A stretch of DNA of 46,688 nucleotides. Source: Candidatus Thorarchaeota archaeon. GTDB taxonomy: Archaea; Asgardarchaeota; Thorarchaeia; Thorarchaeales; Thorarchaeaceae. Position 1 is the first letter of the stretch. Every line of letters begins with the position of its first letter. Below, piece by piece: positions 1 to 46,688 of this stretch. A program made the position numbers and the translations under genes. The notes under the pieces are model-generated. The model did not search any database, was not told where the DNA came from, and worked only from the letters and a program-made list of their open reading frames with translations. The stretch spans positions 1 to 46,688 of the forward strand of contig JBHLRZ010000027.1 of assembly GCA_048882045.1 (NCBI GenBank), in the 5' to 3' direction.

Positions 1-1
1 T

Positions 2-442
2 TACAAGGATGTACCTTGCAAAACTCCTTCGATCATTCATGGTGACTTCCATACGTTCAATGTCCTAGTGGATGAGACTGAGAAAGCCTATGTTATTGAT
101 TGGGGGGCTTCAAAGGTTGCTGACTTTCGTTCAGATTTGGCATGGACTCTTCTTCTAAGCTATGCATATGATACCAGGGAACGTCGTGACTTGGTACTAC
201 ATGGATACGAAACTGCACTTGGACGAGAAGTTGAGCAGATAGAGTACTTTGAGGTGCTTTCCACTGTGAGGAGATTATACGACGTGACTTCCTCATTTGA
301 TGGGAAGTCCAATCTTCGTCCTGAAGCAATAGACATGATGAGGGAGACCGCTGGTCACATTGTGCGAGTTCGAAATAGGTTGAATGAACTGACAGGAATC
401 ACAATACCTATGATTGACAAATTTGTTGACACCCTTTCCTGA
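2..442 (+). CDS. Aminoglycoside phosphotransferase/choline kinase-like protein, 5'-truncated by the window edge
   Basis: The frame is open from nt 2: YKDVPCKTPSIIHGDFHTFNVLV...VIDWG. This contains the HGDxHxxN catalytic loop and the DW metal-binding motif of the APH family. Confidence 0.8.
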   Translation, partial: YKDVPCKTPSIIHGDFHTFNVLVDETEKAYVIDWGASKVADFRSDLAWTLLLSYAYDTRERRDLVLHGYETALGREVEQIEYFEVLSTVRRLYDVTSSFDGKSNLRPEAIDMMRETAGHIVRVRNRLNELTGITIPMIDKFVDTLS

Positions 443-469
443 TAAACATTGGATTCTTTTTCTAGTGAA

Positions 470-510
470 TTTATATTCCTACAGGTTCCACGCAAACGGG
501 AGGTGGAGGC
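470..510 (+). promoter_or_regulatory. TATA-like box (TTTATATT, 470-477) and GGAGG ribosome-binding site upstream of the 514 gene
   Basis: TTTATATT lies ~40 nt before the GTG start, and GGGAGGTGGAGG lies just upstream of it. Confidence 0.5.
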
Positions 511-513
511 ACA

Positions 514-2781
514 GTGACACGCGTCACGCCAATACTTATTGTAGGAATATTCCTAGCAGGCTTACTAATCGTTCCCTCGGTATTTGTATTTGAAGGAGGC
601 AATACTCCAGTAAATATCGATGGACCGTTTGAATCTCAAGCATCATTGGCTCAGTTGCCTAAGAATGCGAGAATTGCAATATATGATGAATCTAATCTCA
701 CAGTTCCTAGTCTGTCATATGCAGAGGGTCTCACAAACGACATTGCTGAGGTAACGACTCTGCTTGAGGGTGCAGGTCACACTGTTGAACCTCTGACAAC
801 GAGTGACATCATGAATCACGAACTGATGACAGCAGATTATGACATTTTCATCCTTGCTAATCAGCTGCCAAAAGATAGTATCAGAGAACTAGTTCGGGAA
901 TTCTGGCTTGGAGGTGGGAGTCTCTTTACTTTCAACGGCTCTCTCAGTTATCTATTCTACGGAAGGATATTGGATTCAAGTGATGACACTGATTGGCGTG
1001 TTTTCTACTGGAACTACTGGCCAACTGACAGTCAGAATGTTTCCGCCAGACATCCAACAATGAAAGATTACCATGTCAACGATACAGTCTTTGAGAGTGG
1101 TGCAAATTGTGCTGTGATATGGAAACCCTATCTGGATGCATTAGACAATGCAGAGGACTACACATATCTATTGCATAATTCGACCGCTGTGAACTATATT
1201 ACAGGATTCGCTCGAGAAGCAACAACTGAAGGCGGGAGGCTTGTCTACCTACCTACTGCGTCTTCCATTGCACCAGACATGGAGAGCATCATCCTCGATT
1301 CAGTAGAATGGCTTGTTCCAAGACCTAAAGGCAGAATTGTATTTGATCTCAGCCATAGTGCGCGTATCGGTATTGATGTATGGGACACACCGTATATTAC
1401 GGTCTGGGCACAACCAGAAAACTTTGGTCAATTTAGAAATCTAGCTGTTAATCACTCATATACATTTGATAAGCTCTATCCATCAGCGACTGGAAATCTG
1501 ACTGCTGATCGATTAGCGAATTACGACATTCTTATCGTGAATTGGCCTGATTTGGATTACAACGCAGCAGAACACGCTGCAGTGGAGAATTGGGTAGCAG
1601 GCGGTGGAAGTCTGCTTGTTCTGGGTGATAGGACCGGCCTGAGTGGTGGCGATACAGGAGATGTTTTTCTGAATCAACTGATTCAGAATTTTGACATGAG
1701 TCTGGGTACCACTGATGTCCTGGATTTTGCATCAATGACTCCTGCTGCAGGTGGTCATTTGACACTTGAGGGTTGTACTTCACTCTATATTGGGTATAGA
1801 AACTATCTTGTTGTAATCGGAAATGCAACTGAGATTTGGATGGATGGTACTGACTGTGTTGTGGCAGGTCAAGAATTCGGTGAAGGAAGAGCAATCCTCT
1901 CTGCAGACATGAACATCTTTGATAGTGGCGAACTTGGTCAAGAATCCAATGTCTTGTATGCATTGAATGTCTTGAACTGGTTGTCATCAAATGATGCAGA
2001 GATTCTTGTGCATACTGATTATCTCGGTTGGAATGATGCTGTATGTAGAGCTCTTAGAGATCTCGGACTCTCATACTCGCTCTTCAATACACGTCAATAT
2101 CTGGATGACTTTGTTGATTCACAGTCATGGGATTTGCTAATCTATAACAATGTCAATTACTTCCCAGAATCCCTAATCTATGATGAGCTGTATGCATTCG
2201 TAAATACCGGTGGCACATTGATACTGACTTCCTTTGACGTGGATAGTCATCCTACACATCCATTATGGTCAAAGATGGGTGTGGAGTGGAGTTCATCTCT
2301 GTCAGGTCAACCATCAATGTATATTTGGGATGCATCTCATCCTATCTTCACAGAGCCAAATGATCATTCAATGGATAACTACACTTCAGGCGCTCTCTTT
2401 GTTGATGATGGTGATACCGTATCCTATTCTGAGGGTTATACTGCACTTGCAGGAGCAACTGCAACCTCACAAAGTGATACCGCCACCATTGTAGTAAGCA
2501 ACGATAGGACAACTCTCTTTAATACCATCATTATTGATAATTTTGTTACTGACGAGGACGACTCTACCTATGCTGATAGTGTTGAACTCTGGCAGAATGA
2601 AATTGTCTTCATGATGACTGAGCCTACAGGTGGATTCGCAATCGATCCTACGACACTTCTCCTCATCGGTGCTGGAGTTCTTGCTGTTGTCGTGATTGGT
2701 GCCATTGTTTGTAGGCAGCGTGGCTCTTCTGGTGCCGCTGCTAAGCCCAAGAAGAAAACAACCAAGAAGAAGAAGAAATGA
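514..2781 (+). CDS. Exported membrane-anchored protein with three class-I glutamine amidotransferase-like (DUF4350/GIFT-like) domains
   Basis: It has an N-terminal hydrophobic signal, three copies of a 'YDILI...V.GG.LL' unit, an IVFDLSH strand, G.GRAILSADMNIF, a C-terminal TM helix and a poly-Lys tail. Confidence 0.65.
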   Translation: MTRVTPILIVGIFLAGLLIVPSVFVFEGGNTPVNIDGPFESQASLAQLPKNARIAIYDESNLTVPSLSYAEGLTNDIAEVTTLLEGAGHTVEPLTTSDIMNHELMTADYDIFILANQLPKDSIRELVREFWLGGGSLFTFNGSLSYLFYGRILDSSDDTDWRVFYWNYWPTDSQNVSARHPTMKDYHVNDTVFESGANCAVIWKPYLDALDNAEDYTYLLHNSTAVNYITGFAREATTEGGRLVYLPTASSIAPDMESIILDSVEWLVPRPKGRIVFDLSHSARIGIDVWDTPYITVWAQPENFGQFRNLAVNHSYTFDKLYPSATGNLTADRLANYDILIVNWPDLDYNAAEHAAVENWVAGGGSLLVLGDRTGLSGGDTGDVFLNQLIQNFDMSLGTTDVLDFASMTPAAGGHLTLEGCTSLYIGYRNYLVVIGNATEIWMDGTDCVVAGQEFGEGRAILSADMNIFDSGELGQESNVLYALNVLNWLSSNDAEILVHTDYLGWNDAVCRALRDLGLSYSLFNTRQYLDDFVDSQSWDLLIYNNVNYFPESLIYDELYAFVNTGGTLILTSFDVDSHPTHPLWSKMGVEWSSSLSGQPSMYIWDASHPIFTEPNDHSMDNYTSGALFVDDGDTVSYSEGYTALAGATATSQSDTATIVVSNDRTTLFNTIIIDNFVTDEDDSTYADSVELWQNEIVFMMTEPTGGFAIDPTTLLLIGAGVLAVVVIGAIVCRQRGSSGAAAKPKKKTTKKKKK

Positions 2782-2789
2782 AACATTTC

Positions 2790-2824
2790 GGGAAGTCGAA
2801 TGACTTCCCTCTCTTCCTTTTTTT
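2790..2824 (+). terminator. Hairpin plus pyrimidine/U tract
   Basis: GGGAAGTC-GAAT-GACTTCCC forms a perfect 8-bp stem, followed by TCTCTTCC and a run of T. It lies between convergent genes. Confidence 0.6.
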
Positions 2825-4621
2825 CTAAATTCCATGACGCGCACGATATCGCGCTATTGCGTCTGGACCTAATCTACCTACAGCTCGATCTAGATCCTCT
2901 TTGTCAATCTTGACCATGGCTGGTCTACCGTGGCAACAGTTGTATCGACTCTTTGTCTTTGAGAGGTCCACGATAATATCTCTGATTTCCTCATGATTAA
3001 GAGGTTGACCTGCTCTTACTGCTGAGTGACAAGCGGTTAGTTTTACAATGTCTTCCATGAAGGTTTCTCTTGCTTCTTTGGTCCCAATAGTCAGCATCTG
3101 GTCTACGATTGAGACAAGCTCAGTTTCTGATGCTATTCTCCCAAAGATCTCTGGGAGGGTGGATACAGATATGTCATTTCTTCCGAATTCACTTATGGTG
3201 AAACCAATTTTCTCGAGCTCATCAGCCATGTCAAGAATCTGTTCAGCATCACTGTGATTTAGGCTGATGATGAACGGTTCTAGTAGTTCCTGCACATTTA
3301 CAGTTTCTGTGTTGACACTTGTGCGGAGCTGCTCATAGAGCACACGCTCGTGGGCTGCGTGCTGGTCAACGATGAGTAATCCATCCTCGAACTCAAGGAG
3401 GATGTACAGGTTGTGTATTTGTCCAATTATCCTGAAGACTCCTCCAAGAAAGTGTACCTCTTGTGTATCATCCTCCTGGACAGGTTGGATGACCATCTGT
3501 TCAACAAACTGAAGTGGTTCAGTCGAAGTCGCCAATCGCTCTTCTTTTGAAATCGTTATAGGTTCTTCTGCTGTTGAATCAACAAGAACCTCTCCTACTG
3601 ATTCCTCTAGTGACACTGTTTCTATGACTTTCTCTTTATGACCTAATGCTTGTTCAACAGCGTTCTTCACTACCGAAATGACATTTTGAATCTCGAGAAT
3701 GCGGACCTCTCTCTTTGTAGGGTGTACATTAACATCGACATCAGCGAGATTGAGTGTGATATCCAATGCACATATCGGAAATTGTCCCTTCATTAGAGTA
3801 GTTGCGTAAACACGTTCTACAACACTACTGAGTCGCTCATCTATTATCGGTCTTTTCGCCACTGAGAAGTATTCTCTACTTCTATTACCTCTAGCAATGG
3901 GGGGTCTTGCTACAAATCCAGTAACAGATATGCTGTCTTTCGAGTAGTGAACATCAACAAGAGCTTTGGCAATATCTACTCCCCATAGTGAAAGGATTCT
4001 GTCCCGTGCTGTCTGATTCGGTGGGCAATCAATACCGACAGCTCCATCACGGACAAGTCTGAATCCAACTTCTGTACTTATTGCAGCCTGCTTCATCACA
4101 ACTTCCTGAATTCTCAGTCCTTCGACCTTAGCACTCTGAAGGTGCTTCCTTCTTACTGGAACTTTCTTGAATATCTCGTGGACTTCAACAGTTGTACCTC
4201 TTGGTCTTGAGGCATCAGTCAGGTTTTGATGCTCTCCTACCCTTGATGTAAGAATTGTGCCAGTTGCCTCAGTTTCTGTTTTTGTCGTAATCCGGATATC
4301 TGCCACTGAAGCAATACTTGCAAGAGCTTCTCCTCTGAATCCATATGTGGTAATCATATCAAGATCTGATTTGGAACTGACTTTGCTTGTGGAGTGTCGC
4401 CTCAGGCACATCTCACAGTCATCTCTCAAGATACCACCACCATTGTCAGATACTGAGATGAAGTCAAGGCCTCCATTTCTGATTTCGATATCGATAGTAT
4501 CTGCTCCAGCATCCAAGGCATTTTCAATGAGTTCCTTTACAATCGATGATGGATTCTCTATGACTTCTCCTGCTGAAATCAGTGATACCAAGTCTTCACT
4601 GAGGACCTTGATTTTACCCAA
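2825..4621 (-). CDS. mutL: DNA mismatch repair endonuclease MutL
   Basis: Motifs are ISAGEVIENPSSIVKELIENALDA, DNGGG, GFRGEALASI and DVNVHPTKREV, plus C-terminal endonuclease motifs DQHAAHERVLYE, ACH and CCHGRP. GAGGTGA precedes the TTG start. Confidence 0.97.
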   Translation of the reverse strand: MGKIKVLSEDLVSLISAGEVIENPSSIVKELIENALDAGADTIDIEIRNGGLDFISVSDNGGGILRDDCEMCLRRHSTSKVSSKSDLDMITTYGFRGEALASIASVADIRITTKTETEATGTILTSRVGEHQNLTDASRPRGTTVEVHEIFKKVPVRRKHLQSAKVEGLRIQEVVMKQAAISTEVGFRLVRDGAVGIDCPPNQTARDRILSLWGVDIAKALVDVHYSKDSISVTGFVARPPIARGNRSREYFSVAKRPIIDERLSSVVERVYATTLMKGQFPICALDITLNLADVDVNVHPTKREVRILEIQNVISVVKNAVEQALGHKEKVIETVSLEESVGEVLVDSTAEEPITISKEERLATSTEPLQFVEQMVIQPVQEDDTQEVHFLGGVFRIIGQIHNLYILLEFEDGLLIVDQHAAHERVLYEQLRTSVNTETVNVQELLEPFIISLNHSDAEQILDMADELEKIGFTISEFGRNDISVSTLPEIFGRIASETELVSIVDQMLTIGTKEARETFMEDIVKLTACHSAVRAGQPLNHEEIRDIIVDLSKTKSRYNCCHGRPAMVKIDKEDLDRAVGRLGPDAIARYRARHGI

Positions 4622-4630
4622 GGCATCACC

Positions 4631-6184
4631 TCAGGTCCTAGCGACCGAATACTCCACTTCTCCACCGACTACGGTCATCTCGATATCTATCTCGATGATC
4701 TTGTCAGGCGAAACTTCGAGAAGGTTATCTGATAAAACGACGAAGTCTGCTCTCTTACCAACTGTCAAGCTTCCGAGCGTATTCTCTTGGAAAATTGAGT
4801 ATGCACTCTCTAATGTATAGCAACGCAGAGCCTCTTCCACTGTGAGTTGGACTCTCTCATTGTGATGTGTCACAGCAGACCAGATTCCATAGAGTGGACC
4901 ATATGGCATTCCATCGGATCCAAAGCACAAACGCGCACCGTTGTCCAAAGCCACGCGAAACATGTTCATTCCTCGAACTGTTTCAGCGTCAAACCTTTGG
5001 TCATAAAGTCCTCCAATCTGTTGCCATCTACCTACAAAATTAGGTTGCATGGATAGAATCAGACCCAGTCCAACAGCTCGACGTATCTGATACTCATTTA
5101 TCAACTCTGCATGTTCAATCCTATGCCGCTGGTCTCTCAACAAACTCTTGTCTTCAAGACCTTCAAATGTGGAGATGACCATTTCGAGCGCTTCGTCTCC
5201 TATTGCGTGAGTCACTGTTTGAATGTTATTAGTAACAGCTTTTCTTACAATCGATGCGTATTCTTCTGGCTTGAACAACAGCATCCCCTTATTCTTGGGA
5301 TCGTCATTGTATCCCTTTGAAACGTAGGCAGTCTTAGCTCCGATCGAACCATCAGTGAAGATCTTCACTCCTCCAACTCTCACAAGGGGACTTCCCATTC
5401 CTGAGGTAAGCCCAAGTGATATCATGTGGTCTATCTGTTCGACAGGTAGGTTCACAATCATCCTAGTTGTCAGTTGTTGGTTCGTTTCTGCTTCTCTAAT
5501 ATGCCTGATAGTCCCAGCTGAGGCATTGTCCACAGCAGTGGTGATACCTTTCTCATTTGCTATCTTGTTTCCTTTGACCACTCCTTTTTTCACTTCGTCT
5601 GGACTTGCCTTTACTTTCTCCCATACTTCGTCAATGTCCATCAAAACACCGGTGGGTCTTCCAAGTCTATCCTTCTGGACGCCCTCTTGGTTCAAGTCTA
5701 TTCCGAGTTTTTTAAGCCCCATTGTGTTTACAGATGCAAGATGACCACAGATTCGCGTGGCCATGACTGGATGGTCCTTGCTGACATGGTCCAAATCCTT
5801 GGCCTCAAGGTATCTCTTTTTCTTCCACTCGCTTTCGTCCCAATAGTACCCTAGTATCCATTCTCCTTTTGGATAGTTTGATGCTGCTTCTGTAAGAAAC
5901 CTCACAGCCTCTCCAACTGATCCAACCTTGTTGAGTTGAACATGCGCCGCCTTCACTCCTGCACTGGTTAGATGGGTATGCGCATCGATGAATCCGGGAA
6001 CTACTGTCTTTCCTCCAAGGTCTAGTACCCTCTTAGCATCAGGAATGAGGTCGACGACTGTATCATCATCACCAATCGCCAACACTTTGTAACTCTTCAC
6101 TGCAAGTGCAGTGGCAGTTGGTTTCTGAGGATCCATTGTGATGATGTTGCCGTTGAAAACCACCAGGTCAGCTTCAATCTTCAT
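4631..6184 (-). CDS. Metal-dependent amidohydrolase, amidohydrolase_3/YtcJ-like
   Basis: Motifs are PGFIDAHTH, KIFTDGSIGA, THAIGD, RIEHAE, FGSD and G.L.VGKRADFVVL. An alternative GTG start lies at 6190. Confidence 0.9.
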   Translation of the reverse strand: MKIEADLVVFNGNIITMDPQKPTATALAVKSYKVLAIGDDDTVVDLIPDAKRVLDLGGKTVVPGFIDAHTHLTSAGVKAAHVQLNKVGSVGEAVRFLTEAASNYPKGEWILGYYWDESEWKKKRYLEAKDLDHVSKDHPVMATRICGHLASVNTMGLKKLGIDLNQEGVQKDRLGRPTGVLMDIDEVWEKVKASPDEVKKGVVKGNKIANEKGITTAVDNASAGTIRHIREAETNQQLTTRMIVNLPVEQIDHMISLGLTSGMGSPLVRVGGVKIFTDGSIGAKTAYVSKGYNDDPKNKGMLLFKPEEYASIVRKAVTNNIQTVTHAIGDEALEMVISTFEGLEDKSLLRDQRHRIEHAELINEYQIRRAVGLGLILSMQPNFVGRWQQIGGLYDQRFDAETVRGMNMFRVALDNGARLCFGSDGMPYGPLYGIWSAVTHHNERVQLTVEEALRCYTLESAYSIFQENTLGSLTVGKRADFVVLSDNLLEVSPDKIIEIDIEMTVVGGEVEYSVART

Positions 6185-6283
6185 GAGCACGCACTTACAC
6201 TAGTTTGAAAGATATCCCCATATCTTTCTTGTCATTCAACTCATCAATGTATGAGATTTCTATAGTTAAATTCTATATCTAAA

Positions 6284-6931
6284 CTATTTCTTAGGAACCT
6301 TTTTCCAATCATCCAAGAATTTCTTAATCCCAACATCAGTGAGTGGATGATTCACCATCTTGTCAAGTACTGCAGGTGGGATTGTCGCTATATCTGCACC
6401 AATCAAGGCTGCTTCATAAACATGGATCGGATGTCGAATACTTGCCACAATGATCTCGGTTTCGAATCCATAGTTAGTATAGATCTGAACTGTTCCCTCT
6501 ATAACTTCCATACCTACCTGACCGATATCATCCAGCCTTCCTATAAAAGGTGAAACGAAAGTTGCGCCTGCTTTTGCAGCGAGTAGAGCCTGATTCGGAC
6601 TAAAGACAAGTGTGACATTGGTCTGAATACCTTCCTCAGCGCAAACCTTGACAGCCTTTAGGCCCTCCCAAGTCATTGGTATCTTGATGGCTGCGTTATC
6701 AATCCAACTATTGAGCTCTCGTGCCTCTTTGAGCATTCCTTCTGCATCCTCACTCACGACCTCTAGACTAATGGGGCCCTTTACAAACGAGGCAATCTCA
6801 TCTATGACCGTTCTGAAGTCGCGTCCTTCCTTTGCAACAAGTGAAGGGTTTGTTGTGACTCCATCAACCATTCCTCTCTCGTGAGCCTTGCGAATCGCTT
6901 CCACGTTTGCTGTATCAATGAAGAACTTCAA
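6284..6931 (-). CDS. tal: Transaldolase (small TalC/FSA family)
   Basis: Motifs are [19 protein letters not shown] (Schiff-base Lys), TNVTLVFS and ASIRHP. SLEV and SPFIGR (Phe rather than Tyr) favour transaldolase over F6P aldolase. Confidence 0.9.
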
Positions 6932-7019
6932 ATCTGATTGTCTCCTCTGTTGACCATATTGTGGTTTCTACAGGTTCAGGAAGTTACCAATCTCGATTTA
7001 AAACGTAGGGTCTAGTTGT

Positions 7020-7676
7020 TCATTCCATTGCTTTCTTGAAATCACGAACTCGCTGCTCGATGTCTTTCGTCTTAAAGACAGCAGAGCCTGCAATAAAGAA
7101 GTCTGCACCAGCTTTTCGGAGGTCTCTTACATTCTCTAAGGTCACGCCGCCATCTACTGCGATTCTGACCTCTGGTTTCAATTCATCTAGTAGCGTACGA
7201 AGGTCTGTGATCTTCTTCATTGTTGAGGGGATAAACTTCTGTCCTCCAAATCCTGGACAGACACTCATGAGGAGAACCGAATCAATCAGATCAATCACTC
7301 CTTCGACAGTTTCTACCGAGGTGGCTGGATTCAATGTGATGCCAGCTCTTGCACCGTGGTCAACTATGAGCTGTACGGTTCTGTAAACGTCAAATGATGC
7401 TTCCATGTGTGGATAGATTAGCTCGACACCTGCATCGATGAACTTGGGAATATACTCTCGAGGGTTTGTGATCATGAGGTGCGCATCAAGAGGTACATCT
7501 GTCATGGATTTCAACAGTTTTGCAATCCATGGTCCAAATGAAATATTGGGAACGAAATGACCGTCCATGATGTCTAGATGGAAGTAGTCAGCTCCACCCC
7601 TCTCTGCTGCTTTGATATCTGCTTCGAGATTTACATAATTGGCTGCAAGAATTGAAGGTGTGAGAAGAGGTTTCAT
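7020..7676 (-). CDS. rpe: Ribulose-phosphate 3-epimerase
   Basis: Motifs are PSILAA, HLDIMDGHFVPN, DAHLM, MSV.PGFGGQKF, VDGGV and AGSAVF. Confidence 0.97.
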   Translation of the reverse strand: MKPLLTPSILAANYVNLEADIKAAERGGADYFHLDIMDGHFVPNISFGPWIAKLLKSMTDVPLDAHLMITNPREYIPKFIDAGVELIYPHMEASFDVYRTVQLIVDHGARAGITLNPATSVETVEGVIDLIDSVLLMSVCPGFGGQKFIPSTMKKITDLRTLLDELKPEVRIAVDGGVTLENVRDLRKAGADFFIAGSAVFKTKDIEQRVRDFKKAME

Positions 7677-7734
7677 AGCAAGAAGACTTCAGTCAGAGCT
7701 TACTTTTAATTTTCGCTCTTAGGTCCTCTTCCCT

Positions 7735-8328
7735 CTAATCGGCCTTCCTAAGTCTACTCATTAGATATACAGCAGCAATCCAAACAATAACAAAGCCAAA
7801 GATTCCAGGGATTCTCCAATCAATTACAAAATACCAAAGTCTAGTGATGCCAGATTCTACAATAACAGCAACACATGGAGTTTGGTCGTTGTAATCATCT
7901 TGTTGCCATAGATCAATAGGTCCGTAACCATATAGAATCTTCACATACAGGGTTTCTCCGGGTTCCACATCAAACGGAAATGGCTGGAATAATGAATTGT
8001 ATATTCTAAAGTATCTAGTTGAGTTCTCGTAAACGTCGAAGGTGTGGCTTTCAGATGTGATCCAGGATGAATTGTCCATGGAAAGGGCTAGTGTCACATG
8101 CGGCCAGAGCGACTCCTGGTCCGTTCCCCCCAACCAAGTATAACCCACAGCAAGACAGGTACTCATGAATCCCTCTTCAATTGTTGCATTATCTATACTC
8201 ACAAATTCGAAACCGTCTGACTCTTGCTGGGAAGAAAGAAATGGAAGGTCTTGATTTTGCGCGTCCGAACTAATACCAATCACGAGTATGACTAGGAGGG
8301 ATAGGAGAACCAACTTATTACTCCGCAA
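7735..8328 (-). CDS. Hypothetical exported protein with C-terminal TM anchor
   Basis: It has an N-terminal signal-like segment and a C-terminal hydrophobic helix followed by RLRK. I recognise no family. Confidence 0.6.
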   Translation of the reverse strand: MRSNKLVLLSLLVILVIGISSDAQNQDLPFLSSQQESDGFEFVSIDNATIEEGFMSTCLAVGYTWLGGTDQESLWPHVTLALSMDNSSWITSESHTFDVYENSTRYFRIYNSLFQPFPFDVEPGETLYVKILYGYGPIDLWQQDDYNDQTPCVAVIVESGITRLWYFVIDWRIPGIFGFVIVWIAAVYLMSRLRKAD

Positions 8329-8414
8329 TCAAGACCCCTATGATATATGGAATACAATGTGTTATTGAGCTGCCGATAGGCTATCGATTGTACTATGACA
8401 ATCTCTCTCTGTGG

Positions 8415-8732
8415 TCAATCACTAGGTGCAAATGCTGGTCTCATGATTCGAGTCCGTATATTCTCCATGAACACTGAACTCTCGCTCGTCAGTCTATGGA
8501 AATCTTTCTCTTTCCACAACTCTGCGAATTTCTCTATTGATTCGAAGATTAAACAAACGATGAAATTATTTGTGTTGTCGGTCCATGAGTGGAATTCCTT
8601 GACTAGTCCTTTCTTTTGCCATGCAGCAAACGCTTTGGAGCTTTCTGTCATCAACTTGAGATATGGCTCAATATTTGTCTTTGGCGCATCAAACTCACCA
8701 AAGAACATCACGTAGTTTGGATCTGGCTCCAT
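8415..8732 (-). CDS. Small hypothetical protein, possibly a dimeric alpha-beta barrel fold
   Basis: A strong GGAGG RBS precedes the ATG. The alternating strand/helix pattern includes FESIEKFAELW. Confidence 0.55.
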   Translation of the reverse strand: MEPDPNYVMFFGEFDAPKTNIEPYLKLMTESSKAFAAWQKKGLVKEFHSWTDNTNNFIVCLIFESIEKFAELWKEKDFHRLTSESSVFMENIRTRIMRPAFAPSD

Positions 8733-8853
8733 TATGTCGCCTCCTTACAGTCTAACAAGAACCTATGCTTGTGGTCCTATATATGTCTAATCAATTGAAT
8801 TTTTAAAATAACCAAGCGTTTAATGATAGCAGACCAGTTATCAGATTATTCAG

Positions 8854-11454
8854 TTAGGACCGTCGCCGCTTGATTTCATCTTGCATTTCTTTCAGTTCAT
8901 TGAGAGCATCCATCGGAGTTGTCCGATTGAGGTCCATGTGTTCGATTCTCTCTATCATTGGATCGTCTATGACAAGAGCTTCTAAACTTGCTTGTTCGGT
9001 GTCTTCGAATCCTGTTTCAGAGATGTCTACAGCTGTTATGTTCTGCATCTCTAATCGCACGAGTAGTTCCTTGGCTCTTTTAACGACCTCTTCTGGAACT
9101 CCAGCTAGGGCTGCCACATGCACCCCATAACTCCTATCAGTTCCACCATCAACCACTTTGTGGAGAAAGACGATTGTATCACCTGTTTCTTTTGCCAGAG
9201 TGTGTACGTTCTTCACCCCAAGGTATTGGTTAGCCATGTCCGTCAATTGATGGAAGTGGGTTGCAAAGAGGGCTCGTGTCTTCATCTGTACAATCCTCTC
9301 CGCTACAGCCCATGCCAAAGCCATACCATCAAATGTCGATGTTCCTCTGCCGATCTCATCAAGTATGACCAGACTCTTCTCCGTGGCATTGTTGAGAATA
9401 TTGGCTGTTTCGATCATCTCGACCATGAAGGTGCTCTGCCGTGCTGTCAAATCATCAAAGGCTCCCACTCGTGTGAAGATTCTGTCAACGAGACCTATCT
9501 CCGCACTCTTCGCAGGAACAAACGAACCCATCTGAGTAAGAAGAACTATGATTGCACACTGACGCATGAACGTACTCTTGCCTGCCATGTTCGGTCCGGT
9601 CACGATCATCAGAGTGGTTCCTCCATCACCAATCTCGATTGAGTTCGGAACGAACTCATTGGGACCGAGAATCATCTCCATAGCGGCATGTCTCCCATCA
9701 ATGATCTTGATTCGAGTTCCATCGGTCACCTTTGGTCGAGTATATCGACGCGTCACAGCTACGTCAGCAAGTGATACTACTACATCAACAACTGCTATAG
9801 CTTCAGAGTTCCTCCGAAGGGCAGCAGCAACCTCTTTGACACTCTCTCGTAATTGCTCATATACTTCGTATTCGACCTGGTTGATTTTCTCTTCGCCTGC
9901 AAGTACAGTTGATTCCTTCTCCTTCAATTCAGGAGTGATATATCTCTCTGCATTGGCCAGAGTCTGTTTTCTGTCATATTCCTCTGGGACAAGTGAGAGG
10001 TTCGATCTAGACACCTCAATGTAGTATCCAAAGACCTTGTTGTAGCCAACCTTGAGTGTCTTGATTCCTGTCCTCCTCCGCTCAGAATCTTGGAGAGAAG
10101 CAATCCACTTCTTGTCAGAGGAAATGGTTTCCTTCAAAACATCGAGTTCCTGACTGAATCCCTTCTTGATCATTCCTCCATCTCTCACTGAAACTGGAGG
10201 ATCATCCACTACCGCTTTCTTGAGTGTCCTATGTAGCTCAGAAACCGGATCGATAGATTTCCCTGCCTCCTTCAGGAGTTCACATTTGCAGTCAGCAAGT
10301 GACTTCTTGATTTTGGGTAATTTTCCTAATGCATTCCTTAGTGCTAGAAGGTCTCGAGCGTTTGCACTCCCGAACACGATACGACTCGTTATTCGCTCCA
10401 GGTCACCAAGGTCTCTCAGGCTGTCTGAGACCCCCCTTCTGTTCATCGCATCTCTAGCAAACTCTTCTATGGCATCTTGCCGAGACTCTATCTCCTTTCT
10501 GTCCTGCAGTGGCCTGAGGATCCACTGCTTCATCTTACGTCGGCCCATTGGCGTGACGGTCTTTGATAAGACTGAGAGGAGAGTTCCGCGTGTGCTTCCA
10601 TCCCTTGCGTTCTTGATGAGTTCAAGATTCCTCTGAGTTGTCGAATCAACTATCATATGTTTTTCAATACTGTATGTGCGAATCCCTGAAACCGTGATTG
10701 CTCCAGTTTTGTGGACTTCATTCAGATACGCGAGGATTGCACCTGATGCACCTAGAGCCACCCGTTTGTCTGAAAGTCCGAATCCGTCAAGAGTCGTAAC
10801 ACCGAACTGCTCTTTGATCCTCTCCTCAGCGGTTCTTGCTGAGTAGTCGGTGTCATTCCTGAGAGCGATTCTTATACCGATTTCTTCGAGCTTGGTCTTG
10901 AGAGGGGACTTTGAGAACGAGTCTGGAAAAAGAACCTCTGAGGGTGAGTATTTGTTTATCTCATTTAGAGTGGTTTCACTGTCAAGTTCTGCCATGAATT
11001 CAGTCGCCAAGAACTCTCCCGTGGATACATCTACTGCTGAGATTCCAATCAAATCCTCATGTGGAACAAGTGCTACGAGATAGTTGTTGGCTGTGTCATC
11101 AAGCATTGAACTCTCAAGAACTGTTCCTGGAGTGATAACCCTCACAACATCTCGTTTGACTAGGCCTTTAGCTTTAGACGCATCCTCTACCTGTCTAGCG
11201 ATTGCTACAGTGTAACCCGCATTGAGTAACTTGGAAATGTATCCATCAACTGAGTGATTAGGTACACCACACATTGGCCATCGATCGACTCCCTCTCCCC
11301 TTGACGTCAACACTATGTCTAGGATTTTACTTGCTATCTTGGCGTCATCGTTGAACATTTCATGAAAGTCACCAAGTTGATACATGAGAATACAATCAGG
11401 GTATTGGCGTTTCAGCTGAAGATATTGCCTTTGCATCGGGGTCTGTTTACTCAC
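8854..11454 (-). CDS. mutS: DNA mismatch repair protein MutS (MutS1 type)
   Basis: Motifs are TPMQRQY, GDFHEMF (Phe-X-Glu), ITPGT, TGPNMAGKST, STFMVEM, DEIGRGTST, FATHF and SYGVHVA. Confidence 0.97.
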   Translation of the reverse strand: MSKQTPMQRQYLQLKRQYPDCILMYQLGDFHEMFNDDAKIASKILDIVLTSRGEGVDRWPMCGVPNHSVDGYISKLLNAGYTVAIARQVEDASKAKGLVKRDVVRVITPGTVLESSMLDDTANNYLVALVPHEDLIGISAVDVSTGEFLATEFMAELDSETTLNEINKYSPSEVLFPDSFSKSPLKTKLEEIGIRIALRNDTDYSARTAEERIKEQFGVTTLDGFGLSDKRVALGASGAILAYLNEVHKTGAITVSGIRTYSIEKHMIVDSTTQRNLELIKNARDGSTRGTLLSVLSKTVTPMGRRKMKQWILRPLQDRKEIESRQDAIEEFARDAMNRRGVSDSLRDLGDLERITSRIVFGSANARDLLALRNALGKLPKIKKSLADCKCELLKEAGKSIDPVSELHRTLKKAVVDDPPVSVRDGGMIKKGFSQELDVLKETISSDKKWIASLQDSERRRTGIKTLKVGYNKVFGYYIEVSRSNLSLVPEEYDRKQTLANAERYITPELKEKESTVLAGEEKINQVEYEVYEQLRESVKEVAAALRRNSEAIAVVDVVVSLADVAVTRRYTRPKVTDGTRIKIIDGRHAAMEMILGPNEFVPNSIEIGDGGTTLMIVTGPNMAGKSTFMRQCAIIVLLTQMGSFVPAKSAEIGLVDRIFTRVGAFDDLTARQSTFMVEMIETANILNNATEKSLVILDEIGRGTSTFDGMALAWAVAERIVQMKTRALFATHFHQLTDMANQYLGVKNVHTLAKETGDTIVFLHKVVDGGTDRSYGVHVAALAGVPEEVVKRAKELLVRLEMQNITAVDISETGFEDTEQASLEALVIDDPMIERIEHMDLNRTTPMDALNELKEMQDEIKRRRS

Positions 11455-11727
11455 TCTTACTCCCTGCTTCTCTCTTCATCCACTGACTCTCTAATAACGG
11501 CATCGCCAAAGCTAGTATTGATGCTATCCTATTGAACAATAGATAATCGATTCAACATAAATCACTATCAAAATGTAAGTTATGGGATATTTGCATCTTT
11601 CAGCATGAAACTATTGGATTTTATCTTTGATTTCTAAGTTACTATTCAAACATCACAAAGATATCATTAGTTAAAAGTAACAAATAAGAATCCCTTTGAT
11701 TCGAGAAGACGTTGCGGGGTGTAATCA

Positions 11728-12354
11728 TTGATAACTCGTATATTAGGTCTTAGTGGAAGTCCGCGGATGGGCAGCAATACCTCCACACTAATTGAAACTG
11801 CTTTGGACGCAGCAGCAGATGTGGGAGCAAAGACTGAGTTTATTGAGCTTGCTGATCTCAACATCGGGATTTGTGAACACTGTAATGAGTGCAAACAACT
11901 TGGACGATGCAAGATTGATGATGACCTGAACAAAGTCGCTGAAACTATGAAAGCGGCAGATGGGATTATTTTTGGTTCGCCTGACCACTATGCATCTATG
12001 GCTACACCAATGAAGAACTTGATGGACCGCACAGGCAGATTCTTGCACCTTGAAGGAAAGGTAGGTGCCGGAATTGTAGTGGGTCGTAGATCAGGAACAG
12101 ACCTTGCACTCTCTCTTATTCAATTCTTTATGCTCGTTAAAGAAATGATAGTTCCTGGAACGTATAGCTGGCCTGTGGGATTTGCTCTCAATGCTGGAGA
12201 CATCAGGGCTGACACCGAAGCAATTGCAATGGCAACTCAAGTAGGTCGTAGAGTCACCCAACTCTCTACTATTCTTATTGCAAATCCAGTGCCATGGGTA
12301 ACTGAACCTCGTCCTAGTGGGCAGAAGGTCCGTTTTGGTGATGAATGGCGTTAA
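11728..12354 (+). CDS. Iron-sulfur flavoprotein / flavodoxin-like (Isf family)
   Basis: It has GSPR..SNT, the CEHCNECKQLGRC (CxxCxxCx5C) cluster motif, ADGIIFGSP and MKNLMDR. Confidence 0.88.
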   Translation: MITRILGLSGSPRMGSNTSTLIETALDAAADVGAKTEFIELADLNIGICEHCNECKQLGRCKIDDDLNKVAETMKAADGIIFGSPDHYASMATPMKNLMDRTGRFLHLEGKVGAGIVVGRRSGTDLALSLIQFFMLVKEMIVPGTYSWPVGFALNAGDIRADTEAIAMATQVGRRVTQLSTILIANPVPWVTEPRPSGQKVRFGDEWR

Positions 12355-12356
12355 AC

Positions 12357-12740
12357 CTAAGGATTGGCAGGTTCGTATCTGCTAGGACATGATGTTAAAA
12401 TCTGAGTTGCTCTGATGAGGCTGGCAGATTCTAGTGTTCCAATCGCTACTATATCTTGACCATCTATGAGATCAGGAACCTCTCCTTCTATTAGAACAAC
12501 AATCGTGTGATTATCACCAGCGAGTAATAATGTCGCATTTTCAAGAGTTATTGACAAAGAACCATTCACATACTCTCCTTTCAGTTGGATTGTGCGGCCC
12601 ATGTAGTTTTCTGGATTCTCAACCACATCATCCACACTTAGATAGGGGTCTACAAACAAATTAAGCATGCCCCACGCCACAAATCCGATTGTCGCACAGA
12701 GAATCACTGTAACCAGTGCCATTCTGGTCTTTTTCTTCAT
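12357..12740 (-). CDS. ccmE: Cytochrome c maturation heme chaperone CcmE, CxxxY variant
   Basis: An N-terminal TM is followed by an OB-fold-like region (YLSVDDV...IQLKG...IVAIG) and C-terminal CPSRY. It sits in a ccm operon. Confidence 0.9.
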   Translation of the reverse strand: MKKKTRMALVTVILCATIGFVAWGMLNLFVDPYLSVDDVVENPENYMGRTIQLKGEYVNGSLSITLENATLLLAGDNHTIVVLIEGEVPDLIDGQDIVAIGTLESASLIRATQILTSCPSRYEPANP

Positions 12741-12742
12741 GT

Positions 12743-12883
12743 CTATTGGTCTCCCTCGACTTGGGATTCGACTATCTTCAAATGCTTCTCAAGACCTATC
12801 ATTCTCAATAGGAGGTATAGGAGAAACGCGAACGTTCCGCCCCAGAAGAGAACGGCGACGATGAATAGTTCAAACTGTTGCAT
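12743..12883 (-). CDS. ccmD: Probable CcmD-like small membrane protein (46 aa, absent from the ORF track)
   Basis: My manual translation is MQQFELFIVAVLFWGGTFAFLLYLLLRMIGLEKHLKIVESQVEGDQ*, a single TM helix plus charged tail. It fills the ccmC-ccmE gap with 5-nt and 2-nt spacers, and GGAG lies upstream. Confidence 0.75.
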   Translation of the reverse strand: MQQFELFIVAVLFWGGTFAFLLYLLLRMIGLEKHLKIVESQVEGDQ

Positions 12884-12888
12884 TATTA

Positions 12889-13563
12889 CTAACTCCTTGA
12901 CATTCTAATCCTCATCAATTTCTCGTGTGCTGTATCTACTCGATAAGTGAGCTCAAGTAAAATCGAAGCCATTAGGGCGACTGCAATCATACTGACCATC
13001 AATGTGATTCCATGTTCCAACCCCATATGGATTCCCCTTTCTTCAATGATGAGAGGATGAAGAGTTTGCCAAATTCGAATTGATAGATAGCTGAGAATCA
13101 CCATTGGGAAGGCGACTATTCCAAAGATGGAACCATACTGAGCTCTTGACTCACGATCAGTCACTGATGCACGGTACACAAGAACACATGCGTATGCAAT
13201 CCAGAGAATTAATGTTGTAGTTTCTCTCGGGTCCCAGTTCCATGGACTATTCCAGGCTGCGCCAGCCCAAATCGAACCACTGATCAAAGTAATCGTTGTA
13301 TAGAAAAGACCTACCTTCACCGATGCGGCCCCAAGCACATCATACTTCATCTCTCCTTTCCAGAGATACAGACCACTACACACAAGGGTCACTCCAAAGG
13401 CTCCATATCCAACTAGGGCTGGGGCTATATGTTGGAAGAATATTCGAATAAGCTCTCCTTGTTCTTGTTCAGGTGGTGCATAAATCCAAGTCATATACAC
13501 ATAGAGTAAAGATAGAGCAGCTGTAAAACCGAAGAAGATCAGTCTTCTGTTACTCACAGTCAA
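12889..13563 (-). CDS. ccmC: Heme exporter / cytochrome c biogenesis protein CcmC
   Basis: It has the Trp-rich WWD loop GSIWAGAAWNSPWNWDPRET, flanking His residues (FQHIA, TLHP) and six TM helices. Confidence 0.93.
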   Translation of the reverse strand: MTVSNRRLIFFGFTAALSLLYVYMTWIYAPPEQEQGELIRIFFQHIAPALVGYGAFGVTLVCSGLYLWKGEMKYDVLGAASVKVGLFYTTITLISGSIWAGAAWNSPWNWDPRETTTLILWIAYACVLVYRASVTDRESRAQYGSIFGIVAFPMVILSYLSIRIWQTLHPLIIEERGIHMGLEHGITLMVSMIAVALMASILLELTYRVDTAHEKLMRIRMSRS

Positions 13564-13625
13564 TCAACTCGAATTGTTCGCGGATGACAAAACTTGCAAT
13601 ATGAAGGTTTTGGAATTAACATCTT

Positions 13626-14309
13626 TCAAGGTGAAAGTGCGAAGTGAAAGACTGAAGCTGAGAGTGTTAACATTGCTATCAGATGCGCCAAAAGAATTCC
13701 GAAAATTGACAGAACAGGAACCAAACCTGGCCCTAGAACTACAATTTTGGTTATCTCAATCAAGAGCATGAGACCTGAGGTAGCAGTCGGGAAATATACC
13801 AGTGGAAACACCGTGGCTTTCGATTCTGAAGGCATAGTTAAAGCTGAAGCCATTGAACCAACTGCCGCCAGGTCTAAGGTTCCCACTAGTAGAGTGGCAA
13901 TCATCAGTGGGAGATCGTTCAGGAACGAAAACCCAAACAGGACAGATATGATAGGTACTAAGAATATCTCAACAAGTCCCATCAGGACAAAGCCATAGAA
14001 AACCTTACCCAAATAAACGGACCATGCAGGAATTGGTGCAGTCGCAAGGCCTCGCAATGTTCCAGTTTCAGACTCGGAAATGAAGATTGGTGAGAATCCA
14101 AACATCCCTGTGAAAAAGATAATCACCCAGAGCATGGCACTCCCGACATCCTGCGGAACCGAGCCTCCAGTCACAAGAGCAAATGAGAATGCTAGGATTG
14201 CGATGAGTGCAAAGAGGAACATCGAGAATGCTTCAAACTTCTTTCGGAACTGAGTAAGGATGTCTTTCTTGGCAATAGCAAATGCTGCTCTTATTCCAGA
14301 AGTCATCAC
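13626..14309 (-). CDS. ccmB: Heme exporter permease CcmB
   Basis: It has AIAKKDI, ESETGTL.GL and VYLGK, about six TM helices, and lies between ccmA and ccmC. Confidence 0.88.
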   Translation of the reverse strand: MMTSGIRAAFAIAKKDILTQFRKKFEAFSMFLFALIAILAFSFALVTGGSVPQDVGSAMLWVIIFFTGMFGFSPIFISESETGTLRGLATAPIPAWSVYLGKVFYGFVLMGLVEIFLVPIISVLFGFSFLNDLPLMIATLLVGTLDLAAVGSMASALTMPSESKATVFPLVYFPTATSGLMLLIEITKIVVLGPGLVPVLSIFGILLAHLIAMLTLSASVFHFALSP

Positions 14310-14315
14310 TTCACC

Positions 14316-15071
14316 TCAGAGTGTCTGATCGAATTCAGAGATAGGACCTTGTGCGACAACGATACCTTTCCTGAGTGTCACAAATTCATCACACAGGTCT
14401 GCACCAAATGCTAGATTGTGTGTGGTCACGATTGTTGTCCTTTTGTTCCGATGCTCTTCTAGATACTCTCTAAAATCAATTGTAGTGTCCCTATCGAGAC
14501 CGCTGAAGGGTTCGTCCAGTAAAAGCAACTCTGGATTGTGAATTAGACTTCTTACAATGTCAAGTCTCTTCTTCAGACCAGTTGACAAATTCTTTACAGG
14601 TTCCTCAAGCCAAGACTTGATAGCAAAATGAGTTGCCAGATCCTCTACTTGGCGCTCGAAGAATCCAGTTTGAAGACCGTATAACTTGGAGTAGAACTGA
14701 AGATTTTCAATACCAGTGAGTTCCTCATATAACAATGGCTTATCTCCAACTAGTCCAAGATGTTTCTTGACTAGTTCAGGTTCTTCCTGGGGATCGTATC
14801 CCATAACCGAGATGGAACCTCCGTGAGGACGAAGTAGTGTTGAAATGACTCGCATGAGTGTTGTTTTTCCAGCTCCATTTGAACCAAATAATCCTTGAAT
14901 CCCACTCTGGGAAAATTCAATGGATACCTCTCTTAGAGCTACCCTGTAGCCATATCTTCGTGTGAGCTCATGTGTCACTACAGCTTTCGTCACTAACTGA
15001 TTCTCCTTTTGGTTCGAGCGAACCCTTTTGGGCTCCCTATTTAATGTGACGCATGAGTATTCAGTGTTCAA
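14316..15071 (-). CDS. ccmA: ABC ATPase CcmA
   Basis: It has Walker A GSNGAGKTT, signature LSTGLKKR, Walker B LLLDEP and H-loop TTH. The true start may be GTG 14990. Confidence 0.88.
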   Translation of the reverse strand: MNTEYSCVTLNREPKRVRSNQKENQLVTKAVVTHELTRRYGYRVALREVSIEFSQSGIQGLFGSNGAGKTTLMRVISTLLRPHGGSISVMGYDPQEEPELVKKHLGLVGDKPLLYEELTGIENLQFYSKLYGLQTGFFERQVEDLATHFAIKSWLEEPVKNLSTGLKKRLDIVRSLIHNPELLLLDEPFSGLDRDTTIDFREYLEEHRNKRTTIVTTHNLAFGADLCDEFVTLRKGIVVAQGPISEFDQTL

Positions 15072-16285
15072 CCAAGTTCCATTAAATCGATGAATAGGTC
15101 TTCAACGTTGAGAACCTTGATGTCTACATCTCTTTTCTTGACTGCGTCGAGGAAATTCAACTTGCAAAACACACAGGATGAAACTATTGTCGTTGCACCT
15201 GTTTCAAGTGCCTCATTCAATCTTCTCGCAGCAACGTTGATTGCGTTCTCACCGAAGCCTGCTTTGAAACCGCCTCCAGCTCCACAACATTTTGAATTTT
15301 GTCTATTCCTCTCCATCTCAACTAGTTTGATTCCTGGAATACTCTTGAGAACCTGCCTTGGCGCTTCGAATATGCCAACATGGCGTCCAAGATGACATGG
15401 ATCATGGTAGGTGACAGTTTCAGGGAAACTTTTCTTCCATTTGAGCTCACCTTTCTTCAATTTGAGAGCGAGGAACTGTGTCAGATGTTGTGTTGAAAAG
15501 GGAAGAATTCCATGTCTCTCTCTATAGAATCGTGGCCAATCCAAGGTCGTAGTTCTATAGCACCCTGAACACGAGAAGATGACATGCTTGATTCCTCGGG
15601 CCTGCATATGTTCTACATTATTGAGAATGAATTTTTCAGCTTCCAGAGTTCCAAGCAGCTCGTTCTCTCCATCCTCATTCTCTTCATAGATTGGTCTAGT
15701 GACCTGCCCAGTTCGTATCAATGGACTGCAACAACAGTATTCGTCAGCTCCAAGTATTTGGGGTTCGATATCGAAATAGTTTAGCATTCGTAGTGTCGCA
15801 TCAGCTATCTCTGGTCTTTTGTATGATGCAGTACATCCAACAAAATATCCCCATTCGGAATCATCTGAAATTCTTGTATCTGGTTTGACCCAATCTCCTC
15901 GTGCTTTGGTTTCTTCTCCAAATACATTGTTATGTTTGAATGCAAGATCTCCCATGACGTGGAGTTTTCCATATGGCCCCTTGCCCATTTGTACAAGCTT
16001 CTTTCTGACATCCTCAATAATTCTGACATATGGGACCTTGATAGGACACCTTTCAACGCATTGCTCACAAGTGCTGCATGCATAGACTGCTCTTACGAAT
16101 CCCTCATCCACTGGCAGGTTCTTCTCAACATAGGAACGCAGTAGTCTCAATCTACCGCCAGCAAACATTGCTTCTGATTTGAACTCTTCATAACTTGTAC
16201 ATGTCCATCTACAAGTTGAACAATTGCTGCAAAGAACGATCTGATCTGGGTCGACATCAAGTTCAGGTGTAAAGAATCTCCTCAT
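15068..16285 (-). CDS. Fe-S oxidoreductase with 2x[4Fe-4S] and two CCG domains (GlcF/HdrD-like)
   Basis: Motifs are CSNCSTCRWTC, CSTCEQCVERCP, YFVGC, YCCCSP, CSGC, YHDPCHLGR, CCGAGGG and CVFC. Confidence 0.9.
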   Translation of the reverse strand: MRRFFTPELDVDPDQIVLCSNCSTCRWTCTSYEEFKSEAMFAGGRLRLLRSYVEKNLPVDEGFVRAVYACSTCEQCVERCPIKVPYVRIIEDVRKKLVQMGKGPYGKLHVMGDLAFKHNNVFGEETKARGDWVKPDTRISDDSEWGYFVGCTASYKRPEIADATLRMLNYFDIEPQILGADEYCCCSPLIRTGQVTRPIYEENEDGENELLGTLEAEKFILNNVEHMQARGIKHVIFSCSGCYRTTTLDWPRFYRERHGILPFSTQHLTQFLALKLKKGELKWKKSFPETVTYHDPCHLGRHVGIFEAPRQVLKSIPGIKLVEMERNRQNSKCCGAGGGFKAGFGENAINVAARRLNEALETGATTIVSSCVFCKLNFLDAVKKRDVDIKVLNVEDLFIDLMELG

Positions 16286-17764
16286 CTAGACTGATCCCTC
16301 CTGGTATACCTTTGGTATTGGTAAGATATTCTCTGGACGTCGTAGTATTGATTGTATTCGACGAAAGTATCCATTCATTGTGAACATCAAGTTCATCCTC
16401 GTATACGACATATTGCAATGCGTTAATTTGTCTGGATTCATGAGACCCTTCGGGTCCCACTTCTTTCGAATTTCTTTGAATCGTTTGTAGTCATCAGGTT
16501 GGTATTTCTTGACATATACTGTATTCTGAAGACCCAAGGTGTACAATTTTCCTCCTTTCTTATACATCATCTTGACCAATCTATGCAGCATCGCTTTGCC
16601 TGACATGAAGTGCATCCAGTGTCTATGATCGGAGGGTGCAAAGACACATAGTCGTGCCATCGACTCTCCACCCAAAACAAGATAGAAGCAGGAATTAATT
16701 CGATAGTTTTTAGCTATCTTGTACATTCTCCTAACTATTGGTTCTATATTACCAATAGGTATCCAAAAGTTCTGCATCGAAAGTGTTGGCACCTCAAGCT
16801 TGAGTTTCATCTCAACGATGTCTCTATCTTCCCAGTTCTTCTGATAATATGATTGTTGCAGCTCCATACCGCCTGCGACTTCGAAAATCCCTCGGGCAGT
16901 CTTCAGTGACTCCTCAACTTCATCTATTGCTCCACTGTAAGTTACAACTACGAAGAACTTGCCTGTAGTCTTGGGAGGTAGTCCTCCTTGTATTCGCCAT
17001 TCGTATTCAAGATCTGTGAATCTCAGATAGATGGGTTGTGTCTTTGTCTTACTTAGTCTTGACACTGCATCTATTGCTTTATCGAGGTCCTGAAATGCAA
17101 ACATCAACCCCTGAGTTGTTTCTGGTGATGGAATCAATTTCAATTTGATTCTGGTGACAACACCGGCAATTCCTGAAGTACCAAAGAATTGAAACATATC
17201 GTCCCCCGTTACAGTTTCTATTGTACCATCTGGTCTGACGACTTCCATCTCCAGTGTGTTTTCAATCATAGAGCCATATTTCGAAGTGCCTATACCAGCC
17301 TTCCCACCAATTGCCAACCAACCAGCTAATGTCGATGCCACTCTACTCTGTGGTGCGACAGGAAGATTGAATCCTTGCTTTTCGAGTTGCTTATCTAGAA
17401 TCTCCCAGACAGCTCCAGCTTCTACATTAACCCATTGCTCCGTCTTATTGACCTCGATGATTCGATCCATTCGCTTTGTATCGATAACGATGCCACCTCT
17501 TGTGGGACTAGCAGAGCCATAGTAGCAGGTACCTCCACCTCTAGGGATCACGGGGATTTTGTGTTTTAGTGCGTATTTCAAAATTCTAGATACATCTTCA
17601 TTGCTTTGCGGCCATGCGACGTAGTCCGCTAGCCATTTCTTCTTCCATCTGTAATGATAGTATGGTATACCCGTTGTGTCCCCACTAGCTGATAGACGTT
17701 CAGCAACGAGATCACTAACCCAAGATACATTCGACAGATCTTCTATTTGGTCTGATGTACTCAT
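16286..17764 (-). CDS. FAD-binding oxidoreductase (VAO/GlcD-like), subtype B
   Basis: Motifs are IPRGGGT, V.AG..W, STLAGW, G..GVVT and DP.GLMNP.K. The real start is probably ATG 17764 (MSTSDQ), preceded by GAGGTGA. Confidence 0.87.
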   Translation of the reverse strand: MSTSDQIEDLSNVSWVSDLVAERLSASGDTTGIPYYHYRWKKKWLADYVAWPQSNEDVSRILKYALKHKIPVIPRGGGTCYYGSASPTRGGIVIDTKRMDRIIEVNKTEQWVNVEAGAVWEILDKQLEKQGFNLPVAPQSRVASTLAGWLAIGGKAGIGTSKYGSMIENTLEMEVVRPDGTIETVTGDDMFQFFGTSGIAGVVTRIKLKLIPSPETTQGLMFAFQDLDKAIDAVSRLSKTKTQPIYLRFTDLEYEWRIQGGLPPKTTGKFFVVVTYSGAIDEVEESLKTARGIFEVAGGMELQQSYYQKNWEDRDIVEMKLKLEVPTLSMQNFWIPIGNIEPIVRRMYKIAKNYRINSCFYLVLGGESMARLCVFAPSDHRHWMHFMSGKAMLHRLVKMMYKKGGKLYTLGLQNTVYVKKYQPDDYKRFKEIRKKWDPKGLMNPDKLTHCNMSYTRMNLMFTMNGYFRRIQSILRRPENILPIPKVYQEGSV

Positions 17765-17775
17765 CTTATTCACCT

Positions 17776-18186
17776 CTACGCAATAAACTGAATATAACCC
17801 ATTACGAATACAATAGTCCAACATACTGCAGCTGTTAACCCGGGTATCTTGGTTCTTATCCCAGAGATGCCTGTCAGAAAAGCTCCTACTCCAGCCAAAT
17901 AACCAAAGATCCCAATCCCGATATGGATCAAATGAAAGAGATCTGCTCCACCAAAGGTAAGGACCGTCTGGGTGAGGGGTAAGATTGGGATGATATTGAT
18001 TGTTGTTAGTAACAGCGCAAGACCTGCGCAGATTCCATGTGCAAATGTATACTTCTCCTTCGAAATAAAGTATAATGCAGTTCCAAGCCACAGAAGAAGT
18101 AATGCTGGTAATCCTAGGAAGATGGTCATGTGCCAATTATCGAATTGCAGGGGTTGGAATTGAGAAATGAGTAATGGTGTTGTCAT
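17776..18186 (-). CDS. Four-TM His-containing membrane protein (cytochrome b-like)
   Basis: AAGGAGG precedes ATG 18186. It has four hydrophobic helices with His in WH, AHG and FHLIH, and is paralogous to the C-terminus of the 29642 gene. Confidence 0.65.
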   Translation of the reverse strand: MTTPLLISQFQPLQFDNWHMTIFLGLPALLLLWLGTALYFISKEKYTFAHGICAGLALLLTTINIIPILPLTQTVLTFGGADLFHLIHIGIGIFGYLAGVGAFLTGISGIRTKIPGLTAAVCWTIVFVMGYIQFIA

Positions 18187-18390
18187 TCTTTTGCCTCCTT
18201 TTGCGAAAGCCAAATTGTTTGGTATGTAGTACACCGAGAATATGATTCATTATGTTTCGAAAATGGATAATCATGATGAGTGGACTTGAGTCTAGAAAAT
18301 ACTAATCTTAAGACTAAATGAAATATGGAATTAGGTTCAATCAAGGTGCTATTCACGCTCGAGTCACATCCAACACTTTGTTCTCCTCCT

Positions 18391-20121
18391 TTAATGGAAT
18401 ATTCTTCTGAAGAATCTGAGAAATGGTGTTCCTATTGAAAGCACCACTGTAATTGGTATTAAGTTCGCAAATTCTGTCACTGCAAAACCTACGAAAATTC
18501 CCACAATAAACCAAAGTAAGAAACTCGGAAAATCATTGACAATTATCCAAGGTACGTATGCAAGGAATATACTTGGAACCAGCAACCTAGCTACCCAAAT
18601 TACGATTGGCGCAACAAGACCCGCAATCAACATAATCAGTATATTCATTCGTATGCTGAGAACCAGTGGTCCAGCAAAGATCTTGTGTGAGTTCAGATAC
18701 CCTTTTTTATCGGTCTTCTGCTTCAGTTGGGTAATCTTAGCGTAATTCTCTTTCCCATAGAAGCTCCTTGAATGTGCTGCATTCCACATGCCTATTGAAT
18801 AAGCACGACCGCCATGTTTCAGTCCGAGATTGATAACATCAAGTGAGCGATACCAACCCATCAGGAAAGAAATCTTCTTTCTTTCGTCATCTGGGAACCA
18901 TGTAAGAACTGCTACTTCTCCTCGGTCTGTTATTGCTCCTTCCAACGCAAAATCTTCCGATTTGAAGTGTTCGTTCATGTGGTCAATGTAACCATCTAGA
19001 TTGTCTAATGGGACATATACTTCTGAAGGAGCCAAACTAGGGCCGAGTCTTTTAATTCTCATTGGATAAAACCGTTCAGCCCACTCATGTTCTGCTACTT
19101 CTTCTGATTCCAGTGTTCCACTATAGCGGCTTACCACATGTTTGAGTTTCTCAATCTCAGCTGCTATCTCATCGTCAGTTCCCTCAAATGCGCAGAGAAT
19201 TATGAATTCTCCAGTTGTTAGTGGAGCTAGATCAACCTCTCTCAGCATCTTGTAGAACTTGTCAGTGATGAAGTGCAAATAGAATGGTCTTGTTGCTTCA
19301 AGAATATCTTGGAGGGCACCTACCATTAGATTCTGGCTACGAAATGATGATGTGGTTGGAACAATGTTTCGGAGTGGTATTATCTTGAGGACAACCTTTG
19401 TAATGATCCCAAGCGTACCATTGCTATCCACAAACATTTGGGTAGAATCATCAGAGTATACCAGGTTTTCACTGGCACCGTAGAAGAAGTTATCATCGCC
19501 TTTGAAAACATTCGACTCTTTCTTAATACTGAAGTACTCCTCAGATGTTTCACTTGTCCGAATTATCTCTCCATCAGGAAGAACAACTTCAAGATCGACT
19601 ACCTGTTCTGCAATACCGCCATACTTGGTGCTTCCTATCCCGCTTCCTCCAGCAGCAACCCAACCGCCAACAGTGCTTGAAGGTGCACTTGATGGATAGG
19701 CTGCGACAGTTACACCCTCATCTTCAAGTTCTTCAATTAGCTTGCCCCATATAATACCAGAGCCAACTTCTACTGTCATATTCTGCCTATCGATGTGATG
19801 GATCTCGTTCAGTCTGGTCATCTCAACAACAAGACCACCTCTAGTAGGCAGTGCGCCTCCATATCCACTCGTTCCATGACCACGAGGTACTACAGGTATT
19901 TGATTCTCCTTGCAGTACTTCAGAATATTGGAAACGACTTCAGTAGTTGTGGGCTGAGCGACAGCCTCAGCATTAGGATTCAAGACATCATTAACGATTC
20001 CAGGAAGTGCCGCTATGTCTGTTGAATAGAGACCGACCATGTACTCCTCTGATGAGAAGTAGTCTTCACCAACTATGTCTGCTAGATTCCGTAGATGTTT
20101 GTTTCTTATCATATCTCTCAC
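18391..20121 (-). CDS. FAD-binding oxidoreductase (VAO/GlcD-like), subtype A with C-terminal membrane anchor
   Basis: Motifs are VPRGHGTSGYGGA, YPSSAPSSTVGGW, GTLGIITKV and ERFYPMRIKRLGPSL. Two or three C-terminal TM helices follow. Confidence 0.87.
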   Translation of the reverse strand: MRDMIRNKHLRNLADIVGEDYFSSEEYMVGLYSTDIAALPGIVNDVLNPNAEAVAQPTTTEVVSNILKYCKENQIPVVPRGHGTSGYGGALPTRGGLVVEMTRLNEIHHIDRQNMTVEVGSGIIWGKLIEELEDEGVTVAAYPSSAPSSTVGGWVAAGGSGIGSTKYGGIAEQVVDLEVVLPDGEIIRTSETSEEYFSIKKESNVFKGDDNFFYGASENLVYSDDSTQMFVDSNGTLGIITKVVLKIIPLRNIVPTTSSFRSQNLMVGALQDILEATRPFYLHFITDKFYKMLREVDLAPLTTGEFIILCAFEGTDDEIAAEIEKLKHVVSRYSGTLESEEVAEHEWAERFYPMRIKRLGPSLAPSEVYVPLDNLDGYIDHMNEHFKSEDFALEGAITDRGEVAVLTWFPDDERKKISFLMGWYRSLDVINLGLKHGGRAYSIGMWNAAHSRSFYGKENYAKITQLKQKTDKKGYLNSHKIFAGPLVLSIRMNILIMLIAGLVAPIVIWVARLLVPSIFLAYVPWIIVNDFPSFLLWFIVGIFVGFAVTEFANLIPITVVLSIGTPFLRFFRRIFH

Positions 20122-20124
20122 ATC

Positions 20125-21303
20125 CTAGAGACCTAGTGCCTCCACCACTATCTGGGACAGGTCCTTGAACTTGATGTTTGATTTCCTGTGCTCTATTCCA
20201 TCATTCAAAGACATTGTACAAGATGGACATTCACTCGCCATAATGGTCGCACCTGTTTTCTCTGCCTCCTCTATTCGTCTTGCTGATACTCTAACTGAAG
20301 CAACAGGATATGTCCCTTTGAGGAGTCCACCTCCGCCACAACAACGAGCCTTGTTTCGATTGTGTTTCATCTCCTTTAGTTTCAATCCTGGAATAGAGTT
20401 CAAGACCTCCCGAGCTGGATTGTAGATGTTTTGATGTCTACCAAGCTCACAGGGATCATGCCACACAACTTCCTCGTGGTAAGGCTTCTCAAACTTGATC
20501 TTTCCTTCTTGTAGCAATCTGAGAGTGAACTCTGAGAATGTTAGAAATTCAAACCCAGCTACAGCTTCCTTTCCAAGAAGGTGAGGATATTCCTCCGCAA
20601 ACGCTCTATGACATCCTGGGCAATTGAATACTATCGTCTTCACTCCCAGCTTTTCTAGAGCTCGTATATTGTGAATTGCCAACTCTCTGCCTTTCTCAAA
20701 GCCTCCAGCTACAAAGTATGGATTTCCACAACAAAACTCATCATCACCGAGGATGGTGAAATCGATACCCGCGGCATTCATCAATTTTACTGTGTTCTCG
20801 CCCATATGAGCGAGTGTTCCTTTGAATGAAATATTGCATCCTGCGAAATAGGCAACTTCTGCCTTTACTCCAATCCTGTCTTCGACAAGATCATCCACCA
20901 TATCAGTCCAAAGCGTTCTATCTGCTTGGTCCATCTCCATGATGTTTTGAGTTTGCTGAAGAGAATCGTCTATGTAATTCACGATTTCTGGCCATTCTTC
21001 GAGATTTCCTATCTCTTGCCTTGCGAGTTGCCAAAATCTAAGAAGAGGTATGTTTGTCTGACAGATCTCTTGGCATGCACCACATAAAGTGCAATAGAAG
21101 ATCCTCTGAGCAAAATCTGGGGGTATTGGCTTTTTCTCTTTGATGAGTCTTTTCAGTTGGTTTAGTTTTCCTCTAGGTGACTGAGAATCCCAAAGAGTAT
21201 CCAAGTATGCAGGACACACGAATGTGCAGAACCCACACTTTGCACAGACTGTCGGCTCTATATCAAGCCCTTCTAGTTTGAGGGGTTCATATGGTTTTGT
21301 CAT
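20125..21303 (-). CDS. Fe-S oxidoreductase with CCG domains (GlcF/HdrD-like)
   Basis: Motifs are CAKCGFCTFVCP, SPRGK, CTLCGACQEIC, FCCGNP, HDPCELGR, CCGGGG and CPSC. Confidence 0.9.
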   Translation of the reverse strand: MTKPYEPLKLEGLDIEPTVCAKCGFCTFVCPAYLDTLWDSQSPRGKLNQLKRLIKEKKPIPPDFAQRIFYCTLCGACQEICQTNIPLLRFWQLARQEIGNLEEWPEIVNYIDDSLQQTQNIMEMDQADRTLWTDMVDDLVEDRIGVKAEVAYFAGCNISFKGTLAHMGENTVKLMNAAGIDFTILGDDEFCCGNPYFVAGGFEKGRELAIHNIRALEKLGVKTIVFNCPGCHRAFAEEYPHLLGKEAVAGFEFLTFSEFTLRLLQEGKIKFEKPYHEEVVWHDPCELGRHQNIYNPAREVLNSIPGLKLKEMKHNRNKARCCGGGGLLKGTYPVASVRVSARRIEEAEKTGATIMASECPSCTMSLNDGIEHRKSNIKFKDLSQIVVEALGL

Positions 21304-21318
21304 TTCTGAATCTCCTAA

Positions 21319-21822
21319 TCATGGCCACGGAATTCCAATCCAGTCTAGAATTGGTGAGAGAATTGATGTATCATAGACCGCTATTCCGCCTAGCGCACCC
21401 ATAACCATCATCAAAACTCCGCCCACAATAACCAATATTCCATAAGGAAGATAACTGGATACTTTTATCCAAACACGATCTCCAAGCTTTGCTCGGATAG
21501 CAATCAGATACAGGTAAATCTCTGTGCAAACGATGGACCACAGTATTTTGAATCGCATGATTGGTAACACAACAAGAACTTCCAATGGATAATCCGGTTC
21601 CATGAATCCAGTAACCATTCCTGCGATCAGTCCCATAAAGCCAATGATACTGCCACCATAAATGAAGATATCAAATTGATGAAATAGACTTGCTAATCTG
21701 GTTCCAGGTGTATTGATGTTATCTCTAAACAAGATCCGCAGTATCAGACTGATGAGGGCTACTGCTGCTGTTGCAGTCAGAATCCCTGTGTGAAAGTGTA
21801 CAAAGACGGGATGTATTGCCAT
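21319..21822 (-). CDS. DUF2231-like four-TM membrane protein
   Basis: It begins with an HPxxVHF motif (IHPVFVHF), has a TG in TM3 and GALGG..VY near the C-terminus. AGGTGA precedes ATG 21822. Confidence 0.65.
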   Translation of the reverse strand: MAIHPVFVHFHTGILTATAAVALISLILRILFRDNINTPGTRLASLFHQFDIFIYGGSIIGFMGLIAGMVTGFMEPDYPLEVLVVLPIMRFKILWSIVCTEIYLYLIAIRAKLGDRVWIKVSSYLPYGILVIVGGVLMMVMGALGGIAVYDTSILSPILDWIGIPWP

Positions 21823-21836
21823 AATTATCACCTACT

Positions 21837-22433
21837 TCAAGAGGTCCTCCTTATTGCAATGACTCCTAGGATAATCAAAATCACTGCTGTAGCGATTGGT
21901 GCTGCCCAGATCAACATGACCCATATCTGATATAGCTGTTCTCCAGGATCAGGCGGTGGAGTCGTTGTTGGGGTAATAGTCTGCCCAGTTACTGACACAT
22001 CGATATCAATGGTTGATGCTAGATCGCCTCCAGCTGCAGTCCAAATTCTAATGGTCAAATTTCCTGGTGACAGAGGTGTGAAAGTAACCAAGACCGAGAT
22101 CTCTCCAGCTGCCGCATTCGTATCGGCTGCTGATCCGTCCTGAGTATGACTATCAGAGATTGTGAAGGCTGAATTATTCTCCCAACCTGCTTTGATGGAA
22201 AGCCACTCTGCTCCATTACCCGCATCTATCTGCAAAACAAAAGGAACCCCAGTTGTTGCATCCACGGACGTCGAATTTGCAGCGAGTGTCAATACTCCAG
22301 ATGTGTCGTGACACCCAGTAGTACCACATTGGTTTGTCTGGCTATCAAATGCTGTAATGGAACCAACAGCTCCAAGACTCAGAATGAGAAAGCCCAAAAT
22401 CATAATGATCTTCATGGTGTGTTTTCGTTTCAT
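21837..22433 (-). CDS. Exported, C-terminally anchored putative mono-heme c protein (CX4CH plus beta-sandwich)
   Basis: It has a signal peptide, CGTTGCHD, a beta-rich domain, a PTTTPPP linker and a TM helix followed by RR. Confidence 0.7.
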   Translation of the reverse strand: MKRKHTMKIIMILGFLILSLGAVGSITAFDSQTNQCGTTGCHDTSGVLTLAANSTSVDATTGVPFVLQIDAGNGAEWLSIKAGWENNSAFTISDSHTQDGSAADTNAAAGEISVLVTFTPLSPGNLTIRIWTAAGGDLASTIDIDVSVTGQTITPTTTPPPDPGEQLYQIWVMLIWAAPIATAVILIILGVIAIRRTS

Positions 22434-22658
22434 ATCTTAGTCACCTAGATTTAGTTACAGAATGTATCTGTTGACTCATTAGACACCATTGTCAAGTTTC
22501 GTTTTGGAATATAAGTCTCATATTTTAGGATATTGGTCAAATAATCGTTTAATCTGGTGTCAATGAAATCATCTGATATACTTCCCATTTGTGTTTGGCT
22601 ACTTCCCCATTACTTCAATGTTTGGTTGCAAAAATCGTTGTCTTATGGATTGATAGGT

Positions 22659-24374
22659 TCATTTTCTTAGTATCTTACCTGCAATCCGTAACAAAGGGAT
22701 ACCAATAGCAAGAGCCTGATTCAAAGTCATAGATCTAATAATCAATACGCCAAAAACTCCTCCAAACAAGGAGAGTAGGACATAATTTGGAATGCCTAGA
22801 ATAAGACTGGAATTTATCAGCTGAATCAACCAACTTACTCCCAATAACATCGGTCCAAGCATGAGAGCCAATAGAGCAACTGTAAAACCTATCGTGAAAC
22901 CTGCAAGCAATGATGCCCTTCCCGGAGTGACCTTTCCGCCAAAGACCTTTACAGGATTCATAAGATTGTGCGGATCAAGTTGCTTCTTCATCTTTCTGAG
23001 GAGATCGTAGGTTTGATCGCCATAGTATTTCCTTGCATGACGACCATTCCACAAACCGACAGCATAAGGGAGCCCTCCAAATCGCTCTGCCAAGGATGCA
23101 ATCTGGAATGACCTATACCACCCTATTGTGAATGAGAATTTCTTCCTTTCGTCATCGAGGATCCAGACCATAAAGGACGTACTCCCATCATTGCTGAGCG
23201 TACCTTCGATAGCAACTTTTGATTTCTGGAGCTCGTTCTTGGTCCTTTCTAGAATTTCAGGTAGCATGTCCAGAGGTGCAAGCATCTCTGCAGGAACAAG
23301 ACTAGGTCCATGACGTTTGATTCTGAGTGGATAGAGCCTTTCAGACCAGTAAAACCACGCGCGATCATCGTCCAAGAGTGTTCCTTCGCTTTTCTGCGTG
23401 AGCTCGTTGATTACCTCGATGTCATCCTCGTTCTGATATATCGTGTTGAGAAGTGCTCCTGAAAGAATGTACTTTCTATTTTCTAACTCAAAACTCCTCA
23501 AAGTGCCCAATTTCGAGGTGTAGTTGTCAGCGAGAAACCTCAGAAAGTACGGTTGAACATCTGATAGAATCTGCCTTGCGACATCGACTAAATCCTCCAT
23601 TGATTCGAAAGAACACGCGAATGGAATGAGCTGAAGGTTGGGTATTGTCTTAAGAGTGACCTTAGTGATTATTCCCAAGGTACCATATGTACCAGTAATG
23701 AGTTTGGTTTCCTGAACTGGTGTTCCAAGGCCAGTTTCAGTCATTATTTCATGCAACCACTGAGTTCCCGTCTTCGCTTTTTCAAGAAGGGTATCATCTT
23801 GAGGATTGAGAAGCACTTGTCCAAGTCTTACAACCTTCCCATTTGGAAGGACGGCTTCAATACCAATGACCTGTTTGAGAATGTCGCCATGCCGAGTTGA
23901 TCCAATTCCAAGTCCTCCGCTCGCTACGAATCCACCCACAGTTGCTGCAGTGGCACTTGATGGATATACTGGAAGAGTGAACCCTAATCTTTCAAGAAAT
24001 GACAGCAGGTCTCTCCAGGTTATTCCTGCCTCAACTGTTACTGCAGACTCAAACTCATTGAAGTATAGAATCTTGTCCAGCTCGGAAACATCGACACAGA
24101 TCCCTGCTCGAGTTGGAATAGCCCCTCCCCATCCCGATGTTCCATTTCCCCTGGGTACAAGGGGGATGTTATTATCCATAGCATACCACACCAAATTTTG
24201 GAGCGATGGTACATCGACTGGCTGAGTTATCACATCGAACTTTGGACTTATTATCTGATATGCCAAATCAGGAAGACTGGTGACGTCCTTGGAGTACATC
24301 ATGCAAGTTTCACGGGTCACAGACACATTGTCTGCACCAACAATGTCTCCAATCCTTATTTCGTCAATCTTCAC
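22659..24374 (-). CDS. FAD-binding oxidoreductase (VAO/GlcD-like), subtype A with C-terminal membrane anchor
   Basis: Motifs are VPRGNGTSGWGGA, YPSSATAATVGG, GTYGTLGIITKV, ERLYPLRIKRHGPSL and DPHNLMNP.K, with C-terminal TMs. Confidence 0.87.
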   Translation of the reverse strand: MKIDEIRIGDIVGADNVSVTRETCMMYSKDVTSLPDLAYQIISPKFDVITQPVDVPSLQNLVWYAMDNNIPLVPRGNGTSGWGGAIPTRAGICVDVSELDKILYFNEFESAVTVEAGITWRDLLSFLERLGFTLPVYPSSATAATVGGFVASGGLGIGSTRHGDILKQVIGIEAVLPNGKVVRLGQVLLNPQDDTLLEKAKTGTQWLHEIMTETGLGTPVQETKLITGTYGTLGIITKVTLKTIPNLQLIPFACSFESMEDLVDVARQILSDVQPYFLRFLADNYTSKLGTLRSFELENRKYILSGALLNTIYQNEDDIEVINELTQKSEGTLLDDDRAWFYWSERLYPLRIKRHGPSLVPAEMLAPLDMLPEILERTKNELQKSKVAIEGTLSNDGSTSFMVWILDDERKKFSFTIGWYRSFQIASLAERFGGLPYAVGLWNGRHARKYYGDQTYDLLRKMKKQLDPHNLMNPVKVFGGKVTPGRASLLAGFTIGFTVALLALMLGPMLLGVSWLIQLINSSLILGIPNYVLLSLFGGVFGVLIIRSMTLNQALAIGIPLLRIAGKILRK

Positions 24375-25564
24375 TCCTCTGTGTCACCTCCATTCTCCTT
24401 TGATAGTAGGGATTCTGCAACTAATTGAGTGATATCTTGAACCCTCATTTCGTATCCAGTGGTGAATTTGGCCAGTTCAAAACCAAGTATGCATCTTGGA
24501 CACTCGGTCACTACTCTCGTTGCTGGTGTAACAGTCACATCCCTCAAACGCATTTCAGCAATCCTGGATGATAGAACAGGATCCACGACATCTAACAATC
24601 CATGAGAACCGCAACACCTTGTTTGTTCTTTCGAGGGTGTCATCTCAACATTGTAAACTCCTGGGATATCATCAATTATCTCACGTGGGCCTTCTATGAC
24701 TTTTAGGACTCTTGCTGAAATGCAGGGGTCATGAAATGTGACAGTCACCATAGGTTGTTCTTGAAACTTCAAACGCTTTTCGCGAATCAGCTGCTTAATG
24801 AACTGGGACGCTGTCAGTAATTCGAGATTACTCTCCTCCTTGACATACTTACTATATTCCTTCCATGTTTGAATACAGGAGGGACAACTGAATACAACTG
24901 TTTCAACACCAAGACTCAATATCGTTTCGAGATTCTTTTCTGCCATCTCATTGATGCCTTCGAAATTTCCAGCCCATCCTAATGGTGCGCCACAACATAC
25001 CTCCTTGTCTGCGAGTAGTGTATAATCAACTCCAGCATACTCCATGATGGCTACCATTGATTTCGCGATATCATGTAACTGAGTCTTGAGAGCAACATTA
25101 CATCCTGGAAAATACGCAACCTTGGCTGGTTTCAGTATTTTATCCTTTACAACATGCTTGATATCCTCTATCCAAAGGAGTCGGTCCGCAGGTCCCATCC
25201 ACATGATGTCTCCTCTAGATTTGACGGAATCTAACACGAACTGCGCAGGAGTTGGCATAAGCCCGCGTTGTCTAATTTCTGCTCTAGTCACTTCCCAAAA
25301 TCGATCAAGGCTTATACCGGTGGTGCAGACAAAAGTACAATGCTCACAGAGATTACAAAGGAATACTCTACGGGCAAAGTCTTCACCGAATTCAACGTCA
25401 CCTTCTTGGATCGATTTCACAATATGGAGTTTTCCTCGAGGACCATAAGACTCCCACTTGAGCTCTCTAAATATAGGACATACAAGAGTGCAATTTCCGC
25501 ATGAAGCGCAAACATACGGTTCGTCTTCTTGTCCATACTTTTCTAGGAAGTCCTGTTTGGTCAT
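24371..25564 (-). CDS. Fe-S oxidoreductase with CCG domains (GlcF/HdrD-like)
   Basis: Motifs are CASCGNCTLVCP, GPRGK, CNLCEHCTFVC, CCGAP, HDPC, CCGSHG and CPRC. Its stop overlaps the next start. Confidence 0.9.
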   Translation of the reverse strand: MTKQDFLEKYGQEDEPYVCASCGNCTLVCPIFRELKWESYGPRGKLHIVKSIQEGDVEFGEDFARRVFLCNLCEHCTFVCTTGISLDRFWEVTRAEIRQRGLMPTPAQFVLDSVKSRGDIMWMGPADRLLWIEDIKHVVKDKILKPAKVAYFPGCNVALKTQLHDIAKSMVAIMEYAGVDYTLLADKEVCCGAPLGWAGNFEGINEMAEKNLETILSLGVETVVFSCPSCIQTWKEYSKYVKEESNLELLTASQFIKQLIREKRLKFQEQPMVTVTFHDPCISARVLKVIEGPREIIDDIPGVYNVEMTPSKEQTRCCGSHGLLDVVDPVLSSRIAEMRLRDVTVTPATRVVTECPRCILGFELAKFTTGYEMRVQDITQLVAESLLSKENGGDTEE

Positions 25565-25623
25565 TCATTGGTCACCGGGTCAAAGATACCTAATCCAGCT
25601 TGGTACCCTAGAGTATATAGTTA

Positions 25624-25647
25624 TGCCAAGGGCGACGACCCTTGGCA
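25624..25647 (-). terminator. Perfect 9-bp stem-loop just downstream of the 25656 gene
   Basis: The sequence is TGCCAAGGG-CGACGA-CCCTTGGCA. No strong U-tract follows on the minus strand, so the function is uncertain. Confidence 0.4.
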
Positions 25648-25655
25648 ATTTGAGA

Positions 25656-26984
25656 TTATTTGAGGTCTTTAATCATCTCACCAGCACAAGCAATTCCTGA
25701 ACGTGAGGCTGCTTCCATAGATGCATAGTACATGCCGCAGTTTGCATAGGCTCCTGCAACATATAGCCCCTCGATTCCTGTTCGATTTGTGTTCAAACGC
25801 TCATCCATAATGCCGGGTGGCTGTTTTAGAACAGATTTCCAAATCTTCCAGCTTTTTTGCCAAGTGACTTTATCCTTTACTCCAGGAATCAGAATCTCAA
25901 GTTCATCAAGAATAGCCTGAGTAGCCTCCTCGTCACTCATCTTGAGGAGCTCCTTGTCAATTCCTGTGACTGTCAGCAGTGACTCTCCTATCGGAGCAAG
26001 CACTCCAGAAACCCTCTTAGCTTCTGCAACAATGTTGATCTTTCGACCTGGTACAAAAGCGCCAACATTGAAATCGAGTACTCGTGACTTCAGTCCAAAG
26101 TATGCTACAGTTGACGGGGTGTATTCAAACTTGGATATCTTTTCATTGAACTCATTTGGTAAATCGCTCTTCTTCACAAAGTGGTGAATGATATCAATCG
26201 GAGTTGTCAGTACGACAGCATCAGTATCGAGGTGTTTAGTTTCACCGTTCTGTTCGTAGTCCACACCGACAACCTTCCCATCCTCAATAATCACTTGCTG
26301 AACTGCGCAATTGACCTGTGGTTCGACTCCGAAGTTACGGGCTTGGAGCATGAGTGTGTAAGCGACACTTCCCAGACCTCCCCGTTCTGGATACATTGCA
26401 CTAAATCCATCTTCGTAAGCAAATCTCAAGTGTTCAGAATAGAGGTACTGTCCTGCTGACACTTGTGATGGTTCCATGAAGGTCACAGTTCGAATTAGGG
26501 GGTCGTAAAAGTCATTTTGAATTGACTCTGGGATTTTCTTCTCTTGAGCATACTCAGAGAAAGTCATATTGTCTAACTCTTTGAACTCTTCTTCCTTTCT
26601 CTTTATATTCTCTTGAACCAGAAGTCCAAGTCTCGCCCTATCAGCTGTAGGTAACAAACCGAATTTTGCAAGCTCAACTGCAGACTTTCGAATGATGTGT
26701 CTTTCACCATCCTTGAGCCATACTGCACCTTCGCCAACAGTCGTCATCCTCACTCCACTTCGTTCAAGAATTGGAATGAGTGATTTGAAACCACCAACAA
26801 AGAAGTGTAGACCCTGGTCGAAAACATACCCGGACTCAGTGTAAGACCTAGCTCGACCGCCTACAGTCTTTTCTTTCTCGAGTATAGTGCATCGTGCTTT
26901 CAGACCCTTTAGTTCAAGAGCACAGCTGAATCCTGAGATTCCACCACCGACGACTACTACTCGTGTGCCTTTTTCTTTGCTCAT
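25656..26984 (-). CDS. FAD-dependent oxidoreductase, amine oxidase/phytoene desaturase (HpnE-like) family
   Basis: It has the Rossmann motif VVGGGISG, ILEK...GGRARS, GYVFDQGLH, YP.RGG and GLYVAG...SMEAASRSG. Confidence 0.8.
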   Translation of the reverse strand: MSKEKGTRVVVVGGGISGFSCALELKGLKARCTILEKEKTVGGRARSYTESGYVFDQGLHFFVGGFKSLIPILERSGVRMTTVGEGAVWLKDGERHIIRKSAVELAKFGLLPTADRARLGLLVQENIKRKEEEFKELDNMTFSEYAQEKKIPESIQNDFYDPLIRTVTFMEPSQVSAGQYLYSEHLRFAYEDGFSAMYPERGGLGSVAYTLMLQARNFGVEPQVNCAVQQVIIEDGKVVGVDYEQNGETKHLDTDAVVLTTPIDIIHHFVKKSDLPNEFNEKISKFEYTPSTVAYFGLKSRVLDFNVGAFVPGRKINIVAEAKRVSGVLAPIGESLLTVTGIDKELLKMSDEEATQAILDELEILIPGVKDKVTWQKSWKIWKSVLKQPPGIMDERLNTNRTGIEGLYVAGAYANCGMYYASMEAASRSGIACAGEMIKDLK

Positions 26985-27018
26985 AGTTTATCTCTCCATA
27001 CATCCTTGTTAATTTTTA

Positions 27019-28143
27019 CTACTCCTCCACTTGCGAAGCTTGAGCCTTGTCCAGAATCAATTCATCGAGTTGAATCACTTCTAGATTTGTCTCTCTCGCA
27101 TTATAGCTCAGGTTCTTATAGCATGAAACACAGGTGGTGATAATTCCATCGACTCCCAATTCCTCTGCTTCAGCAACTCTTCTCCTACCTACAGATTCCG
27201 CTAATTCAGGATCTAGGACTGATAGGAATCCACCGCAACAGTTACTTTTGTCACGATTATTCTTCAGTTCCACAAATTCCAGTCCTGGTATTGCTCGAAT
27301 AATTTCACGGGGAGCTTCATAAATTCCAAGTGCTCGCCCAAGATGACAACTGTCGTGGAAAGTGTACGTCCCTTCCAGTCCATCGAAAGTAAGAACTCCA
27401 TTTCTCACTTGGTCAGCAAGAACTTCGACAGTATGAAGAATATCAATGTCGAAATCCGGGATTATGTGCGGATAGTGCTCAGCAAGTGTGCCATAACACC
27501 CTCCGCAGGCTGTAACAATATGATCAACACCCGCTTTCTTGAACATTGCATAATTCTTCTTTACAACTTCTTCGAATCCTTTGTCGTCTCCTGCCCAATA
27601 GTTAAACAGACCGCAACAGACCTCACTTGGTACATAGCCTGCGTTTACCTTCAACTTCTGCAACAAGTCAACAACAGTTTCAGGTTGGTCTGGATACCAG
27701 AATGATCCCATGCATCCAGAGAAAATCGCAGTGTTTGACTCGGGTGGGAGTTCCAAATCCTCCGCCCAAATAGTCCTGTCTTCTTGCTCATATCCGACGA
27801 AAGGTGTTCCTTCTTGGGCGATCCATTCGAGAACTTTCTGAAGTGACTCAGCCATTGGAGCTCCAGTCTTCAGGAGCTGGGTCTTTGCATTATGCCAAAT
27901 GTCCGTGACTGGTACACCAGCTGGACAGATTGCTTCACATCTTCGACAGTCTGCACAGTAGAGTCTCTGTAACAGTTCAGCCGGAGGATTTCTCATTTTC
28001 GTGGCGTACGCCCTTAGCGCTCGGAGTTTACCTCCAGGGCTATCGAGTTCTGATTGGAGCTCAATATACATTGGGCAAGTGTCACGACAGTAGTTGCATG
28101 ATCCACAGTTTTTCAGTACGTCTGCTAGATTATCGATATTCAT
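27019..28143 (-). CDS. Fe-S oxidoreductase with CCG domains (GlcF/HdrD-like)
   Basis: Motifs are CGSCNYCRDTCP, CADCRRCEAICP, EVCCG, CGGC, HDSCHLGR, CCGG and CVSC. Confidence 0.9.
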   Translation of the reverse strand: MNIDNLADVLKNCGSCNYCRDTCPMYIELQSELDSPGGKLRALRAYATKMRNPPAELLQRLYCADCRRCEAICPAGVPVTDIWHNAKTQLLKTGAPMAESLQKVLEWIAQEGTPFVGYEQEDRTIWAEDLELPPESNTAIFSGCMGSFWYPDQPETVVDLLQKLKVNAGYVPSEVCCGLFNYWAGDDKGFEEVVKKNYAMFKKAGVDHIVTACGGCYGTLAEHYPHIIPDFDIDILHTVEVLADQVRNGVLTFDGLEGTYTFHDSCHLGRALGIYEAPREIIRAIPGLEFVELKNNRDKSNCCGGFLSVLDPELAESVGRRRVAEAEELGVDGIITTCVSCYKNLSYNARETNLEVIQLDELILDKAQASQVEE

Positions 28144-28152
28144 TGTAGCACC

Positions 28153-29631
28153 TCACTTCCCCACATATCTTGACAATCTTCGAAATGCTGTTGCCAACAT
28201 GAAAAGAATGTCTATTCTCACGAACGATGTTAGACAGCTCGTTACTCTGTCTGGATTCATAATTCCATGTGGGTCCCAATACTCCTTCGCCTCCCTCATC
28301 TGGACCAACCTGTCTGGATAGGCTCGACCCATGTAAATCGAGTTCTGGAGACCAATTGTGTATGGAACACCGCCATTCTTGATTGCCCTCTTCATCATCT
28401 TGTGTAGTATGCCTTTACTAGCAATGAACTTGAGATATTTCCCTGCGTCAATCATTGCCATTAGCTCGAGTCGCATTCTATCTGGAGTACCAAGCATTCC
28501 AAACCAGAGAGCAGGAATCTTGTGTGAGGTCTTGTACGACTCATAGGCCTTCAACATGTCGTATACTTTCTCTATTGGTACCCAGATTTCTTGAAACATC
28601 AATGTTTCAGTATGTTCCTTAGGATTAAACTCAGAATCATATCTGAGAGCCCACTCCTTTTCAGAGAATTCGGTTTCGAGATAGACTCCTCCGTGTTGAA
28701 CAGTAATCGAGCTTAGGTCATCTGTAGGTACCTTGCTTGGAGCATCTACATAAGTTACAGAAATAACGTAGTTCGCATTGTTGAGTGGATTACTATATTT
28801 CTGCAACTCTTGGTCAGCAATCTTCAGATACAATGGTCGTTGCTCCAGGCCAGTAATGTCCTTCAATGCGTTGCAGAGACCTTCCAAGGTATTGAATCCA
28901 TAACTGAATGACTTGTATCCAGTTTCCAGTTCATGTACTCTGAGTTTAACCTCAAATATGACTCCAAGAATCCCGTAGGAATGAAGGAAGAGGTCAATTG
29001 TGTCATCTTCAATGACTTTCGTTGTGCCATCACTGCCAATCACCGAAAGTGAGAGCGTATGTTCTTTGAGAGATCCGTAATAGGGCGTTCCAATCCCACC
29101 ACGACCTCCACATGCGATCCAGCCGCCAATGACTGCTGACTTTGCACTAGAAGGGTAGATTCCCAAGGTAAGCCCCGCTCTTGCCAGTTCTTCATCCAAT
29201 CTCTCGAAGGTGACTCCTGGTTCGACACGGACGAACATCTCGTCTTTGTTTATCTCAAGAACCTTGTTCATCGGTTTGATGTCAAGTGAGATGCCGCCCC
29301 TACTCGGGCTTGAGGATCCCATGCAGCTTGAAGCTCCACCTCTCGGAATAACTGGAATGTTGTGTTCACGAGCAATCTTTAGGACTCCCTCTATCTCACT
29401 AACGTTTTCCACTCTTACTACATAGTCTGCCAGATACTTCCATTTCCATCGATAATGGTATTGTGGGAGGGAAGATGGGTCTCCACTGTATACGACTCTT
29501 TCAAGTTCTGAGTCATTGACTCTTTCATCGGCAACAACAGCCTTGAGTTTATCAAGAACTGTCAGTTCTGTGTATTTCGCATCATCGACAGGAGTTGGTT
29601 CAGGAGTTTTGTTTACTTCAGTTTCTGTCAT
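28153..29631 (-). CDS. FAD-binding oxidoreductase (VAO/GlcD-like), subtype B
   Basis: Motifs are YHYRWK, IPRGGAS, YPSSAKSAVIGGW, YTIGLQN and DPHGIMNP. GAGGTGA precedes ATG 29631; the alternative start is GTG 29640. Confidence 0.87.
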   Translation of the reverse strand: MTETEVNKTPEPTPVDDAKYTELTVLDKLKAVVADERVNDSELERVVYSGDPSSLPQYHYRWKWKYLADYVVRVENVSEIEGVLKIAREHNIPVIPRGGASSCMGSSSPSRGGISLDIKPMNKVLEINKDEMFVRVEPGVTFERLDEELARAGLTLGIYPSSAKSAVIGGWIACGGRGGIGTPYYGSLKEHTLSLSVIGSDGTTKVIEDDTIDLFLHSYGILGVIFEVKLRVHELETGYKSFSYGFNTLEGLCNALKDITGLEQRPLYLKIADQELQKYSNPLNNANYVISVTYVDAPSKVPTDDLSSITVQHGGVYLETEFSEKEWALRYDSEFNPKEHTETLMFQEIWVPIEKVYDMLKAYESYKTSHKIPALWFGMLGTPDRMRLELMAMIDAGKYLKFIASKGILHKMMKRAIKNGGVPYTIGLQNSIYMGRAYPDRLVQMREAKEYWDPHGIMNPDRVTSCLTSFVRIDILFMLATAFRRLSRYVGK

Positions 29632-29641
29632 ATTTGTCACC

Positions 29642-30859
29642 TCACATCACAAAGACTTCTCCAAGATAGATCCCCATGATGCCTAGTATGGTCCAAAGCA
29701 CCACTGCAGGGAGTCCAAGATTACATGTCTTCCATCCTCCCAGATGAGTGAGGAATGCTAGAGTCCCAAGAATCATACTGATGATACCTAACCAGATGTG
29801 CCAAGAGTGGATAAAGAGTAGCATGTTACTCATGTCAATCAGGTATGATGGATTCAACGCAGTCCATGCACCTGCAGGTTCCATGAATAACGAAAGTACA
29901 TTGATTGAGGTCAGTATATACGCGATGCTCAACATGATTCCATGCGCCCGAGTGAATCTTTCTTCATCATAATATTCCAATGCGGTTCCGATATATGCTA
30001 TCACTAGTGCAGGCGCTCCTAAATACCATCCATAATGAAACTGTGGTAGCACAATCGGTTCAACTGGAATTTGTCCAACAACAAATGATTGAATCGGTCC
30101 TACAGCTTCACCAGCAGTGTCGATAGCCACTATTCTCCACAGGATTTCCTGACCATTTGGAAAGTCTCCCGGGATTGTTCCAACGTATTCGTTTCCTCCA
30201 GACAGGCTCATGGAAACATTGGTCCATGAGGTTCCGTTGTCTGTACTATATTGGAGTTTGACCTCCGTTATTGTATCACCCGATGTGATGTTCACAGCTA
30301 CAGTGAAATCTTCACCCGCACGAGGAACCTCAGGTGTCGTCTGCGGCTGTCCAATAGAAGGTCCAGGACCTACCTGGATGACATTAACAGTGATTGGACT
30401 CTGAGTTGAGGACGGGGTGTGTTGGGCTGCATAGACAGTCAGTGTGAACGTTCCCGCAAAAGCAGGCGCTGTAATGCTATACGAAGTCTGAATTGCATTG
30501 CTTGTAGGATTTTGGTCGTTCGCATCATTATCACTGACTAGGCCGGGATCAGACGGTACATTTGGTACAACAATGGTGAAGTCTGAGTTGTCATCCACAT
30601 CATCTGGAATTCTCAACACGAATACATCTGATGCTTGACCAGAAGCTGTCACATCGAGTTGAAATGTTTCACCAGGTTCCACATCAATCGATGAATCCAT
30701 TGTGATCGATAGACCAGTTGGATCATCATGACAACCAGAGTTACCACAGTTGGATTCCGAAGTTCGTGTCGCTACGACATTACCAGCTACAAGAATTAGC
30801 AGTATTGTCGCTGCTACAAAAACTAGGCCAATCTTGACTTTCCTCTTTATGAATGTCAC
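29642..30859 (-). CDS. Fusion of an exported CX4CH heme-c/beta-sandwich domain, an Ig-like domain and a four-TM His-rich cytochrome b-like domain
   Basis: It has a signal peptide, CGNSGCHD, an Ig-like YSTDNGTSW...Y.G.IP segment and TM helices carrying FH, AHG, HSWH and TH. The start is probably GTG 30859 (ORF track gives 30895). Confidence 0.7.
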   Translation of the reverse strand: MTFIKRKVKIGLVFVAATILLILVAGNVVATRTSESNCGNSGCHDDPTGLSITMDSSIDVEPGETFQLDVTASGQASDVFVLRIPDDVDDNSDFTIVVPNVPSDPGLVSDNDANDQNPTSNAIQTSYSITAPAFAGTFTLTVYAAQHTPSSTQSPITVNVIQVGPGPSIGQPQTTPEVPRAGEDFTVAVNITSGDTITEVKLQYSTDNGTSWTNVSMSLSGGNEYVGTIPGDFPNGQEILWRIVAIDTAGEAVGPIQSFVVGQIPVEPIVLPQFHYGWYLGAPALVIAYIGTALEYYDEERFTRAHGIMLSIAYILTSINVLSLFMEPAGAWTALNPSYLIDMSNMLLFIHSWHIWLGIISMILGTLAFLTHLGGWKTCNLGLPAVVLWTILGIMGIYLGEVFVM

Positions 30860-30929
30860 GTGTAGTACACCTTTTCGGAAATATCCCAGATACATCTCCG
30901 GGATACAGCGCCGGTGAGGAAATGACCCT

Positions 30930-31160
30930 GCTTAAAATGTTACTATATGAAAAGGTGTGAATATGCCATCATTGTGAAAGGTTACAAATATAGAGATTAA
31001 CTATAGTGGCAACACAGGATTGTAACCAATACCATAGTGTTTACTTATCAAACTGTAACGATTCGTAGCCGGCCTATAACCGTCCGTAACCAAATGATTA
31101 CATGTTGTAAGATTAAGCTAACAATTGACTATTTCAAATACAACATATTTTTATGCGGGG
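30930..31160. promoter_or_regulatory. Divergent promoter region with repeated GTAAC/GTTAC motifs
   Basis: This AT-rich spacer lies between two cytochrome genes. It has the inverted pair GGTTACAA (30980) / TTGTAACC (31020), phased TAAC-like repeats at 31046-31122 and a TATA-like TTTTTAT at about 31148. Confidence 0.45.
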
Positions 31161-31194
31161 ACCTGCGGGAATTCCTCACCCAAATCTTGGGAAT

Positions 31195-32568
31195 ATGGTG
31201 AAAAAACCAATGGTGTACTACACTGACGAGACCCCAGGGGTCAATAAGCGGTTGGTGGCAGGTTACTACCTGTTCCTCTGCTTGATTGGTTTCGCCATAC
31301 TCTTAGGACCTACTGGATCTGGAATTCCTATCACTACATTAAATGATAGAGTTCGTGAGGCGCATGAACTAGCATATCCGACCTATGGTGATAATGATTC
31401 ATTATCATGCACAGGTACGGGTTGCCATGACGCGACATGGGATTATTGGAATCAGTCAGTCCATTCTGGAAATCTGATTACATATGATCCGATAACAGAT
31501 ACTATCGAGGTTAATGGTCACCGAAACAGGACCATGGCAGAATTCAATGCCACCTGTGCTCAATGTCACGCAATCAACTGGGACAACTCAACATACCCGA
31601 ACACACATGACGGGTTTGGTACCACTTGTTTGATGTGTCATGACACTTCAACACCGTATTTCACGGTTGACGGCGAGAACTGTGCCACTTGCCATATCCA
31701 TGAAGGACATGGTGGCCTCGACGGTTATACCGAATCGGCTCATGCCAACTCACTAACAGATCTCAGAGGTAGCAGCCATGCAGGATCAGACTGTATGCAC
31801 TGTATGTCGGCCGAGGGATTCCTCGACCAAGATGCAGTACTTGACCCTGCTGGTGACTACAGTCCCATTACTTGTCCAACGTGTCACTCTGTACACGACG
31901 CAGATATTGTGAATCCAGCTATGATTCGTGCGGTAAATGCCACAGAACTCTGTGGACTTTGCCACACAGAATCTCGCCATCCCACATATGATGTATGGCG
32001 TGGTGGTGCACATGATCTGACTGGTGTCGTTGAGTGTACCTCCTGTCACGGATATCGTGAGGGATCTCATGGACCTGAGATGAATCACACATTCTCTGTT
32101 TTGCCAGAGGATGCTTGCAATCAGACTGGGTGCCATGATAACAACTTGGAATGGGCTCTTAACCAACTAGAAGAGATCCAGACATCATTTGAGGACCTTG
32201 TAGCTGACTTCGAAGATGAAGCAACAGCTTTCGAAACAGTAGTTACAACCTACAATGCTACTGCAGATGCTGATCATGATCTAGTCGCTGATGTGCTAGA
32301 TATGGTTGATGCGGCATCCACTACTGTAGGCTACTACGGCTACGATGGTTCATCTGGTTTCCATGATCCAACGGAGACCTTCAGTGCTGTGAATGCAGCA
32401 TACAGAGATCTTCTAGATGCAGAGGCATACTTCTATGAGAATATGCCTGAACCTACTCCTACAACTCCCACTGGTGGAGGATTCGACACTCTTGTCGTTG
32501 TAGGTGGAGCTGCTGGCGGTATAGTAGTCGGTCTACTCCTAGGAGTCTTGGTTGGCAGACGTCGATAG
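31195..32568 (+). CDS. Membrane-anchored multiheme c-type cytochrome (up to 9 hemes) with NrfA-superfamily C-terminal core
   Basis: Motifs in order are CTGTGCH, CAQCH, CLMCH, CATCH, CMHCM, CPTCH, CGLCH, CTSCH and CNQTGCH. RHPTYDVW..GAH and DGSSGFHDP resemble NrfA-family segments. Both ends are hydrophobic. The start is uncertain (31153, 31195 or 31210). Confidence 0.9.
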   Translation: MVKKPMVYYTDETPGVNKRLVAGYYLFLCLIGFAILLGPTGSGIPITTLNDRVREAHELAYPTYGDNDSLSCTGTGCHDATWDYWNQSVHSGNLITYDPITDTIEVNGHRNRTMAEFNATCAQCHAINWDNSTYPNTHDGFGTTCLMCHDTSTPYFTVDGENCATCHIHEGHGGLDGYTESAHANSLTDLRGSSHAGSDCMHCMSAEGFLDQDAVLDPAGDYSPITCPTCHSVHDADIVNPAMIRAVNATELCGLCHTESRHPTYDVWRGGAHDLTGVVECTSCHGYREGSHGPEMNHTFSVLPEDACNQTGCHDNNLEWALNQLEEIQTSFEDLVADFEDEATAFETVVTTYNATADADHDLVADVLDMVDAASTTVGYYGYDGSSGFHDPTETFSAVNAAYRDLLDAEAYFYENMPEPTPTTPTGGGFDTLVVVGGAAGGIVVGLLLGVLVGRRR

Positions 32569-32602
32569 ACGCTGCGAGAAACAAACATTCGTACGGGTGT
32601 TC

Positions 32603-32638
32603 CCAGATGCTTTTGCATCTGGACCCCTCTTTTCTTTC
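32603..32638 (+). terminator. Hairpin plus pyrimidine tract after the multiheme cytochrome gene
   Basis: CCAGATGC-TTTT-GCATCTGG forms an 8-bp stem, followed by ACCCCTCTTTTCTTTC. Confidence 0.55.
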
Positions 32639-32726
32639 AGCTCCAAGAAGTCCGATAAAGCCGCAACCTGAATTTTAAAAGCGAAGTGTAATTTCGCGCG
32701 AGATATTCCATTAGGAAAGAAAGAAC

Positions 32727-34901
32727 ATGAAACCAAAAATCATCGTTTCCATCATATTCGCCATCGTGATGTTGAATGCATTGACTCTGGGTGCAAACAT
32801 CACTGCTAGTCCAGAGTATAGTGTAAATCAGATTGAGAATACAAAAGCAACTCTCCTGACACAGGATACTGAGTACAACATCTCTTCATACAGGGACTAT
32901 TCAATAGCTACCATAGACATAATGTTGAGCAATCTTGTGGATATTACCACAGGCGAAGTCTTCCATGCAGGAAGTAGCGATTGGACTGGGGATCCCCTAA
33001 ATACCACCACTCTAGCTAGCTACTACTGGGCCATATCCGCTTTGTCAACTGCATACTACATATCATATAATGAAACTTACCGAATTGCGATGAGTAGGGC
33101 TGCCAGAAAAATGGTAAGCGTATTCATGGATCCAACATATCCTGGTTTTTATGTGAACCAGTTCTCTGGTGAGGAAATTCGACAGACCAAGCGCGCAGGA
33201 GTCCAAGCTTATGCATATTGGGCTCTTGAAACCGCTGAATCCACGAATACTTCTCTCGATTTCACAGTAGAAAAAGAGAGTGCACTGAGGTGTTTGGCTG
33301 ATATCCTCTATGACCCTGTTAATGGAGGTTTCTTCTTCTACACTATGAGGAATGGTTCTTTGAGTGTACCATCGTACTTCGATGAAATTTACCCAAATGA
33401 TGGAAAAAGATTGGATCATCTGGTGCTTGGAGCGACAGTGCTCTATGAAGCTGGTTTATCCTTAGGAAATGCAACGCTTCTGAATATGGCTGACGGAGCT
33501 ATGTCATTCATGCTTTCCCATATGAAGTATTATCATGATATGGAATTTAGAGGGTTCAAGCTATCTGTGAATCGGACAGGTGGGATTGTCAATGTCGCGG
33601 AATATGAAAGAGTCGCTCATTCAGTTGTAACCGATATCAATGCTATGGCGATTAGGGCATTGGTTACGGGATATGAAACTACTGGGAACACAACCTATCT
33701 ATCTGAAGCAAACCAGCTCTTCGAAACCCTGTTTTCAAATAACTGGGATGAGGACTCCGGGGGCTGGTGGGCAGAAGTTGTTGATGGCCAACCATACGAT
33801 CCCCTTGATGACGAGGATGTTAAATTCTACAAATATTCAGAGATTCAGCTCCAGATGATTCTTGCATTGGAAGATTTGTATGAGACAACAGATTCAATAT
33901 ATCCTATCAGAATGGTTATCGATTGTTTTGAGCTCCTTCTAGCAAATCTATGGGATTTTGCTGATGAGGGTTTTGCTAGTAATGGCAATCAGCTTTGGGA
34001 AGCTTTCAGTCCAGATTGGCAGATTCATTATACAACAGTCCAAGCCCAAGCTGTGATTGGTTTGGAGCGAGTATGGAATTACGGATTGCCAATTGTGACT
34101 CGAATAAGAATCACCCCCACAAACCCTCGGCCTGAAGATATTGTATATTTCTCCGTAACAGCTATAGATCCTGATGGCATTGATACAGTATATGTAAATT
34201 ATTCTCTTACTGTTGGAGGAAATGGGACAAGAGGCATTCTCCCACTTTATGCCCATCCAAGCATAGGTGGATTGTTTAACAATTCGATGAAAGATTTTGA
34301 AGATGGTTCTTCAATCAATTTCGAAGTTTTTGCCAATGATACAACGGGTCGTATGTTCGTAGCTGGAAGCTACTATTTTGCAGTCCGTACAGACATATTT
34401 GCCCCTACAGCTGAACTTCATGCTATCTATCCGTCTGATGAAGTGCGCGTAGGTGACAATGTTATAATTGATATGGAAACATATGAATTTCCCGAACATA
34501 GTATAACGAATTCTTGCGTGCTATGGTGGAGGTTGAACACAGCTGCATATACAATCGAGAATATGACTCTAGTTGATATTGAAGGAACTAGGCTAATCTG
34601 GCGAATAATACTCGGGGAATTTTATGCTGGAGATGTAATCACATTCTTCTGTTACGTGACTGATGAATCTGGAAATGTTGGTGAGAGTAGAGTCTATCGA
34701 CTCACTGTACTTGGTCCTCCATTTAACATCACACCGTTTTCAGTCTTTCAGATAGTCGCAACCGTCGGTCTTATAGCTGCGCCTGGAGTTGGTTATGCCT
34801 TTACAAGAATGCGAAAGAATAATCGAGCAGAAGCGCAACGTGATGGGAAGAAAGCTGCGCGAAAGCGAGCAAGACGTCGCGGACCGAGGAGGAGGGCATA
34901 G
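32727..34901 (+). CDS. Exported (alpha/alpha)6-barrel protein (YyaL/AGE-epimerase-like) with Ig-like domains, C-terminal TM and Arg-rich tail
   Basis: It has repeated 'D...GGF' hairpin motifs (DPTYPGFY, DPVNGGFF, DEDSGGWW, DFADEGF), TDINAMAIRAL...TG..TYL, a signal peptide and a TM followed by KKAARKRARRRGPRRRA. Confidence 0.6.
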   Translation: MKPKIIVSIIFAIVMLNALTLGANITASPEYSVNQIENTKATLLTQDTEYNISSYRDYSIATIDIMLSNLVDITTGEVFHAGSSDWTGDPLNTTTLASYYWAISALSTAYYISYNETYRIAMSRAARKMVSVFMDPTYPGFYVNQFSGEEIRQTKRAGVQAYAYWALETAESTNTSLDFTVEKESALRCLADILYDPVNGGFFFYTMRNGSLSVPSYFDEIYPNDGKRLDHLVLGATVLYEAGLSLGNATLLNMADGAMSFMLSHMKYYHDMEFRGFKLSVNRTGGIVNVAEYERVAHSVVTDINAMAIRALVTGYETTGNTTYLSEANQLFETLFSNNWDEDSGGWWAEVVDGQPYDPLDDEDVKFYKYSEIQLQMILALEDLYETTDSIYPIRMVIDCFELLLANLWDFADEGFASNGNQLWEAFSPDWQIHYTTVQAQAVIGLERVWNYGLPIVTRIRITPTNPRPEDIVYFSVTAIDPDGIDTVYVNYSLTVGGNGTRGILPLYAHPSIGGLFNNSMKDFEDGSSINFEVFANDTTGRMFVAGSYYFAVRTDIFAPTAELHAIYPSDEVRVGDNVIIDMETYEFPEHSITNSCVLWWRLNTAAYTIENMTLVDIEGTRLIWRIILGEFYAGDVITFFCYVTDESGNVGESRVYRLTVLGPPFNITPFSVFQIVATVGLIAAPGVGYAFTRMRKNNRAEAQRDGKKAARKRARRRGPRRRA

Positions 34902-34919
34902 ACACACAAAGGAGAGAAC

Positions 34920-36986
34920 ATGATGGATATTGGAACAATTCTCATTATTGCTCTAGTCGTAGTCGCGGCTCTAGACGCCGTCATTTTACTACTAGGACCA
35001 AGAATTTCAAATTACGAGAATTACTCATTCATTGCTTCCATAGTTAGTTTTCTAGCTGCACTTGGATTGGTAATTTATCTCGGATCATTAATCTTTGGAA
35101 ACCAATTTCAGTATGACTATGTCTACCAGACAACTGACCTCAGTGCTGATTTTATGTTGAAGATTTCTTCCTTATGGGCTGGACAGTCTGGTTCACTCAT
35201 CTTTTGGACATTCTTGTCCTTCACACTATACTTTGGTTTCAGAGTGGCTACTCGGGGATATGAGGATGACAAACTCGTTTATAGAGCTTCTATAATCATG
35301 GTTTTAGAATCAATCCTGATTGCGATAAACTCATTCATCGCTGATCCTTTCCGGGTTACAACAGAAATAGTACGTACCGACGGTTTAGGTCTGAATCCTC
35401 TACTGTCTACAATTTGGAACGTCATCCACCCACCCATTATCTTCATAGGGTACGCACTAATACTCGTACCATTTTCTGTGAAGCTTGCTGGATTCACACT
35501 ATCCTCTGAAGAACGCAATCAAGATCCTATCCCTGTGGTGAATTCCTATACACGATTCACTACTGCAGCTTCTTGGGTGGCATTGTCATCTGGTATAGCT
35601 ATCGGAGGATATTGGGCATACTTGGTTTTGGGCTGGGGTGGTTATTGGGCTTGGGACCCAGTGGAAACGACATCTCTGATTCCTTGGCTATTGATTACAG
35701 CATTTTATCACGCAAAACCAACACTCAAAAAGAATGACGTGATTCGTGACTCATTCCTTGTTATGGCCTACATCACGGTGATTTTTGCCACGTGGACAAC
35801 AAGAAGTGGTGTACTCTCGTCTGTTCATGGTTTTGGATTAAGCGCAGTGAGTTGGGCAATGTTAGTCACATTACTAGGTAATTTCATTATTGGGGTTTCT
35901 GTCGCACTCTATTCTGGTTTCAAAGGTATGAAAGATGAAGAGGAGTCTATTGGACTCGGGTTCTTAGACATATCAGACATTAGACTTTTCTCAATTAGAA
36001 TCGCACTGATTGGTCTGATTATTGTAGCCGCAACTTCAACTATTGGTGTTGTACTCCCTGCTACATATAATCTGGGAGTAGCAATATTCAATCCGGCAGG
36101 TCTCGAGGACAACATGATTGGGATCGGTATAGACTTCTTTAGAATGGGATTCTATCTAGCCTGTGTCTTCCTGATTCTATCATCGTTTTTCTGCATGAGG
36201 ACAAGTATTCTAACCTATCGTCGTCGAGGATTTCTCGTAGTCATAGTCTTTGGAATAGGTGCAGTAATAGCTGCGCTCGGTGTCTTTGTTGGACCATTAC
36301 CAACGTACTACTGGCCAGCCAATTTCCTTATTGTTCCAGCAGCAGCTGCAATTGGATTTCTTATTGTTGCATTCATATTGAAAATGGCTGGAAAAGAGGA
36401 TATTGGTAGCACCCGTCAAATCGGACGTTTGATGTTACATCTTGGATTAATTATCCTCTTGTTGGGTGTGTTCCTGAGCGAGAATGTGGTATATGAATCC
36501 AATTCGGGATATGTAGAGGGTACCACCCATGATGTTGCACCTGGAATTTCTGTCAGAGTTGCAGACATAAATTTGGAGTACTTCGACAGTCCAGTCGACT
36601 TTAACATGATAGTCACTATTAATGTAGGATACTGGGCTGACAATACCACATTCATAATAACAGGAATAGGATATGCCACGGTCACAGGACATCCTGACTG
36701 GGGTATGGTGAGTCACAATGTGTATTTGGATTCAACAGTTGTCCGAGATGTATTCATCGCTGTAATTGGTTTCGCCCAAATCATACCTGGTTTTTATCAG
36801 GTTACCATCCACGCTAAAGTGCTCCCATTAGTATCCTTTGTCTGGCTAGGAGCTTTCCTCATGGTCTCTGCAATTCTTCCAATTTTCGGAATGGAGGTGC
36901 AATCCTTCATGAAGGCAATGAGAGGGAAACAAAAGCACCTCTACGTTGACGAAGAGGAAGCGCCCATTGAAATTGAAGGTAACTAA
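34920..36986 (+). CDS. ccmF: Cytochrome c heme lyase CcmF
   Basis: Motifs are LWAGQSGSL, GLNPLL, IHPP, LGWGGYWAWDPVET, TRSG..SSVH and HLG, in a protein with many TM helices. Confidence 0.95.
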   Translation: MMDIGTILIIALVVVAALDAVILLLGPRISNYENYSFIASIVSFLAALGLVIYLGSLIFGNQFQYDYVYQTTDLSADFMLKISSLWAGQSGSLIFWTFLSFTLYFGFRVATRGYEDDKLVYRASIIMVLESILIAINSFIADPFRVTTEIVRTDGLGLNPLLSTIWNVIHPPIIFIGYALILVPFSVKLAGFTLSSEERNQDPIPVVNSYTRFTTAASWVALSSGIAIGGYWAYLVLGWGGYWAWDPVETTSLIPWLLITAFYHAKPTLKKNDVIRDSFLVMAYITVIFATWTTRSGVLSSVHGFGLSAVSWAMLVTLLGNFIIGVSVALYSGFKGMKDEEESIGLGFLDISDIRLFSIRIALIGLIIVAATSTIGVVLPATYNLGVAIFNPAGLEDNMIGIGIDFFRMGFYLACVFLILSSFFCMRTSILTYRRRGFLVVIVFGIGAVIAALGVFVGPLPTYYWPANFLIVPAAAAIGFLIVAFILKMAGKEDIGSTRQIGRLMLHLGLIILLLGVFLSENVVYESNSGYVEGTTHDVAPGISVRVADINLEYFDSPVDFNMIVTINVGYWADNTTFIITGIGYATVTGHPDWGMVSHNVYLDSTVVRDVFIAVIGFAQIIPGFYQVTIHAKVLPLVSFVWLGAFLMVSAILPIFGMEVQSFMKAMRGKQKHLYVDEEEAPIEIEGN

Positions 36987-36997
36987 TCGGTCCTTTG

Positions 36998-37033
36998 GGT
37001 CGAGCATGTTGCTCGACCTTCTCTATCTTTTTC
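36998..37033 (+). terminator. Hairpin plus pyrimidine/U tract after ccmF
   Basis: GGTCGAGCA-TGT-TGCTCGACC forms a 9-bp stem, followed by TTCTCTATCTTTTTC. Confidence 0.6.
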
Positions 37034-37089
37034 ATATCAAGAAGGGTTTATACATGTGACTCAACTACACACTCTAGCATCTGGAAGGT

Positions 37090-38289
37090 ATGAGAATGTC
37101 GCAGCACTATGATGTAGCAGTAGTTGGTTCAGGACCTGCAGGATCTACTACAGCTTGGATTGCTGCGAAGAATGGTCTAAAAACAGTCCTGATTGACCGA
37201 AGGAAGACTATTGGGATTCCAATCCAATGTGGTGAATTGATTCCTACATCAGGAGAAGTGAGGAATCTCTTCCCATCATCACGAACAATGCCAAAGGCTG
37301 TATCAGTACCAAAGAAATTCATTTGCAACAGAACCTCCACGATAAGATTGGTTTCGCCAAACGGTAAGACTTTCGAGTTTCCATTTGAAGCAAACATTGT
37401 TGATCGAGCTGGTTTTGACCAATATTTAGCCCAAAAAGCAAAAGATGCAGGTGTTGATATTCTTCTGAACACCAAGCTGCTGAAAAGAACCAGAGGTAAT
37501 AGCCTAGTACTAAAGACAGAAAGTCAGCAGAATGAAACTCAGGCAAATGTAGTAGTCGGTGCCGATGGCTCGCGTTCCAAGGTGGCAGAATCCTTGGGAA
37601 CTCAGTTCGTTCATGATGAATCTGACCTGAGCCCATCACTTCAATATGTAATGGAAAACTCCGATGTCGATCCTTCAGTTGTCGAGATGTATTTTGGCAG
37701 TGTAGCCCCTGGTGGGTATGCATGGATTATACCAAAGGGTGATGGTCGAGTAAATGTCGGATTTGGTATGCGGAGATTTATTGCCAAGGACGATAAACCT
37801 CTTCGCGAATACATCGACCGTTTTGTCTATCGAAATCCTATTGTTGCACCGCTTTTGGCTCGTGCTAGAATAGTCAGTAGAGTTGGTGCTATTATACCAG
37901 TAGGCGGCCCACTCAAGAGAACTTGGACCAGAAACACACTACTCGTGGGGGATGCTGCTGGGCATGTAATGGCTTCAAATGGCGGAGGTATACCTACTGC
38001 ACTTTGCGGCGGAATCATAGCAGGAGAAACAATCTCAGACCATTTTGAAAAAGAAACATCTCTCTCACATTATGAAGAAACTTGGCGAGTAGAGTTTGGT
38101 ACTGAACTTGAAACTGCACTGAGAGTCCTCAGAGTCGCTGACACTGTAATGCCTTCCGATTCGATAACCGATATCTGCATGAGACTCGCGGGAGTTCGTT
38201 TTTTGGAACCGTTGATAAGATGCAGACTTCCTCCGCTGGTTGATTTTGCTTCAAAGACGCTTGTGAGAATACTTAGTCAATTGCTCTAG
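37090..38289 (+). CDS. Geranylgeranyl reductase family flavoprotein
   Basis: Motifs are VVGSGPAGS, PIQCG, DRAGFDQ, GADG, APGGYAWIIPKG, VGDAAG and GGGI. TTTATAC lies about 40 nt upstream. Confidence 0.9.
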   Translation: MRMSQHYDVAVVGSGPAGSTTAWIAAKNGLKTVLIDRRKTIGIPIQCGELIPTSGEVRNLFPSSRTMPKAVSVPKKFICNRTSTIRLVSPNGKTFEFPFEANIVDRAGFDQYLAQKAKDAGVDILLNTKLLKRTRGNSLVLKTESQQNETQANVVVGADGSRSKVAESLGTQFVHDESDLSPSLQYVMENSDVDPSVVEMYFGSVAPGGYAWIIPKGDGRVNVGFGMRRFIAKDDKPLREYIDRFVYRNPIVAPLLARARIVSRVGAIIPVGGPLKRTWTRNTLLVGDAAGHVMASNGGGIPTALCGGIIAGETISDHFEKETSLSHYEETWRVEFGTELETALRVLRVADTVMPSDSITDICMRLAGVRFLEPLIRCRLPPLVDFASKTLVRILSQLL

Positions 38290-38291
38290 AC

Positions 38292-39332
38292 TCAATACAG
38301 CCTTTGAATTATGAAGTCGGCTAGATTATTCAGATTCTCTTCATTCTCAAATCCCTGGTTTCGAATCGCATCCTTCGCGGAATCAATGTACTGCTTTGTA
38401 ATCATTGTCCCATATTCCACAGCCTGGGTTTCATCAATCAACTGCAAAGCGAAGTAGAGTTCCCCGTTATCAAGGAGTTTGATACATCGGTTTCGCTTGT
38501 CTTCTGGACTTTCCTCAAGAGCGTGTGCTAGAAGAAAATTGCATCGACTTCCTTTGAGGTCGGATAGGACTGATTTTCCAGTTCCATTCTGGGTCGCAAT
38601 CACATCCAAGATATCATCTCTGATCTGGAATGCATAGCCAAGATTCTCTGCATATTCAATTATTGCTTCTATCTGTTGGAGATTCCCATTCCCTATCGTT
38701 GCACCAACTTTGGCTGCAGATGACATGAATGAAACAGTCTTCATTCTGACTACGTCGAGGTAGTGCTTCTTTGTGTAGACCTCTCGTCTGCCATTTGTAC
38801 TCATAAGCAAGTCAGCGGCCTCTCCCTCACACATTCTAATTGCACCACTAGCAACATATGTTAGAAGCTCGGGAGTTGATTGTTCTCCAATCATTTTGAT
38901 TGCTTTTGCAACTAGGAGGTCTCCAGCAATGATTGCCATTTTTCGTCCGAATTTTTCATGAGTTGTTTCAACACCTCGTCTCAATGCATCCTCATCTATA
39001 ATGTCATCATGGATGAGGCTAGCTGTTTGAATGAACTCGGTTGCCACAGCATAAGGGAGTGAGTCCTCGAGACTTCCGCCAACCGCTTCTGCACATAATA
39101 AGAGTAGCAACGAACGGATTCGTTTTCCTCCTGCAAGAATTAGGTGTCTTGTAGTTTCATAGAGAATTGGAGGTTCACCATCATCATCGATCAGCTGCTT
39201 TCTGATTGCCTCATTGATTAATTCAATTCTATATACAAACTGCTCTCTATCAAGAATATCTATGACTTCTGGAGAAACTTCAACATCGTCTAAGTCATTA
39301 TCGGCTTTGTCAACGAAAGGTTTCTCTGACAT
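38292..39332 (-). CDS. Trans-polyprenyl diphosphate synthase, probably medium/long chain
   Basis: Motifs are GGKRIR, FARM ASLIHDDIID, RRG, KT and SARM AFQIRDDILD. The residue at -5 of the FARM is a small Ala. Confidence 0.9.
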   Translation of the reverse strand: MSEKPFVDKADNDLDDVEVSPEVIDILDREQFVYRIELINEAIRKQLIDDDGEPPILYETTRHLILAGGKRIRSLLLLLCAEAVGGSLEDSLPYAVATEFIQTASLIHDDIIDEDALRRGVETTHEKFGRKMAIIAGDLLVAKAIKMIGEQSTPELLTYVASGAIRMCEGEAADLLMSTNGRREVYTKKHYLDVVRMKTVSFMSSAAKVGATIGNGNLQQIEAIIEYAENLGYAFQIRDDILDVIATQNGTGKSVLSDLKGSRCNFLLAHALEESPEDKRNRCIKLLDNGELYFALQLIDETQAVEYGTMITKQYIDSAKDAIRNQGFENEENLNNLADFIIQRLY

Positions 39333-39488
39333 CAGTTAATACTCCTGAGTAGTCTGTTTCAACCTGAAACCGCCTTAAAGTCCTTGCCTTTGTTTTCACA
39401 CATTGTCTAAGGATTGAAACGATGGGGAAGTCTTTTTTGTAAATAGAAAATCGAATAGTCACACGAGGTTGCATTGATGAGCAAGGGA

Positions 39489-40532
39489 ATGAACGAATCG
39501 GACATGCCAAAACCATCAAGAGTCCGAATTTGGTTTGCTGAGATGCGAGCACCATTTCTGACTGGAGCAATTGTCCCAGTCATTCTTGGAACATGTGTCG
39601 CATGGGCATCAACTGGGATCTTTCTCCTTGATGTATTCATACTCACCTTGCTTGGGGGGATGTTCGTTCACATTGGAGCAAATGTCGCGAATGATTACTT
39701 TGACCACAAAAGTGGTACTGATGACATGAATGTGGACTATGTCAGACCTTTCACTGGAGGGAGCAGAATGATCCAAAGAGGATGGATGTCACCTCGAGAA
39801 GTCTTTGCAGAAGCCATGGTGTTTTTCATCCTGGGAGGTGGTATCGGATTGTATTTGGCTTACACGCGGGGATGGGAAGTTCTCATAATAGGTGTCATCG
39901 GGGTCGGGTCTGCATTTTTCTATACCGCCCCTCCATTCAGATTCGTAAGTCGAGGCTATGGTGAAGTCTTTATTGGTCTCGATTTTGGGGTTTTGATGAC
40001 TCTTGGAGCTTATTTTGTCCAAACTCAAATTCTCGCATGGGAGGCTATATTCCCTTCATTGCCCATTGCCATCCTGATAACTGCGGTTCTTTACATCAAT
40101 GAATTCCCAGATCATGATGCAGACAAGGCTGCAGGTAAATTGACTGTTGTTGTTAGACTTGGTAGAGCTCGTGCTGCAAAAGGATATGCAGTTCTCATGA
40201 CCTCATTATACCTCTCAATAATAGTTCCAATCATATTGAATCTCACAAATTGGTACACAGTGCTAGCTGTTACAACAATCCCTCTAGCTGTTATTGCTAC
40301 TCGTTATGCATTGAAACACTATGACCAATCTTTCCCACTTATTCCTGCCTATGCATCAACTGTAGCAAATCATCTGTTTACAGGTCTGTTTCTTAGTTGG
40401 TCATACATTATGATTGGCTTGGGGAGAGAACCAATCTGTGTATTAGTATGGGGCCTGGTGTTTTTCACAATCTCCATTGGATTCTATATGTTTACTGAAC
40501 GAAAAGCCAAAGCCGCCGCCCCACCTTCGTAG
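39489..40532 (+). CDS. menA: 1,4-dihydroxy-2-naphthoate prenyltransferase (UbiA superfamily, MenA/UBIAD1 type)
   Basis: Motifs are RAPFL, ANDYFD..SGTD, GGSR, YTAPP, GYGE and NEFPD...D..AGKLT..VRLG. The start is uncertain (39474-39504). Confidence 0.87.
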   Translation: MNESDMPKPSRVRIWFAEMRAPFLTGAIVPVILGTCVAWASTGIFLLDVFILTLLGGMFVHIGANVANDYFDHKSGTDDMNVDYVRPFTGGSRMIQRGWMSPREVFAEAMVFFILGGGIGLYLAYTRGWEVLIIGVIGVGSAFFYTAPPFRFVSRGYGEVFIGLDFGVLMTLGAYFVQTQILAWEAIFPSLPIAILITAVLYINEFPDHDADKAAGKLTVVVRLGRARAAKGYAVLMTSLYLSIIVPIILNLTNWYTVLAVTTIPLAVIATRYALKHYDQSFPLIPAYASTVANHLFTGLFLSWSYIMIGLGREPICVLVWGLVFFTISIGFYMFTERKAKAAAPPS

Positions 40533-40536
40533 TTGT

Positions 40537-41016
40537 CTATTTGGAAGTCCACTTGTAGAAGTTAGCCCCCATCCAGTAGGAGATTTTCTTTGGATGGACT
40601 CGGATGACTATCCTAGAACCCATTGGATAGCCTGGCCCAAGAAAGTGTATGTATTTGTCCAAGAAATTTACCATCACCATGTCGTCTGCGACTTCCATCT
40701 CGACCAGCTTGGCTCTACCCTGAATCATGACTCCACAATTGCGTGCAGGAGACCTCGGGTCTCTTTTGTCAATCGTTACGCAGACTCGTGTGTTCCGACG
40801 AATGTTATTGACCTTACGACTTTTTTTGGTTGAAACCAATTGGATTGTTTGAGACGAGTCATCCCAAATATAGAACATGGCAGTCAGATGTGGGTCGCAT
40901 CCTTGTTCAGCTGTTCCTAGATATGCAAAGAAGCCATTATCCAGAATTGAGAGTGCTTGTTTAGGAATTTTCTTGGTTTTCTTTGTGAACGCTTTTTGGG
41001 GTTTGGATAGAAACAT
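40537..41016 (-). CDS. Pyridoxamine 5'-phosphate oxidase-like split-barrel flavin/F420-binding protein
   Basis: Motifs are AYLGT...PH, SRKVNNIRRN.RV.V.ID, GVMIQGRA and IRVHPKKISYW. Confidence 0.85.
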   Translation of the reverse strand: MFLSKPQKAFTKKTKKIPKQALSILDNGFFAYLGTAEQGCDPHLTAMFYIWDDSSQTIQLVSTKKSRKVNNIRRNTRVCVTIDKRDPRSPARNCGVMIQGRAKLVEMEVADDMVMVNFLDKYIHFLGPGYPMGSRIVIRVHPKKISYWMGANFYKWTSK

Positions 41017-41020
41017 CTTA

Positions 41021-42283
41021 TCACGCTCTCAATGTTCTTGGTTTGGCTTCCCGCCAGTAAGTAATCTTTTCCGGTTCAATTCTCACCATCACCCTTGAGA
41101 TGAAAGGTTTGTTTTGCCAAGCCAAAGGCAGTTCCTGGACCTTGGTATCATAGTACCTCATGTAACGGGGATATTTTCTGGCGAACAACGAACGCACTCT
41201 TAGCATCCAGAGACCATAGATGAACATCCTGAAGATGCCAAATAGAGTAACTTCTCCTAAAATCGTAGTTTTCCCTCTAATCATGACCGCTCGATTTCTC
41301 ATCACATTATTAGGATCTCTCATATCTACTAGAACAGCAACCTTTTGGTTCTCATTGAGAATCCGATACTTTGCTGATGCTAGAGATATTCCGATGTAAA
41401 TGAACTTCCCATCATAAACGAAAATCACTGGAGTCACATGGGTTTGCATATTGCTACATACACTCACATATGCAAATCTCTCATTATGTAAAATACTCTC
41501 GACATCCGGTGGAAACCATGGAACCATTTCCATCGCTAGAAAACTAAGGAAAGAAAGACCAAAGATGATACCTAGATATGCCAAAATCCCGATAAGTAAC
41601 AATGGGGAATGGGCAGCAATTGGAATCAACAGGGCAGCAGAAGCACCCCAATATAAGTTGACTGAGTCCAAAAATCTTAATGTTCGTACTTCTGAATATG
41701 CAGTGTACTCCAATCCTCTTCTCTTTCTAGCAGCGTAGCTCAAAGCAATTGATCTACGAGCTGCAAACAAGGTGGTCACAAATGAGAGACCCATTCTATA
41801 GCTAACATCCCATGCAAGGACCAGAAGAAGTATGAAGAGTAAGGGGTTTCCATATCCTGGACCCAAGAAGTGCTGGAGGAATGGTGGATCCCAAAATGTA
41901 TACCCCATGACACCAACAAAACATAGAACCCCAAAGACAAGTTCATTTTTCCGATTCCAAAGCAAGTCTGACTTGTATTCTCGCAACACCCTGAGTTCCT
42001 GCTCATTTGTTGGATTTCTCAATCGCCTCATCGCAGGAATAACATACAAACATCCCGCAGACCAAACCACTGTATATGCTATCGCAACAGAACCCAAGAT
42101 CGCTGTTTCAACAGGCATGCTGAAGTAGATAAACGCCAAGATACCTACAGCTTCAACCAATACTGCTTGAGCAATGACGTCCCAAACTGGTGGCAACCAT
42201 CTGAATGGAGGTATCCTATCTACAATCTCTTCATAAATCCATTTTCGGCTGCCGCGCTTTGAGGTTTCAGAAGCTAGCGTCAT
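41021..42283 (-). CDS. Multi-TM membrane protein fused to a C-terminal PNPOx-like split-barrel domain
   Basis: About six TM helices are followed by FAYVSV...HVTPV.FVYD...KYR.L.EN.KVAVLVD...VRIEPEKITYW. Confidence 0.75.
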   Translation of the reverse strand: MTLASETSKRGSRKWIYEEIVDRIPPFRWLPPVWDVIAQAVLVEAVGILAFIYFSMPVETAILGSVAIAYTVVWSAGCLYVIPAMRRLRNPTNEQELRVLREYKSDLLWNRKNELVFGVLCFVGVMGYTFWDPPFLQHFLGPGYGNPLLFILLLVLAWDVSYRMGLSFVTTLFAARRSIALSYAARKRRGLEYTAYSEVRTLRFLDSVNLYWGASAALLIPIAAHSPLLLIGILAYLGIIFGLSFLSFLAMEMVPWFPPDVESILHNERFAYVSVCSNMQTHVTPVIFVYDGKFIYIGISLASAKYRILNENQKVAVLVDMRDPNNVMRNRAVMIRGKTTILGEVTLFGIFRMFIYGLWMLRVRSLFARKYPRYMRYYDTKVQELPLAWQNKPFISRVMVRIEPEKITYWREAKPRTLRA

Positions 42284-42352
42284 TATTTTGTAGCTTTACA
42301 ACGTCGTATATTTACATATCGAAACCACTTGAGTATATGAGATGTTCTCTAA

Positions 42353-43579
42353 TCATCCATAGATCTCATCAAGCCCATCCCAAGTCAGACCCATTGCTTC
42401 TGCTACCAAGACTGCTAGGTCTTTCACTGTTTTACTGGATCCCGCATGAGGTAGTTGATCGTTCATAAAATCAACACAAGAGGGACAGGCTGTTGCAACC
42501 ACGTCCGCATTGGTAGCTTCGATGTCTTCGACCTTGAGCTTGTTTATCCTCAGAGCAAAATCAGCATCGACAGCTCTAAGGACACCGCCTGAACCGCAAC
42601 AGTAACAGTTCGCTTTGTTATGAGGAAGTTCTTCGAAAGTCACTCCTGGCAAGTGTTCCAAAACTTTCCGTGGTTCTTCATAGAAACCCGAGTTTCTTCC
42701 TGCATCGCATCCATCATGAAAGGTGACTGTCAAATCCAAAGGATTGTTCAGATCGGTCAACTTGCCTTGATCAAGTAGGTCTGCAAAGTATTGCGCTCCA
42801 TATAAGATCTCAAAGCCATGGTCGATACCCAGGAATTCATGATATTCATGGGACCACATCTTGTAGCAGCCTGGACAATTGGTGAATATCCTCTCAACAC
42901 CAAGTTTCTTGTAAGCTTCTATATTATGTTCTGCTAGTGCTCGAGCTCCTTCAAAGTCTCCAGTCATGATAAGAGGAGCGCCGCAGCAGTATTCATCCTC
43001 ACCGAGTACAGTGTATGATTCTCCAATCTTGTCCAATATCAGAGTAGTAGCGATGGTCGCTTGAATTGATACTCCTCTGAATGATGAAGCACATCCAAAG
43101 AAGAATGCCGTCTTGGAAGGTGTTCCCTGTTTGTCGATAAGTTCGTCCTCATTAGGTGTCCAATATGACCAACCCTCGATTCTATCCATCTGTGCCTGGC
43201 CTTGGATGTTGTAACTGTTCAACAAGGTTTCTTTTGCCATCTCTAGTTGCTCGGGCCACATACCACGTTTCTGGAAGTCTGATCGCAATACCTGGTAGAT
43301 TTTTATGAAGGGAATGTCCACCTGACAGATTTCCTCGCATCCTCCACACAATGTGCAACCAAAGATTGCATCACGGAGGCCCTCAAGACCTTCAGAAGGT
43401 CTCAATCTTCCCTGCATCAGGGCTCGGGTCAACATCATCTTTCCTTTACCTGAGTAGCTGTCTCTGCGCTTTACCTTGTAAGTTGGACAAGCTCCGTGTC
43501 CAACTTGACAGAAACTGCATTGCGCGCAAGTATAGGCGTATTCCTGTAAGCCGTGCTCATTCAGTGATGGGAAGTCCAT
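42353..43579 (-). CDS. Fe-S oxidoreductase with CCG domains (GlcF/HdrD-like), with no adjacent FAD-oxidase partner
   Basis: Motifs are CAQCSFCQVGHGACP, CTLCGGCEEIC, YCCGAP, CPGC, HDGCDAGR, CCGSGG and CPSC. The likely start is ATG 43579, with GGAG upstream. Confidence 0.9.
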   Translation of the reverse strand: MDFPSLNEHGLQEYAYTCAQCSFCQVGHGACPTYKVKRRDSYSGKGKMMLTRALMQGRLRPSEGLEGLRDAIFGCTLCGGCEEICQVDIPFIKIYQVLRSDFQKRGMWPEQLEMAKETLLNSYNIQGQAQMDRIEGWSYWTPNEDELIDKQGTPSKTAFFFGCASSFRGVSIQATIATTLILDKIGESYTVLGEDEYCCGAPLIMTGDFEGARALAEHNIEAYKKLGVERIFTNCPGCYKMWSHEYHEFLGIDHGFEILYGAQYFADLLDQGKLTDLNNPLDLTVTFHDGCDAGRNSGFYEEPRKVLEHLPGVTFEELPHNKANCYCCGSGGVLRAVDADFALRINKLKVEDIEATNADVVATACPSCVDFMNDQLPHAGSSKTVKDLAVLVAEAMGLTWDGLDEIYG

Positions 43580-43658
43580 GATTCTTGGTCTCCGCACTTT
43601 GTGACAGACTGAGGAGGACCGTAGCAAGGCACCTTAAAATCTTTCCATAGAACTTCAA

Positions 43659-46600
43659 TCAACTGGTCTTTCGAATAATGACTTCTGCGATTCCTACTAC
43701 AATAATTCCAGTTACTACCCAAGTAAGCACAACAAGTAGAATCTCTTGCAATGGATTTTGTGATGGGGGTGGTGACTCTGTTGTTGTGGTTTGTGTTGGT
43801 TGAGACGTGGTTGTTGTAGTGATTGGGGTTGTTGAAGGCTGGACAGTAACGGTTACCTGGTCTGTAATAGAGTTGCCTCCAATATCCGAAACAGAGATTG
43901 TATAATTATACTCTCCTTGAGTGAGACCATCCACTGAGATCGATATCGATTCACTGCTTGAGTTCCATGCCCTAGTTCGAATCAATACACTATCTCTGTA
44001 TACCTCGTAACTCGCAGGATGTAAGTCATTCGGACTCCACGTGATTGAGTTTCCAGTTTCACCTTGATTGTAGACAATATCATCTGGACTGTCGATTGTA
44101 GGTGGTGTACCGTCTTGAACAAAGACCATCACTGTATCAGACGCACTGCTGCCGCCGACATCAAAGACACGTATTGTGTAGTTGCAAGTTCCTACTGATT
44201 GGCCATCGACTGATACTGTTATTGTTTCTGAAGACGAGTTCCATAATCCAGATATTATCAGAACACCCTCTCTGAAAATCTCATAACCCGATGGATGGGC
44301 GTCTGCTGGATCCCATTGAATAAGGTACCCAGTGTCACCTTCATTGTAAGTAATGTCTGGAGGCGTATCAATCGTAGGAGTGATACCATCTGAAACATTG
44401 ACGTAGACCGTGTCATTCGCAACGTTTCCACCAACATCTGTGACAAAGATTGTAAAGTTATATGATCCAAGAGCCAGACCATCTACATTGATAGTGATTG
44501 CTTCCGAGGATGAGTTCCATAGACCAGTCTTAACTTGAACACCTTCTCTGAGTATTTCATAACTTGCTGGATGAAGATCAGAAGGATTCCATATTATTGA
44601 ATAGCCTGTGGCTCCTTCATTATAGAACACATCAGGCGGACTATCAATGTTAGGTGTTGTACCATCAATGACTGTTACCAACACTGTATCATTCGCAGAG
44701 TTAGAGCCAATGTCGAATACAACTATTGTGAAGTTATGGACACCTAGATTTAGTCCATCAAGGGAAACTGAAATTGTTTCTACACTCGAGTTCCACAAGC
44801 CGCTTCTGAACAGAGCTTCATCTCTGTAGATTTCGTAGCTTGTCGGGTTCAAATCAGATGGATTCCATGTGATTTTTTCTCCAGTCTGACCCTCATCGAT
44901 TTGCCCATCGATTGGTGAGTCAATCGTAGGAGGTGTCGCATCGGATACTGCGACCCATACAATGTCTGTAGCAGGATTGCTACCCACGTCATAAACTATG
45001 ATGGTGAAATTGTAAGTTCCTACCGACAGTCCGGTCACGGAGATTGAGATAGTTTCTGATGTCAAGTTCCAAAGGCCAGACTTCACAAGAACGTAATTCC
45101 TATAGATTTCATAGCTCGCTGGATAGGAGTCTGCAGGATCCCATGTAATTGATCCACCTGCTGCTCCCTCATTATAATTGATGTCACTAGGAGAATCGAT
45201 TGTTGGGGGTGTACCATCTAACACATAGACAAACACTGTGTCAGTGCCAATGTTTCCTCCAACATCCAAGACTCTGATGGTGTAGTTATAGTCACCTACC
45301 AGATGTCCATTGATTGATATCGAGATTGACTCTCCACTAGAGTTCCAGAGGCCAGATTTGACAGGAGTTCCATCCAAGAAGATTGTGTAACTAACAGTAT
45401 GCAAATCTGTTGGACTCCACGTGATGGTTCCACCTAGACTGCCTTCATCATATGTTATGTCAGTAGGACTGTCAACAACTGGGGGTGTTCCATCGAATAT
45501 TGTTACCCAAACAGTGTCACTCGCTGTGTTACTGTCCAGGTCGGTAACTATTGCAGTGAAGTTATACTCTCCCAGAGAAAGTCCATCGAGTGATATACTG
45601 ATTGTTTCAGCACTCGAGTTCCATACCCCAGACTTGACGAGCACACCATCTTGGTAGATCGCATATGAGGATGGATTGAGGTCCAAGGGATTCCATGTAA
45701 CGAATAGACCTGATGTTTCTTCAGAAATTGTCTGGTTTGCGGGTTGGTCTATTGTTGGCAGGTCTGCGTTGTATACTGTAACAATGACTTCGTCAGTCAC
45801 AATGTTGCCACCGATGTCAACGAGGACAATTGTGTAGTTGTAGGATCCTATAGCAAGGTTATCAACTGAAATGATCATCGTTTCCCCAGAAGAGTTCCAT
45901 GTACCAGATTTTACATCTACACCCTCTAACAAAATCTGATAACTTACTGGATGTAGGTCTGAGGGTGACCAAGTGATTGAATATCCTGTGTCTCCGTCGG
46001 GATAATCAATGTCTGCTGGATGGTCAACAACCGGTGGTGTTCCGTCATAGACGGTGACAAAGACAGTATCAATTGCTGCTCTTGAGGATGTGTCAAAAAC
46101 AACAATCGTAACGTTGTAAGTGCCCAGTGTAAGTCCATCAACTGAGAACGAAATTGACTCTGCGCTGTTATTCCACGTTCCTGATTTAACCAGTATATGT
46201 TCACGATAGATCTGATATGATGATGGATGAAGGTCATATGGATTCCAACTGATTTGATTGCCACTTGACCCTTCTACTACATCACTGTCAATTGGACTAT
46301 CAATTGTAGGATCTGTTCCGTCAGCCACCGTGACAAGAACAGAATCAGATGCTGTGTTGCTTCCAACATCTTCAACAACAATCATGTAATTGTATGAACC
46401 CTTAGCAAGACCATCAACAGAAATTGAGATCGACTCACCACTAGAGTTCCAAAGACCAGATTTTACAGGAACTCCGTTTCTATATATCGTGTAGTTTAGT
46501 GGATTCAGGTCTGATGGGTTCCAAGTAATAGAATATCCCGTAGCTCCTTCGTTGTATATTATATCGATTGGACTATCAATTGTCGGTAGAGTCCCATCAG

Positions 46601-46688
46601 AAACTATGACCAAGACCGTATCTGATGCAGTGAGAGACCCGATATCAGTCACTTCTAGGACGTAGCTATATGTTCCTACTGCAAGCCC
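43659..46688 (-). CDS. Large cell-surface glycoprotein with tandem 92-aa Ig-like repeats, 5'-truncated by the window edge
   Basis: It has ten full repeats (D.TPPTIDSP...ITW.P.D..P.SY...SG.WNSS...G.YNYTI.V.D..GN), a Thr/Pro-rich linker and a C-terminal TM followed by RK. The frame is open to the window end. Confidence 0.88.
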   Translation of the reverse strand, partial: GLAVGTYSYVLEVTDIGSLTASDTVLVIVSDGTLPTIDSPIDIIYNEGATGYSITWNPSDLNPLNYTIYRNGVPVKSGLWNSSGESISISVDGLAKGSYNYMIVVEDVGSNTASDSVLVTVADGTDPTIDSPIDSDVVEGSSGNQISWNPYDLHPSSYQIYREHILVKSGTWNNSAESISFSVDGLTLGTYNVTIVVFDTSSRAAIDTVFVTVYDGTPPVVDHPADIDYPDGDTGYSITWSPSDLHPVSYQILLEGVDVKSGTWNSSGETMIISVDNLAIGSYNYTIVLVDIGGNIVTDEVIVTVYNADLPTIDQPANQTISEETSGLFVTWNPLDLNPSSYAIYQDGVLVKSGVWNSSAETISISLDGLSLGEYNFTAIVTDLDSNTASDTVWVTIFDGTPPVVDSPTDITYDEGSLGGTITWSPTDLHTVSYTIFLDGTPVKSGLWNSSGESISISINGHLVGDYNYTIRVLDVGGNIGTDTVFVYVLDGTPPTIDSPSDINYNEGAAGGSITWDPADSYPASYEIYRNYVLVKSGLWNLTSETISISVTGLSVGTYNFTIIVYDVGSNPATDIVWVAVSDATPPTIDSPIDGQIDEGQTGEKITWNPSDLNPTSYEIYRDEALFRSGLWNSSVETISVSLDGLNLGVHNFTIVVFDIGSNSANDTVLVTVIDGTTPNIDSPPDVFYNEGATGYSIIWNPSDLHPASYEILREGVQVKTGLWNSSSEAITINVDGLALGSYNFTIFVTDVGGNVANDTVYVNVSDGITPTIDTPPDITYNEGDTGYLIQWDPADAHPSGYEIFREGVLIISGLWNSSSETITVSVDGQSVGTCNYTIRVFDVGGSSASDTVMVFVQDGTPPTIDSPDDIVYNQGETGNSITWSPNDLHPASYEVYRDSVLIRTRAWNSSSESISISVDGLTQGEYNYTISVSDIGGNSITDQVTVTVQPSTTPITTTTTSQPTQTTTTESPPPSQNPLQEILLVVLTWVVTGIIVVGIAEVIIRKTS
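43850..46688. repeat. Intragenic tandem repeat, 276-nt period
   Basis: The GAGTTCCA anchor (WNS codons) recurs at 43960, 44236, 44512 and on to 46444, which is 9 x 276 nt from the first. Confidence 0.9.

Follow-up and report, generated by a model that had tools for sequence, protein, structure and literature searches.

Asgard archaea are usually described as cytochrome-free fermenters. Membrane complexes of the Tmc, Hmc and DsrMKJOP type combine an outer cytochrome c, a membrane cytochrome b and a cytoplasmic CCG protein. In the solved structure of EtfD, electrons leave the CCG clusters and reach menaquinone by way of [4Fe-4S] clusters and heme b (PMC13083937). OcwA is a terminal reductase on the cell surface that also reduces nitrite slowly, and its heme 5 has been equated with the catalytic heme of NrfA (PMC6703420). 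For heme attachment, archaeal CcmABCEF with a CxxxY motif suffices for maturation in M. acetivorans (PMC9084895). The window analysed here (46,688 nucleotides) is one whole contig of a Thorarchaeota MAG, so that the Asgard affiliation suspected in a first-pass annotation is borne out. The genes listed in that annotation were all recovered by Pfam, NCBIfam and motif scans, with ccmD present only as a D-like ORF (Table 1); they include four FAD_binding_4 plus Fer4/CCG pairs, a fifth CCG protein, three His-bearing 4-TM proteins, exported CX4CH proteins and a multiheme cytochrome. In the literature, we found no paper describing such a block.

Extent and inheritance of the block

The true island spans 11.7-37.0 kb (~25 kb), from the FMN reductase to CcmF, and fills exactly the interval from MutS to the MenA cluster. 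Gene-order comparison shows that G002, G005 (SMTZ1-45) and G006 share one collinear order over the whole stretch from MutS to CCG5. In G001, G013 and G014, MutS directly abuts GGR-IDS-MenA-CCG5, with GGR adjoining MutS in G014, and all 22 intervening genes, including the FMN reductase gene, are absent. Among relatives the block is thus inherited all-or-none, as a conserved single unit. The arrangement is not a matter of chance: other species keep the same gene order, with proteins 50-90% identical in amino-acid sequence. Eighteen genes share one strand, and most gaps are at most 62 nt or overlaps, with three of 91-225 nt. The junction of ccm and CCG genes noticed at first pass is an overlap of 4 nt between CcmA and CCG1 (stop 15068), if the TTG start at 15071 is used.

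The island had originally been drawn at 12357-43579 with the menaquinone genes as part of it. The variable block itself stands, but the inclusion of MenA, IDS, GGR and CCG5 does not, since these genes are kept by species without the Ccm/cytochrome block and the module occurs elsewhere without an adjacent MenA. MenA is found in 23/27 genus genomes, island-less species included, and IDS is present in all three block-less genomes named above. The adjoining contig C29, which overlaps the end of this contig by 77 nt, encodes an FAD partner of CCG5, a 205-aa membrane protein and an 11-gene Nuo-like operon. MenA, IDS, GGR and CCG5 are therefore core genes by this operon, outside the variable block, which makes menaquinone a neighbour of the block rather than a demonstrated part; the core menaquinone genes and the Nuo-like complex may share a membrane with it. 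Peptide overlap also places on C29 the N-terminus of the PKD surface protein (signal peptide and CGTVGCH domain), which has open frames of 1,418-1,426 aa in G012 and G020.

Table 1. Features of the window, with coordinates, strand and basis of assignment.
Feature	Position	Strand	Basis and remarks
FMN_red / iron-sulfur-flavoprotein-like flavoprotein	11728..12354	+	Pfam FMN_red 7.5e-32; first gene of block
CcmE heme chaperone, archaeal CxxxY form	12357..12740	-	Pfam CcmE 7e-12; C118-PSR-Y122 (CPSRY)
46-aa single-TM ORF at ccmD position	12743..12883	-	Position, conservation
CcmC	12889..13563	-	Pfam Cytochrom_C_asm 4e-28
CcmB	13626..14309	-	Pfam CcmB 4e-21
CcmA ABC ATPase	14316..15071	-	Pfam ABC_tran 3e-26
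CCG1 (module 1)	15068..16285	-	Pfam CCG 1.7e-26, Fer4_8; 2 ferredoxin-type Cys motifs + CCG domains
FAD1 flavoenzyme (module 1)	16286..17764	-	Pfam FAD_binding_4 1.6e-35; corrected start
136-aa 4-TM His protein (module 1)	17776..18186	-	Separate from FAD1; homologous to C-terminal domain of 29642-30895
FAD2tm flavoenzyme, C-terminal 4-TM tail (module 2)	18391..20121	-	Pfam; hydropathy
CCG2 iron-sulfur protein (module 2)	20125..21303	-	Pfam CCG 2.4e-33
4-TM protein, DUF2231-like (module 2)	21319..21831	-	Pfam DUF2231 21.8 bits, under 26.4 cut-off
Exported monoheme-c candidate (module 2)	21837..22433	-	Signal peptide, CGTTGCH, beta-sandwich, C-terminal TM anchor
FAD3tm flavoenzyme, C-terminal TM tail (module 3)	22659..24374	-	Pfam; hydropathy
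CCG3 iron-sulfur protein (module 3)	24371..25564	-	Pfam CCG 7e-29
Amine-oxidase / HpnE / phytoene-desaturase-like flavoprotein	25656..26984	-	Pfam Amino_oxidase 3e-38
CCG4 iron-sulfur protein (module 4)	27019..28143	-	Pfam CCG 2.9e-35
FAD4 flavoenzyme (module 4)	28153..29640	-	Pfam; aligned with Loki-type and Hodarchaeota orthologs
c/b fusion protein (module 4)	29642..30895	-	Signal anchor, CGNSGCH heme-c site, two Ig-like domains, 4-TM domain
Surface-anchored multiheme cytochrome c, OcwA/NrfA superfamily	31153..32568	+	Nine motif positions; 6 CXXCH, 2 CX4CH
Exported, C-terminally anchored (alpha/alpha)6-barrel + Ig-like protein	32727..34901	+	AGE/cellobiose-epimerase-like fold
CcmF heme lyase	34920..36986	+	Pfam and NCBIfam; last gene of block
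Geranylgeranyl reductase (GGR) family protein	37090..38289	+	TIGR02032 246 bits, above cut-off; outside variable block
Polyprenyl diphosphate synthase (IDS)	38292..39332	-	Pfam 8.8e-61; core flank
MenA-type DHNA prenyltransferase	39474..40532	+	TIGR00751 126 bits, cut-off 102; core flank
PNPOx-like flavoprotein + DUF7530 membrane domain fused to PNPOx	40537..42283	-	Pfam; core flank
CCG5 iron-sulfur protein	42353..43627	-	Pfam; core flank
Surface protein, C-terminal 1,009 aa of ~1,414 aa	43659..46688	-	Pfam PKD/Ig

Redox modules and their link to heme c maturation

Pairs were defined by Pfam FAD_binding_4/FAD-oxidase_C together with Fer4_8/CCG. Each of the four modules consists of a cytoplasmic FAD_binding_4 enzyme and an EtfD/HdrD-like protein, which has two CCG domains in addition to two clusters of ferredoxin type. 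Three modules have, besides, a small 4-TM protein or 4-TM domain in which histidines are invariant, and in two modules a beta-sandwich domain bearing a C(x2-4)CH heme-c site faces outwards. Among solved structures, EtfD (PDB 9ojn) is the best relative of CCG2; its soluble region is matched by the CCG proteins at E 1e-34. The flavoenzymes lack the metal triad of GlcD/D-lactate dehydrogenase and score far under the NCBIfam cut-offs, and the GlcD-type identity assumed at first pass is accordingly rejected. FAD2tm has >100 Thorarchaeota orthologs. A longer FAD1 ORF was also discarded, as relatives cover only 79% of it and Met125 is the start (~17764). Between modules 3 and 4, the amine-oxidase-like flavoprotein is the best conserved protein of the block (89-91%), with all NCBIfam scores under cut-off.

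The membrane partners fall into two families. In the 136-aa protein, for which no Pfam family was found, His19, His50, His85 and His88 are invariant, and it shares 36% identity (E 5e-18) with the C-terminal domain of the c/b fusion protein. The DUF2231-like protein, unrelated to that family, has invariant His7, His12, His14 and His51. The monoheme-c candidate (C36, C41 and H42 invariant) is homologous to the N-terminal domain of the c/b protein. In the latter, His287, His318, His363, His366 and His384 of the 4-TM domain are invariant, and conservation together with an AlphaFold model (mean pLDDT 79) places invariant histidines at both membrane faces. His384, on the cytoplasmic face, is kept only in Thor-type sequences when distant relatives are included, which makes a second b heme uncertain.

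The c/b family is found in 88/400 genomes of the phylum. In its heme-c site C55 and H56 are invariant, and the upstream Cys is at -3 or -5 or absent in relatives; in Lokiarchaeum ossiferum, which has no Cytochrom_C_asm match, 'AH' replaces 'CH'. The core unit of c/b protein, FAD_binding_4 enzyme and Fer4_8/CCG protein, in that order, recurs at 25-31% identity in Loki-type and Hodarchaeota relatives adjoining Ccm genes (CcmF, CcmE or a full set, on contigs of metagenome assemblies and a Hodarchaeota MAG). A Promethearchaeota MAG contig carries the three core genes but lacks Ccm genes within 10 kb of them.

The block itself carries an archaeal-type System I, comprising CcmABC, the 46-aa ORF, CcmE-CxxxY (C118 invariant among orthologs) and CcmF. 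The 46-aa ORF, called ccmD at first pass, is a conserved single-TM frame at the ccmD position (71-80% identity at the same place in the three collinear genomes), but it has no significant match to Pfam CcmD, its counterpart in L038 scoring E 0.029. Across the genus, c/b-family and Cytochrom_C_asm matches fall in precisely the same 20 genomes, which also have CcmF; the other 8 have neither kind of match. In a Loki-type family, 29/30 Ccm-positive genomes have the c/b family. The proposed link between modules and Ccm thus holds across genomes, and because the multiheme cytochrome is the sole multiheme ORF in the genome, the Ccm genes would serve essentially this block. The best match of this protein is OcwA (E 1e-7), and its first site, CX4CH in this genome, is CXXCH in the orthologs. 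The NCBI annotation labels these orthologs NrfA. Next to it, the (alpha/alpha)6-barrel protein (ESM Atlas structure matches, TM 0.75-0.83 by target) is syntenic in the same three genomes.

Neither the tetrapyrrole nor the naphthoquinone head-group pathway was found: none of 28 genus genomes has a match to ALAD, and searches of this genome detected no PBG deaminase; MqnA/D and genuine MenB/MenD were not found either. Heme and quinone head group are therefore probably scavenged from outside, and any heme would depend on a putative import.

Proposed electron path and alternative readings

The stretch at 11.7-37.0 kb is an accessory block, conserved among Thor-type Asgard archaea, that encodes four paralogous membrane redox modules and the machinery for making their heme c; that it forms an outward electron path is, on balance, reasonably probable. 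From the trans-membrane chain proposed at first pass, the domain order survives (flavoenzyme, 2x[4Fe-4S] + 2xCCG, His-bearing membrane domain, outward heme-c domain; topology from hydropathy and model), and menaquinone as the link is not supported. If the predicted cofactors are loaded and the subunits make contact, electrons would flow outwards from a cytoplasmic substrate via FAD to the Fe-S/CCG clusters, on to heme b in the membrane, and from there to the outer heme c and the surface multiheme cytochrome, which could pass them to an acceptor outside the cell, for example a mineral, a humic substance, a partner cell or a soluble oxyanion. Extracellular electron transfer is plausible.

Possible, though unlikely, is that the modules act as substrate:menaquinone oxidoreductases in the manner of EtfD, GlpABC or HdrDE, running from FAD and Fe-S/CCG via heme b to menaquinone, with the heme-c domains and the multiheme protein as a separate menaquinol-oxidising branch or an accessory. 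EtfD is the nearest solved relative of the CCG proteins (PMC13083937), MenG/UbiE is above cut-off, the genome has two prenyl synthases, and MenA and the Nuo-like operon adjoin the block. However, block-less species retain MenA, and the Ccm-adjoining copies of the module in Loki-type and Hodarchaeota relatives have no MenA within 10 kb. The heme-c and TM domains are joined in one protein, in which the heme-c Cys tracks Ccm presence, and no head-group pathway was found.

The multiheme protein, as a member of the OcwA/NrfA superfamily, could equally be an outer-face reductase, including for a soluble compound. Its matches to Pfam Cytochrom_C552 and PDB NrfA (residues 273-427), the naming of its orthologs and the slow nitrite reduction by OcwA (PMC6703420) would fit an anaerobic respiratory chain that ends in a soluble acceptor such as nitrite, hydroxylamine or sulfite, and not in solids, as would an invariant CMHCM motif aligned with OcwA CLKCH, which motif order suggests to be heme 5. 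We regard such a chain as distinctly unlikely, as the motif scan found no CXXCK, an NCBIfam NrfA match is absent, the Pfam match is confined to the C-terminal part of the model, and the c/b-FAD-CCG unit occurs in lineages without such a multiheme gene nearby. Inward flow, as in Tmc and Hmc of sulfate reducers, is more doubtful still: an external donor or partner would feed the c hemes and heme b, and CCG/FAD would reduce a disulfide or organic acceptor in the cytoplasm. The architecture is shared, though sequence and structure searches of the block proteins gave no match to Tmc/Hmc/DsrMKJOP complexes; CCG domains catalyse disulfide reduction in HdrB/HdrD, and HdrB is among the PDB matches of the CCG proteins. 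Yet flavoenzymes of this family generally act as oxidases or dehydrogenases in the oxidative direction, and the analysis turned up no candidate for a disulfide carrier. That the flavoenzymes instead make lipids or isoprenoids (alkyl-DHAP-synthase-like or desaturase-like), the block serving membrane biosynthesis rather than energy metabolism, is highly improbable, for although alkyl-DHAP synthase (ADPS) is the best PDB match of FAD4 (E 4e-24), two flavoenzymes are membrane-anchored, an HpnE/phytoene-desaturase-like gene lies within the block, and GGR and IDS are nearby, as are mevalonate genes on one Loki-type contig, the match spans only the N-terminal FAD half with no HHH loop, ADPS to our knowledge works without Fe-S, heme b or heme c partners, and the tight Ccm linkage and co-occurrence would be left unexplained.

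We therefore return to the outward-directed reading, under which the block looks built for trans-membrane electron transport in archaea mostly described otherwise. The CCG proteins resemble EtfD, but EtfD itself hands electrons to menaquinone and not across the membrane, so that a quinone end-point is possible, whereas in the reading preferred here they would continue to an outward-facing heme c.

Extent and gene content of the variable block

The window is the whole of contig C27 in a Thorarchaeota MAG (G000) of 3.6 Mb (93% complete, 2.8% contaminated), and the Asgard affiliation presumed in the first-pass annotation is borne out by more than 100 close homologs of one window protein that are sourced to 'Candidatus Thorarchaeota archaeon', one of them on a 60,915-base SMTZ1-45 contig. 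All genes listed in that annotation were recovered by Pfam, NCBIfam and motif scans, with three corrections, to the FAD1 start, to 'ccmD' and to the ORF with PKD repeats. The FAD1 gene is present, but its ORF had been drawn too long; the true start lies at ~17764, and the part cut off is a separate gene for a 136-aa four-helix membrane protein. Likewise, the PKD-repeat ORF running off the window exists, but is only the tail of a longer protein with its head on another contig of the same genome, C29.

Positions and content of the features discussed (window coordinates unless a contig or locus is named)
Feature	Position	Strand	Content or remark
MutL and MutS	2825-4621 and 8854-11454	-	Bacterial-type; around transaldolase and ribulose-phosphate epimerase (pentose-phosphate pair); genus-conserved
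Variable block	11728-36986		FMN reductase to CcmF
Minus-strand run	30895-12357	-	Modules 4 to 1 and maturation genes
Module 4		-	c/b fusion, FAD4, CCG4
c/b protein	29642-30895	-	Module 4
HpnE/phytoene-desaturase/amine-oxidase-like flavoprotein	25656-26984	-	Between modules 4 and 3
Module 3		-	CCG3, FAD3tm
Module 2		-	CX4CH protein, DUF2231-like four-TM protein, CCG2, FAD2tm
Module 1		-	136-aa four-TM protein, FAD1, CCG1
136-aa protein	17776-18186	-	Formerly inside the over-long FAD1 ORF
Maturation genes		-	CcmA, CcmB, CcmC, 46-aa ORF, CcmE; close the run
46-aa ORF	12743-12883	-	Single TM; between ccmC and ccmE
Plus-strand unit		+	Multiheme cytochrome, exported (alpha/alpha)6-barrel protein, CcmF
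Multiheme protein	31153-32568	+	First gene of the unit
(alpha/alpha)6-barrel protein	32727-34901	+	Exported, membrane-anchored; AGE/cellobiose-2-epimerase-like fold
Surface protein of ~1,414 aa	43659-46688 and C29:41814-43105		Contig ends overlap by 77 nt
Nuo-like operon	C29:27185-41627		11 genes
UbiE/MenG locus (L040)	G000:C1:242877-248813		See text
Counterpart of the 46-aa ORF	L038:17587-17727		Another Asgard contig
c/b relative and FAD protein	L042:14847-17470		Lokiarchaeum ossiferum

The minus-strand run comprises 18 genes, which mostly overlap or are separated by gaps of at most 62 nt, with three wider gaps of 91, 204 and 225 nt; an AT-rich spacer of 257 nt lies between this run and the plus-strand unit. 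Synteny in related genomes defines the limits of the block. Three other species (G002, G005 and G006) have the same gene order as the window between MutS and CCG5. In G001 (97% complete), G013 and G014, MutS directly adjoins GGR-IDS-MenA-CCG5, and the whole stretch from the FMN reductase to CcmF is absent. Since the 22 genes between 11.7 and 37.0 kb are collinear in the first three genomes and wholly absent from the other three, they constitute the unit that has been gained or lost. The island originally proposed therefore stands for the Ccm, cytochrome and FAD/CCG genes, but not for MenA, the prenyl synthase, the geranylgeranyl reductase family protein (GGR) and CCG5, which together with the PNPOx-like genes are core genes; MenA, for example, is present in 23 of the 27 other genomes of the genus. 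Between species, block proteins and flanking core proteins diverge to a similar degree, which fits descent with repeated loss and does not indicate recent horizontal acquisition. Contamination or mis-binning can be rejected, as the block sits between identical core genes in many species, on contigs of up to 204 kb, and the GC content of the window is even throughout (0.42-0.455).

The most conserved protein of the block is the HpnE-like flavoprotein (89-91% identity between species), and the (alpha/alpha)6-barrel gene between the multiheme cytochrome and CcmF is syntenic in relatives. Beyond the core flanks a Nuo-like operon lies together with a 205-aa membrane protein and FAD5, which is the partner of CCG5. 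All eight relatives examined keep this arrangement, whether or not they have the island; no NuoEFG-type input module occurs in the stretch of C29 that was read.

Flavoenzymes, iron-sulfur proteins and candidate cytochromes

All four flavoenzymes of the block combine FAD_binding_4 with FAD-oxidase_C by Pfam, the C-terminal domain matching weakly (E 1e-7 to 1e-11). They fall into two subfamilies, one of FAD1 and FAD4 (34% identical) and one of FAD2tm, FAD3tm and the core FAD5 (29-35%), and at least six further FAD/CCG pairs on other contigs of the genome indicate that the family is much expanded. Like GlcDEF and the D-lactate and D-2-hydroxyglutarate dehydrogenases (YdiJ, Dld-II), the island enzymes stand beside a Fer4/CCG protein; unlike them, they have no His-His-Glu metal site. 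The GlcD-type assignment of the first-pass annotation accordingly fails: scores against the NCBIfam GlcD model (TIGR00387) reach 116-158 bits where the cut-off is 567.9, and neither metal-binding motif (HxGDGNxH, GEHGxG) occurs in FAD1-4. In an alignment with mouse LDHD, GHVGDGNF is replaced by GAITDRGE, and GEHGIG by RAYSIG or PYTIGL. Judged by these motifs, the flavoenzymes are neither GlcD nor D-lactate dehydrogenases. As for their partners, Fer4_8 and CCG in two stretches were found by Pfam in all of CCG1-5. A regular-expression search gave both CX2CX2CX3C motifs and two 'CCG' strings for CCG2-4, one 'CCG' string for CCG1 and one CX2CX2CX3C for CCG5. Structure prediction of FAD4 with CCG4 and the four-TM domain returned a score of 0.00, which counts neither for nor against binding.

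The c/b fusion consists of a signal anchor, a CGNSGCH site, two Ig-like domains and four C-terminal helices (AlphaFold mean pLDDT 79). Among Thor-type orthologs C50, C55, H56, H287, H318, H363, H366 and H384 are invariant. An exhaustive HMMER search revealed relatives that are shorter (280-310 aa) but have both ends in common with it; C55, H56 and H287 do not vary in any of 13 sequences, and H318 and H366 hardly do. The heme-c column of these relatives reads CXXCH, CX4CH or only xxxCH, with a single Cys, the CH being constant. The model places H287 and H363/H366 at the outer face of the helices, and H318, together with the Thor-only H384, at the inner face, positions that suggest one b heme on the outer side and possibly a second on the inner side. 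The four-TM family has no Pfam model, and a Foldseek search with the c/b model matched only Ig/FN3 proteins, which says nothing about the TM domain. The 136-aa protein of module 1 is homologous to this domain (E 5e-18) and keeps four His. The DUF2231-like protein of module 2 also has four invariant His and scores 21.8 bits against a Pfam gathering score of 26.4. Kinship of this protein with the c/b four-TM family was rejected on a profile comparison probability of 0.8%, and the literature on DUF2231 yielded nothing useful.

The CX4CH proteins carry signal peptides and heme-attachment motifs and co-occur with Ccm genes; having an exported domain, a Cys...Cys-His site and maturation genes, which are the criteria of c-type cytochromes, they are candidates for this class. 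A separate observation concerns the ~1,414-aa surface protein that spans two contigs. It combines an N-terminal signal peptide and a CGTVGCH heme-c-type beta-sandwich domain with many PKD/Ig repeats and a C-terminal anchor, and is found in some species only (G002, G012, G020).

Cytochrome maturation, cofactor supply and occurrence in other Asgard archaea

The Ccm machinery reported for the window is complete as regards CcmA, CcmB, CcmC, CcmE and CcmF (Pfam, NCBIfam), and CcmE is of the archaeal CxxxY form (CPSRY, with Cys118 invariant). CcmABCEF with CcmE-CxxxY is sufficient for maturation in Methanosarcina acetivorans, and archaea are stated to be without CcmD (PMC9084895). The island shares the gene set and the CPSRY form of CcmE with the M. 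acetivorans System I, but differs from it in three respects: CcmF is a single 688-aa gene located 22 kb from ccmABCE, a conserved 46-aa TM ORF occupies the place of bacterial ccmD, and the substrates have CX4CH sites, or single-Cys sites in relatives. The gene called 'ccmD' thus exists as an ORF, 71-80% identical at the equivalent place in three other species, but lacks a significant Pfam CcmD match; its counterpart on another Asgard contig (L038) reaches a sub-threshold E value of 0.029.

MenA scores 126.1 bits against a cut-off of 102.15 for TIGR00751, with other MenA models below their cut-offs, and UbiE/MenG is above cut-off. The UbiE/MenG gene adjoins an MFS (BT1-like) transporter, a second polyprenyl synthase, a second UbiA-family gene and a B12-radical SAM gene, and one may speculate that the transporter imports a precursor. 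MqnA/D (PF02621) and ALAD were found in none of the 28 genomes of the genus, and PBG deaminase was not found in G000. In the same genome MenB, MenD and MqnC are represented only by sub-cut-off paralogs, and neither the Men nor the futalosine pathway to the head group was recovered; in archaea the controls for these cofactor-gene searches gave positive results. Although the MAGs are incomplete, with 28 independent genomes the absence of these genes is likely. Since no ALAD, PBG deaminase, MqnA/D or genuine MenB/MenD was found, the simplest reading is that both heme and the naphthoquinone head group are taken up from outside. The cells thus look auxotrophic for both, though Ccm, cytochromes, MenA and MenG are present, and seem dependent on neighbours for heme and quinone precursors.

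On other Asgard contigs the c/b gene is directly followed by a FAD_binding_4 gene, with Fer4_8/CCG next where the contig continues. Ccm genes lie beside the module in four of five informative contexts: a CcmF-like gene in L030, CcmE in L035, the full set of CcmF, A, B, E, 46-aa ORF and C with another FAD/CCG pair in L038, and a CcmF-like gene with a giant Ig protein in the Hodarchaeota locus L039. The Promethearchaeota locus L037 has the three module genes, with no Ccm within 10 kb. The c/b family occurs in 88, and Cytochrom_C_asm in 102, of 400 genomes from the phylum. Within the genus the 20 c/b-positive genomes are exactly the 20 Cytochrom_C_asm-positive ones; in one Loki-type family the c/b family is present in 29 of the 30 genomes with Ccm, and two other families have Ccm without it. 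Related genomes being non-independent, these counts describe a pattern without statistics. The c/b relative in the cultured Asgard archaeon Lokiarchaeum ossiferum reads AH for CH, and this genome has no Cytochrom_C_asm match, as would be expected if the role of the Cys is to attach heme covalently. The gene after it encodes a 600-aa FAD protein, seemingly fused with only the ferredoxin-like start of a CCG protein.

Proposed electron route and relation to known systems

On balance, we consider it fairly probable that the block encodes heme-based transmembrane redox modules, with an outward direction of electron flow favoured. In such a route, electrons from a cytoplasmic substrate would pass via FAD to the Fe-S/CCG clusters, from there to a membrane heme b and an outer heme c, and then via the surface multiheme protein to an external acceptor. 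True extracellular electron transfer is a more tentative proposition, to which we give clearly less credence than to the modules themselves.

The first rival explanation places the end of the chain at quinone, as in EtfD, the ETF:menaquinone oxidoreductase of Mycobacterium smegmatis (PDB 9ojn), whose structure indicates that electrons can pass from CCG clusters via two [4Fe-4S] clusters and heme b to menaquinone (PMC13083937). CCG2 matches the soluble region of EtfD with an E value of 1e-34; none of CCG1-5 contains TM segments, so the fused 5-TM heme-b domain of EtfD is absent. A second rival keeps the same parts and reverses the favoured outward direction, giving inward flow as in Tmc/Hmc. 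In a third, the outer-face protein would be a reductase for a soluble oxyanion. The multiheme protein, the only multiheme ORF in G000, has nine motif positions; in orthologs CX4CH or CXXCH occupies site 1 and CX4CH or CX5CH site 9, and site 5 (residues 214-218) is always CMHCM. Its best solved match is OcwA of Thermincola potens (6I5B, E 1e-7), followed by NrfA proteins. OcwA is a nonaheme cell-surface terminal reductase in which heme 5 is the counterpart of the catalytic heme of NrfA (PMC6703420). CMHCM aligns with CLKCH of OcwA, which by motif order we infer to be heme 5, and CXXCM at this presumed position is unusual. Identity with NrfA itself was rejected: there is no CXXCK, Pfam covers only model positions 227-379 of 438, and no NCBIfam NrfA match was found. 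ORFs with two or three CXXCH on C10, C46 and C49 were not counted as cytochromes, those on C10 and C49 looking like chance or low-complexity frames. The last rival is a lipid-related role; the best PDB match of FAD4 is alkyl-DHAP synthase, over residues 29-281 only (the FAD half), and this identity was discarded for want of full-length similarity and of an HHH loop in any paralog.

Returning to outward-directed modules, the widest claim, which we regard as rather unlikely, is that Thor-type, Loki-type and Hodarchaeota lineages share a transmembrane wire of flavoenzyme, EtfD-like Fe-S protein, a new four-TM heme-b family and an outer variant heme c, letting heme-auxotrophic, supposedly fermentative cells pass electrons directly to minerals or partner cells, and that Thorarchaeota have expanded it to four modules with an OcwA-like surface cytochrome. 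No account of this system emerged from a full-text literature search that combined Thorarchaeota or Asgard archaea with cytochrome c, multiheme, menaquinone or extracellular electron transfer. Public annotation labels the flavoenzymes 'FAD-binding oxidoreductase' and the multiheme protein 'NrfA'; the system is masked by automatic names such as 'glycolate oxidase' and 'NrfA' and escapes standard screens for CXXCH. No known prokaryotes are closer to eukaryotes than the Asgard archaea, and models of eukaryote origin rest on how these archaea get rid of reducing power, for which hydrogen or formate passed to partners is the usual assumption. A conserved transmembrane route based on heme, encoded in Thor-type, Loki-type and Hodarchaeota genomes together with maturation genes of its own, would widen this picture to direct electron transfer or anaerobic respiration.

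Analogues of the architecture are known (Tmc, Hmc, DsrMKJOP, HdrDE, EtfD), the parts themselves being undescribed. The multiheme protein resembles OcwA in its nine motif positions in equal order, a C-terminal helical region, a cell-surface location and an organism without outer membrane, but differs in low sequence identity, CMHCM at site 5 and CX4CH or CX5CH at sites 1 and 9; it also has no CXXCK and ends in an archaeal-style C-terminal TM anchor. The island CCG proteins share with EtfD two ferredoxin-type [4Fe-4S] sites and two CCG domains, and the predicted path from a flavoprotein donor to membrane heme b is analogous, with separate parts. Whereas EtfD is a single polypeptide with its own 5-TM heme-b domain, a menaquinone end and ETF as flavoprotein partner, the island Fe-S protein is soluble, its partner is of the FAD_binding_4 type, and the membrane part is a separate, unrelated four-TM family, some copies of which carry an outer heme-c domain as a fusion. 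Transmembrane redox complexes in which a cytoplasmic CCG (HdrD-like) protein is joined to a membrane cytochrome b and an outer cytochrome c are also known as TmcABCD, HmcA-F and DsrMKJOP of sulfate reducers, HdrDE of Methanosarcina and Hme of Archaeoglobus. Those complexes have a NarI-type 5-TM cytochrome b, multiheme c3-type or triheme cytochromes and no flavoenzyme subunit, whereas the island has a FAD_binding_4 enzyme together with a four-TM His domain and, on a beta-sandwich, one variant heme-c site. Pfam scans of the island membrane and monoheme-c proteins gave no NarI or c3-type family, the one sub-threshold match being to DUF2231. The likeness to Tmc, Hmc and DsrMKJOP is one of architecture only, with no sequence kinship detected in the membrane or c-type parts.

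Follow-up and report, generated by a model that had tools for sequence, protein, structure and literature searches.

The locus

The window, a stretch of 46,688 nucleotides from a Candidatus Thorarchaeota contig, carries the gene of a 471-aa OcwA-like nonahaem cytochrome c (hereafter P0001), the only haem-rich cytochrome of this genome. From its N-terminus, the protein comprises a hydrophobic helix, nine Cys-pair motifs, a C-terminal bundle of three helices, a Pro/Thr linker and, at the C-terminal end, a membrane helix. Its features, in window coordinates, are:

31153 to 32568, + strand: gene of the 471-aa cytochrome P0001
31408 to 31428, + strand: motif 1, CTGTGCH (CX4CH), residue 86
31555 to 31569, + strand: motif 2, CAQCH, residue 135
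31627 to 31641, + strand: motif 3, CLMCH, residue 159
31681 to 31695, + strand: motif 4, CATCH, residue 177
31735 to 31767, + strand: SAHANSLTDLR, residues 195-205, aligned with GHATALETLK of OcwA
31792 to 31806, + strand: CMHCM, motif 5 of nine, equivalent to OcwA haem 5 and NrfA haem 1
31873 to 31887, + strand: motif 6, CPTCH, residue 241, with the invariant H248 after it
31951 to 31965, + strand: motif 7, CGLCH, residue 267
31975 to 31980, + strand: R275-H276, aligned with HH 380/381 in the distal pocket of OcwA haem 5 and with Gln-His of NrfA KMQH-PEYE
32035 to 32049, + strand: motif 8, CTSCH, residue 295
32116 to 32136, + strand: motif 9, CNQTGCH (CX4CH, not CxxCH), residue 322
32344 to 32370, + strand: DGSSGFHDP, residues 398-406, with the GFH motif found in the helical bundle of NrfA and OcwA
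32491 to 32559, + strand: C-terminal membrane helix, residues 447-469, then RR; the protein ends in RRR

Motif 5 departs from the canonical form. It reads TGT ATG CAC TGT ATG on the forward strand, which gives C214-M215-H216-C217-M218, in the codons and frame already proposed in a sequence-only reading of the locus. The surroundings described in that reading were recovered as well: SAHANSL before the motif (residues 195-201), four more haem motifs after it (CPTCH, CGLCH, CTSCH and CNQTGCH, the last of CX4CH type), and, downstream, RHPTYDVW (residues 275-282) with GAH (285-287) and DGSSGFHDP. Invariant residues of the family are S195, H197, S200, D203 and R205 in the first of these segments, and D398, S400 and H404 in the last. 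Cys spacing in the family varies from CX1 to CX8 at motif 1, and from CX4 to CX11, mostly CX5, at motif 9.

The genes around the cytochrome are:

12357 to 15071, - strand: ccmE (CPSRY, CxxxY type), ccmC, ccmB and ccmA
29642 to 30895, - strand: 417-aa membrane protein, divergently transcribed
32727 to 34901, + strand: 724-aa exported protein, AGE-like (alpha/alpha)6 fold, anchored at the C-terminus
34920 to 36986, + strand: haem lyase of the CcmF/NrfE type, unique in the genome

The order cytochrome, 724-aa protein, ccmF was found in about 24 of 37 related loci, the 724-aa gene lying between the other two wherever both are found. In closer relatives the cytochrome is adjoined by the gene of the 417-aa protein. 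At its N-terminal end this protein carries CGNSGCH (CX4CH); its middle part is Ig-like, and its C-terminal domain consists of several membrane helices. The window encodes CcmA, B, C, E and F, which constitute a maturation system of the archaeal type (CcmABC, a CcmE of the CxxxY type, CcmF, no CcmH); the 93%-complete genome has a single CcmF, a single CcmC and no second lyase. Quinone-synthesis genes and five FAD/CCG oxidoreductase pairs are found together with the cytochrome and the Ccm genes. The possibility that the neighbouring CcmF/NrfE is a lyase dedicated to CMHCM was rejected in its simple form, as it is the only CcmF of the genome.

Conservation of the motif

A search for homologues in independent metagenomes showed that CxxCM is conserved at this position. 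The column reads CMHCM in about 100 of 120 homologues and CMHCQ, CMHCL, CLHCM or CSHCM in the remainder; none of the 120 has His or Lys after the second Cys. An alignment of 105 full-length homologues (43-88% identity) was then used for residue counts. The two cysteines, two residues apart (C214 and C217), and the His between them are invariant (C-x-H-C in 105/105). Position 218 is Met in 94 sequences; the others have Gln (10) or Leu (1), and neither His nor Lys occurs. We conclude that CMHCM is a genuine motif, conserved in more than 100 relatives.

Kinship with OcwA

The closest solved relative is OcwA of Thermincola potens (PDB 6I5B, PMC6703420), motifs 2-9 being matched one to one by hhalign (99.3%, E 3.4e-20); profile alignment gave an E value of 1.7e-23. 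OcwA was also the top Foldseek match (E 1.5e-6) of an AF2 model of P0001, which was built with 105 homologues and used for the fold search only: its mean pLDDT is 64.7, with values below 50 at residues 184-204 and 240-316 (the haem core) and high values in helices 332-429. In both the profile and the hhalign alignments, CMHCMS sits on CLKCHS, and CLKCH is the fifth of the nine OcwA motifs. Haems 5-9 of OcwA superpose on haems 1-5 of NrfA, and OcwA haem 5 is five-coordinate and open-sited, with HH 380/381 on its distal side (PMC6703420). CMHCM is placed in this way on OcwA haem 5, which corresponds to NrfA haem 1. These alignments and the published superposition agree with the initial proposal that motifs 5-9 form an NrfA-like core with CMHCM at the position of the catalytic haem.

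The likeness to OcwA extends over the whole protein: nine Cys-pair motifs in the same order, a c554-like four-haem module followed by an NrfA-like five-haem module, a C-terminal bundle of three helices that includes G(F/V)H, and a location at the cell surface, which for P0001 is predicted. The flanks of motif 5 (HA...C..C.S.E.F/Y) are common to the two proteins, so the residue after the second Cys, position 5 of the motif, should lie under the iron, as in OcwA. A distal His pocket is also shared, with RH in P0001 where OcwA has HH, the latter pair being found in 27 of 105 relatives. The main difference is motif 5 itself, CLKCH with a His-ligated five-coordinate haem in OcwA but CMHCM in P0001. 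In addition, P0001 is devoid of the OcwA beta-sheet insertion between haems 4 and 5, and the two Cys stand further apart in its motifs 1 and 9. Where OcwA haem 9 has Met as distal ligand, the P0001 family shows a near-invariant His287 in the aligned stretch. Finally, P0001 comes from an archaeon, carries a membrane helix at its C-terminus and depends on a CcmH-less System I for maturation.

His216 and the residue at position 218

To see which residues vary together in the motif, 279 aligned domains were compared for the residue before the second Cys (x2, His216 in P0001) and the residue after it (position 5, Met218). His is present at position 5 in 95 of the 279 domains, none of which has His at x2; conversely, none of the 159 sites with His at x2 has one at position 5. 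Met occupies position 5 in 155 domains, that is in 155 of the 184 sites where this residue is not His, and is accompanied at x2 by His in 144 cases and by Lys in 9. These 9 CxKCM sites and a few CxxC[VL] sites have no His anywhere in the motif. Columns 216 and 218 are the sole His columns that differ between the two classes, which leaves the two classes with equal numbers of conserved His; no displaced His column, lost when His216 appears, was found among the match columns. Inside the motif, His216 is the residue whose presence follows the loss of the canonical His, a point on which the sequence-only reading had not remarked. We also considered His216 as the distal ligand of a neighbouring haem, a role for which no compensating His column is lost, and did not retain it.

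Individual sequences follow the same rule. CxxCH forms nested in the CxHCM clade are without His at x2 (CMYCH in P0123, CMSCH in P0143, CVRCH in P0127), and the same holds where position 5 is Lys or Arg (CASCK, CMTCK, CFSCK, CANCR, CMPCR). Giant relatives contain tandem 95-aa modules that read CAKCH, CAHCM or CAKCM at the equivalent place, and this alternation indicates that the site is interchangeable with a canonical haem site. A search of solved structures with one tandem module of P0133 returned none with a CxHCM-type motif. Phylogenetically independent contrasts, drawn from 150 of about 2170 library matches, yielded 4 well-supported pairs, in which x2-His changed in the opposite way in about 3 and in the same way in 0; the direction agrees with an exclusion between His216 and His218, but is not significant (sign test, p at least 0.125).

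It had been suggested that Met is the proximal ligand. This is not established by our data, position 218 being also Gln, Val, Leu or Asn in relatives. Such tolerance argues against Met as an obligatory ligand.

The mutual exclusion of the two His, their equal number in both classes, the nested CxxCH forms, the Lys and Arg forms and the acceptance of the non-ligating Val and Leu, as well as Gln and Asn, at position 5 are all consistent with an axial His that has simply moved. His216 would then be the permanent proximal ligand, by way of a remodelled Cys-x-His-Cys turn, Met218 a hydrophobic filler, and the haem would stay His-ligated and open-sited as in OcwA. We find this somewhat unlikely, for several reasons. 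In cytochromes c with the usual CxxCH turn, the side chain at x2 faces away from the haem of that motif, which counts against ligation by His216 unless the turn has been remodelled. Residues S219, E221 and F223, after the second Cys, are conserved with OcwA, suggesting that the backbone path is unchanged and that residue 218, not 216, lies under the iron. The strong preference for Met among the non-His residues of position 5 is not explained by a mere filler, the 9 CxKCM sites exist, and the contrasts fell short of significance.

Is haem still attached at motif 5?

A more radical possibility is that CMHCM carries no haem and is either a disulfide with redox activity or a small metal centre, in which the two Cys, His and Met would hold, for instance, Cu or Zn. 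Such a site would have replaced haem 5 and left an eight-haem cytochrome. Cys, His and Met are typical ligands of soft metals. Moreover, motif 5 lacks the canonical His required by the Ccm system of E. coli, which fails on CXXCK, CXXCM and CXXCR (Allen et al. 2005, cited in PMC4158909), and the MccA lineage did lose haem 5 of the same scaffold (PMC6703420). That lineage, however, ended up with eight haems, whereas here the exact two-residue Cys spacing is kept in 105/105 homologues and in the 279 domains. As in OcwA, the motif flanks and the His of the distal pocket have been retained. The equivalent position alternates with a canonical CAKCH in the modules of the giant relatives, and the same Ccm system already has to deal with CX4-11CH sites in P0001. 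The loss of haem at this site thus appears improbable, and we consider CMHCM to be, probably, a genuine, selected variant of the c-type haem site, at which haem c is still attached with a non-canonical ligation.

Relation to NrfA

We next examined whether P0001 could be an NrfA or ONR proper, reducing nitrite to ammonia with an unusual proximal ligand. Automatic annotation names many of its homologues 'cytochrome c nitrite reductase subunit c552', and PF02335 does pass its cut-off (41 bits against 24.1), over residues 274-426 only. The layout of motifs 5-9 is that of NrfA, the GFH bundle motif is present, and the first haem of the core has a non-His proximal residue, as in NrfA, where haem 1 is CxxCK, or CxxCH in Campylobacter (PMC13562315). 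The catalytic His of (K-x-Q-)H-P-x-Y is also found: H276 of RHPTY aligns with that of KMQHPEYE in the D. desulfuricans enzyme, and position 276 is His in 85 of 105 family members. Furthermore, OcwA itself reduces nitrite, albeit slowly (PMC6703420), its kcat being about 1 per minute.

The NrfA equivalog models, on the other hand, score far under their cut-offs (TIGR03152, 16.1 bits vs 692.5; NF008339, 17.5 vs 595). Instead of five haems with CxxCK, or CxxCH in some clades, at haem 1, there are nine motifs, four of them extra and N-terminal, and the Lys or His of haem 1 is replaced by Met (or Gln), with a His inside the motif. Only four residues (T-E-S-R) separate CGLCH from H276, so that the NrfA loop, a segment of about 55 residues following haem 3 with the catalytic Tyr and the Ca2+ ligands, is absent. 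The invariant R205 aligns with a Lys in OcwA, and its alignment to the catalytic Arg of NrfA is not confident, so that the equivalence of this Arg is not established. The genome is also without a dedicated second lyase of the NrfE type, having the single CcmF. Profile alignment against the D. desulfuricans enzyme (1oah) put CMHCM on NrfA haem 3 and motif 2 on CWNCK; we treat this as an artefact of motif-to-motif matching, and its upstream register was dropped because the OcwA alignment and the published superposition give another one. A nitrite reductase is therefore a very improbable identity, and judging from its sequence P0001 is a nine-motif OcwA-like surface cytochrome, not NrfA.

Exclusion of a sequencing error

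AAG (Lys) differs from ATG by one base and TGTATG is locally repeated, which had raised the fear of a sequencing error. Contigs from the DNA runs of two studies, which may be the assembly's own source, span 31740-32200 with zero differences, hence none at 31804-31806. Contigs from RNA libraries of related strains (two further studies, DNA carry-over being possible) also span the motif; their best-supported differences, the ones listed, are two, 31803 T>C, synonymous in Cys217, and 31811 C>T. With the same residue in more than 100 homologues from independent samples, His or Lys in none, identical DNA contigs, and an ATG kept in the RNA-library contigs of relatives while the adjacent codon varies synonymously, a real AAG or CAY (His) misread as ATG deserves practically no credence.

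Discussion

We propose that CMHCM marks the special haem of the scaffold, namely haem 5 of OcwA and haem 1 of NrfA. Both invariant Cys would still bind haem covalently, and the haem would be put on by the single archaeal-type Ccm system of the genome, which would also handle the CX4-11CH sites of the same protein. The canonical proximal His would have been given up, the imidazole now standing before the second Cys (His216) rather than after it, and Met218 would occupy the old proximal position. The distal pocket retains the catalytic His of NrfA and OcwA (H276). The Met218 thioether may quite possibly be an axial ligand in at least one redox state; that His216 plays this role after local remodelling is rather doubtful. 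Comprised within these two assignments is the case of a His216 that would provide the lyase with an imidazole during attachment only, the final ligand being Met, Gln or none.

With more reserve, we put forward C-x-H-C-M as a new class of haem-attachment motif. The imidazole needed by the lyase of a CcmH-less archaeal System I would have moved inside the Cys pair, so that a thioether (Met) or an amide (Gln) could take the proximal position. The haem at the catalytic place of the NrfA/OcwA scaffold might then be Met-ligated, be open-sited or switch between His and Met, and both Asgard archaea and giant tandem-module cytochromes would make wide use of it. We know of no covalently bound catalytic haem with Met-ligated or His/Met-switching coordination.

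Departures from CxxCH have been described elsewhere: CXXCK in NrfA, CX15CH in MccA, CX3CH and CX4CH in cytochrome c3, and a contracted CXCH in anammox bacteria. To our knowledge, all of them keep a His or a Lys directly after the second Cys. The P0001 family resembles them in having an altered Cys-pair motif at one special haem, in a protein of the NrfA/octahaem superfamily, but differs in that Met (or Gln, Val, Leu) follows the second Cys and that the sole His lies between the two Cys. Comparable motif variants usually mark catalytic haems (PMC4429474). No published description of C-x-H-C-M was found in the literature on CXXCM, on Thorarchaeota multihaem proteins, or on NrfA and extracellular electron transfer in Asgard archaea, in line with the remark of the sequence-only reading that no precedent was known for Met at this site.

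Throughout the NrfA/octahaem/OcwA superfamily, the chemistry is dictated by the proximal ligand of the reactive haem. The literature on this ligand discusses Lys and His only, including a 2026 paper on the choice between them (PMC13562315), and a conserved third solution would offer bioinorganic chemists a new natural coordination. It would also put to the test the rule by which maturation by System I requires the His of CxxCH, as a single CcmF apparently handles CxxCH, CX4-11CH and CxHCM. On a practical level, pipelines that count motifs miss the CMHCM haem.

As for the organism, P0001 most likely works like OcwA, as a terminal reductase of extracellular electron transfer, on the basis of homology and gene neighbourhood. 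Electrons would come from the membrane by way of the adjoining protein with its haem c motif and membrane helices, and of the FAD/CCG oxidoreductases, and the one chemically unusual haem would either tune the potential or bind a small substrate. Homologues in Asgard metagenome-assembled genomes are routinely labelled 'NrfA nitrite reductase', by which a nitrogen-cycle capacity is probably attributed in error to what looks like an extracellular electron-transfer module.

The CMHCM motif and its conservation

The codons TGT ATG CAC TGT ATG at 31792-31806 are in frame with the ORF at 31153-32568 (+), so that sequence and reading frame bear out a CMHCM motif in the 471-aa product, the multihaem cytochrome c P0001; SAHANSL, RHPTYDVW, GAH and DGSSGFHDP were likewise found where the sequence-only reading had placed them. 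Plain CxxCH counting on P0001 gives six hemes, against nine Cys-pair motifs:

Cys-pair motifs of P0001
Motif 1, CTGTGCH, residue 86, window 31408-31428
Motif 2, CAQCH, residue 135
Motif 3, CLMCH, residue 159
Motif 4, CATCH, residue 177
Motif 5, CMHCM, residue 214, window 31792-31806
Motif 6, CPTCH, residue 241
Motif 7, CGLCH, residue 267
Motif 8, CTSCH, residue 295
Motif 9, CNQTGCH, residue 322, window 32116-32136

Because P0001 begins with a hydrophobic helix and ends, after a Pro/Thr linker, in a membrane helix followed by RRR, it is predicted to lie on the outer side of the membrane.

A sequencing error at the Met codon had been feared. In a search covering 5.8 billion proteins, 120 homologues were found (41-86% identity, from independent metagenomes, labelled Thorarchaeota, Promethearchaeota or Odinarchaeota), with CMHCM in about 100, CMHCQ in about 11, and CMHCL, CLHCM and CSHCM in one each. 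Across the 105 full-length members aligned, C214, H216 and C217 are invariant and residue 218 is Met (94), Gln (10) or Leu (1); His or Lys, which close homologues might have carried there, occurs in none of the 105. Contigs from DNA runs of two studies, which may be the assembly's own source, show no difference over 31740-32200, and contigs from RNA libraries of two further studies span the motif, the only differences listed being 31803 T>C, synonymous in the Cys217 codon, and 31811 C>T. With the motif kept in contigs and independent homologues, the error explanation falls.

Sediment metatranscriptome contigs (runs X6 and X8; two studies) match window positions 31546-31861 at 85-99% identity, which hints at transcription of the family in sediments, DNA carry-over being possible.

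P0001 is related to OcwA

The motif had been assigned to the catalytic haem of NrfA, the pentahaem nitrite reductase. The placement holds, through OcwA, but P0001 is not itself an NrfA. The Pfam NrfA model matches residues 274-426 only, and scores against the NCBI NrfA equivalog models are far under the cut-offs. Among solved structures the nearest to P0001 is OcwA from Thermincola potens, a nonahaem cell-surface reductase (6I5B, profile E-value 1.7e-23), also the top Foldseek match of an AF2 model whose haem core is poor. With hhalign (99.3%, E 3.4e-20), motifs 2-9 pair one to one; CMHCMS pairs with CLKCHS, CLKCH being motif 5 of the 9 in OcwA, and both proteins share the flanks H-A-x-x-x-C..C-x-S-x-E-x-F/Y. 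According to the OcwA paper (PMC6703420), superposition places hemes 5-9 of OcwA on hemes 1-5 of NrfA; heme 5 of OcwA has a proximal His, is five-coordinate and faces a His-His pair (380/381) on the distal side. R275-H276 of P0001 align with this pair, H276 also with the catalytic distal His of NrfA (KMQ-H-PEYE); in the family (n=105), the first column is Arg in 66 and His in 27, the second His in 85. Between CGLCH and H276 P0001 has just four residues, so the Tyr/Ca2+ loop of NrfA is missing. Judged by sequence, P0001 is a nonahaem surface cytochrome of the OcwA type, no NrfA, and it is unlikely to turn nitrite into ammonia as NrfA does.

Wider OcwA-like relatives (P0228, P0201, P0155, P0237, P0152) have CxxCK or CxxCR at the same haem position. 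As His, Lys, Arg, Met, Gln, Val, Leu and Asn are all seen after the second Cys (position 5), this residue is unusually changeable across the superfamily.

Two candidate ligands, Met218 and His216

Haem c is quite probably attached at C214 and C217, with a ligation that we hold to be non-canonical. No natural haem motif of the form CXXCM or CxHCM turned up in a literature search of about 8.4 million papers, in agreement with the earlier remark that no precedent is known for Met at this site; a paper of 2026 that deals with the proximal ligand of NrfA weighs Lys and His as sole options (PMC13562315).

The ligand may be Met218: because residues after the second Cys are conserved with OcwA, position 218 is expected beneath the iron, and Met is strongly preferred there, although Gln, Val, Leu and Asn occur. 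It may also be His216, at x2, the residue before the second Cys. In the canonical CxxCH turn the x2 side chain is directed away from its own haem, which speaks against His216; in its favour are the mutual exclusion of His at x2 and position 5, and a number of conserved His that is constant between classes.

When 1.84 billion cluster representatives were searched by profile, 2170 relatives were found, and the best 150 of them were used; the sequences gathered, once aligned to the family profile, gave 279 domains whose motif-5 column holds C..C. Where position 5 is His (95 cases), x2 is never His; where it is Met (155 cases), x2 is His in 144 and Lys in 9. Read the other way, the 159 x2-His sites among these 279 domains carry Met (144), Gln (10), Val (2), Leu, Asn or Lys (1 each) at position 5, and His in none. 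Between 135 CxHC(non-His) and 39 CxxCH proteins, His columns 216 and 218 alone differ; the other ligand columns (197, 245, 248, 271, 299, 312, 328 and 404) are shared, so His216 does not obviously replace another haem's distal ligand.

On a 99-sequence tree, CxxCH forms are nested within the CxHCM clade (P0123 with CMYCH; P0143, CMSCH, with P0127, CVRCH), and all three have lost the x2 His, which is missing too from tree members whose position 5 is Lys or Arg. On this tree each of the two traits has changed 10 times or more; in four well-supported independent pairs, x2-His was opposite in about 3 and in the same direction in none (p at least 0.125). Under phylogenetic control the exclusivity is thus only suggestive. 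P0123 (Promethearchaeota MAG, 484 aa), inside the CMHCM family, combines its canonical CMYCH with Asp-Gln in place of the distal Arg-His pair, and is a natural counterpart of CMHCM proteins, useful for experiments. Among the matches listed, Hodarchaeota supply more distant CxHCM proteins.

Giant relatives from JGI metagenomes (P0132, 1622 aa; P0133, 1278 aa; P0147, 973 aa; P0149, 1160 aa) are built from as many as nine 95-aa modules in tandem, every module having CxxCH, CA(H/K)CM and CIVCH in that order, and finish with an OcwA/NrfA-like bundle and a membrane anchor. In P0149 the middle site is CAKCM, CAKCH or CAHCM; this interchange with a canonical haem site argues for haem binding at CxxCM. 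Every CAKCM module has an additional His some 9 residues upstream; in CAHCM modules this His is often missing.

Probable maturation by a single lyase

E. coli has a second, dedicated lyase for the CxxCK of NrfA. The genome studied here, 93% complete, encodes one CcmF (34920-36986) and one CcmC, hence no second dedicated lyase for CMHCM; CcmA, CcmB and CcmE are also in the window, CcmE with CPSRY, the archaeal CxxxY type. Archaeal System I has no CcmH (PMC4429474). The one CcmF would have to serve CxxCH, CX1-8CH, CX4-11CH and CxHCM. Family-wide, the first motif is CX1-8CH and the last CX4-11CH, mostly CX5CH (family alignment A1), which implies a permissive haem lyase. As Allen et al. (2005) are cited in PMC4158909, CXXCM, CXXCK and CXXCR are not matured by E. 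coli Ccm; this failure suggests a role for His216, which may provide the imidazole required by the lyase.

Gene neighbourhood

No other protein of the genome comes close to P0001 in haem richness, and no paralogue of it was found in the 93% covered. The neighbours of P0001 are:

12357-15071 (-), 16286-29640 (-) and 37090-40532: Ccm, oxidoreductase and prenyl genes
29642-30895 (-): 417-aa membrane protein, divergent from the cytochrome gene
32727-34901 (+): 724-aa exported protein with C-terminal anchor, between the cytochrome gene and ccmF

About 24 of 37 related loci (Thorarchaeota, Hermodarchaeota and Promethearchaeota MAGs) keep the order cytochrome, 724-aa protein, ccmF, often with ccmE-C-B-A downstream. 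Wherever cytochrome and ccmF are both found, the 724-aa protein intervenes (about 24 loci, L003-L035, identity down to 44%); an Atlas match (TM 0.8 by the hit) gives it an (alpha/alpha)6 fold of the AGE/cellobiose-epimerase type, and it may either act together with the cytochrome or assist maturation where CcmH is lacking. The 417-aa protein, which adjoins the cytochrome in closer relatives (L004-L017), has an N-terminal CGNSGCH (CX4CH), an Ig-like middle and a C-terminal multi-helix membrane domain, and is a likely electron donor to P0001. Five FAD-oxidase/CCG pairs, a polyprenyl synthase, a UbiA prenyltransferase and a geranylgeranyl reductase complete the neighbourhood.

One 46-kb stretch thus holds the whole Ccm set and the genome's sole haem-rich cytochrome, together with FAD-oxidase (GlcD-like) and CCG/Fe-S (HdrD/GlpC-like) genes, mostly in adjacent pairs. 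With the prenyl genes, this grouping resembles a single island for respiration or extracellular electron transfer. Judged by its homology to OcwA and by these neighbours, P0001 would be the end of an electron path leading from the membrane to the outside, in which the divergent haem c/membrane-helix protein and the FAD-oxidase/CCG pairs would take part.
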